A DNA stretch of 50,369 bases from Psammoneis japonica (lineage: Eukaryota): the NCBI GenBank assembly GCA_008632985.1, contig QPGO01000061.1, positions 372,001 through 422,369 of the forward strand. Reading direction: 5' to 3'. The notes under the pieces are model-generated. The model had not been told where the DNA came from. It searched no databases and worked only from the letters and a program-made list of their open reading frames with translations. Made by a program: the position numbers and the translations under genes. Positions 1 to 50,369 of this stretch are shown in pieces (the stretch's first letter is position 1; each line of letters starts with the position of its first letter).

Positions 1-3000
1 CTACGCAAGCCCTCAAGAACTAGCAAGACCAAGCTAACCAGTGATGAAGAAATTGATTTCGCTGTCGAAGCTCGTCAAGATGAGGATCAGTGTCGATGCG
101 TGGCTCCGTTTGCTGAAGACTTTCTCGAGACATTCAACACTGTGATTGAAGGATTAGTTACCGTCGGTATCCTCACCAATGTGGACTCGGCCGATGCCGT
201 GTACGAGTTGGCACCTGTCGATTGTGGCCCTGAAACCTTGTTTCAATCCGTTGTTTCGGTCATCCATACGGGCGATCCAAGCGCAATTACTCAAGGTGAA
301 CTTGTGGCTTTGCAGGATGGCTATCGTGAAACATACAACGAATTGAATGCTTTGAATGGCGAAATTTGCGATATTTTGTTCAGGGTGCTTGAAACTGTTG
401 AGATCGATACGAACCCCAGCGATACACTTTCTCCTACAACACGTCCCACACTACCTCCTACTGGAGGTGGCAGCCCTGTCCCAACCCGTGCTCCAACCCT
501 TCCACCAACGCGCCCGCCAACTTCTGCGCCTACTTTCGCCCCGGCAGGGGGGCGGCGTGTCTTCACGTTTCTTTACAGATGCACAGGCCGATGCAGAGGA
601 TGTTCCTCCCGGTCCAACCTTTTTGATGATGTAAGCGGTCGTCGGTTACTACAAGAATCACTGCCATGGGCGGTAGAACCAAGATTCCTTCAATCAAACA
701 GCACTCTTAATGACACTTGTTTCTGTCCGATTGATGCTGAACTCCGAGCGCCCGGTGAAGTAGAGTTTCAGAGAGAGTTCGAAGATACAATTGAGATACT
801 GCGAGAAAATGGTGTTATTCAGAGTATTGATCCAAACGTCATTGTTGAAGATTTGGTGCCTGCTCCTGTCGTACCCACTCCAATAATCACCCCTGCTCCG
901 AGTCGTTTTTTTACCCCCTTTCCCAGTGCCTTGACGCCAGCCCCGTCTTTTGCAAGCACCCCATCTCCAACAACGGGTACGACTCCAGCTCCGACGGTAG
1001 CAACTACACCCGCTCCTACCTCGGGTACGACTCCAGCTCCTACGGTAGCAACCACGCCCACTCCTACGACGGGTACGACTCCAGCTCCTACGGTAGCCAC
1101 CACACCCGCTCCTACGATGACCACAACTCCAGCTCCGACGGTAGCAACCACACCCGCTCCTACGACGATCACAACTCCAGCTCCGACGGTAGTAACCACA
1201 CCCGCTCCTACGATGACCACAACTCCAGCACCTACGGTAGCAACCACACCCGCTCCTACGACTTCAACAACTGCAGCTCCTACGGTAGTAACCACACCCG
1301 CTCCTACGACCTCGACGACACCAGCTCCTACGGCAGCAACCACACCCGCACCTACGACCTCGACGACTCCAGCTCCGACGGTAGCAACTACACCTGCTCC
1401 TACGACCTCGACGACTCCAGCTCCGACGGTAGCAATTTCACCTGCTCCTACGCCGTCAACGACTCCAGCTCCTACGGTAACAACCACATCTGCTCCTACG
1501 CCTTCGACGACTCCAGCTCCTACGCCGTCACTGACACCTGCTCCAACCCCGAGTCCGACTTCCTCTCCATCGCTGACACCAAGTCCATCTCCAGCGCCTC
1601 CACCGTCGCCTGCTCCGTCTCCGACTCCGATTCCTACGCCAGCGCCTACGCCGTCACCGACAACTGCTCCAACCCCCATTCCGACTCCCTCTCCATCACC
1701 TACCTTATCGCCAACACAATCGCCAGCCCCCTCCACAAGCCAATCTCCGTCACTTCCTCCTGATGAACAAAATGATCTTGTGACTTGTGTGTCCGTCATT
1801 GATGAATCAGACGTTCCGGATGTGACAATCACGCTGAAATGGGCCGAGCTGAGGCAGGCTTTTCCAGACCGTCCATTATGTCTTTTACAACCTAACCTCC
1901 CTGAGCCTGGCCCTTTCGGGGATGACCTCTTCCGTCCAATTGATTTTCAAAATGACCCTAAGGTTATCGATGAAGAAGTTTTTCGGGATGAGGGAGTTCC
2001 TCCGTCTTCTGATTGGTTTGGTCTCTGCGGACTGGACGGCCAGCGTCAGATGGGTATTACAAATGTTGCTCTCTTCGTCGACAACTCTGGGAGCATGGAC
2101 AATTCGACCGTCCAGCTGTCTTTGGATCAGTTCATCGCCAACGTGGCTTCAGCTGGCATGAAGATTGTCACCGGAGACTTCAATAACAATGAGGATTGGA
2201 TTGATCCATGCTTGACGACCTCTTTAATCTCCCCGTCGGCAGTTCCCTCCGCAACTCCAACTGTAGCCCCAACTCCAATAGTACTTCCAACTCAATTTCC
2301 AACTATGTCACCGTTTCCTACTAAAACCCCTACTCCATGGCCAACCGTATCGCTACTTCCTTCTATGGAACCAACCACGATTATGGCTCCAACAGTTCCA
2401 CTTTTGCCCGACGGCCCCTGGCGACCAGTGGGAGATATCTTGAATGGAACTGATGATGAAGATTTTTTTGGATCCTCCGTTTCGATTTCAAGAGATGGAA
2501 ACATAATGGCGGTGGGCGCACTGGAGGCTGCTTTTGGGCCCAACATAGGCCCCGGTTATGTTGTGGTGCATCGATTTGATGAATCATCCAATGAGTGGAC
2601 ACAGCTGGGTCAAGTTTTGACAGGTGATGCTGATAGAGATCGTTTTGGTCGGTCCGTGGCTTTGAATGGCAACGGCACTGTTATCGCCATTGGACTTCCA
2701 GGCTCAGCCACTTATTCCGTTCGAGTCTTTGAATTAAATTTGAACGATCAATGGGATCAACGTGGGAACGAAATTCTTGGGGACTCTGAGATTTTTCCTG
2801 GGGACTCTGAGATTTTTCTTGGCATGTCCGTTTCGTTGTCTGAAGACGGAGATGTTGTTGCCGTTGGGGCGGATATTGGCGACATTGTTCGGATCTTTCA
2901 GTACACCAGCGCAACCGGGTGGGGCCAACTGGGAAATGACATATCAGAGGGTGCCCAGTTTGGTTCCGCTTTTGGAATGTCAGTGTCATTAAATAGCTTG

Positions 3001-6000
3001 GGAAACATCGTTTGCATTGGCGCTCCTTTCTACGAAGATGCAGGCAATGAAGTCGGTGCGGTATTTGTGTTTGAATACAATGGTACATCATGGGAATCTC
3101 TAGGCGATCCAAATCCCATTCTAGGAAACTCCACGGGGCGTCTATTTGACTTTGGGTCATCTGTGTCTCTCGATAGCGATGGCCGGGTCTTTGCGGCTGC
3201 CGGCAACGGCGCTGCTGTTGTATATTCTTATTCAATTGTGACATCGCAATGGACACGTGTTCTATATTATACTGAAGCTACTCTGTTTCCGTTTACGTAT
3301 GGTCCGACGGTGTCTTTAAGTGGAAATGGAAATGTCGTTGCAGTCGGCAGCGCTGGATCGAATAACACGGGTCAAGCTTCAATATTCCAATACGACGAAA
3401 GTATAACAGAGTGGGATTTAATCGGAGATCCTATAAATGGGACAAATTCATTTGACAGCTTTGGAAGGTCCATTGCTTTGTCGGAGGACGGAAGCATCAT
3501 TGGTGCTGGCGCATGGCTAAGGGATGCCAATGGCTTGGCTGACTCCGGCTCTGCATATGTATTCACGGTTAATCCGGCACCTACAACACCTGCTCCTAGG
3601 CCGGAGCCGACGCCTGCACCTACACCTTCTTCTACGCCGGAACCGACGCCGTTACTGACACCTGCTCCAACCCCGAGTCCGACTCCCTCTCCATTGCCGA
3701 CCCCGAGTCCAACTCCAGCGCCTACACCGCCACTCACACCTCCTCCAACCCCGAGTCTGACTCCCTCTTCATCGCCGGCGCCGAGTCCAATTCCAGCGAT
3801 TACACCACCACTCACACTTTCTCCAACCCCTTCTCCGACTGCTCCCTTTCCAACCCCTTCTCCCACTACTGCCTCACCAACAACAACCCCTCCGACTACC
3901 CCCCCTCCAACAACTCCTCCGACGCCATTACCATCACAATCGCCGACGACTCCAGCTCCGGTAGTAACAACGACACCCGCTCCTACGCCGGCGACGACTC
4001 AACCTCCTGCGCCGTTACCGACACCTGCTCCAACCCTGAGTCCGACTCCCTCTCCATCACCGACCCCGAGTCCAACGTTAGTGCCTACACCGCTACTCAC
4101 AACTCCTATAACCCCGAGTCCGACTCCCGCTCCATCGCCGACCCCGAGTCCAACTTCAATGCCTACACCGCCACTCACACCTTCTCCAACCCCGAGTCCG
4201 ACTGCTCCCTTTCCAACCCATTCTCCGACAACCCCCTCTCCAACAACAACCCCTCCGACTACTCCCTTTCCAACCCCTTTTCCGACTGCTGCCTCTCCAA
4301 CAACAACCCCTCCGACTACTCCCTTTCCAACCCCTTTTCCGACTACTGCCTCTCCAACAACAACCCCTCCGACGCCATTGCCACCACAATCGTCAGCGCC
4401 ATCTACGAGCCCAAGCCAAGTTCCTTCACAATCACTGGCGCCATCTACAAGCCCAAGCCAAGTTCCAACCCCTTCTCCGACTACTGCCTCTCCAACAACA
4501 GCACCTCCGACTACTACCTTTCCAACCCCTTTTCCGAGTACTTCCTCTCCAACAACAACCTCTCCGACTACCCCCCCTCCAACTACAGGCTCTCCGACTC
4601 CATTACCATCACAGTCGTCAGCGCCATCTACGAGCCCAAGCCAAGTTCCGTCACAGTCGTCAGCGCCATCTACAAGCCCAAGCCAAGTTCCAGCCCCTTC
4701 TCCGACTACTGCCTCTCCAACAACAGCCCCTCCGACTACTCCCTTTCCAACCCCTTTTCCGACTACTCCCTTTCCAACCCTTTTTCCGACTACTCCCTTT
4801 CCAACCCCTTTTCCGACTACCCCTCCTCCAACAACAGCCCCTCCGACGCTATTGCCACCACAATCGTCAGCGCCATCTACGAGCCCAAGCCAAGTTCCGT
4901 CACAATCACTGGCGCCATCTACAAGCCCAAGCCAAGTTCCAACCCCTTCTCCGACTACTGCCTCTCCAACAACAGCACCTCCGACTACTACCTTTCCAAC
5001 CCCTTTTCCGACTACTGCCTCTCCAACAACAACCCCTCCGACTACCCCACCTCCATCTACAGCCCCTCCGACTCCATTGCCATCACAATCGTCAGCGCCA
5101 TCTACGATCCCAAGCCAAGTTCCGTCACAGTCGCCAGCGCCATCTACAAGCCCAAGCCAAGTTCCAACCCCTTTTCCGACTACTGCCTCTCCAACAACAA
5201 CCCCTCCGACTACCCCCCCTCCAACTACAGGCCCTCCGACTCAATTTCCATCACAGTCGTCAGCGCCATCTACGAGCCCAAGCCAAGTTCCGTCACAATC
5301 GCTAGCGCCATCTACAAGCCCAAGCCAAGTTCCAACCCCTTCTCCGACCACTGCTTCTCCAACAACAGCCCCTCCAACGCCATTACCATCACAATCGCCA
5401 AGCCAAGCTCCGACATCTTCATTGTCCCCATCGGCAGCTCCCTCTGCAACTCCATCTGTGGCTCCAACTCCAATTCCACTCTTGCCCAACGGTCCCTGGC
5501 GACCAGTGGGAGATCTCTTGAATGGCACTCTTCAAGGAGACAATTTCGGCTACTCCATTTCTATTTCAAGAGATGGAAACACAATGGCTGCCGGCGCTCC
5601 GCAAAAAGATTTTGATCTGCGAGGCTATGTTGTGGTTTATCGATTTAATGAATCAGCCAATGAATGGACACAACTTGGTCAAGTGTTGACCGGTGATGTT
5701 GATGGAAATGATTTTGGTCAATCCGTGGCTTTGAATGGTAACGGCGATGTTGTTGCCGTTGGAGCAACAGGCAATGGTGAGTTTGTTCGAGTCTTTGAAT
5801 TAAATTCGAATGACCATTGGGATCAACGCGGGAGCAACATTACTGGGGACTCTGGAAATTCTTTTGGCTTTTCCGTGTCGTTGTCAGATGATGGAGATAT
5901 TGTTGCCGTTGGAACAGCATCAGGAAACGTTGTTCGGGTCTTTCAGTACACCAGCGCAACCGGGTGGGATCAACTGGGAAATGACATATCAGAGGCTTAT

Positions 6001-6627
6001 AATTCGGGTTCCACTTTTGGGAGATCCGTGTCATTAAATAGCTTGGGAAGCATTGTTTGCATCGGCGCTCCTTCCTACGAAGACGAGTACGATTGCTGTG
6101 ATTATGAACACGGCGCGGTATTTGTACTTGAATACAACGGCGCATCATGGGAATTTCTTGGCAATCCAAATCCCATTGTAGGAGACTCCACGGGGCCCCT
6201 GTCGGAACTTGGGTCATCTGTTTCTCTCGATAGCAATGGCCGGGTCTTGGCTGCTGCCGCCTCAGGCGCTGCTGTTGTATATTTCTATTCAAGTGTGACA
6301 TCGCAATGGACTCTTGTTCTATATGCTGAAGGTACTGGATTTTTGGATGGCCCGACGGTGTCTATAAGTGGAAATGGAAATGTCGTTGCCGTGGGCAGCG
6401 CCGGATCGAATAACACGGGTCAAGTTTCAACATTCCAATACGACGAAAGTACAACAGGGTGGGATTTTATCGGAGATCCTATAAATGGGACAAGTCCATC
6501 TGACAAATTTGGAGGATCCATTTCATTGTCGGAGGACGGAAGCATCGTTGGCGTTGGCGCATGGGGGAGGGATGCCAATGGCTTGGCTGGCTCTGGCTCT
6601 GCGTATGTATTCACCGTTAACCTGTAG
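1..6627 (+). CDS. Secreted mucin-like surface/adhesive protein A (5'-truncated by window): N-terminal Cys domain, T/P stalk, vWA-like MIDAS module, FG-GAP propeller, second T/P/S stalk, second FG-GAP propeller
   Basis: Frame is open from base 1 (LRKPSRTSK...), matching paralogs B and C. TTPAPT repeats ~960-1750; [11 protein letters not shown] (DxSxS) ~2065-2100; repeated FG-x-SVSLSxDG-x-VAVGA blades at ~2420-3570 and ~5500-6624; stop TAG at 6625-6627; no C-terminal TM segment seen. Confidence 0.85.
955..1750 (+). repeat. Coding minisatellite: 24-bp (8-aa TTPAPTxx) units alternating as 48-bp dimers
   Basis: Repeated actccagctcc(t/g)acggtagcaaccacacccgctcctacg. The same array is at ~10200-11100 and ~26940-27840. 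Confidence 0.9.
3574..5480 (+). repeat. Second Pro/Thr/Ser coding repeat region with higher-order units ([13 protein letters not shown] / TTPFPTPFP)
   Basis: ccaccacaatcgtcagcgccatctacgagcccaagccaagttcc recurs at ~4381 and ~4855, with related copies at ~4610, ~5085 and ~5250. Confidence 0.85.
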
Positions 6628-6719
6628 TGGCTAATCTTGTGTCTAGTATAGTATATATTCAAGGGTCGCTTGTTGTGCTTTTGTCATTCAACGTAATCGC
6701 CGCAATAAGCACAAAAGCC

Positions 6720-7400
6720 GGGTCGTGGTTGACAACGGCACAGAGTGGAATCGACCAATAGATAGGTCATTGACGGACAATCAGATTCCATCTCTTTTGG
6801 ATGTATGTACTGTTTCTTTGAACAAGGTCTGGTATTTGCTGTTTGTATCCATATATTGGCGTGAAGTTGTACGACAATTCATTCGGCAGCAACAAGTTGG
6901 CCAAGCCGCCGTGTATGAATACAATGTGACACCGCATGGGAAAGTTTAGGCAATCCAATCAAAAGCAGTATTCCGGGCGGCGTTAACATTGGTGGCAGTT
7001 TTTGGAAATTTTGTTTCACTCCATGGTGGTGGCTTGTTCATGGCTGTTGGTTCTTCAAATGATGAGTAGGCATTTGTGTACTACTATTCCGACTTGGCAA
7101 TGCATTGGATATAAGTAGTTGGTCAGACTTTGTTGAAACTGAGCAACCATACGCAACGGCTTTGGTGAAGCGGTGTCTTTTGTAAGTGGCAATGGAAATG
7201 TCGTTAGGGTATATCGCCAGCTCCCACTTTCACAATGTCGCTGGATTGTTTGGTGACGCGGGTCAAGTAGTCATATTCCAATAGGATGCAAGTGCAGAAT
7301 TGTGGAAGAAAGTGGGCGATCCAGTAAATGGTAACGCTGACTATAGGGTCGTTTGGTGGGTTTGGAAGGTCTGTCGCCTTATCGGAGAACGCAAGGGTGT
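6720..7400 (+). pseudogene. Decayed FG-GAP propeller remnant downstream of gene A
   Basis: Frameshifted fragments [26 protein letters not shown] and KKVGDPVNG resemble the blades of genes A and C. Confidence 0.65.
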
Positions 7401-7814
7401 TTGTCGCGCACCGGTATGCGTACACACCGTCAATGAGAGGATGTTATGGTGTTCGACATTGCAAATGCAAACACCCCGCCACCAAACCGGAAAACACCAC
7501 AACACAAACCGGTAGCGAGCTTATTAAAATGCCTTCACAATACAAATCAAAACTCACATCCGGTAACAATCGAATAAAGAATAAAGACATTTTGTCGTTC
7601 CAAACGAAGGTTCGGGTGTCGCTTCCGATAACGAATCGGGATGACGAATGCCCGTATGTGAAGCAAACTAACAACCGCTTTCCAAGTCCCCCACTGAAAA
7701 GAAGAAAAGCGGCAGTGACGACAACATGATCATGCGATGAGAAATGAAAAAATCTGTGCAAAAAATCAAAAAGTACATACTGTATCCGGTCCTGAATAGA
7801 ATTGATCGGATGCA

Positions 7815-7822
7815 TGACGTCA
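7815..7822. promoter_or_regulatory. TGACGTCA (CRE/bZIP-type palindrome) upstream of gene B, conserved upstream of gene C at 24614-24621
   Basis: Perfect palindrome retained in both diverged promoter copies, ~0.7-0.8 kb upstream of the ATG. Confidence 0.35.
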
Positions 7823-8588
7823 CATTTCCCACGCATCAGCCGGAAGAAAAGCCATTGTGGCGCATCTTGGATCGACGCAATGCCCCAATTGCTCAATTCC
7901 GCGGACGCATCGCAACAACACCGACACGACCCATTGGCAGCATGCCCATGTGATGGGCAAAGTGCATCCGTAAGCTCTTGCGTGTCTTGCATTCACAGCA
8001 TATTGTCATGGTTTGTTTGGCATGAAATCAGACGTCAACGCGTGAACGGTCATTCAACAGTGCCCGATGGGGCAATTAGTACGAGCAGGGCCCACTTCGC
8101 ACAGTATTCGGGTACAAAGATTAGAATGGAAACCAAATATTCGAGTACGAATATCATAATTCACGTGGGATCATCAATTTTTTTGGTCGACCGACCGTTG
8201 TACCGTTGAGCTCACATTTTTTCCAGTTGCGGACCTCACATTTTGCTACATCGAGCAACAACAGGACGATGCGATACGAGCTTGCATAAGAGCAAAACGC
8301 ATGATTCCTACAATTTTTATCAAATCCAAATCTTCAAGGAATTAGAATTGGAATCGGAGTGTCGTTAAATGGAAATTTCAATTCCAACCACCGACAAAAA
8401 AGGATGATGTGCGGTGCACAAAGCACACAACCGCGTCTTGTGAGAGTTTTGTGTATCATTTCGTCACGTTACACGGAATGAACTTGGAAACAAACACAAG
8501 CATCAGTGTATGATTGTTGAACAATAGAACAACAACAAACAAAAGCGATACGCACCGGTCTCGTTCAACCGCGTCCGAATACAAGATC

Positions 8589-11500
8589 ATGAACATCAAG
8601 TCCCTCCCTTCGTTGCGGCGACTGCTTCCCGTTTTTGCCCTATTCTGGACATACCAACGCTTGCCAGTTGCAGACGCATCCTCTAATATCTTCCTCCGAC
8701 AACAGAATCGACAAGCCAATCTGTGCGACAATGCGACCGAACAAGTACTCGAGATTCTCGTCTTGGTGGAGCACACGGGTGAGCCACTCAACGTGACAGA
8801 CGCAGAGCTCGATGCTCTTGAAGACGCCTTTGCCACGACCTACAATCAGACCGCTAGAGACTCATGCGGCAACGATGGCGGCTTTCGAGTCATTGACAGT
8901 GTAGCCATTGAAAGAGAAGTCACTTCTGGACTTACCGTTGGAGGAAACGCCACACGTCGAGTTGCAACAACGAGGCAAACGGATGATATTCGTGTTGAGT
9001 TTACGTACCTCTACCGAGTTTCCCTACGCTGCCTTGGTTGTACCAGCGATTCAAGGCTTTTTTCCACAGTTCAAAATGGGACTAGAAGGGAAATGGAAAT
9101 ACTCAACGACAATGTCGCCGGCAGCCAAGAGAAGGGGCAAGAACTTCCAGCACAAAAAAGAGGAGTGAAGGGACTGAGGCCGGACAGATCTTTAATGCTT
9201 ACCAAGAAGAGTCCTGAAGAAGACCCCAAGGCCGGCATGATAAAGCTACGCAAGCCCTCAAGAAGCAAGAACAAGCTTGTCATTGACGAAGAAATTGATT
9301 TCGCTGTCGAAGCTCGTCAAGATGAGGATCAGTGTCTTTGTGTGGCTCCTTTTGCCGACGAGTTTCTCGATACGTTCAACACAGTTATTGAAGGATTAGT
9401 TACGGTCGGTATCCTCACCAATGTGGACTCGGCCGATGCCGTTTACGAGTTGGCGCCTGTCGACTGTGGCCCTGAAACCCTGTTTCAATCCGTTGTTTCG
9501 GTGACACATACCGGCGATCCAAGTGCAATTACTCAAGGTGAAATTGTGGCTTTGCAGGATGGCTATCGTGAAACGTACAACGACTTGAATGCTTTGAATG
9601 GCGAAATTTGCGATCTTTTGTTCAGGGTGCTTGAAACTGTTGAAATCGATCCGAACCTCAGCGATACAATTTCTCCTACAACGCCGCCCACACCACCTCC
9701 TGCTGGAGGTGGCAGCCCTGTCCCAACTCGTGCACCGACTCTTCCACCCACCCGTCCACCAACTTCTGCTCCTACATTCTCCCCAGCAGGAGGACGTCGT
9801 GTCTTCTCGTTTCTTTACAGAAGTACAGGTAAATGTAGAGGATGTTCCTCCCGATCCAACCTTTTTGATGATGTTAGCGGTCGGCGGGTACTACAAGAAT
9901 CACTGCCATGGACTGAAGAACCAAGATTCCTTCAGACAAACAGTACTCTTAATGACACTTGTTTCTGTCCGATTGATGCTGAGCTCCGAGCGCCTGGTGA
10001 AGTAGAGTTTCAGAGAGAGTTCGAAGAGACAATTGAGATATTGAGGGAAAGGGGTGTCATTCAGAGTGTTGATCCGAATGTCATTGTTGAAGATTTGGTG
10101 CCTGCTCCTGTCGTACCCACTCCAATGATCACCCCTGCTCCAAGTCGGTTTTTTACCCCCTTTCCCAGTGCCGTGACCCCAGCCCCTTCTATTGCAAGCA
10201 CCCCATCTCCAACAACGGGTACGACTCCAGCTCCCACGGTAGCTACCACACCCGCTCCTACGACGGGTACGACTCCAGCTCCTACGGTAGCTACCACACC
10301 CGCTCCTACGACGGCGACAACGCCAGCTCCGACGGTAGCAACCACGCCCGCTCCTACAACTTCAACGACTCCAGCTCCAACGGTAGCAACCACACCCGCT
10401 CCTACTACGGGTACAACTCCAGCTCCGACGATAGCTACCACACCCGCTCCTACGACGGGTACGACTCCAGCTCCGACGGTAGCTGCCACACCCGCTCCTA
10501 CGACGGCAACGACCCCAGCTCCTACGGCAGCAACTACACCAGCCCCTACGATCTCGACGACTCCAGCTCCTACGGTAGCAACCACACCCGCTCCTACAAC
10601 GAGTATGACTCCAGCTCCGACGATAGCTGCCACACCCGCTCCTACAACGGGTACGACTCAAGCTCCGACGGTAGCTACCACACCCGCTCCTACGACCTCG
10701 ACGACGCCAGTTCCTACGGTTGCAACCACACCCGCTCCTACGACGGGTACGACTCCAGCTCCGACGGTAGCGACCACACCCGCTCCTACGACTTCAACGA
10801 CTCCAGCTCCCACAGTAGCAACCACACCCGCTCCTACGACGGCGACTACTCCAGCTCCTACGGTAGCAACCACACCTGCTCCTACGCCGTCGTCTACTCC
10901 AGCTCCTACGGTTGCAACAACACCTGTTCCTACGCCGTCACTGGCACCTGTTCTAACATCGAGTCCAACGCCAGCGCCTACGCCTTCGCTGGCACCTGTT
11001 CCAACCCCGAGTCCAACGCCGTCACTGGCACCTGTTCTAACCCCGAGTCCAACGCCAGCGCCTACGCCGTCACTGACACCTCCTCCAACCCCGAGTCCAA
11101 CGCCACTAGCAACATACACCACCAACGATGATTTCGCTCGAGGCACGCTAGTCAACGTCAATTTTGTTGACACACCAAATCAGCTTCAACTAGATAGTGA
11201 GTCGGTCCCTTTCAACTTCATCTGGATTGCCAATTCAAACCGCGGTACCGTTGTCAAAGTGGACACCAACACAGGAGAAATCAAGGGTGAATATCGGACT
11301 TCACCACAGAATCAGGGGCTTGGAAATCCATCCCGAACTACAGTGGACAATGACGGTAGTGTCTGGTTAGCTAACCGCAATGACATTGGACCAAATGGGT
11401 TTGGTACGGTCATTCATATTGGTTTGGAAGAGAGCAACCAGTGCGAAGATCGGAATCTCAATGGAGTGATTGACACGTCCACAGGACTTGGCAATATTCT

Positions 11501-12731
11501 CGACTGGGCAGATGACAGTGGGACGCGAGGTGTAGCCACCGCAGAAGACGAATGCATTGTTCACTACACTGAAACCAACAGCAGGGGCACTCGGCATGTG
11601 TCAGTAGACAATAACAATGATGTCTGGGTCGGTGGCCTTTCTCTTCGAAACTTTGATTTGATCAAGGGCGGAAAGTACGACATCCCAAACTCTGGTAACA
11701 TCATTCGCTCCGAGACTGACGTTGGATTTGGTGGCTATGGAGGCATCATCGATGGAAATGGTGTCATTTGGTCTGCCAATCCTTTACTGCGGTGGGATAC
11801 TGCCAATCCATTGAGTGGAACAAATGGTGATCCACCTGGGTTCAGCATTGGACCACCCATGGATGGATCCAATTGGTCTGGTCAATTCTCCCCGGCCAGC
11901 TACGGAATATGCATTGACAGTCAGGACAATGTTTGGCATACTCAGTTCTCTGGTAATCTCATTCACAAGTATGCACCAGACGGATCATATCTAGGCAATT
12001 TTCCTCATGGCAACAATGCTGCACAGGGATGCGTGGTGGGTAGCAATGATGACGTGTGGGTGGCACATTCCTTGAGCTTTTTCGAAACTACCATTGGCCA
12101 CATCAAGAATGATGGTACATACGTTGGCAATGTCGATCTGGTTGACAATCCCGGTTTCGTTGATGGTCGCGGCCCTACAGGTGTTGCAGTGGATCGAAAT
12201 GGCAAGATTTGGTCTGCCAACATAGTCTCCGACTCGTTATCCCGTATTGACCCAACACTGGGGCCACTTGGTGCCGATGGAGTAACTCCCATTGGAGAAG
12301 TCGATCTCACCGTAGACCTAGGCCCCGGTGCAGGACCCTACAACTATGGTGACATGACGGGAAGTACTCTATCTGTCCCTCCGAATTTGGGATCTTGGAC
12401 GGTTGAGTTTGATGGTGGTGGTGGCTCCAACCTTGCGTGGGAGCGCATTGAATGGAATTCGGTAGAGCTGTTTGATTCGACATTGGCGGTGGAAGCTCGC
12501 AGCAGCCTTGATCTAGATCCCAAAGAATGGTCGCCCTGGGAGATGACAACGAATGGAGTTCAGCTCAGCAATACTCCAAGTGGACGCTACCTCGAGGTTC
12601 GAGTCCTCTTTCAGCGAGCTTCGACAGATGAGAGTCCAGTGCTACAGGATTTGGCAATTTTTGCATCTCCGGCTCAATCTCCAATCATCCCACCGCCTCG
12701 CCGTCCAATTGTAATTGGCAGTCCGCTGTGA
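8589..12731 (+). CDS. Secreted mucin-like protein B with a prokaryote-like (Vgb/NHL-type) beta-propeller head and a C-terminal beta-sandwich
   Basis: ATG at 8589 (MNIKSLPSLRRLLPVFALFW... signal-peptide-like), homologous to gene C's start. Same N-terminal domain pair and stalk. From ~11110 the head is unrelated to FG-GAP: IWIANSNRGTVVKVDT, NPSRTTVD, GPTGVAVDRNGKIW, PYNYGDMTG. Confidence 0.85.
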   Translation: MNIKSLPSLRRLLPVFALFWTYQRLPVADASSNIFLRQQNRQANLCDNATEQVLEILVLVEHTGEPLNVTDAELDALEDAFATTYNQTARDSCGNDGGFRVIDSVAIEREVTSGLTVGGNATRRVATTRQTDDIRVEFTYLYRVSLRCLGCTSDSRLFSTVQNGTRREMEILNDNVAGSQEKGQELPAQKRGVKGLRPDRSLMLTKKSPEEDPKAGMIKLRKPSRSKNKLVIDEEIDFAVEARQDEDQCLCVAPFADEFLDTFNTVIEGLVTVGILTNVDSADAVYELAPVDCGPETLFQSVVSVTHTGDPSAITQGEIVALQDGYRETYNDLNALNGEICDLLFRVLETVEIDPNLSDTISPTTPPTPPPAGGGSPVPTRAPTLPPTRPPTSAPTFSPAGGRRVFSFLYRSTGKCRGCSSRSNLFDDVSGRRVLQESLPWTEEPRFLQTNSTLNDTCFCPIDAELRAPGEVEFQREFEETIEILRERGVIQSVDPNVIVEDLVPAPVVPTPMITPAPSRFFTPFPSAVTPAPSIASTPSPTTGTTPAPTVATTPAPTTGTTPAPTVATTPAPTTATTPAPTVATTPAPTTSTTPAPTVATTPAPTTGTTPAPTIATTPAPTTGTTPAPTVAATPAPTTATTPAPTAATTPAPTISTTPAPTVATTPAPTTSMTPAPTIAATPAPTTGTTQAPTVATTPAPTTSTTPVPTVATTPAPTTGTTPAPTVATTPAPTTSTTPAPTVATTPAPTTATTPAPTVATTPAPTPSSTPAPTVATTPVPTPSLAPVLTSSPTPAPTPSLAPVPTPSPTPSLAPVLTPSPTPAPTPSLTPPPTPSPTPLATYTTNDDFARGTLVNVNFVDTPNQLQLDSESVPFNFIWIANSNRGTVVKVDTNTGEIKGEYRTSPQNQGLGNPSRTTVDNDGSVWLANRNDIGPNGFGTVIHIGLEESNQCEDRNLNGVIDTSTGLGNILDWADDSGTRGVATAEDECIVHYTETNSRGTRHVSVDNNNDVWVGGLSLRNFDLIKGGKYDIPNSGNIIRSETDVGFGGYGGIIDGNGVIWSANPLLRWDTANPLSGTNGDPPGFSIGPPMDGSNWSGQFSPASYGICIDSQDNVWHTQFSGNLIHKYAPDGSYLGNFPHGNNAAQGCVVGSNDDVWVAHSLSFFETTIGHIKNDGTYVGNVDLVDNPGFVDGRGPTGVAVDRNGKIWSANIVSDSLSRIDPTLGPLGADGVTPIGEVDLTVDLGPGAGPYNYGDMTGSTLSVPPNLGSWTVEFDGGGGSNLAWERIEWNSVELFDSTLAVEARSSLDLDPKEWSPWEMTTNGVQLSNTPSGRYLEVRVLFQRASTDESPVLQDLAIFASPAQSPIIPPPRRPIVIGSPL

Positions 12732-13655
12732 GATATCTTGAATGGCACTAATGAAGGAGACCTTTTTGGATTTTCCGTTCGATTTCAAGAGATGGAAACA
12801 TGGTGGCGGTGGGCGTACCGGAAGTTAGCAGTGGGCCCAACATTCGCCCCGGTTATGTTGTGGTGTATCGATTTAAAGGAGAATTCTTTTGTGGTCCGTA
12901 TTTTACCTGATGATGGCATTGAGCGCTTCATTGGTCCCGGTTATGTTGTGGTGTATCAAATTGACGAATCAGCCAATGAATGGGCACAACTGGGTCAATT
13001 GTTGACCGGTGATGCTGATGGTGATGCTTTTGGTTATTCAGTGGCTTTGAATAGTAATGGCACTGTTATTGCCATTGGAGCACCAGGTTTTTCTGCTGGT
13101 TTTGGTCGAGTCTTTGAATTGAATTCGAACGATCAACGGGATCAACGCGGGAACGGCATTACTTGGGACGCTGAAATTGATTTTGGCATTTCCGTGTCGT
13201 TGTCAGATGACGGCAAATAGAGATGCCAAAGGCTTATCTTACTCCGGCTCTGCGTATGCATTCACCGTTAACCCTTTTAGTGGCTACTCTCGTCGTCTAG
13301 GGTACTGACTAATCTCATTGTCGAGTATAATAGTGTACAATTCAAGCGAGTTGCTTATTGTGCTCTGCCGGCTCAGGCGCTGTTGTTTTATATTTCTATT
13401 CAAGTGTGACATCGCAATGAACACGCGTTCTATATATACACTGCTGCGTTTGAGTTTGCGTAGGTGTTATGGTCCGACGTTATCTATTAGTGAAAATGTC
13501 GTTGCAATGGGGCAGCGCTGCGGTTTGAATAACGCGGGTCAAGTTTCAATCTTTCAATGCTGGGATTCAATCGGAGAAACTGACCGTTTTGGAACATCCA
13601 TGCCATTGTCGGAGGACGAAAGCATCGTTTGTGGTGCTGCAGCGAAGCGCTGAAA
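12715..13655 (+). pseudogene. Frameshifted/deleted FG-GAP propeller(s) that originally continued gene B
   Basis: gagatatcttgaatggcact..tttcaagagatggaaac, EWAQLGQLLTGDADGDAFGYSVALN, and the terminal ggctctgcgtatgcattcaccgttaacc + gtggcta 3' motif at ~13245-13300 match the ends of genes A and C. Confidence 0.85.
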
Positions 13656-13683
13656 AGCGATTCAATCGACCGTCATCCTTGAA

Positions 13684-15540
13684 CTTGAAATCGTTCCGAG
13701 AGTCATTGTAACTTGCGCACTTGGCCATTGATCCAAGGGACCTGGACAAAGGAGGTGCACAATTTCTTGGTGGCCAAGTTGGAATTTCCTTTTGGAGTGG
13801 CACGTGCATGACATTTTCTGGGGACGACAGATTGTTGGGTGGGAAATGGAAACTGCCGCCATTGACCTGCAGCAACAACACCTCTGACAGATGGTGCATG
13901 ATGATGTGCAGCAGAAAAGTTGGAACCCAGACAGACCTTGGAGCCAGGTGGTACATTCCTGCAGCAGGAGAAGCTGGACCAGCAAGTGCACTTGTCAGCT
14001 CTGAAGATGACATTGCCTCCAGCAGTGCCCAGCAGATGATCAACCCTGGCACCACTCAAACAGGTTTTGCATGCATCTGCTTGTTTTGGCATTGTCGCTT
14101 GTCACAGTCTCCCTTTCCCCCAGATGGTGTTGCACAACTCTGTCAGTTGCCTGCCCTGTCTGAAAAAAAAGGGCTCCAGCAAGCATGTGCAAGAGTGATT
14201 TTGTGCCTGAAGAAACAATCTTTGGAACTCTGGAATTTGCACAGCTTGGGGCCATTTGCACAGAAAAAATGTGCGGCACACTTGAGCAAGTCTTGGCAGA
14301 TGCACTTGGTGCTGCAAATGTTGAACATGAAATGATGGAAGAGCAATGTCAACTCAATGCTTGTGGTGAATTCAGGCACTCCAGTGTAAACTGCTGTGCC
14401 ACTGTGGAGCTTGAAAGCATTTCTCTCATGGATGCTGTCATGGCCAAGGCAAGTTGGGTGATGTTCATGGGTGCAGCCATGTCAACTCTTGTCCTGCTTG
14501 CATGCAAGACCTTGTCAACCATGGTGTTGGCTGCATTGTCTCAGTCTCCAGCTCTTGCATGACAAAAGAACAAGATCGTGCCACCAATTGCACAATCAAA
14601 CAGGCCACCAATGATGGCCTTGCATCTGAAGAAACAGCTGCCAAGTGCAGTGACCCTCCTTGGGTGCAAACAGCAGGGGAAATTTTGGAGCTCAAGGTTG
14701 TTGTTGCTTTGAATCAAGGTCAGCTGTGTGGACTCCAAGTTGACTTGGTTTGTTCCTGACCTTGGCAATGGTGGATTAGACTTTGCAGAGAATTGTCCAT
14801 TTCATTGAAGTGCTCATTTGCTTCCTCCACATCAAACATCAAAGTCATGAGTTTGAAAAATGTGACTCTCCACAGGGGGGCAGACATGCTGAGCATGGGG
14901 TGCAGAAATGCAAGAAGCCATTCTGGGAAAGAGACTCCAACAGAGGCTCCAATCCACATGGAAATGCCCCCCACTCACAGCAAAACAAATCATGGTTCCT
15001 CCTGCAGAGCCACAAATGCACTGCGTTTTGGCACCTTTGAGTGGAAATGGGTCAGCTCTTGGGGTTGACAATTTCTTGGAACAAGCCTCCATTTTTCAAT
15101 GTGCCATCACTGAGTGGATTCCTGTTTGCAATCTTTCAGGTGGCAAGGCCACATTTGACAGACTCAGGTCAGCCCTTGTCCGTGTCTCTTGTCTTAGGAT
15201 GGGAGAGGCATTGTTGTCATTTTGTCAATCAGAGTGCCGACACCAAATGGCAATGATGATGCAAGATTGGCCTTTGCGCGCTCACATCACACTGCCATTG
15301 AATTGCAACCGGCCCCTTCACCAAGTCCAGTGCAGTGACAAGCACATTGAGGATGAGCAACAAGCCTGCCCCATGTGGCTCTTGCACCAACACCTTTTCC
15401 ACAGTTCACAGCTTGCAAGTGTTTTTTTCAAAAGACGGCTCCTGGAAAGCATGCTCATTTTTGGTGTGCTGTCATCAGCATTGCATTTGCTCCTTGTCAA
15501 ATTGTCATCAACCTTTGCAAAACAGCAGTGTGATTTCATG
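13684..15540 (-). repeat. Hypermutated unknown coding-like sequence, homologous to ~43990-44780
   Basis: gcacttggccattga..agggacctggaca (13717 vs 44019), tttgagtggaaatgggtcagctcttg (15036 vs 44334), ggctcttgcaccaacacctttt (15377 vs 44652). TpA and CpG nearly absent. Confidence 0.7.
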
Positions 15541-15565
15541 CCTTTGGCTTCCGGGGGGGGGGGGG

Positions 15566-15832
15566 GGGCTGTTCCAGCTCCAGGTGAGATGATTTTCATC
15601 ACGCGAGAGGCCGATTTTCTGCGCAGTTTAGCGCAAACAACTCCCTTCAATTTTGATCGTTTCAAAAATCGAAAGGCAAGTGTACACCCAAAAATGCATG
15701 TAAAGTGTACACTTGCCCTTCGATTTGGCAAAAAATGGATTTTGAGAAAGTCAATTGCGCCAAATGCGACAATTTTTAAAAAATGATGAGAATCGAACCC
15801 GTCGTGCGCATCACCTGGAGCTGGACCAGGCC
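15566..15832. mobile_element. 267-bp MITE inserted in a poly-G tract (4-bp TSD GGGG)
   Basis: TIRs gggctgttccagctccaggtga / tcacctggagctggaccaggcc; internal 22-bp hairpin aaatcgaaaggcaagtgtacac...gtgtacacttgcccttcgattt; retains CpG and TpA unlike its flanks. Confidence 0.75.
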
Positions 15833-16119
15833 GGGGGGGGGGGGGGGGTTGCATGCTCGGCCATGATGGCACTGACTCTCTTGTGTCCTGTCCTCTCTGC
15901 TGGCAATGCTGCAGAGATGACAAGCAGCACCCAGCACATCTGGCAAAATGATGTTGAAGCTGTCAATGATCAACAAGCTTGTGTCATGGCTAAAAAGATC
16001 TGTTTGATGAGTGGTCACATCACACGCATTCAGCAAGGTTGACACACCAGAGCCTTTGCCAGAACCATGGTCCCATTTGGCACAATTGTCACCAGCAGAG
16101 CCCCCTTGAGCACCAGGGC

Positions 16120-17258
16120 ATTCATTTCTAGGAAGCATCTTCCCCAGAGCTCTGTTTGAGCTGCGCTGCTTTACAAGCGTCTCATGAGTGCCATCCACAT
16201 CCAGCCAAGCCTCATGTCCAGCTTCCTGCACAAAGTCAAAACACTCATGCCGTCCACATGGTTGTGGTCCTGAAGAGCAGCCTTGGGCTTGTTCATGGCT
16301 GCAGAAATCAACTCCCAGAACAACTTGGGGAGTTCCATCAACTTGAAGCCCTCCATTTTCATCACTGATTCATGGCTGGCAATGAAGAAATGGACCACCG
16401 TTTCCTTGAGAAGAGCGCAATTCTTTTGGTCTGCACAGTGTAGTTTTTTGATTGCATTTTTGAGAGACACACCTGACTCTGCCACTTTGGCTTCTGCAGG
16501 GAGCTTCAAGCTCAAGCAGCACTCAAACTTGTCTGCAACGTCGAGCAGGTCCATGGCATTTTCTTCCATGCAAAAATTGTTTGGAAGCTCATCTTGACAA
16601 AGTGCAGAAACGCATGAAAAATGGATGGATTGACATTTCCGTTGCAATCTCCTTTGTCTCCTTTGGTGGCTCACTGGCCCCAGGGCTTGCTTGGCAAGAA
16701 TCACCTTGTGACAATGAAATGTCCTGCCACCCACAGAAAAGGTGACGAAATCGTTTGACTCAAATGCACACTTCATGTCCTTGCCAAGTGTGTTTGTTGG
16801 GCACCACAACCTGGGCTTGGGATCTTGAGGCACATTTAGAATCATCACATTGGTGATGACTGCAAGTGCTCCATTCATGAGGCATCCTCTCTTGACCGAT
16901 CAAGCATGTGTTTGCACAGTGCAAAATCACTGCATCCATGACATTTGTCTTCATCAAAAGTTCTGATTTCAGCTCTTCTTGTTGGTCCCACAAACAGCAA
17001 GTGCATCACCAGTGGCAGCTGACTTTCATGGTTGTCACCCAAACCAGAGGCAACATGTGCAATGCAAATGACAACACAATGCCGTGAAGAATTTGTCAAG
17101 CCTCTGTGGAACAGCTGCAGTCGCCACTGATGCCCATGGCAAGGAAGTGATCTGGAAAGCACATGCTCCCCAGCATTTTGAGGAAGACTGGCAAAGCCAG
17201 GGAAATTAAAGCAGATGGTTTGTTTTTCTGAAAGCACCGTTCCACCCACTGCAGCCAT
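16120..17258 (-). pseudogene. MATH-BTB(-BACK) SPOP-like pseudogene, copy 1
   Basis: FNFPGFASLPQ, CHGHQWRLQL, DFVTFSVGGRTFHCHKVILA, LLDVADKFEC, KNCALLKETVVHFF, MSVxTLxRKLD; multiple frameshifts; paralog at 45716-46865. Confidence 0.8.
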
Positions 17259-17749
17259 GATGGATGTTTTTCTGCTGAGAATGGCACTGCCCTTCAAGAT
17301 GGAACAATGAAACACAACAAAATCAGACTTCCTGTGCTGTTCTTAGAACTCATCAAAGGCGATTGAGGACTTGCGGAGGAAGTGGGAAAGAGTGGCAGCA
17401 AAGCCATGTCATTGCCACTGTGGCTGCTGCTGAAGATGAGGAAGGATCACAATGAGAGGATTTGCACTTTGTTGAGTCACCTTTTCTTTTCTTTTCCAAA
17501 ACTTGATCCACTGTGCAACTCAATTCCTTGCATTGAAAGGCTTTCACACAAAGGTGCCCCTTTTGACAAAGAGGGGAGAGCTGCAGCATGAAAGCATTGC
17601 TGCCATTTTGAGTCTCATCAAAATGTTTGTTCTGAGGCTGTTGTGCATGTGCGCAGTGTCTTGTCATGAGAAAGGTTGCGCAAATTGCTGAGGTTGCATG
17701 TGACATTGTGCACGCATCAGCAAGTGGGGCCACCACCGTGGACGACACC

Positions 17750-19570
17750 TGATTGTGATGACCTTGGCATGAAGGGGCGACTTTCAGTGCAGATGAAGTG
17801 GGGATGTGCAACCTGCTTGGGCAATTGTTCACAGATGGCCTGGGATGGGCTTTCCTGAAGCATTTCAGTCATGCCCAGAGAATGGATGCTGTGCTTTCTT
17901 CCTTGCCCTGCTGGGGGCTGAGAGGCACCAGTCAGGCTCCTGATGGTGCTGATGCTCTGAATCCACCAGCTGCAACAGTCACATGTGTGTTGATGTTGCC
18001 AGTGTGAAGTGAAGTGGACAAGGTTGCTTTACATTCAACCACCAGCATGTCCAGTGCTGTCAGAAGACAAACAACAAACTCCAGGAACCCTTGGAGAGTG
18101 CTGGCTGGTGGCCACTGAGACCAAGAAAAAGGTCACAAATTTTCTCTCAAGAGGGAGTGCCCAACCCCCAACTCAAAGTTGACAAGCAGCCAGTCAGCAA
18201 CAATGAAGCAAAGCTCTCCAGCTTTGAAGTGTGTCAGCAGCACTTGAAAATGGCAGTTGAGCACAGCCCCACTCACAGCAGCCAGGGATCTCCCTTGCAC
18301 TGCAGCTGCCCCACTCTTTGCAAGAATGACTCTGGGCAGGCCCACAATCTCTCTGAAGGCCTCAGGTTTCACAGAATCATGAGAAGATGCAAGCACCTTG
18401 CTTTGCCCTGGTCACCATCTAAAGGGCAAATGGCTGGCTCTGTTGCTCCAACAAAGAAAAGAAGAAAGAAGAAAATGAAACCCACCTTGCCGCTGCTTTG
18501 CTGCCGCCCACACCAACACCAACCACAACAGACCCACATTCCCCAGTGCCCACAAAGAGCAGCAGGGACAAGTTGACAGCCATTGAATTCATTGTTCAAG
18601 AACAATGCCTGTCAGATGCCACAGTTTAAAGTCAAAATGGCAACCAACCAGACATTTGTTGCACTGCAAACACAGTTGCTGTGCTTCAAAGAATGGCAAA
18701 GCCCAACCACACCACATGGGAAACACCAAAATGAACACTGCAAAAAACTGGGCCCATGTCTGTCTCCAAAAATAATGTGCTTGCAGAGAATGTGAGTGAA
18801 ATTCCTGGGATGAAACCATCCAGGAAGTCCAACACAGAACACAGCAAAGGAAAGGAAAATGATGATGGCCAAGGATGTGGACAACACCTGATTGCAATGA
18901 CCCCACATGAAGGGGCACAACATTCAGCACAGATGAAACGGGGACGTGCAACCTGCTCAAGCAATTGTTCACAGATGACCCGGGGTGGGCTTTCCTGAAT
19001 CCTGAAGCCTTTCAGTTGTGCCCAGAGAATGGATGCTGTGCTTTTTTCCTTGCCCTGCTGGGGGCTGAGAGGCCGCCACACTCCCGATGGCACTGATGCT
19101 CTGATGCCACCAGCTGCAAGAGTCACATGTGTGCTGATGTTGCCAGTGTGAAGTGAAGTGAAGTGAACAAGGCTGCCTCACATTCAACCACCAGCATGCC
19201 CAGTGCTGCCAGAAGACACACAACAAACTCCAGGACCTTGGAGAGCTGGCTGATGGCCACTGAGACCAAGAAAAGTTTGCAAGCTTCCTCTCCAGGGGGA
19301 GTGCCCAACCTCAAAGTTGGCAAGCAGCTGGTCAGCAGCAATGAATCAAAGCTCTCCATCTTTGAAGTGTGTCAGCAGCAATTGAAAATGGCAGTTGAGA
19401 TGAGCACAACCACAACAGCCAGGGATCCCTTTCGCCGCAGCAGCCAGCTGCCTCACTCTTTGCATCAGGAATGACTCTAGGCACAATCTCTCTGAAAGCC
19501 CCAGGTTCCACAAAAAGAGGCAAGTGCTTTGCATTTGCCCTGGTCACTGTCTAAAGGCCTGATGGCTGGT
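17750..19570 (+). repeat. Diverged duplication of a ~650-bp segment (17780-18435 vs 18920-19570)
   Basis: Shared gcaattgttcacagatg, gcccagagaatggatgctgtgct, gccagtgtgaagtgaagtg, tttgaagtgtgtcagcagca. Confidence 0.75.
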
Positions 19571-19759
19571 TTTGTCCAACAAAGAGTGTGGCACAAAAGC
19601 ATGTGCATGGGCTCTGAAAGCAGAGAATCAACTGTGTGACAATGACAGAGAGCAAGATGTGTCCCAGGTCAAAATGGACAATGTGGAAGAACCCAAGTCA
19701 CCTGCTGGGCCCAACAAAGCCGAGAGGGATGCCAAGCTAATTTCCAAACACAAGAAAAG

Positions 19760-21413
19760 AGGCACAGTCAGAAACAACAACTTGCACCACATCAAGCAAA
19801 GCCAGTCTTGCAGTTGAAAATGAGATGAAGTTGAGAAAGTTTTTTGCACTCTGTTTGAATTCCAGCAAAACAGCTGACACATGACCTGGAAGGTGAACAT
19901 CAGATTGCTTTGATGGTGTGCAGCACACAATCTGCAATCAGGCTCACTCCTCCTGCTCAACAATTGAGTCAACTCAGCAGGCCAGCCAGCTCAGTTTGCC
20001 AACACTTTTGTGGGAGGTTTGGTTTTTGTTCCATTCTCTGATCTAACCCAGATGGCAGCTCTGTGGCTGTGCACTTCAGCAAGCTCCAGCAGCTGATGAA
20101 CAACTTGCCTGTTCAACATCTGTCATGTGGCGGCAGTCTGGACACACACACACAGAAAAAATGGGCCAAGACTGGCTGCCTGTTGGGGGCTGCACTCAGA
20201 ACTCTCTGTCTCATCCCACCAAACAAATTCAGGCAAACAAGTTGGTTGCTCACAATGCATTGCAGCAATTTGATCCAAAGAGCACACACTTGATCACTTG
20301 TCCAGACTCAAAGATCTGGTGTGCTCTGGCTGCTTCATCTGAGTGCTGAGGTGGCTTCAACTTTTCAGTCCAGCAAGTGAACCATGGCTGACTTGGGGGG
20401 ACCACCACAACTGGAGCTCACTTCTCCCAGATTTTGTGCAGATGACAGGGCATTGGACCATTTGCCCAAAGAACATTCCCAGGGTGACAGCCCAAGCAAG
20501 TGCTTGGAGTGAGTGTGCACCATCCAAGCAGAAGTGTTTAGACAGAAGAAGGAGGCACCGTGACTCAGGTTCCCCGGTGTCAAAAGAAGGCCACGCCACA
20601 GTCAGAAGCAACAACTTGTGCCATCAAGCAAAGCCAGTCTTGCAGTTTAAAATGATGTGAAGTTGGGAAAGTTTTTTGCACTCTGTTTGAATTCCAGCAA
20701 AACAGCTGATGCATGACCCATCAGGTGCCAACATCAGATTGCTTTGGGTGTGCACAATCAGGAGGCTCACTCCTCCTGCTCAACAGTTGAGTCAACTCAG
20801 CAGGCTGGCCACTTGACGAGCCAGCTCAGTGTGCCAAGACTTTCGTGGGAGGTTTGGTTTTTGTTCTATTCTCTGATCCAACCCAGATGGCAGCCATGTG
20901 GCTGTGCACTTCAGCGAGCTCCAGCAGCCGATGAATGACTTGCCTGTTCAACATCTGTCATGTGGCAGTCTGGACACACACAGAAATGGGCCAAGACTGT
21001 CTGTCTGCCTGTCGGGGCTGCACTCAGAACTCTCTGACTTATCCCAACCAACAATTTCAGGTAAACAACTTGGTTGCTCACAATGCATTACAGCAATTTG
21101 ATCCAAAGAGCACACACACATGATCACTTGTCTAGACTCAAAGATCTGGTGTGCTCTGGCTACTTCATCTGAGTGCTGAGGTGGCTTCAACTTTTCAGTC
21201 CAGCAAGTGAACCATGGCTGACTTGGGGGGACCACCACAACTGGAGCTCACTTCTCTCAGATTTTGTGCAGATGACAGGCCATTGGACCATTTCGCCCAA
21301 AGAACATTCCCAGGGTGACAGCCCAAGCAAGTGCTTGGAGTGAGTGTGCACCATCCAAGCAGAAGTGTTCAGACAGAAGAAGGAGGCACCGTGACTCAGG
21401 TTCCCCGGTGTCA
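19760..21413 (+). repeat. Tandem duplication with ~830-bp period (19760-20582 / 20597-21413); a related fragment is at ~47390-47540
   Basis: cacagtcagaa.caacaacttg at 19763 and 20597; near-identical 20270-20582 vs 21100-21413, both ending gttccccggtgtcaa. Confidence 0.85.
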
Positions 21414-21418
21414 AGGAT

Positions 21419-21712
21419 AGGTTTCACATGGATCAACTGTTTCCTGGGGTGACATCCATTCATTGGGACACAGCCAGGTCTGTTTTATCAAGTGGTTGTG
21501 GATGCAACCAGCTCTGCCCTTGAAAAAAGAAGAAAGAGCATCCACACAAGATGATGTCATTCATCCATGATGTTGGAGTGCCCCAAGAGACAGTCTCCGA
21601 CGGTGTTCTGGAGTTAACTTACGGATGCACCAAGGAGACCAGCAAGAAATGCAGGATCAAACAACCTGGTGACTGTGCCGTGCAGTCCCTGGCAGAACTT
21701 GGCTTTCTGGCA
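21419..21712 (+). mobile_element. Ty1/copia integrase fragment
   Basis: RFHMDQLF, MSFIHDVGVPQETVSDG and VPCSPWQNLA resemble the copia rve core (FxxDxLF...DxG.P..LxSDG...P(Y)SPWQNxAE). Confidence 0.6.
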
Positions 21713-21893
21713 ACGAATGATTTCACATCTGTGCTTTTATGAGTTGATCCTGATATTATCAGCTACATCTTAATCTTCGTTGACAAGTAGAGTGTGCTCC
21801 CAATATTGCAGGGCACTCTAAGAGAGTCACAAGAGGGGGGCTCTACCACACACAATTTACATTAGAATTTAGACTAATTATGAATCATGATGC

Positions 21894-23500
21894 CTATATT
21901 GAAATTCGTACAACGGCCTTTTGGTTTGCCAGAGTGTAGTCGATTCGGAGAAATTTCACTCTAAGGTTGCGACCGCCAAATCCCACCGTGTACGTGTGAT
22001 CCTCAAACAACGCCGCCATGCGATACGAAGTCGAATAGGAGAGGCCTATCTTTTTCCTTGTAACCAGGACTTGGTTACCCCCGCCTTGAGTGCCGGAATT
22101 GCGACCCGCTCTCTTGTTGTAACTAACAAAGTACTCATATTCACTGTCGCCCTCCAGCCTAATAATGGTATTGAGACCAAGCGCTGAAAACGCAAGTTGC
22201 ATTCCAAACTCCAAAAAACCTACAATGTTGCCTTCCCAGTCTTGTCCCAACGGATTGATCGTGCGGTGGCCACCACGGTACCAGCCCAGTTCCCAAGACT
22301 TGACGGCGTTAAAGCACATGATTGGACCTTCGTCTTGATTGTAGGAAAAACCCATCATGCCGCTGCAATGCATGCAAACAAGAAAATTTTTAGAGTGTAA
22401 GAAAACGTTTGTTGAGTGCAAGAAAGAGCCTAATCAAAATGGAAACCCAGCTTCGATCCGCATACTGGTTGTTTCCAGATCCAGAGTGTGCGAGACCTAC
22501 AAGATTTACAAAAAGCAATTTGAGTACGGACAGGTCGATTAATAATCAAGAAAATCATTGACTTTGTAGCAAACGACATACCCCAGTTATGACCTATACA
22601 GGTATGATATAACCGAACAAAAGAGTGTGAGTGCGACAAAGTGAATTGGTGAAATGAAAAAAGATTCGTTACAGTATGGACATACCGATCTCATGCATGG
22701 CTGCACTTGGAGACAAGCACCAATTGTCATAGTATATAGATTGATACCACCCAACATAAGCATAGGCTGCGAAAAATGAAATCAAGAGCGTGAGCGTTAA
22801 CGCGAGATTCAAAAGACAAGAAATCACTGATTGAGAGACTCACCAATGAAGTCCTCCGTGCCCGTTCCTGGTGGTAAACAGAACATCACGTGTTCGTATC
22901 GCGACTGCAGTTGATTCGTAACCAAATCTGACTCCAATTGAGAGATTATCCTCTGTCGTACTTCATTCCTTTCTACTCCTACAACGTTGGTGTTGAGGTT
23001 TACCTTAATGACACCGTTGTTGATCTTTTTAGGGTTGTCATCCGCCGGAATTATCCGCACTTGTCCAATAGAGCAAGCTTCGGTTTGAGACTTGAAATTG
23101 AAGCAATCAGATCCAAAGCCAAAGAATTCATTTGCTAGATCGGACCTACTTGCAGAGCTGCTAGCGTCTGGCGCTACCACACAAACCACGAGAACCGTAA
23201 GATCCCCAAAACTTGGAACCCTCGGCATTGTTGCAATTGGCCACCATGGTGGTGTTGAAAATCAACATTTTCAGCACCACCAGCTCGTTGCAATCGGCGA
23301 TCATCATGACCGTGTTCAAACACGTTAACTCCATTATCACCGCCGAGGGTGTTGTGCAACGAAACTGTCGAGGCGTCTTCAAGATGTATCTTGTTCCCTT
23401 CAACTGTAGCTCCCGGGGCTTCCATTGTAGTTTCGCCACTGATAACTCCATGGCTCGTCACCCATTCCTAATTCAAGGAGTCCATTTGATAAAGTCGCGG
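21894..23500 (-). pseudogene. Gametolysin-like M11 metzincin metalloprotease, intron-containing, 5'-truncated and frameshifted
   Basis: Splicing exons ...22844, 22766-22686, 22593-22582 and ~22497-22450 gives AYAYVGWYQSIYYDNWCLSPSAAMHEIGHNWGLAHSG (HExxHxxGxxH). Then GMMGFSY...CFNAVKSWELGWY; RRL site in the prodomain; frameshift near 23205; non-canonical donor near 22450; cut off at ~23500. Confidence 0.8.
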
Positions 23501-23509
23501 GCTGAGCGT

Positions 23510-24110
23510 GGCTAATCTCGTCGTCTAGCCGTCACCGCAACAAGGACAATAGTCGGTTCATGGCTGCCAACAGCACGGAGTGGAATCGACTTATGGACAG
23601 GTCATTGTTAGAGATTCCATCACTTTTGGGCGTTCTGTTTCTCGGAATGGTCTGGGAAATATGGTTTGTATATTGGCGCGCAGCTGTACAACAATTCATT
23701 CGGGAGCAAAATGTTGGCCAAGCTGGCGTGTATGAATACAATGGAACAGCATCCAAAAGTTGAGGCAGTCCAATCGAACAGGCAATATTCCGGGTGCTGG
23801 TAGCCACTTTGGAACTTTTGTTTCACTCGATGAGATGGTGATGCATGTTCATGGCTGTTGGTTCTTTAGATGATGAGGCATTATTTGTGTACACTACTGT
23901 TCCGATTCGGCAATGGATGGGATACAATAAGTTGGTCAGACCGTTATCAGGTGAGCAACCATGCAATGGCTTTGGTATGGCGGTGTAATAGGATGCAAAG
24001 TGTTGATTTGTGTGAAAGAAACTGGGCAATCCAACAAATGATGGTACCGATGGCAATGGTCGTTTTGGTTAGTCGCTCTCCTTATCGAAGGAAGCAAGTG
24101 TGGCATTGTA
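23510..24110 (+). pseudogene. Decayed FG-GAP propeller remnant (homolog of 6720-7400)
   Basis: QNVGQAGVYEYNGT and colinearity with the remnant after gene A. Confidence 0.6.
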
Positions 24111-25327
24111 GCTGGATAAAATCCAAAGCACAAGACGGCGTTGCGGTTCCGAGCACCGGTGTGCGTACACCGTCAATGATAGAGGATACTTGGTGTTCCA
24201 ATAATGCCAATACAAAACCACCCCGCCACCAACCCGGAAACACTGCAACACAATTTTTTGGGGAAAGGGGGATTTGTGTAGTAGTATAAGCCAAAAACCA
24301 CAACATAACAACAACAAAAAAATACAATTCCATAATAAATCAAAACTCACATTAGCCAATGTGCGAATAGACATTTTGTCGTTCCAACGGAGGTTTATAA
24401 TGAAGGCTACAAAAAAAAAAAGAGTCCATACATTCCAATCACACCCGCCGCCATGACGATGAAATTCATGACAGAATTGGGATGACGAATGCCCGTATGA
24501 ACCAAACTCTAACTCCCGATTTCCCAAGTTCCCCACTAACGAAGAAAAAGTAGTACCGTAAAAAAAGTAACGACATGATCATGATGAGATTTTTCGATGC
24601 ATGATTCGATGCATGACGTCACACTTCCCGCGCAAAAACGGCCGGACGCAGAGCGACACCGATTGTTGTTGCATCTGCCGCGCCCCAACTGCTCAATTCC
24701 GCCGACGCAACAACACAGCCACAGCCCATTGGCATTTGCCCATGATGGACAAAGTGCATTCGTTAGCTACTTGCTCTTCCCGTGTCTTCCATTGTTGTTG
24801 TCTGTGTTTGTTGGCATAAAATCAGTGACCTATCGTAGGATACCATGAAAATGGAATTTGATTGGCTGAAACACGTCACACTTCCAGATGGGGCAATTCT
24901 ATTTTTCTCGGACGACCGTTGAGTTCACAATTTTCAATTGCGTACTGTACCTCACATTTTGCTGTTTCGAGCAACATCACCAGGACGATGTAAAAATCCA
25001 ATACGAAGGCTTGCAAGAGCAAAATGCATGATTCCTAAAATTTCCATAAAATCCAGATCTTCAAGGAATTAGAATTGGAGTCGGAGAGGCGTTAAATGCA
25101 AATTTCAAATTTCCAAGACCAATCACCGACAAACAAGAATGAATCGGTGCACAAAGCGCATAACCAAGCCTTGTGAGCGCTTGTGTATCATTATTTCGTC
25201 ACATTACACGGACTGAACTTGGAAACAAACACAAGCATCAGTGTAAAGATTGTTGAAAAGTACAACAACAACAAACAAAAGCAATTCGCAGCGGTCTCTT
25301 TCAACCGCGCCCGAATACGTCAAGATC

Positions 25328-28300
25328 ATGAACATCAAGTCCCTCCCTTCGCTGCGGCGACTGCTTCCCCTTTTTGCCTTATTCTGGGTATACCAACGCT
25401 TGCCAGTTGCAGACGCATCCTCTAACATCTTCCTCCGACAACAGAATCGCCAAGCCAATCTGTGCGACAACGCGACCGAACAAGTACTCGAGATTCTCGT
25501 CTTGGTGGAGCACACGGGTGCGCCCCTCAACGTGACAGATGCAGAGCTCAGTGCTCTTGAAGAGGCCTTTGCCACGACCTACAATCAGACCGCTAGAGAC
25601 TCATGCGGCAACGATGACGGCTTTCGAGTCATTGACAGCGTAACCATTGAAAGAGAAGTCACTTCTGGACTTACCGTTGGAGAAAACGCCACACGTCGAG
25701 TTGCAACAACGAGGCAAACGGATGATATTCGTGTTGAGTTTACCTATCTCTACAGAGTTTCCCTACGCTGTCTAGGGTGTACCAGCGATTCTCGACTTTT
25801 TTCCACTGTCGAAAATGGGACTAGAAGGGAAATGGAAGTAATCGACGACAATGTAGGCAACAGCCAAGAGAAAGATGAAGAATTTCCAGCACCAAAAGGA
25901 GGAGTCAAGGGATTGAAGCCAGACAGATCTTCATTGCTTACCAAAAAGAGTCCTGAAGAAGACCCCAAGGCCGGCATAGTTAAGCTACGCAAGCCCTTGA
26001 GAAGTAGCAAGTCCAAGCTTACCATTGACGAAGAAATTGATTTCTCTATCGAAGCTCGTCAAGATGAGGATCAGTGTCGATGTGTTGCTCCGTTTGCCGG
26101 AGAAATTCTCGATACATTCAACGCAGTCATTGAAGGATTAGTTACGGTCGGTATCCTCACCAATGTGGATTCGGCCGATGCCGTGTACGAGTTGGCGCCT
26201 ATCGATTGTGGCCTTGAAACCTTGTTTCAATCCGTTGTTTCGGTCACCCATACGGGCGATCCAAGTGCAATTACTCAAGGTGAAATTGTGGCGTTGCAGG
26301 TTGGCTATCGTGAAACGTACAACGGCTTAAATGCTTTGAATGGCGAAATTTGCGATCTTTTGTTCAGGGTGCTTGAAACTGTCGAGATCGATCCGAATCC
26401 CAGCGATACACTTTCGCCTACAGCACCTCCCACACTACCTCCTGCTGGAGGTGGCAGCCCTGTCCCAACTCGTGCTCCAACCCTTCCACCAACGCGGCCG
26501 CCAACTTCTGCGCCAACATTCGCCCCAGCAGGAGGACGACGTGTCTTCACGTATCTTTACAGAAGCACGGGTCGATGTAGAGGATGTTCCTCCCGGTCCA
26601 ACCTTTTTGATGATGTTAGCGGTGGGCGGCTACTACAAGAGTCATTGCAATGGCCGGTAGAACCAAGATTCCTTCAGACAAACAGCACCCTTAATGATAC
26701 TTGTTTCTGTCCGATTGATGCTGAACTCCGAGCGCCCGGTGAGGTAGAGTTTCAAAGAGAGTTCGAAGAGACAATTGAAATATTGAGGGAAAGGGGTGTC
26801 ATTCAGAGTGTTGATCCGAACGTCATTGTTGAAGATTTGGTGCCTGCTCCTGTCGTACCCACTCCAATAATCACCCCTGCTCCAAGTCGATTTTTTACCC
26901 CCTTTCCCAGTGCCTTGACGCCAGCTCCGTCTTTTGCAAGCACCCCATCTCCAACAACAGGTACGACTCCAGCTCCAACGGTAGCAACTACACCCGCTCC
27001 TACGACGGGTACGACTCCAGCTCCGACAGTAGCAACCACGCCCGCTCCTACGACGGCGACAACGCCAGCTCCGACGGTAGCGACCACACCCGCTCCTACG
27101 ACGGGTACGACTCCAGCTCCCACAGTAGCAACCACACCCGCTCCTACGACGGGTACGACTCCAGCTCCCACAGTAGCAACCACTCCCGCTCCCACGACGG
27201 TCACCACTCCAGCTCCCACAGTAGCAACCACTCCCGCTCCTACGACGGCCACGACTCCAGCTCCTACAGTAGCAACCACTCCCGCTCCTACGACGGCGAC
27301 AACGCCAGCTCCAACGGTAGCAACTACACCCGCTCCTACGACGGGTACGACTCCAGCTCCGACAGTAGCAACCACGCCCGCTCCTACGACGGCGACAACG
27401 CCAGCTCCGACGGTAGCGACCACACCCGCTCCTACGACGGGTACGACTCCAGCTCCCACAGTAGCAACCACACCCGCTCCTACGACGGGTACGACTCCAG
27501 CTCCCACAGTAGCAACCACTCCCGCTCCCACGACGGTCACCACTCCAGCTCCCACAGTAGCAATCACACCCGCTCCTACGACGGCCACGACTCCAGCTCC
27601 CACAGTAGCAAACACACCCGCTCCTACGTCGTCGACGACTCCAGCTCCAACGCCGTCGCTGATACCTGCTCCAACCCTGATGCCAACTCCAGCGCCTACG
27701 CCGTCACTGGCACCTGCTCCAACCCCGATTCCAACGCCAGCGCCTACGCCGTCACTGATACCTGCTCCAACCCCGAGTCCAACGCCAGCGCCTACGCCGT
27801 CACTGGCACCTGTTCCAACCCCGAGTCCGACTCCAACACTGACCCCTGTGACGCCATCACCCATAAGCCCAGCTCCGTCACGTCCTTCCGCAACTCCATC
27901 TTTGGCCCCAACTGCAATGTCACTTCCGACTCAATTTCCAAGCATGTCTCCATTTCCTACTAAAGCCCCAACTCAATGGCCAACCGAATCGCTAGTTCCT
28001 TCTATGGCGCCAACCACGATTATGGCTCCAACTCCACTTTTGCCTGACGTCCCTTGGCGACCACTGGGAAATGTCTTGAATGGCACTGGTGCATCAGATT
28101 TTTTTGGCTGGTCCGTTTCGATTTCAAAAGATGGAAACATAATGGCGGTGGGCGCACCTGGACCCAACACAGGCCCCGGTTATGCTGTGGTGTATCGATT
28201 TGACGAATCAGCCGATGAATGGACACAACTTGGTCAAGTGTTGACCGGTGATGCTGATAGAGACCGTTTTGGTGAGTCCGTGGCTTTGAATGGTGACGGC

Positions 28301-30334
28301 ACTGTGATTGCCATTGGAGCACCAGACTTCTCTGCTCCTTATGTTCTAGTCTTCGAATTAAATTCGAATGATCAATGGGATCAACGCGGGAATGACATTC
28401 CTGGGGTCACTAGAACTTCTTTTGGCACTTCTGTGTCGTTGTCAGATGACGGAGATATTGTTGCCGTTGGAACATTTTCTGGCGTTTTTGTTCGAATCTT
28501 TCAGTACACCAGTGTTGCCGGGTGGGGTCAACTGGGAGATGACATATCAGAGGGTGTCGATGGCTCCAGGTTTGGGATTTCAGTGTCTTTGAATGGCTTG
28601 GGAAACATTGTTTGCATCGGTGCTCCTCGCTACGAAGACGCAGGCGATGAAGTAGGCGCGGCATTTGTATTTGAATACGACGGTACATCATGGGAATTTC
28701 TAGGCAATCCAAATCCCATTCTAGGAAACTCCACGTTTCCCGAATTTGGACTTTCTGTTTCTCTTGCTAGCAATGGTCGGGTCATGGCTGCCGCCGGTTC
28801 AGGCGCTGCTGTTGTATATTTCTATTCAAGTGCGACATCGAATTGGAATACTAGCGAGATTTTCACCGCAGATGCTGCACAGGCGGTATCTCTTAGTGGA
28901 AATGGAAATGTCGTTGCAGTGGACAGCACTGGACCTTTAGGCGCGAATGAAGTTTCAATATTCCAATACGACGAAAGTACAGCAGAGTGGCCTTTAATCG
29001 GAGATCCTATAAACACCACAGATCGATTTGATTTTTTTGGAAAATCCATTTCATTGTCGGAGGACGGCAGCATCGTTGGTATTGGCGCACCGTTCAGGAA
29101 TGCCATTGGCTTGCGTGACTCTGGCTCTGCGTATGCATTCACCGTTAACCCTGCACCTACAACACCTGGTCCTACGCCGGAGCCGACGCCTTCAATCCCA
29201 CTTTTGCCCAACGTCCCTTGGCGACCAGTGGGAAATGTCTTGAATGGCACTGGTAAATTAGATCGTTTTGGCTGGTCCGTTTCGATTTCTAGAGATGGAA
29301 AGACATTGGCCGTGGGCGCAACGGAAATACCTGCTGGGCCCGACATAGGTCCCGGTTATGCTGTGGTGTATCGATTTGACGAATCAGCCGATGAATGGAC
29401 ACAACTTGGTCAAGTGTTGACCGGTGATGCTGATAGAGACCGTTTTGGTGAGTCCGTGGCTTTGAATGGTGACGGCACTGTAATTGCCATTGGAGCACCA
29501 GACTTCTCTGCTCCTTATGTTCTAGTCTTCGAATTAAATTCGAATGATCAATGGGACCAACGCGGGAATGACATTTCTGGGGACACTGGAACTTATTTTG
29601 GCATTTCTGTGTCGTTGTCAGATGACGGAGATATTGTTGCCGTTGGAACAGAGACTGGCGACTTTGTTCGGGTCTTTCAGTACACCAGTGTAGCCGGGTG
29701 GGGTCAACTGGGAGATGACATATCAGAGGGTGTCGATGGCTCCAGGTTTGGGATTTCAGTGTCTTTGAATGGCTTGGGAAACATTGTTTGCATCGGTGCT
29801 CCTCGCTACGAAGATGCAGGCATTAAAGGCGCTGCATTTGTATTTGAATACGACGGTACATCATGGGAATTTCTAGGCAATCCAAATCCCATTCTAGGAG
29901 AACTCACGGGGCCTCTATCCGATCTTGGGTCATCTGTTTCCCTCGACAGCAATGGTCAGGTCATGGCTGTGGCCGGCGTAGGCGCTGCTGTTGTATATTT
30001 CTATTCAAGTCTGACATCGAATTGGACACGTAGCGAGTTTTATACTGAAGCTTTCGATATTCCGGTATCCCTTAGTGGAAATGGAAATGTCGTTGCAGTG
30101 GGCGACAGAAACGCAATAGACGTGGATCAAGTTTTAATATTCCAATACGACGAAAGTACAGCAAAGTGGCCTTTAATCGGAGATCCTATAAACGGGACAA
30201 ATCCCAATGACTTTTTTGGAAGATCCATTTCATTGTCGGAGGACGGCAGCATCGTTGGTGTTGGCGCACCGTTAAGGGATGCAGATGGCTTGCGTGACTC
30301 TGGCTCTGCGTATGCATTCACCGTTAACCCTTAG
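25328..30334 (+). CDS. Secreted mucin-like protein C with two tandem FG-GAP propellers
   Basis: ATG 25328 (MNIKSLPSLRRLLPLFALFW...); N-terminal domain pair; TTPAPT stalk; propellers ~28055-29150 and ~29220-30331 ending SGSAYAFTVNP*. Confidence 0.88.
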   Translation: MNIKSLPSLRRLLPLFALFWVYQRLPVADASSNIFLRQQNRQANLCDNATEQVLEILVLVEHTGAPLNVTDAELSALEEAFATTYNQTARDSCGNDDGFRVIDSVTIEREVTSGLTVGENATRRVATTRQTDDIRVEFTYLYRVSLRCLGCTSDSRLFSTVENGTRREMEVIDDNVGNSQEKDEEFPAPKGGVKGLKPDRSSLLTKKSPEEDPKAGIVKLRKPLRSSKSKLTIDEEIDFSIEARQDEDQCRCVAPFAGEILDTFNAVIEGLVTVGILTNVDSADAVYELAPIDCGLETLFQSVVSVTHTGDPSAITQGEIVALQVGYRETYNGLNALNGEICDLLFRVLETVEIDPNPSDTLSPTAPPTLPPAGGGSPVPTRAPTLPPTRPPTSAPTFAPAGGRRVFTYLYRSTGRCRGCSSRSNLFDDVSGGRLLQESLQWPVEPRFLQTNSTLNDTCFCPIDAELRAPGEVEFQREFEETIEILRERGVIQSVDPNVIVEDLVPAPVVPTPIITPAPSRFFTPFPSALTPAPSFASTPSPTTGTTPAPTVATTPAPTTGTTPAPTVATTPAPTTATTPAPTVATTPAPTTGTTPAPTVATTPAPTTGTTPAPTVATTPAPTTVTTPAPTVATTPAPTTATTPAPTVATTPAPTTATTPAPTVATTPAPTTGTTPAPTVATTPAPTTATTPAPTVATTPAPTTGTTPAPTVATTPAPTTGTTPAPTVATTPAPTTVTTPAPTVAITPAPTTATTPAPTVANTPAPTSSTTPAPTPSLIPAPTLMPTPAPTPSLAPAPTPIPTPAPTPSLIPAPTPSPTPAPTPSLAPVPTPSPTPTLTPVTPSPISPAPSRPSATPSLAPTAMSLPTQFPSMSPFPTKAPTQWPTESLVPSMAPTTIMAPTPLLPDVPWRPLGNVLNGTGASDFFGWSVSISKDGNIMAVGAPGPNTGPGYAVVYRFDESADEWTQLGQVLTGDADRDRFGESVALNGDGTVIAIGAPDFSAPYVLVFELNSNDQWDQRGNDIPGVTRTSFGTSVSLSDDGDIVAVGTFSGVFVRIFQYTSVAGWGQLGDDISEGVDGSRFGISVSLNGLGNIVCIGAPRYEDAGDEVGAAFVFEYDGTSWEFLGNPNPILGNSTFPEFGLSVSLASNGRVMAAAGSGAAVVYFYSSATSNWNTSEIFTADAAQAVSLSGNGNVVAVDSTGPLGANEVSIFQYDESTAEWPLIGDPINTTDRFDFFGKSISLSEDGSIVGIGAPFRNAIGLRDSGSAYAFTVNPAPTTPGPTPEPTPSIPLLPNVPWRPVGNVLNGTGKLDRFGWSVSISRDGKTLAVGATEIPAGPDIGPGYAVVYRFDESADEWTQLGQVLTGDADRDRFGESVALNGDGTVIAIGAPDFSAPYVLVFELNSNDQWDQRGNDISGDTGTYFGISVSLSDDGDIVAVGTETGDFVRVFQYTSVAGWGQLGDDISEGVDGSRFGISVSLNGLGNIVCIGAPRYEDAGIKGAAFVFEYDGTSWEFLGNPNPILGELTGPLSDLGSSVSLDSNGQVMAVAGVGAAVVYFYSSLTSNWTRSEFYTEAFDIPVSLSGNGNVVAVGDRNAIDVDQVLIFQYDESTAKWPLIGDPINGTNPNDFFGRSISLSEDGSIVGVGAPLRDADGLRDSGSAYAFTVNP

Positions 30335-30459
30335 TGGCTAATCTCTTACCAGTAGTCTATAGTGTAGTATAAACATTTCAATTGTTTTTTATTGCGCTGT
30401 TTTCATTCACCGTCACCACAATCTAAACAATGGTTGTGTATCATGCAATAGTATGCAAT

Positions 30460-30890
30460 TCAAGGGTTGTGCTGCTATTATTTCTATTCAGGTGCGACAT
30501 TGCAATGGACACGTGTTCTATATATGGTATACACGGAAGCTAGTCTGCGTTTGAGTTTGCGTATGGTCCGACAGTAACTACCGGTGCTAGCTAGAGTGTA
30601 AATGTCGATGCAAAATGGGCAGCGCAGCGTTTTGAAGTTTAAACGTTTCAATACGACGAAAGTACAACAGACTTGGATTTAATCGGAGATCCTATAATTG
30701 GGACAGATCCAACTGGCCGTTTTGGAATATGAGTGCCATTGTCAGAGGACATTGTCAGAGAACGAAGCCATCGTTGGTGCTGCGGCGAAGCGATGCGTCA
30801 TGCGTCGTCATGCCTCCTGCGGCTGTTCGGTTCATTGAGCTCTTTTTTTTCTTCGAAAACGCAGTTCTTTCGACCGTTATCCTTGAATTC
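30460..30890 (+). pseudogene. Partial decayed FG-GAP blades in the 3' flank of gene C (homolog of 13370-13683)
   Basis: tttctattca.gtg.gacat.gcaatg, ctgcgtttgagtttgcgta, atcggagatcctataa and cgaccgt(c/t)atccttgaa are shared with the gene B flank. Confidence 0.7.
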
Positions 30891-31901
30891 ATTTTATTTT
30901 TAAAATAATTCATACATGAAGACAAGCATTTTGCGTATGACATTTATGTACAAAATTTCAAAAAACACCGCGCAATCAAGAGATGATGCCATGGGTCCAT
31001 CTGCCGTTGCAATCATTGCCTGCCATCAGAATCCGTGCTGCCGAGCGCCGCTGTGCCTTCAGAATTTGTTGTCCCTCCCCATCCATGTGTGGCACCAGGA
31101 GAGATTGCAGCCAGTGTTGAAGGTGTCTTGACACTCTTGTCCACCACCGTGTGCCCTCTGGCACAACCGATTTTTTGATGACCCCATCGGCAGCGTGGTT
31201 GAGGTGAGTTCCAGCTCTGGGTTGGACCTTGTGCTGCTGGACTGAGACATGAGAGTGTTCTGGTCATGCAGCTCTGCATGTTGTGTGGCATGTGCATTTC
31301 TGCACATGCTCTTTTGCAAAATTGCTTCGTGCTGTCGTGCTGCCACATCAGAGGCCGCAATGCAGTGTTGCTCACTTTCCTTTGGAAAATTTGGAACATT
31401 TATTTTGACAATTGTGTGCAAAAATTAGTGACAGTTCATTTGTTTTTTGACAGTCAATTTATGTTTGTCATTGCCATTTTATGTTGGCAATTGTTGCCGT
31501 TTCATTTTGCTTTTAAGTTGCCAAAGAATTTCAACAAGACCTTTGTTGTTGAACAATGCTTTTTGTTTTGATTAATTTTTCACACATTTGTGGAATCGTC
31601 AACTTTGACAGTGCTTTTCAACAGCTTCACCGCAGCCTTGCGTCACCACAGACAATGGCATTTCTCCCTCGCCCCCAGTCGGCCACGCAATCACCCAGAG
31701 GAACACCATCTCATTGTTTCCACCTGCACGCTCCAGTTGTCCAGTCAACAGGCCCCCACCTGCATTTTGGCACCTTTTCTGCATGCACAGTTCTCTGCCC
31801 ATTTCATGACAGCACACCCTCTCCCCAAAATGCTTTTGACGAGAGGGTGCACTGTCATGAATCCTGCACATTCTACGTGAATCGGCAACTGACTGTTGGC
31901 C

Positions 31902-34900
31902 ATGGCGTCTAACGACTTTACCCCGTCTGACAATGAGGTTGACCCTGACCCTTCTTTCCAAATTACCGAGGACTTAAATTTTGATGAAATGGAACATTTC
32001 ACCAATGGTTTCGGATTCAAATTGTTCCAACCCAAGCTCAAAAGCACAACTGCAATGCGTGCCTTGAAAAAGAAGTTTTTGGAGTCGACGAATTGGACCC
32101 CCTCTCCAGAATTCCTCGCTCTTCCCTTCCTTTGTCACAAGCCGAAGTTACGCCGTGTTCCTCATGTTGCCAAAGTTATCCGCACCAACAACATTGTAAG
32201 GAAAACCCTTGGCTGTCCCGACATTTGGTCCTGTGTCATGACTCGTGGTTGGTCCATTGAGAAATCCCGCTGTGCGAAAGGCGAATGTGTCCTGCGATGT
32301 AAAAATCTCGAGGAGGCTCTGTGTTTCTCCAAAATGTCCGGAGAGACAGAAAAAGAACAGCACAACCACACGCTTCTTCACCGCAACATCCAGGCGATGG
32401 TAGAATTTGTTCACACGATCATTGCCGGAGACGACCCAAACGATCCTTTATCCGGTGAGCCTTGTTTCCGATTTTTACGGTGCAAAAGTCTCCAAAGTTT
32501 GATCAACGATTGAGCCCAAGACCTCCACAGTGCCTGTTTTGTCACTGACATCGTCATGCGTTACGTTCAGTGCAAGCCCAAGGACATGGACTGTTGGTTC
32601 TTGAAGATTTTCCATCACGTCAAAACCCAAAAGGAATGGCGCCTCTTTGTTGACAGCTTTCTGGTCACACGCGATGCCAACGATCCTGGTGCCCAGGCGG
32701 ACAAGATCAAGGGGTTCCTTGACGACTCAACCGGCAACACAAAGAACACGGTGACAGTGCAAGGCGATTACCTTGCACGCCGTGAGGCTTGTGAAGAAAA
32801 AATCAATTCCATGTTGAATCACGAATTTGGGAAGCGTTGTCCCAAGGAGCAAATTGGCATCCGACCTGGGTGCAGCAAGCAGCTCACAATGCTCCGTTGC
32901 AGAATGCGTGATCAGAGGGCCGACTGCTTGGAAGATGATGACAAACGAATCTACAACTCTGAAACCAAACGCAAAATTGGGAGGACCCGCAAGGATGGCA
33001 CCTGTTTGCATGATGGCAAGAACCCCCCCCCCCAACCCCCCGCCTTCTACCTTTCTGCCTGCATCTGTCGTCTCAATGTCTCTTCTCACACCCCATGATT
33101 GTTCACGACCCACCAGAGCCTTCCTTGACCGTTCCCAACAAGAAGGCCAAGCCTGCATCTCACAATGAACAAGCCCCTCCATCGCTTTCTGGCAATGTTC
33201 CGTCATCTAGGGAGGCGCACCGGACTCTCACCACCGACCTTCCGTCACTCTCAGAAATTGTGGAAAACCTAAAACCTGCTTCTACCTCCAAAGGTCCTTC
33301 ATCCAAACCTCATTCCTCTCCTCCTTCTGTTTCAGCTAATCCTCCCGCGGTTACGTCTCCTCCCAGTGACCCCAACGACATGTCGTGGCTGGACCTGTCC
33401 ACACTCCGCGATCACTTTGACCCGTCCAAGTGTCGACCCGTCACCACCGAGGAAGTTTCTTCTCATTTGTCACACCTGCACATCATTGACAAAGCCACCG
33501 ACACTGATCGGGTGCTTCATCATTCTGCCGCCGACTTTTGCCTGGCAGACAACTTGCGGGAAAACTGGCGCACGTTCTCAAACAATGCGCCATTGTGTGA
33601 TTCCACCACCGCATCTCGTGTTCGAACCGAGTGCCCTCCCAACCTCGATCACTTCTCCGAGGAACTCTCCATCGCCCGTCAGGCTAACTCTCTGTACGAG
33701 GGGCACTTCGGGTGCCTTCGTGTGTGCATTCCTGCCCTTCTTCTATTTATTTTGTTGAAGGGAGAGTCCGATTTGACATGTGACGGACCGGTTGCAGTTC
33801 AAAACGGCGAAGCACGCAGGACAAAGTTCAGTTGTGCTGGGAGAGCGCATCACCCCAAGACGCCTGGTTCCACCAAACTGGCCAAACCAAAGGCCACTTA
33901 CGGACTTGATGTCTTTGAGTCCGATGATGACTTTGACGCCAACGAGACCTCCAAAATCAAGGCGATGGCAGCCGACATCCTTGACTCGATTCAGCTTTGC
34001 GAAAATGAGGTAGAGCTGAAAAAACTGAGCAATCCACCACCATTTGACTGGTCACTTCGGTGCGAGGAACACTCGCAAAAGTTGGGCAACGAAATGGGCT
34101 GTCTCTTCTTCAAACGTGAGGACGTTGCTGTGCAGGGATTGTGCATTTCCCGGGGTCAAGTCTGTGGTGGTCACTGTGACAATAAAAACTGCACCTGGCA
34201 TTGACATGGGAAGACAGCAGCCGGTTGCTTCTTTGTTGTGGATGCCTTTGGTGACATCTGGTCCTTCAAGGTTGTTGCCAACAGCAGAAGGACCATTGGT
34301 GAATGCTGCGATGACCAGTGCGACATGAAGCCTGTGCTTGCTCGCATGCACCACAATCGAGCTCAGCTTGATTTTGCACTTAAAGACTTGGACTTGCAGC
34401 ACGATGGTCCCACCCGCCCCAATGTGTCGCTTTCCAGCATTACATTCAAGCATCTTTCCCTTGACGACAACAGGCCGTGGGACAGTGTTCTTGTTGGTGG
34501 AGGTGGCGACTCTTCACATGTCGAGGTGTGCATGGATCGACTCAAGTTCCTGACTTTCCCAGTCAGGGACTTCCACTTGTCTGCCCCAGTCACAGTGATC
34601 TGCCGTTTCAAGAACATTGTGTGCCGATCGGGTCCCGACCCAAAACGAGTCATTCGTTTGGCAATCCATGCTGGTTGTCCCACCGGATGTCACCGATTTT
34701 ACTGCGTGGGGGACAGGTGTCTTCCCAACCTTTGTTGTGAAGGTGCTGACCCGTTTGTCAACTTTGCTGATTGCTTGCAGAACACATTTGGGGTGCCACA
34801 CGGTGACCCACAGGTGGGTGGGATCAGCCCCACCAATTTGACGTACGAGAAATTTTGCGATGTATTTCTAGACCCTTGTTGCGTCGGAACCGCGAATGAC

Positions 34901-36870
34901 CTAATTGACGCAATGGTGGAAGAAATCTATGCTGCACTTCTCTGGATGAACAACAACATCGACACCAACGAGTTCTGTCCCAACTTAATGGAACAACGGT
35001 GCAAGGCAGCGTGCGATGCTTGGGCAGACCGGGGAGCAGATTTCAGTGAGATTCGTCTCATGTTGGTGCTGCAATGTCTGGTGCTGGCAGGTGTCGCAGT
35101 GAAAGACCATCCAAGACTCAACAACATTGTCTGTCCTGTCTTCAATTTGGGAGCTGCCACACAACTGGGGCACATTCAACCGGAAGAAAGGCCGCTCATG
35201 CACAAAAGGATGTCATCCAAAACAGGAACCGAAGAGCACGGTTGGAACGGAACCGAGCACAAACTTTGTGAGAATTCAGACAATCGCTGCACCTGTGTTT
35301 TTGATCATGTTTTCCAAGGACCCTGTTCAGGACAAGACCTGTTTACCTTCTCTCCCTCTGGGCAGCGTCTCTGCAAGCCACATGGGTTGACCGAGTGTGA
35401 AATTTTGGAGTGTGTTGACGACGACCCCAACCTTTGCCAATCACAAGACAATGCTGAATCGCGCACATTTGTGTGTGAATCAGCCGTGCAATCAGACAGC
35501 ACCAGTGTTTTCTCCACTGTTGATGGACTGCCCGCGGACAATGAACTTAGCTCATTGTCATCGGAGGAGTCTAGACTCGCCGCAAACAATGAACTTAGCT
35601 CATTGTCTTCGGAGGATTGTCGATTTGATGTGGAGAAAGAACCAAGTTCATTGGATTCGGAGGAGTCTCGACTCGCCGCAGACAATGAACTCAGCTCATT
35701 GTCTTTGGAGGAGTCTGTGTTGTCGGAGGACTGCTCGTGTCCTGATTCTGACTGCCGCTTTCCAATTGTCGCGGTAGATTCTGTTGTCCTTCAGTCGCAG
35801 GATCAAGAATCCGATGAAGATGACACAAGCAACGCAACCACGTACGATCGACCCGAGCCACCGGTCCTTTTACAAGTGCAAGATTTTGACATGGACAAAT
35901 GTGTGAATGCCATTTTTGAGCAAGTCTGTCAACAGCCGAAGAACTCCTGCAATTGTTTGGTGTCATGTTTTTCACAAATCTTAATCTGCAACATGACTCC
36001 TCCTGTGCTTTTGTTTCACATTGTCATGTCATCCCCAGACAAGACGGAGGTGCAAATGTCCTGTGGCTTTGCATGACGAGGCCCGTCATGGCCGGAAACC
36101 TGACATTAGATGAGACATGTTCGGACCGTGGCGTGGAGGCCATCCGATCCACTCAGCAAAGAAGAGATGAGGCAAGGTGTCAAGTTGTTCAGGATCTCCA
36201 CACGAACTCAAATGTTTGTGCATGCACTGTGTCCCTGCAGGATGGCAGCCCCGCTTGTCACTTGAATTGCAACACATCCGCCAAGAATTTTGCCCAAAGG
36301 GTCAAGACGCGGTTTGGAACAGTGATTGATTTTAAGAAAAGTGGCTTTGTTCAGATCTGCATGGACTGCCACTGGATGCAAAAAGGGGAGTGGCTGCAGT
36401 CGACACTTGGAAATCGCTTCTTTGGTGAAAACCCAAGGGATGTGATGGAAACGTTGTTTCATCCAAAGCTCCAGAGGTGCCGCGTCATAATCCCGTGCAC
36501 CATTTGGTCACTGGCCCAAACCGTGCGCAGTTTGGATGACATTTTGGAGTGCGCACTGGTGCAGGCCATGACACAGGACATGGCATGTGAAATGGTGACG
36601 CTCTGCCAGGCTTCCCAGGAGATTGTGGAGGAGCACCGTGTGGACTGGCTGGGAAAACCATCTGACCAGGAAGCATTACATTTGGGAGTCACGGAACAGG
36701 AAATTCGGGAAACGCCACCACATGAAGAAGCTAATTCAGTCCTGGAGCTCCTGCGAGAGTGTGGAAATTACAACCGGAAGGAACCGTTCCCGCTCCTGTC
36801 CTTCGAGAGGAGAATTCCCGATTTCAGGGATGAGTTGAGGAAATGGCCTGGGAGTTGTTTGCTGTGCTAG
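31902..36870 (+). pseudogene. Large transposon cargo gene (hypermutated), unknown function; weak HxDxxN and EHxLCE motifs
   Basis: 31902-33015 is one frame with a single TGA (32511). Intron 33016-33116 (GCAAG...CAG) joins it in frame to 33117-~35920, which has a single TGA (34202). A further ORF runs to 36870. Cys/His-rich and Tyr-poor. Confidence 0.6.
35532..35715 (+). repeat. ~4 copies of a 48-bp coding repeat (ADNELSSLSSEESRLA)
   Basis: gacaatgaacttagctcattgtc.tcggaggagtct.gactcgccgca repeated. Confidence 0.85.
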
Positions 36871-37069
36871 TTCCCAGTCGGATTTGTGAGTAGATTGTTG
36901 AAGTGGGTGAGTGAACGTTGTCTCTGTTGTCCTTGTCGTCCCAATTAAGTTTTCTGCTGCTGTTGTCGGATGCTCACATGCTTTTCACCTGCTTTTGTGA
37001 AACAGCTCTCCCCATGTGTTTCTACAGTCTTGAACTGCCCAAACATGCTTTGTCCTGTCGTGTGTCTCA

Positions 37070-38040
37070 GCAATGCCGGGTTGCTCCTCATGCACCAACA
37101 ATTTGTCACCAACAGTGTCGATGGGCACCAAGAAAAGCTTGGGTGAGCACACTGATTGTTCAGTGGAGGACAAGTTGTTGTTCTTCACTTGGCCCAATTG
37201 CCAGCGACTAACCAGGTTGGTGTGTTGCATTCATTCAACCATGGTGCGCTTGTCAGGCTGGTGCGTGCAAGGGTGAACGACCACATGCAAGTCACCGTCG
37301 CTTTCCCTTTGGAAGAAACAGTGAAGTCTTGACGGGAAGCACAGTTCCCCCCCAGTTGTGCCAAAATTAACATTCGCCCAGTCGTGAACCGGTCCTTCAC
37401 TGTTGCAGTCTGGGTGTGCGTGGCAAGTGTCTTTCCCGTTCTTGTGGCAGAATTTGGTTTTGCAAACAAGGTTGACGGCGAGGTTGCCTCCTGCTCCAAC
37501 GAATTCCCTCCACTTGTTTTGAAAGAAATGGAGCAGGACCGGGTGAACCTGACATTGTTTTTGCTTTCTGTGCCAGAGAAAGCTTGCTGCATTGTTTGTC
37601 GCACTGTGGGTGATGGCAAAGGTGCTGCCACCCAGTGTGTGACTGTCATTGCCACATGTGACGTCCTTTCGTCCAACTCTCGATGTGATCCATGGGTTGG
37701 CCGACAACGCACGGTGCACCGTCATTTGGTCTTGCATGCACGACGCAACCTGACCCAGGAAGATGTCAAAGCTGCGTTGTTGTGCCGTGGCAGAGGGCAA
37801 TTTGAAAAAATCCTCAAGCAAAGATTCTCCAAGACCAGCGTCAAAGTTCATGGCATGACGGAAATGACATAGAAAGATTGGAAGGTGAAGAAGCTTGTGA
37901 AGTTTTTGCAGCTTCCACCCAGCCCCTTCGTGTCCAGGGGAGTGATGTGCAATGCGAGACACCAGCAACCGAATTTTCTTTGTGATTTTGGTCAGGTCAG
38001 TTGTGTCGGTCGGTGGGTCGCTGAGTCGACAACAACAATG
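37070..38040 (-). pseudogene. C-terminal fragment of a Plavaka-like transposase
   Basis: GWKLQKLHKLLHL...NFDAGLGESLLEDFFKLPSATAQQR...F.GQVA and (Y)xAHPx(Y)xSEGPV(Y)DWAxVNF...PSRL..FF resemble Plavaka transposase C-termini as I recall them; the N-terminal catalytic part is absent. Confidence 0.6.
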
Positions 38041-38118
38041 AATGCTGTTGTACAAAATGACCGCTTAACGGCACATTGGCCAAACGACCACTGGAGGAGA
38101 TTTGAAAGTTTGACAATC

Positions 38119-39450
38119 ATGTCGGCAGATGGAAGGCGACAAATCATGGAATCGGAGTACGAGGCGGCTTTTGATGAATTGGATCGTTTGACACAAAGTT
38201 TGCCACAAGGTGGGATGGTGCATTCTGATGACACGGGTGCAGCTTTGATCGAGTTTGAGAGCGGCACACACACGGTTAACCCGCACCTGCACCGTGACGC
38301 GATGGACCTGTGTCGTATGATGAATGAGGACAACATCGAAGGGAGTTGGCGGGAACTGTGGAAGCAGAGGCACAACCACATGGTTTGGCTGCACGAACAT
38401 GTGAGTGATTGGAGCACAGAAGTGATTGAGTGCATGCACGCCAGCACAGGCATGATCTCAATTCATGACAACCTGAACTGGTTGAATGGCGTCGTCAACC
38501 GTGGGATTGATGCTCACCATCACCCGGAGCATTGGGACTGCGTCGCGACTCACCAAGACAGGCAAGGAAGGATGTGCTGTGTCTGCAGCACTCTGCACAA
38601 TGAAGGAGAGAAAGAGCTGAGGGATGAATTTGCAGCGGGTGCGTGTGATGATGCAAAACTGGTCATTGACAGGGGAGACGTTTTGAGATTGAGACGGAAT
38701 TTGAGCGTCAGCATGCCGACCTGTGGCATGGACGAGACAGGCACTTGCGGACCGTTGGTAGAAACATCGGCAAGGGGAGGCACACACGGACTTGCAATGG
38801 ACAAGAAGGGAATTGTTTGTGATGCATTAAAACTGGCGAAGTGGTTCCAGCGTGACATCGTGCGAGACAACCATGAAAGACTTTGGTTCTGTGAGCAAAT
38901 GGAGTTCTTCAGGTTGTCTCCACGGATGGTCAATGAATGGACACTGGACATTGTCCGGAAGGAGGATGGTGAGCGGGAGAAATTTCAAAGCAGGAGAAAG
39001 GAAAAGCGTTGGGTGGAGAGACGTCATCGCGTTGAAGTTAACGAATTCATGAGAATGGTCGGAGTGGAGTCGAGGGCTTTCACCCACATGACTGACTGTT
39101 CCGACATCGGGCGACACATCAAGTTGAGAGTTACAAAGTTAGAGGGTGATGACGAGTTGGACCAGAGAAAACGATTTGGCACCAAAAAGGATGGATGTGC
39201 TCAGGCCCCAACAGCAAACCGGAGTGACGTTAAAGCAGGTGAGGGGTTTGTTCATTGCAGCAAAAACAACTTTTACAGGTGCACGTTTCACAATGATGTT
39301 TTGAACAAAATGCTTTTGCAAGCAATTTACACTGTGGAAGTGGATTTCGAAATTGCAGCAAAAGAGAGGTTTGAACTGGAATTCGCAATGATTCAAAATT
39401 TTCATGAGATCACAAGGAGTGGCAAAATGGACAAATCACATGTACATTAA
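38119..39450 (+). pseudogene. Transposon cargo ORF, unknown function (hypermutated but still open)
   Basis: 443-codon open frame from ATG 38119 inside the TIR element; Tyr-poor, His/Cys-rich. Confidence 0.45.
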
Positions 39451-39603
39451 AAGATTTGGTTGATTCTCAGTTGTGTTGCATTTGAGAAAAAGGAATCATT
39501 GATGGCAACCACAAGATTTTCAGTGTTAAAGAGAGGTTTGAAAATTTTCCAACGGCGAAAATGACTGGGACACAAGGCATGGAGCCACCCACAATTGGCA
39601 ACA

Positions 39604-40827
39604 ATGGCAAGGAAGAAGAAGAAAGGAACTGCGGGGGTGGCTGGAGATCAACCAACAAGCCCAAGGCTGGCCGCAGCGTTGGTGTGGGTGGGAGCCACTG
39701 GGGATCACCAGTCTACAAAGAGAGAGGTAGAAGAGGTGGCGCAGAAGGAACTTTTCCCAAAGGCAAAATTCCTTGTCAAGGCGGACATGGCAAGCAGTGG
39801 CAAAGTGTCGCAGCTCATCAGGAAAAAGACAGCCGGAGGAAATTGCAGCAAGTGAGGCTGGGCGGGAGCATGGGAAGACTGGGCAAAGAAGTGCGTCATG
39901 CACGCAATTAACGCAAAAAGGAGCATGGTCACTCAGGCGATCAAGAACAATGCAGCGGCTGGCAAGTGTTTTGTGGTGCACGGCATGTTGAGTGTAGTTG
40001 CACTCAACACAACTGCACCTTTGTTTGTTGAAGTCGTGTTGACAGAGAATGAAGCAGAGGAGATGCGCAGTCAGAAGCCGGCAGCAAAGGGCAGAGGTGG
40101 GAAGAAGAGCAAGAAGAGGAAGAAGAACGATCGCACGGAAGAGGAAGAGCCGTTCCTGGTGACTTGGGGGGAGGAGACTGTGACAATGATTGTGGAGGAC
40201 AAGCGCAAGAACAAGGAAGCATGTGCTTGGTTCTACAAAAACATCCTGAAATTCACAAAGAGCACCACCACATGGAGAAGGAAGGCAGAGTTGGGTGAGA
40301 CAAAGGCAACCGGTCTGGCTGCAGCGAGCAACGAGGCTCTGGCACTGTTGACATTGGAAAACTGCTGGAAGAGTTGGGAGCACAAGGCACGTCATGACAA
40401 GACTGTTGCAGCAGGGGGGGGTTCGGACAAAGAAGATGAGGAAGAGTTGGAACCAACACCCAAGTGCACGGACCCGTCAAGGCAACGAGACTCGCAGAAA
40501 GATGCAGGGATCAAGCGATTCAACGAACTGCTTGTGGCAGCAAAGAAAGACAGGTTGAGTGAGGAGGGCATGCAGTTCGACACATGGCACAGCGAAGGCA
40601 AGAAAAGGAAGAGTGACGAAAGAGGCAAGGGATCGAAAAGAAAGAAAAAGCAGGTGGAGGAGGCAAGAACACAGGCAACGACAGAGCTTTCAAGTGACGA
40701 TGAGGAGAAGGAGGAAGAGGTGACGGACGAGAACAGAGGACACGAGGACAGCGACGAAGGGGAGGAGGACAGTGATGCGGAAAGCGATGTGAGTGCAGAT
40801 GCAGATGGTGAGCAAGCTGCAGCATGA
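39604..40827 (+). pseudogene. Transposon-associated ORF with acidic tail (type I recall beside Plavaka-like transposases)
   Basis: Single frame with one TGA (39853) and a likely 72-nt intron 39962-40033 (GCAAGT donor); motifs LFPKAKFL, SNEALALLTLEN(Y>C)W, PK(Y>C)T, GIKRFNELL..AKKDR. Confidence 0.55.
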
Positions 40828-41670
40828 AAAGGCAGCGGAGGCTTTTGTCAGTGTGACAATGGAAAGAGGACAAGCAATGTAGTGGGCTTCAATGTCAACA
40901 GTTGTGAGGTTTGACAAAGCATCAAAGGGATCACTGTTCCATGATCTAACCTTTCGTTTGACAACAAGTGCAAGCAACAGAACCAGTGCATGCAATGGAA
41001 GGTTCTCTTAACCAATGTAACGCAACGATTGGCATTAAATTGTCATCAACCAAAACGTTGTGAACATTGCTTTCAAAAGGCAAAAAGTGACGGAATTCTG
41101 ACAGCCAAGGGAGGGGTCCCACAGGCAAAGGAGGGGTCCCATGGTGAAAAATGTGATGCTGTGACACATGATAAAAAATCACGTTCTACACAACTCACTC
41201 AATGTGAAACTGTTGCATTTGTGCCTGTGACAGTGTCAAAAATTGCCTGCAAGAAGGGTGGTCAGGATCGCCACATTTCGCGCTCTGATGCAGCTGCCAG
41301 CTGTTTTGCAAAAAAGCCAAAGGCTTTTGACATTCTCTGCCCATTTGTGATTGCAAAAATTGGCTGAGAACACTCTTCAATGTCTGTGGAGTGTGCTCAG
41401 GCAAAAAAAAACAATGTCCTCTAAGAATGAAAGATGAGGCATCATGGCCACTGATTGCCTCTGTTTCTGTTGGCGACAGCCAAGAACCTTGTGCTCATCA
41501 CATGACAATTTTGCTGCAGAGCTCACACGTGGAATTTTGCATCATGCAGGTGTTGCATGGAGCCCCGCCTGGGACTGGAACATGCTTTGATTGGCTTGAC
41601 TCTTGATGGCAAGATTGTCAAACAGGCAGCTGACAGTGGCTCCCCTCAATCTGATGATTCAGAGGCCAGC

Positions 41671-42060
41671 GACGCGTTCCAGCCCCAGGTGGGACTCCGT
41701 GTGACATTGGGCCCGTAGAATTCTACGTGCGAGCTCCGTAGTACGAGAATTTAATTAATGGATATATTTGTCTTCAACATCAAATAAACGGCCAAGTTTG
41801 TGGTACAATTATGCCTCTTACCACTCGACGTTTTTGCAAATGCACCTGCCCTACGCGATTCTTAAGACATTATAGAATCGCGCTGTAACAAAAAATGTCA
41901 AAAGTTGTTGGACGGATCGCTCAACAAGTGCACCGTAAAATGACACAAAATGTCAAAAAAATCACGTAGAAATCTACGTGCGCGACATACGACGTGATTC
42001 AAAAAACTGTCGATGTCACAGTTCAGCAGCACGAGGTCCCACCTAGACCTGGAACGCGTC
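41671..42060. mobile_element. 390-bp intact MITE of the same family, 4-bp TSD CAGC
   Basis: TIRs gacgcgttccagccccaggtgggac / gtcccacctagacctggaacgcgtc; CAGC at 41667-41670 and 42061-42064; subterminal palindromes at 41712-41729 and 41963-41980; TpA/CpG intact. Confidence 0.85.
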
Positions 42061-42519
42061 CAGCGCAGGATCTTCACACAAACTTCTTTGCCCCGTCAAT
42101 TTTGAAAAGGGGGCATGTTTGGCAAAGAAGCACTGGGCTCATTGAGTTCTTCAGAGAGACACTGTTGTGCAAAATGAAGCAGCAGCACTGCCCAGAGCAG
42201 CTCTGGCCATTTTTTCTGATGCGCTGGCTGTTGTCAACAACCTGCCATGCAATCTGACTGATGAAGAGGTTCCCGCCGCTGTGGTGTGTGACATTCTGGT
42301 GAAAAACTTGCCACTGTGGCTGGGTCAGGGACATGTGGCATTTTGTCATGTTTCTGGACAAACCTGTTTGTGCGGACTCCTTTTGCATGGATTGAATCTC
42401 TGCGAGACATCAATCGTCATTGCAGACAATTCACATGACAAATGCACACACTGAGCAAACAGACATTCTCAATGCTTTAAAATTCAACACATGCTCAACA
42501 AACATCAACATGTTTCAGT

Positions 42520-42966
42520 GACAGGATTTCATTGTTTGGCGATTCTGCTTTTGTCGTGGAGACAAAATCACAGAATTCTCCTTTTGTCATGGGAGCAAAA
42601 ATTTGTCGTTGACGACAAACGGAGACAAATGATGACAAATGGAGACAAACAGAGACAGAGACAAAACAGAAAACAGGTGGAGACAATGGAGACAAATCAA
42701 TCAAAACCAAGATGAAGCGGGCTCTTTGACTCACTCTTCGCTGTGCTTGGCAAGAGCGAGTGTTTGAGCATGATGGGTCTGCCTGCACAAACATCAACAG
42801 ACGCCATTGACATGCAGCGGTGGTTTTAATTTGCAGCTCAGCAGGTGCCATTGCATGTCTGTCACTGTCCCATCATCAATCGATCAACCAATGATGACAA
42901 AATTTTGTCTCTGCCATGTGTCTCGTGGCAAAATGCTTCTGTTTCGAAAACAGAGACAAATCCCTG
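42520..42966. mobile_element. Possible hAT-like MITE remnant with GACAAA subterminal repeats
   Basis: caggattt...tgttt at ~42522 vs aaacagagacaaatccctg at ~42947-42966; many (GA)GACAAA/TTTGTC motifs; no convincing TSD. Confidence 0.35.
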
Positions 42967-45119
42967 AATAAAGACTTGCTCACTGAACAAAGTGATTCAC
43001 ATGGAATGGGTGACATTGATGCCAACTTTTACAAACACACACGTGCACAATCATTTGTTTGTCCTCAACGGTCATTTTGCTGAAAAATTTTCACTCAAAC
43101 GGGCCATTGCAGACAAACGTGCAGGGCCATGGACAGTTTTGTTGGAAAGTGAGACAAATTGCCATGTGTCCCAGCACAACCATGGCAACATTGTGCTTGC
43201 ACTCAGGGACTCTCCACCTCTTGTTTGGACAACAAACTTTGGTCTGACTGAGGAGATCTTGTCAGATTTTTCCACAACAGAGAGCTGGTTGGGAGCCCAT
43301 CTCACTCTTGGCGACACTGCTCCACTCACTGGCCAACAGCAACAAAATCAACATGACTTGGACAAAGCAAGACAGCTCCAAGATGAGCCACCAGCAGCAT
43401 TGAAGTCTCAAGGGTTGGGTGCAGCTGGCCAACTTCTCTGTTGGAAATTGCCAATGCTGTGGGAGTCACATGCGTTGCCACTCACACTTCTGAAGGGGTG
43501 ATCTGAACAAGCTCTTCAAGACATTGAGCTGGTGTGGAGTTGTCTCTGTTGTTGTTTTGCTCTCCCAAGTGTTCCCATCAGTTCATCTGGCAGAAGCATG
43601 ATGAGAGCAACTGCAATGGTCACATGTGCCAACTTTTTAATGGCATCTGCTGTTTGCACTTCTGACACCAGCTGCTGCTGTGCACAAAGAGAATCCTCAA
43701 TGTGAGCTGTCACCTGTTGCTCTTTCACACCTCTTTTGATGACACAGCAGATGTGTTGACAATGCCACAGCACACTTTGGCTGCTCCAAAATGACAAGCT
43801 TGGATGGCTGGGCCTGAATGTTCAAGTTGGAAGGAGTCGGGGCCTTTTTGGGACACACTGGAACTTGGAATCATTCTGATGTGTGGGTCACTTTGTTTGA
43901 TGGTGCCAATGCCAGAGATGTGCCATGCATCAGGAACAACTCATTGCAGCCTGCACTTGGCCACACAATTTCCTTGACCTCTGTGGTTCAGGAAATGTTT
44001 CAACAGTCATCGCAGCCTGCACTTGGCCATTGACCCAAAGGGACCTGGACACAGGTGCAGAGTTTCTTGGTGACCAAGCTGGACTTTCCTGTGGGAGTGG
44101 CGCGTGCACATGACATCTTCTGGTGATGACAGATTTTGTTTTAGATGAAAACTGCTGCCATTGAAATGGAGTCCAGACAAACCTGAGAGCCAGGTGGCAC
44201 AGTTCCTCAGTTCTGGAGGAGCTGCTGCTGGACCAGCAAACGTGTGTCCACCGGCTTTGAAGGTGGCACTCCACCTCCAGCAGTGCCCAGCTGGTCAACC
44301 CTGGAGCTGCAAATGCATTTGGCTTTCAGCATCTTTGAGTGGAGATGGATCAGCTCTTGGGAGTGGCAGTTTCTTGAAGTGAGTCTCCATTTTTCAATGC
44401 ACCATCATCACTGGGTGGATGCCCACGGGGGGACCCTCCAGCAGGCGGCAAGGCTGTGTTTGACGGACTTGGCCAGTCCTTTTCTTTGTCACTCTTGTGA
44501 TGGGAAGAGTGCAGAGATTGGCGACAATGACAATGCAGGATCAGTCTTTGCGTGCTTGAATTCCACCATTGCATTGCAGCTGACCTCTTCACCAGGTCCG
44601 GCACAGCAATGAGTGCAGCACGAGAAGAAGCCACAAGCAAGCCCTCCAAGCGGCTCTTGCACCAACACCTTTTTTGCAATTCCAAGCTTGCAAGTGTGTT
44701 TTTTAAAAGATGTCTCTTTGAAAAGCATTTTTCCTCAGCAGCGCAGTGCATGTGCTCGCTTCTGTCGTCGCATCATCGTCAACACCCGGGCGGTGTGTGG
44801 CATTTTCACGCTTTTCTGTTTTTTTTTGTTTTGGGGAATGTGTGGCTCACATCATTTGACAAACCCTTTCAGTCGGCAAAACCACAGCATGCTGTGGCAC
44901 TTGGCACAAAATTGCACGTGCACTTTGCCGTGTCAAAAGCTGGAGGCCACAGTGAAAGCACGAAAGAAAGAGACAGTCTGGCTGTTGTTTCCCACCCTGT
45001 TTGATGCTGGGGCACACCTTGTGTGTGCAAACTGCTGGTTGAACAGACATGTTTGACAACACACAATGATCTTCTGCTGAAAGAATCTACTTTGTGAGTC
45101 ATTGAGAGCCTCACAAAGC

Positions 45120-45513
45120 ATCTCTGGTTGTTTCCCGGCAATTTGCGCTTCAACGCGGCGAGCGATTCACCGCACTTTGCGGTGGTGAAACAAGGGTTGT
45201 CCAAAATTTTCGATTTGACATCTCTGCAAGCAAAAGTTTCGAGTTGCATGACCTTTGCATGTGTCGAGCAACAGTTGTGTGACGTTAAACCGCTTGCATT
45301 GCTCATGTGGATGTTCACACTTTTAACCGTGCTTTCACCACGTGATTTTTTTTACAACTGCCGCAGGTGAAGTGCTCACGTAGAATTCCACGTGTTGCAT
45401 GTTCTGCATGCTGTGGTTTGGCCCATTCTGGAAAACTGAAAGGGGGTTTTTCGATCGGCCATGCCGCACCGGCATGTGTGATGGAAGGAATCGGACCTAA
45501 ACTGAATCTCTTC
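45120..45513. mobile_element. Partial end of a related TIR element
   Basis: cacgtagaattccacgtg at 45377-45394 and an end-like cggacctaaactgaatctcttc; homology with block 1 resumes immediately after (~45520). Confidence 0.4.
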
Positions 45514-45715
45514 CTCAGTTAAGACAGGACGAGTGGCACCCAGCACATCTAGCAAAACAATGTTGAAGCTGTTGATGATCAAGCTTGTGTCATGACTGGA
45601 AAGATCTGTTCAATGAAGAGCCTGCTGGAGATCCAGAGTCTTCACCAGAAACGTGATCCTTTCGCGGTCCTGTTCATCATTGTTGTCACCAGAGACCCCT
45701 TGAGAGCCAGGGCAT

Positions 45716-46865
45716 TCACACGAAGGAAGCATTTTCCCCAGAGCTCTGTTCGAGCCGCTTTACAAGCGTCTCACGAGTGCCATCCACATCCAGTCCAGCC
45801 TCATCCAGCTTTCTTTGCAACGTTGAAACACTCATGCCGTCCACATGGTTGTGGTCCTGAAGAGTGGCATTGGGCTTGTTCATGGCTGCAGAAATCAACT
45901 CCCGGAACAACTTGGGGGATTCCATCGACTCGAAGCTCTCCGTTTTCATCACTGCTTCATGGTTGGCAATGAAGAAATTGATCACCGTTTCCTTCAGAAG
46001 AGCGCAATTCTTTCGGTCTGCACAGTGTAGTTTTTTGATTGCATTTTCGAGAGTCACTTCTGACTCTGCCACCTTGGCTTCTGCGAGGAGCTTCAAGCTT
46101 AAGCATTCAAACTTGTCTGCAATGTCCAGCAGGTTGTGGCATTTTCTTCCACGCAAAAGTCCTTTGGAAGCTCGTCTCGACAAACAAAGTGCAGAAACGC
46201 GTGAAAAATGGACGGATCGACATTTTCCATTACAATCTCCTTTGTCTGCTCGGATGGCTCGCACTTTAGAACCTCAGACAGCCCCGGGGCTCGCTTGGCA
46301 AGAATCACCTTGTGACAATGAAACGTCCTGCCACCCACAGAAAAGGTGACGTCTGAGAAATCTTTTGACTCGAATGCACCCTTCATGTCCTTGCTGAATG
46401 TGTTTGTTGGACACCACAACCTGGGCTTGGGATCTTGAGGCACATTCAGAATCATCATGTCGACGCTGACTGCAAGCGTTCCATTCACGAGATGTCCTCT
46501 CGACGGATCAAGAACGTGTTTGCGCTGTGCAAAATCACTGCGTCCATCACATTCGTCTTCATCAAAAGTTCCGATTTCAGTTTTCGTGTTGGTCCCGCAT
46601 GCAGCGAGTGCATCACCTGTGGCAGCCTGTTTTCATCATTGTTGCCCAAACCGGAGGCAACACGTGCAATGCAAATGGCAACACAATGCCGTGAAAATTT
46701 CGCCAAGCCTCTGGGGAACAGCTGCAGTTGCCACTGACACCCATGGCAAGGAAGTGATCTGGAAAGAACATGCTCCCCAGCATTTTGAGGAAGACTGGCA
46801 AAGCCAGGGAAATTAAAGCAGATGGTTTGCTTTTCCGAAAGCACCGTTCCGCCAACTGCAGCCAT
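45716..46865 (-). pseudogene. MATH-BTB(-BACK) SPOP-like pseudogene, copy 2 (less CpG-decayed)
   Basis: FSDVTFSVGGRTFHCHKVILAKRAP, ENVDPSIFHAFLHFVC, ADKFECLSLKLLAEA, MSVSTLQRKLDEAGLDVDGTRETLVKRLE; frameshifts. Confidence 0.85.
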
Positions 46866-47540
46866 GATGAATGTTTTTTTTGCTAAGAACGGTGCTGCAA
46901 CTCAAGATGGAACAATGAAACACAACAAAATCAGACTTCCCATGTTGTTCTTAGAACTCATCAAAGGCGAATGAGGACTTGCGGAGGAAGAGGGGAGAGT
47001 GGTGGCGAAGCTGTGCCGTTGCCGCTGTGCGGCTGCTGCTGAAGGTGAGGAAGGATTGCGACGAGCGACAAGAGGATTCGTGCTTTGTTGAGTCGCCTTC
47101 TTTTCTTTTCCAAACTGATCCACTGCACAACTCAATTCCTTGTGTCGAAAGGCTTTCACACAAAGGTGTTACAAAGAGTGTTTTTGGCAATGATGGGAGG
47201 GCTGTGATCGAAGTGTGAAAGCGCCGCTGCTGTTGGTTTCATCATTGTCGATTTGAGGCTCCGGCTCCCATTGCGCGGTGTCGCGTGATCAGAAACAGGC
47301 AGGTTCGCATGCACCGTACGGTGGCGAACCCATGCCGATAGCTGGGTCGTGTGACATGAGGCCAGCAAAAAATTCAAATCATAAATCATGGCCACAGTCG
47401 TGCAGCTTCACAACAGATGAAGTTGGGAATGTTTTTGCACTTGACTGGCACATGGCTTGGCACACAACCATCAGATGGCTTCATGTGTGCACAGCCATGC
47501 TCACTCCCACTGAAAAGTCAAGTCAACTCAGCAGGCTGGC

Positions 47541-47816
47541 TGACAGAAATTGAAGGCAAATGGCAAGAATTCAAACAATGACTCCTTGCTGCTGTCTAAA
47601 CAGCAGATGAGTCTCCGCTCAGAGACCGTTGCAGGAGCCAAAAGACGTGTGAGTCGGTGTGGTTGGGCTGCTGTTGTCATTCTTGTGAGCCTTGTGGCTC
47701 GAAAGCAAACTGCATCGCGCGCGAACGCGCGGAACCAAAGCACACAAAACTGTGCGCGGCAAACTAAACAGCGCGCGACATTTCGCGTGCACCCAAATCC
47801 TGTTCAAATCCTGTCA
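47541..47816 (-). repeat. 3' LTR (276 bp) of the copia element
   Basis: Minus strand reads TGACAGG...TCTGTCA (TG..CA with a short inverted repeat), preceded by a PPT TGGGGAG (47817-47823). Host-repeat homology stops exactly at 47540. Confidence 0.7.
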
Positions 47817-50369
47817 CTCCCCAGTTTGCTTGAGGAGTCACAGAAACAGATTCGACTTTGGATGAAATGAAGTTCCAGAACATGAGGGGGTGGAGAAGGT
47901 CCCAGATTTGGGAGCAACCCCAATGCTTGCTGAGGATGTCAGCAGGGTTGCGGGAGCCTTCGATGAAGTGGAACTCAAGGTGACCAGAGGCAATTGCCTC
48001 ACGCACACGGTGGAACGATGGTGCGGTGTGTCGCTTGTGTAACTTGGAGTGCGGGATGGTGGCACTGTCTACAACCGACTTGTTGTCACCAAACATGTGA
48101 CTGACATTACGGATCGGGACGCCAAGGTGGCGCAGGGTGATGCGCAGGTCAATGATCTGCTCGACACAAGTCCTTGCAGCAACAAATTCAGACCCGCAGG
48201 TCGCAGTCTCCACGGTGGCTTGCTTCTTAGAGAATCAATCAGCCGGGAATTTGTTGAGGAAGTGGAGCATTCCCATGACAGAGCGTCCGGTGAGCATGCA
48301 ATGGCACAAGTTTGCATCGACGTAGTGGGTGGCAGTGACGAACTTGCCAAGGGGCGGTGGAGCGTCCTTCGGGATCATCTCTTCTGCTTCGCCGTGCATG
48401 GAATGCATCCATTCACAGGCCAGAGCAGGGAGATCCGAATGGTCGGGCTCTTCCGTGCGAACGTGGAGAGCACCGTGTCGCATCTTGGAGAGGTGCCCAC
48501 AGACGCGTTTGGCACGATCCAAGTGGCCTTGACGGGGCGCAGCTCGGAAGCTAGAGAGTGACATGACGGCCGTGGCAATGTCAATTCGACCAAGGGACAC
48601 TGCCCATTGGAGTGAACCAACAAGAGACTGGAGCTTGTGAATGCCATCGGGTCCCAGCAGTTCGGAAGTGTCCAGTTCGGGGTGGTCACCCTTCTCCAGA
48701 GGTGACAGGGCGTTGGTGGTGGGTTTCTCCCCAAACAGTTGGGCGCAGCTGTCGACCATGCGCTTGATGTACTTGCGCGGAGACAGGCACAAGGTTCCAT
48801 TGGGATCCCGGGAAAAGTCGCAACCCAGATGGAACTCAATGGGTCCCGCACCCTTGAGCTTGAACTTGCACTTTTCCGTGAGAGCATCGACGAAAGATTG
48901 AGGGTCCTTCATGGCAATGGCGAGGTCATCCACATAAACGGCAATGTGTTCACAGTGGTCGCCGTTCCTGCGCATCCAAATGTCGGGTTCGGCGCGGCAG
49001 GGGAAGAAGCCTTCAGCTCGCAGGCAGTCGGCGAAGCGCTGGTGCCAGCGGAGACCGGAGCTGCGCAGTCCATGCAGGGCCTTGTGGATGACAAGGATGT
49101 GTCCTTCGAGTTTGCCAAATTCGGGTCCGGCTGCAATGTAAAGCTTCTCCTTGGTGGTGGCTTCAAGGCAGGCATTGCCAATGTCGGTGGCCCATGTCTC
49201 CAACTCGTTGAGTTCGGCCAGGAAATCATCAGCCGAAGGCCACGGAGGGAGACTGCTCCGGAGTGGACACTGTCGACAGGTACGTCCGTGAGGTGCCCGT
49301 CGGCTACGAGTCGTGCCTTGTGGCGACCGTCGTGTTTCACGTCGTGCACTGGGTGCACTCGGATCTTCTTGTGTCCCACAGGAGGAGTGGAAGACTCGAA
49401 GGGCCCGCAGTCATGGAAGACTTCGTATTCGTCGAGTTGGTCCATCTCGAGATTAGTTGCGTCTCCCCATTTGCGGTTGCCATTGCGTTCGTCTAGTGAC
49501 ATGGCATGTTTGCAGTTCCGGGGAACTTCGCATCCGTACTTGCAGCGAGGTGCAGTGCGGAAGGAGCGAAGCTTGGCTTGGTTGGCCAAGCGAAATGGCT
49601 TCTTTTGGCGCCTTGTGATGGTGCAGAACCGCTTCCAGCCATCCGTGTCGAGGAGTCCGTTCTCTCGTGCATAGATGGCGCAGGTGACGGGGTCGTCCTT
49701 GGCGATGATGGCAAGAGGCTCAGACGTGATCTCCCCACTTTCCCATTCAAGCATGATGTTGTAGCTTGAGCCTTTCCAGGTTGGGTCGTGAGGCTTCAGA
49801 GGTCCTTCACGATGCATCGAAATTTCCAAATGGCAGTGTCTTCGTCTTCTTGCTCAATGTGATTCATGATGTCATTGCAGGCAAGGACTTCCTCGCATTC
49901 GTCGTTGTTGACAGAGCAGACGAACTTAGCGAGCTTGGGATTGCCGTTCACTTTCCATTCGTGGTCTTCGACGGCCTTGACGATGCGAGCTCTGTGGTGT
50001 TGTCCGTCCTCTTGTGGCTGCATGAGGAAGGTGCGTCCAATGATGTCTTGCGGATCAAAAACTGGCATCTTGGGTGTCCTGATCTCCCCATCAGGAGAAT
50101 CGACGGGGTTGTCATCATGGCGAGATTTGATGATGGGTTCAGGTGGCTCCCCATCAGGAGGATCAAGACGCAGGTTTCGAACGGCAGGATCGGTGGCAGC
50201 GGAGCGGACGTTGGACTGGTGGAGGATCTTCTGAGTCTCGTCAGAGAGAATCTTGAAGGTCATCTGGTGGCCGACGTGCTCAGCAATGCCAACGAAGCGT
50301 CCACGCAACTCACGGGATTCGGACGGCCAATCGGAGTCATCGAGGTGGAAGCATGCGGGTTCCCACCAG
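47541..50369 (-). mobile_element. Ty1/copia (CoDi-like) LTR retrotransposon, 3' part: integrase C-term, RT, RNase H; frameshifted
   Basis: DVKHDGRHKARLVADGHLT, DIGNA.LEA, IAVYVDDL, FGDNKSVV, HRVREAIA, NPADILSKHW; extends beyond the window end. Confidence 0.92.

Follow-up and report, generated by a model that had tools for sequence, protein, structure and literature searches.

Near-complete, TpA-specific loss of A:T pairs from mobile elements of Psammoneis japonica points to a targeted mutator

Why is the dinucleotide TpA almost absent from parts of a 50,369-nucleotide stretch of Psammoneis japonica DNA (the window)? Dinucleotide counts showed that 26.5 kb of the window have TpA observed/expected (o/e) ratios of 0.06-0.15 (13531-21039, 30950-41639 and 42071-50369), versus 0.63 in both host stretches. 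Counted per 1-kb window, TpA o/e is 0.03-0.11 over 14001-21000 and 0.03-0.22 over 31001-50000, with the exception of 41001-42000 (0.36). Against the TA counts expected at a host-like density, we found 28 versus 307 in 13531-21039 (Poisson P 1e-93), 93 versus 423 in 30950-41639 (P 3e-84), 29 versus 240 in 42071-47841 (P 5e-67) and 18 versus 76 in 47842-50369 (P 1e-15). The sliding-window check that had been proposed in the first-pass annotation, run here within the window, therefore bears out its near-loss of TpA at 13.7-21.5 kb, its strong depletion at 31-50.4 kb and its ordinary TpA in host genes; the three TpA sites that it named within 13981-15540 (14387, 14777 and 15195) are exactly those present.

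The host genes provide an internal control. They comprise giant plus-strand ORFs of the FG-GAP_2/SGL beta-propeller type (Pfam), with 24/48-nt tandem repeats, at 1..13220 (TA o/e 0.63), and a plus-strand paralogue at 25247..30334 (Pfam FG-GAP_2, E 1e-36), which has normal TA and is 87-89% identical to 1-1523 and 8202-11105. Host paralogues sharing 0.9-1.9 kb at 78-90% identity retain TpA, with a transition/transversion ratio of about 1.2, which lends no support to the earlier term "repeat-targeted" in the RIP sense. The M11 gene previously listed with the host genes has no Pfam M11 peptidase match in any region scanned.

The direction of the change can be read from a copia (Ty1/copia, RVT_2) pol copy on the minus strand at 47842..50369, recognised by tblastn with intact 1,860-aa homologues and by Pfam (RVT_2, E 1.5e-17). 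This TpA-erased copy carries two frameshifts and one stop, and the window end cuts off the rest. First, at the protein level, 40 intact copia homologues and a conservation threshold of at least 80% gave 466 conserved columns, 27 of them being Tyr; the window copy has Tyr at eight of these 27, Cys at eight and His at eight. Altered columns make up 19/27 of the Tyr columns versus 39/439 of the others (Fisher P 4e-13), and Cys or His occurs at only 4 of the 439 conserved non-Tyr columns. The choice between Cys and His shows only a trend with the preceding base (P 0.12). The peptides quoted earlier as examples (NACLEA, KALHGL, HCEHIAVYVDD, KCKFKLKG, RVCGHL, EPDHSD, TATCGSEF, LRHLG, SHMFGDN and HWGC) were all found in the translation, and the Cys or His of each is Tyr in the homologue consensus. 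Second, at the DNA level, the 13 sites with TA in at least 70% of 42 ungapped copia relatives read four TA, four TG, four CA and one CT in the window copy, versus retention of other conserved dinucleotides at 197 of 229 (P 2e-5). Third, 80 metagenomic copia relatives have a TpA o/e of 0.73±0.17 (minimum 0.31), and the window copy lies below all 80. Together, these three comparisons support the direction first proposed, TA to TG or CA on either strand, and with it the core idea of a TpA-specific mutator that turns A:T into G:C in the DNA of mobile elements. The family is not natively TpA-poor, as judged from the 80 relatives, and none of 120 copia homologues is Tyr-poor (median Tyr 4.0%). Three of the 42 ungapped relatives, which come from independent metagenome assemblies, are partly erased (TA o/e 0.31-0.35): 1-4 of 10 Tyr columns have turned into Cys/His, and 3-6 of the 13 sites have gone from TA to TG/CA; none of the other 39 has Cys or His at the same Tyr columns.

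A TIR-bounded (class II-like) element of 10.4 kb, on the plus strand at 31208..41581, was delimited by its TIR motif, which occurs four times in the window versus a chance expectation of 0.03, and by end alignment. It is TpA-erased and mildly CpG-decayed (30950-41639: TA o/e 0.139, CG o/e 0.64). Its long plus-strand ORFs are broken by single stops and contain 0.3-0.6% Tyr, 3.4-6.7% Cys and 2.9-5.5% His. One of them, a 525-aa ORF (37873..39447, plus strand), is a member of an uncharacterised family; among 1.84 billion representatives, it matched three distant relatives (E 5e-13 to 1e-7), which gave no Pfam match; Tyr amounts to 3.5-5.9% in these relatives and 0.6% in the window ORF, where 12 of 12 Tyr-majority columns are altered, five of them to Cys or His. 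A 380-bp MITE with the same TIRs (41676..42055; TIR matches at 41676 on the plus strand and 42055 on the minus strand) has normal TpA and CpG inside the erased zone (island 41640-42070: TA o/e 0.72, CG o/e 1.30). In agreement with the comparison of ends made earlier, TA or CG in the MITE ends appears as CA or TG in the ends of the 10.4-kb element. TA-free DNA also occurs beyond the ends of this element, at 30950-31207 and 41582-41675. The left stretch, part of a TA-free run (30949-31401) that spans the TIR start at 31208, probably belongs to an older erased element that received the 10.4-kb element as an insertion.

The first erased block (13531..21039; TA o/e 0.058), in which CpG decay is also strong (CG o/e 0.19), is copy A of a repeated element carrying a BTB gene; its homology to 43992-47540 (copy B) starts at 13687, and the matches are colinear. 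On its right lies a transition zone (21040..21614) with seven TA (o/e 0.18; CG o/e 0.15), and dense TA is back from 21615. Copy B belongs to an erased block at 42056..47841 (42071-47841: TA o/e 0.076, CG o/e 0.52). On the minus strand, copy A contains a BTB/BACK-type pseudogene (16174..17342; weak Pfam BACK_BPM_SPOP match, E 6e-4) and copy B a BTB/BACK/SAP gene (45719..46901; Pfam BTB E 5e-13, SAP E 2e-7, BACK_BPM_SPOP E 1e-5), the two being 81-83% identical. The codons CAT (17130-17132, copy A) and TGT (46737-46739, copy B), put forward earlier as two outcomes of one ancestral Tyr, are indeed present but ambiguous when taken alone, because an ancestral CGT would yield the same pair through CpG deamination, and CpG decay is active here: 46 CpG kept by copy B are lost from copy A. 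As a whole, the copy pair is still informative, with 19 TG/CA-discordant sites. For block 1 and the 10.4-kb element, we inferred the ancestral sequence, with support from the three distantly related proteins, from the ends of the MITE and from the amino-acid composition.

Strong lowering is limited to TpA and CpG when depleted and host DNA are compared over the dinucleotide table. AA/TT, GA/TC, AC/GT and CC/GG differ by at most 10%, and smaller shifts (depleted/host) affect AT (0.80, an expected side effect of TAT loss), GC (1.14) and AG/CT (1.19). The TG and CA ratios rise to 1.5-1.8 in the first three depleted blocks, and reach 1.21 (TG) and 1.52 (CA) in the copia block. Over the four blocks, the missing TA plus missing CG roughly equal the TG+CA excess (613/542, 523/444, 352/337 and 74/47). 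A separate, slower CpG decay, absent from the first-pass annotation, also feeds TG/CA; it is uneven over the blocks (CG o/e 0.19, 0.64, 0.52 and 0.85) and uncoupled from the TpA loss.

The TpA loss itself varies with the base that follows the A on its 3' side, decreasing in the order TAT > TAC > TAG > TAA, a feature that is new here. This ranking relies on two baselines from other sequences, against which the surviving TpA are context-biased (chi-square 170, P 6e-32): TTAA is enriched 4.2-fold and CTAA/TTAG 2.5-fold, ATAC/GTAT stands at 0.11-fold and ATAT at 0/168. The TAY/TAR ratio drops from 1.38 to 0.29-0.89 in the depleted blocks, and TGY/TGR climbs from 0.82-0.88 to 1.10-1.21 in three of the four; the product-by-context analysis is noisy. 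The TTAA enrichment was not found in the three partly erased metagenomic relatives (5 sites).

These data argue strongly for a DNA-level, TpA-specific A:T to G:C hypermutation aimed at individual mobile elements and ending within a few hundred bases of host genes. Three element types are affected, namely the copia element, the 10.4-kb TIR-bounded element and the repeated BTB-gene element. The symmetric outcomes, and the presence of a TIR-bounded element among the targets, indicate a process acting on DNA without a reverse-transcription step. Duplicated host DNA and the 380-bp MITE are spared; hence the trigger is not RIP-like homology, and we rejected simple sequence duplication as the basis of target choice. 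We propose that every TpA would be mutated once, on either strand, to TpG or CpA, a product that would no longer be a substrate. Such changes cannot make stop codons, so that reading frames would remain open or even become longer; the element would be disabled by the loss of Tyr codons (TAY to Cys or His), of ATA, CTA, GTA and TTA codons and of TA-containing signals. The slower, independent decay of CpG to TpG/CpA would then follow on the same DNA, as cytosine methylation would predict. The first-pass annotation knew of no described genome-defence system with such a signature; this signature is the one obtained by direct measurement in mutation-accumulation lines of the alga Bigelowiella natans, the sole account to date being a preprint of 2026 (Mettrop et al., bioRxiv 10.64898/2026.01.13.699255). 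We read the window as a genuine case, perhaps from a second lineage, of a genome-defence-like mutator that has only just been described.

As for the chemistry, we tentatively favour, as the likeliest candidate, a deaminase of the ADAT2/TadA type that would be brought to silenced foreign DNA and would convert the A of 5'-TA-3' into inosine; the window itself contains no deaminase gene. The main alternative for the same phenomenon, though rather unlikely, is that a TET/JBP-type dioxygenase turns the T of TpA in silenced elements into 5-hydroxymethyluracil (5hmU) or a derivative, which would mispair with G or undergo error-prone repair, giving T to C and, on the duplex, TA to CA/TG. Deamination of A in 5'-TAY-3' and modification of T in 5'-RTA-3' hit the same base pair and are inseparable by sequence, and the cited passages of PMC11572971 describe a TET/JBP enzyme of dinoflagellates making the 5hmU that marks and silences transposons, as well as older work placing thymine replacement preferentially in TA and TC. 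However, TpC/GpA is undepleted in the window (depleted/host ratio 0.98), at odds with a TA-plus-TC specificity; those passages do not link 5hmU to T to C hypermutation, and the preprint authors prefer adenine deamination and report an ADAT2 candidate (bioRxiv 10.64898/2026.01.13.699255).

It is very improbable that the true DNA retains TpA and that dense modification at TpA and CpG of silenced DNA was miscalled as TG/CA in long-read base-calling or polishing. Both palindromic YpR steps are indeed replaced by TG/CA, and modified thymine at TA on transposons is known from another protist group (PMC11572971, cited passages); but almost 100% miscalling would be required (28 TA left versus about 307), the frames are long and open with no indel noise, and the TpA and CpG losses do not go together among blocks. 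Moreover, the partly erased relatives from three independent metagenome assemblies show the same Tyr to Cys/His pattern, and Illumina reads of the B. natans lines gave identical changes as de novo calls (bioRxiv 10.64898/2026.01.13.699255). We give hardly any credence to RNA editing fixed by reverse transcription, in which ADAR- or TAD-type A-to-I changes at UpA of retroelement RNA would enter new insertions by way of cDNA. Editing deaminases prefer U at the position preceding the edited A (cited in bioRxiv 10.64898/2026.01.13.699255), and a copia retroelement is among the targets, but from editing of the sense strand one would expect no change other than A to G, and so Cys alone in place of Tyr, whereas we observed Cys:His 8:8 and TG:CA 4:4; furthermore, the TIR-bounded element is also erased, and TA-free DNA reaches past its ends. 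Just as implausible is a native composition, through adaptive TpA/UpA avoidance or a TpA-poor donor: TpA is mildly under-represented everywhere (host 0.63, copia relatives 0.73), yet 16 of 27 conserved Tyr became Cys/His in an enzyme that retains about 4% Tyr in all of its 120 homologues, none of the 80 copia relatives is as TpA-poor as the window copy, and TpA is normal in the intact MITE, which belongs to the same TIR family. Error-prone repair at WA motifs (Pol-eta type, a candidate of the first-pass annotation) and GC-biased gene conversion among repeats would each raise G+C at A:T pairs, but their probability is negligible, because ApA/TpT is undepleted (o/e 1.05-1.33, depleted/host ratio 1.08), biased conversion does not predict confinement to TpA and host repeats are unaffected.

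Several known systems resemble the proposed TpA-specific hypermutation in part. Like RIP in Neurospora and other fungi, it would defend the genome by mutation, filling mobile DNA with transitions at a single dinucleotide; RIP, according to the cited part of PMC7296669, makes C to T changes mainly at CpA, creating TpA and lowering G+C, whereas in the window TpA is destroyed and G+C is not lowered. Duplication triggers RIP, whereas duplicated host DNA is spared here. Deamination decay of methylated CpG in transposons accounts for the CpG to TpG/CpA component of the window, but cannot remove TpA, the loss of which is uncoupled from that of CpG. The 5hmU that TET/JBP makes in dinoflagellates, a modified thymine, is enriched on repeats and, according to older work, at TA dinucleotides, but the cited passages present it as an epigenetic mark, report no mutator role and associate it also with TC, which is untouched here (PMC11572971). 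APOBEC3 (C to U) and ADAR (A to I) share with the process proposed here a deaminase-based hypermutation of parasitic nucleic acids, but act on single-stranded cDNA or double-stranded RNA with strand-asymmetric footprints, whereas the window shows both strands equally affected, DNA transposon included; a liking of ADARs for U ahead of the edited A is noted in the B. natans preprint (bioRxiv 10.64898/2026.01.13.699255). The TadA/ADAT2 tRNA adenosine deaminases, from which TadA-derived adenine base editors stem, have A34 after U33 as natural target. The sequence in TadA's own substrate is U-A-C, and YAC was the motif favoured by early base editors, which would resemble the TAY preference of the window. 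To our knowledge, apart from the examples given in the B. natans preprint, no member of this family is known to act on double-stranded DNA of chromosomes.

The closest system is that of B. natans, where 231 mutations arose de novo in the NCLDV and virophage DNA integrated there, all but one of them A to G or T to C and every one of these at TpA, and where 124 clusters genome-wide are TpA-poor and CpA+TpG-rich, with reverse-transcriptase and DDE domains enriched among TpA-poor coding sequences (bioRxiv 10.64898/2026.01.13.699255). Both cases show A:T to G:C transitions exclusively at TpA, on both strands and in foreign or mobile DNA only, and a long-term footprint of lowered TpA with raised CpA+TpG; 19 of 50 1-kb windows of the present stretch pass both thresholds of the preprint, and three runs of at least three consecutive ones pass its cluster thresholds. 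They differ in that the targets measured in B. natans are viral insertions, with only partial depletion of the NCLDV region (Rho TpA 0.45) and none of the virophage region, whereas erasure in the window is near complete and concerns the copia, TIR and repeated BTB-gene elements. The preprint text makes no mention of CpG, trinucleotide or context (bioRxiv 10.64898/2026.01.13.699255); the window adds to it the CpG decay, the graded loss (TAT > TAC > TAG > TAA) and the escape of both the MITE and the host paralogues.

The TpA dinucleotide is almost erased from the mobile DNA of the window. The TpA observed/expected (o/e) ratio, calculated in 1-kb bins, was 0.4-1.3 in the host parts, 0.03-0.11 at 14001-21000 and 0.03-0.22 at 31001-50000, with the exception of the bin 41001-42000 (0.36), and the three TpA that the first-pass annotation had spotted by eye in 13981-15540 are exactly those found there. 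Limits set where TpA density shifts along the window delineate four erased blocks: 13531-21039 (28 TA versus 307 expected at host-like density; o/e 0.058; Poisson P 1e-93), 30950-41639 (93 versus 423; 0.139; P 3e-84), 42071-47841 (29 versus 240; 0.076; P 5e-67) and 47842-50369 (18 versus 76; 0.149; P 1e-15). The host stretches have a TA o/e of 0.63, and the island 41640-42070 has 0.72. Host genes and their paralogues are normal, and the erasure stops at ~13531, 21040-21614 and 30950; on the left, the host genes end at 13220, ~300 bp before the first erased base. With the strands pooled, only TA (ratio to host DNA, 0.18) and CG (0.55) were strongly lowered, while TG/CA rose to 1.29; GC (1.14) and AG/CT (1.19) showed moderate gains, GA/TC (0.98), AC/GT (0.97) and CC/GG (0.91) were nearly unchanged, and the fall of AT to 0.80 is expected from the loss of TAT. 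AA/TT also stayed close to host DNA (1.08), which disqualifies the Pol-eta-like error-prone repair at WA listed among the first candidates, since ApA should then have been hit too. Both TG and CA are elevated in all erased blocks, unequally so in the block 47842-50369, and the G+C content is 0.49-0.56 in the erased blocks and 0.48-0.51 in host DNA.

The erased DNA comprises both class I and class II elements. The block 47842-50369 (minus strand) matches Pfam RVT_2 (E 1.5e-17) and belongs to a copia retroelement, the pol copy of which has three reading-frame pieces, two frameshifts and one stop. A 10.4-kb element is bounded by inverted repeats whose motif, GTTCCAG..GG..GGRC, is located at 31208 (+) and 41581 (-), and the same motif, with four occurrences in the window versus 0.03 expected, delimits a 380-bp MITE at 41676 (+) and 42055 (-). 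An element carrying a BTB/BACK/SAP gene occurs in two colinear copies, at 13687-20809 (copy A) and 43992-47540 (copy B). The TA-free zone opens with 185 bases (13531-13716) that hold 15 CpG and precede the start of repeat homology at 13687, so that TpA loss begins ~150 bp outside the recognisable element; CpG loss near this left edge begins only at ~13860.

The 10.4-kb element has plus-strand frames of up to 623 aa, poor in Tyr and rich in Cys/His. These long frames are not evidence of function, because a change of TA to TG or CA makes no stop in any frame and removes TAA and TAG (2.7 and 1.6 per kb in erased DNA versus 7.0 and 10.0 in host DNA, respectively). Among 1.84 billion representative proteins, only three distant relatives of its ORF 37873-39447 (+) were detected, and Pfam recognises no domain in this family. 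The Tyr content is 3.5-5.9% in these relatives and 0.6% in the window ORF, where all 12 columns occupied by Tyr in at least two of the three relatives are changed, five of them to Cys/His. The family displays conserved motifs, including SIHD and GMD, and the AlphaFold model of the window ORF has a mean pLDDT of 33.8, i.e., the fold prediction failed. A word-index search for homologues of the 623-aa ORF (34205-36073) found none, and an Atlas search with this ORF and one host protein returned sub-threshold leads only. As to the identity of the 10.4-kb element, IMG/VR offered nothing credible (on the strand that matched, the sole locus, L001, lacks any ORF reaching 100 aa), a metagenome scan with the alignment A1 gave no match, and most erased ORFs had no match in Pfam.

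The direction of change can be read from the following lines of evidence. First, all 120 listed homologues of the copia pol copy have a normal Tyr content (medians: Tyr 4.0%, Cys 1.0%, His 3.6%). When the window copy was aligned to 40 homologues with a length of 1,800 aa or more (the first 40 so long among the 120 listed), 466 columns were at least 80% conserved and had a window residue. At the 27 Tyr columns the window has Tyr (8), Cys (8), His (8), Phe (1), Trp (1) or Leu (1), whereas 39 of the 439 other conserved columns differ, just four of them to Cys/His (Fisher tests of Tyr versus other columns, P 4e-13 for the changed residues and 3e-19). The Leu to Pro and Val to Ala changes reported in the first-pass annotation are present as well (one and two cases, respectively), together with one Ile to Met. 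Second, among the best 80 of 427 confirmed metagenomic DNA matches, the TA o/e is 0.73±0.17 and never drops below 0.31, and that of the window copia copy, 0.15, lies below every one. In 42 of these relatives that are ungapped over a 329-codon RT/RNase H stretch (the other 38 being excluded for gaps or partial coverage), TA is shared by 70% or more of the relatives at 13 sites; the window shows TA at four of them, TG at four, CA at four and CT at one, while other conserved dinucleotides are retained at 197 of 229 positions (P 2e-5). Third, the intact MITE arm (41714-41743) and the corresponding arm of the 10.4-kb element (41512-41541) differ by TA to CA, as had been noted, and by CG to TG. Together, the replacement of Tyr by Cys or His at 16 of 27 columns and the fate of the TA sites (four TG, four CA, one other) support the main inference of the first-pass annotation, namely a TpA-specific A:T to G:C change in mobile DNA. 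The comparison of the two BTB copies, also put forward to fix this direction, holds as a codon difference (CAT and TGT, in the minus-strand peptides ..LPCHGHQW.. and ..LPCHGCQW..) and not as proof of a TAT ancestor: it is ambiguous because CpG decay also yields TG/CA, a CGT codon giving CAT or TGT as well. The outcomes are strand-balanced (Cys:His 8:8; TG:CA 4:4), and the presence of both TpG and CpA indicates that either strand is hit. An RNA editing event fixed by reverse transcription would require strand-asymmetric A to G changes in retro-copied DNA, and was rejected in view of these symmetric outcomes and of the erasure of the inverted-repeat element.

CpG is also depleted in the erased DNA, a component absent from the first-pass annotation. 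Its o/e is uneven, 0.19, 0.64, 0.52 and 0.85 in the four blocks in order, and 1.30 in the island 41640-42070. The sum of missing TA and missing CG approximates the excess of TG plus CA in each block (613 versus 542, 523 versus 444, 352 versus 337 and 74 versus 47), and this balance, along with the unevenness of CpG loss, argues that two uncoupled processes converge on TG/CA. The three changed conserved Arg of the copia copy became Gln, Cys and His, i.e., a CpG-type change. Decay of CpG by cytosine methylation would account for the CpG component of the pattern, and cannot explain the loss of TpA. Of the CpG that distinguish the BTB copies, 46 were lost in copy A and kept in copy B and only three the reverse, whereas TpA is missing from both; in every block TpA has fallen close to its floor, but the extent of CpG loss varies greatly from one block to another. 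These features fit a fast TpA process followed by a slow CpG decay. Four metagenomic copia relatives (L005, L008, L024 and L029) have a CpG o/e of 0.20-0.24, TG/CA at ~1.4-1.56 and a TpA o/e of 0.46-0.52; with their strong CpG decay and just mildly low TpA, they indicate that the two signatures are separable in nature. A literature search on cytosine methylation in Bigelowiella natans returned nothing.

The few TpA that survive are not randomly placed. The 168 survivors of the erased blocks were set against two baselines, the 704 TpA of host DNA stripped of tandem repeats and the 18,181 TpA of the 80 relatives, and their contexts depart strongly from those of the relatives (chi-square 170, P 6e-32). 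The survivors-to-relatives ratio is 4.2 for TTAA, 2.5 for CTAA/TTAG, 1.9 for GTAA/TTAC, 1.2 for CTAG, 0.94 for CTAC/GTAG, 0.88 for GTAC, 0.64 for ATAA/TTAT, 0.31 for ATAG/CTAT and 0.11 for ATAC/GTAT, with ATAT at 0 of 168. This order of the ten contexts is that of a sum of two single-strand rates in which the base 3′ of A ranks T > C > G > A. Likewise, the frequency per kb falls in erased DNA from 11.6-14.6 to 0.1-0.7 for TAT, from 11.4-15.1 to 0.8-2.8 for TAC, from 8.3-11.3 to 1.1-2.4 for TAG and from 8.3-10.2 to 1.4-3.9 for TAA, and the TGY/TGR ratio moves from 0.82-0.88 to 1.10-1.21 in three erased blocks, the copia block reaching 0.91. From survivors alone, a rule at position +1 is inseparable from a rule at position -2 on the opposite strand; the excess of products by context, which relies on outside baselines, leans to a pyrimidine at +1 and is too noisy to rank -2. 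When sorted by the preceding base, the changed Tyr codons gave seven Cys and three His after a pyrimidine, and one Cys and five His after a purine (P 0.12, a trend only).

The two BTB copies also bear on the timing of erasure. In the comparison of 15913-17556 with 45522-47168, they disagree (TG versus CA) at 19 sites, which represent 28-35% of the TpA lost from each copy (~55-68, given 60-74 expected and 6-8 left). Independent hits with an unbiased choice of strand would produce 50% disagreement, a benchmark that context bias lowers, so that much of the erasure must have occurred separately in each copy; this fits two copies erased largely independently. A loss of TpA prior to the BTB duplication was dropped: most concordant TG/CA sites are native, and the 19 discordant sites stand against it. 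At 15 of these sites CA stands in copy A and TG in copy B, and at four the reverse (binomial P 0.02), an asymmetry that may reflect a locus-specific strand bias.

As regards what is spared, TpA is retained in three pairs of host paralogues (0.9-1.9 kb aligned, 78-90% identity) with a transition/transversion ratio of ~1.2, one pair having 45 TA in common and 18 differing; copies A and B of the BTB element differ by 136 transitions and 38 transversions. Since duplicated host DNA keeps its TpA, duplication as such is not the trigger, and the term 'repeat-targeted' of the first-pass annotation, if taken in the sense of RIP, is not supported. The MITE (41676-42055) has normal TpA and CpG, yet it is flanked on both sides by TA-free erased DNA: either it arrived after the erasure episode, or short elements escape. 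The host paralogues (1-13220 and 25247-30334, plus strand), three of them in tandem, have uninterrupted open frames of up to 2,208 aa, in which FG-GAP_2 and SGL-type beta-propellers occur together with Pro/Thr-rich 24/48-nt tandem repeats. Frames this long would suit intron-poor protists better than B. natans, which is rich in introns. Their C-terminal part is 63-66% identical to metagenome proteins labelled 'streptogramin lyase' by JGI, matches which suggest, at the level of sequence likeness, a bacterial-type family. The best named eukaryotic relative of one host gene is in the diatom Nitzschia inconspicua (59%), the best matches overall being at 63-66%. A single in-frame stop (12729-12731) separates the ORF 8514-12731 from the ORF 12732-13220, which continues the FG-GAP_2 repeat; the interruption could reflect a short intron or a pseudogene, or the gene may truly end there, with a remnant downstream. 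The M11 peptidase gene previously assigned to the window found no counterpart in Pfam: no M11 match was obtained with frames of 45 aa or more in 21615-25246 and 6628-8513 (E up to 0.1), with the frames scanned at a 90-aa minimum in 13.3-25.4 kb and to the right of 30.2 kb, or with the three large host ORFs.

Partly erased relatives exist elsewhere. Three of the 42 ungapped copia relatives (L049, L065 and L072) have a TA o/e of 0.31-0.35; they share ~62% DNA identity with one another and 62-67% with the window copy. At ten Tyr columns they have three, four and one Cys/His, respectively, and the other 39 relatives have none, while at the 13 TA sites they have five, six and three TG/CA. Among their surviving TpA, ATAT is the most depleted context (0.31x) and TTAA is not enriched (five sites). 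Their low mutual identity implies separate lineages, or separate hosts with the same process, and their occurrence in other assemblies speaks against an artefact of the present assembly alone.

Mutational genome defences, such as RIP, APOBEC and methyl-CpG decay, run from C to T. Fungal RIP converts C to T at CpA, thereby making TpA and lowering G+C, whereas in the window TpA is destroyed and G+C is not lowered; this, and the host paralogues that keep TA where RIP is triggered by duplication, led us to reject it. A rival chemistry is that of the dinoflagellate TET/JBP enzyme, which makes 5hmU that marks and silences transposons, thymine being replaced preferentially at TA and TC (PMC11572971); in the window, TC is untouched. 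A search of the full-text literature on TpA depletion or hypermutation, RIP-like processes in diatoms and defence by adenine deamination yielded one relevant work, a preprint on B. natans (Mettrop et al., bioRxiv 10.64898/2026.01.13.699255). Mutation accumulation in 15 lines of this alga gave 302 new mutations, 231 of which fell in an integrated NCLDV region and a virophage region; all but one of the 231 were A to G or T to C, each of these on TpA, and the hypermutation was confined to some lines. In the B. natans genome, 324 CDS are TpA-poor, reverse transcriptase and DDE domains being over-represented among them, and bins that are TpA-poor and rich in CpA plus TpG form 124 clusters; the mechanism proposed by the authors is deamination of adenine in DNA, with an ADAT2 homologue as the enzyme they name. 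From the figures of this preprint (211 mutations, 6,169 TpA and 3,132 line-generations), we calculated a rate of ~1.1e-5 per TpA per generation, i.e., a half-life of ~6e4 generations, values derived from B. natans that would apply to the window only by inference.

The first report of an A:T to G:C defence acting at one dinucleotide thus dates from 2026 and consists of one preprint on one alga. The window presents its end state on class I and class II elements: TpA stripped, Tyr turned into Cys/His and frames open. It adds a separate CpG component, a grading by the 3′ base, spared host duplicates and a spared MITE, and partly erased environmental relatives; the preprint text makes no mention of CpG, trinucleotides or context. 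The combination of a TpA o/e below ~0.2, a TG/CA excess and Tyr-poor, Cys/His-rich open frames offers a diagnostic with which to search genomes and metagenomes. We tentatively raise, as a reading we regard as somewhat doubtful, that the window represents a second lineage, not a chlorarachniophyte but a diatom-like protist as guessed from gene structure and one named homologue, and that TpA-directed DNA editing is widespread in protists, operating element by element under a TAY > TAR rule. If so, retrotransposons, DNA transposons and viral insertions would all be targets, the TAY > TAR rule would point to a TadA/ADAT2-like deaminase, and the partly erased environmental copia copies would reflect the same defence; with a host other than B. 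natans, the system would be older and more widespread than reported. We consider B. natans itself somewhat unlikely as the host; were it the host, the locus would be one more case of the phenomenon already published. The process itself is not categorically new, as the B. natans preprint already describes it. Both thresholds of that preprint are passed by 19 of the 50 1-kb bins of the window, with runs of at least four bins at 14001-22000, 37001-41000 and 42001-46000, and the change is like the B. natans type: A:T to G:C at TpA, on either strand, restricted to DNA that is foreign or mobile, and locally bounded.
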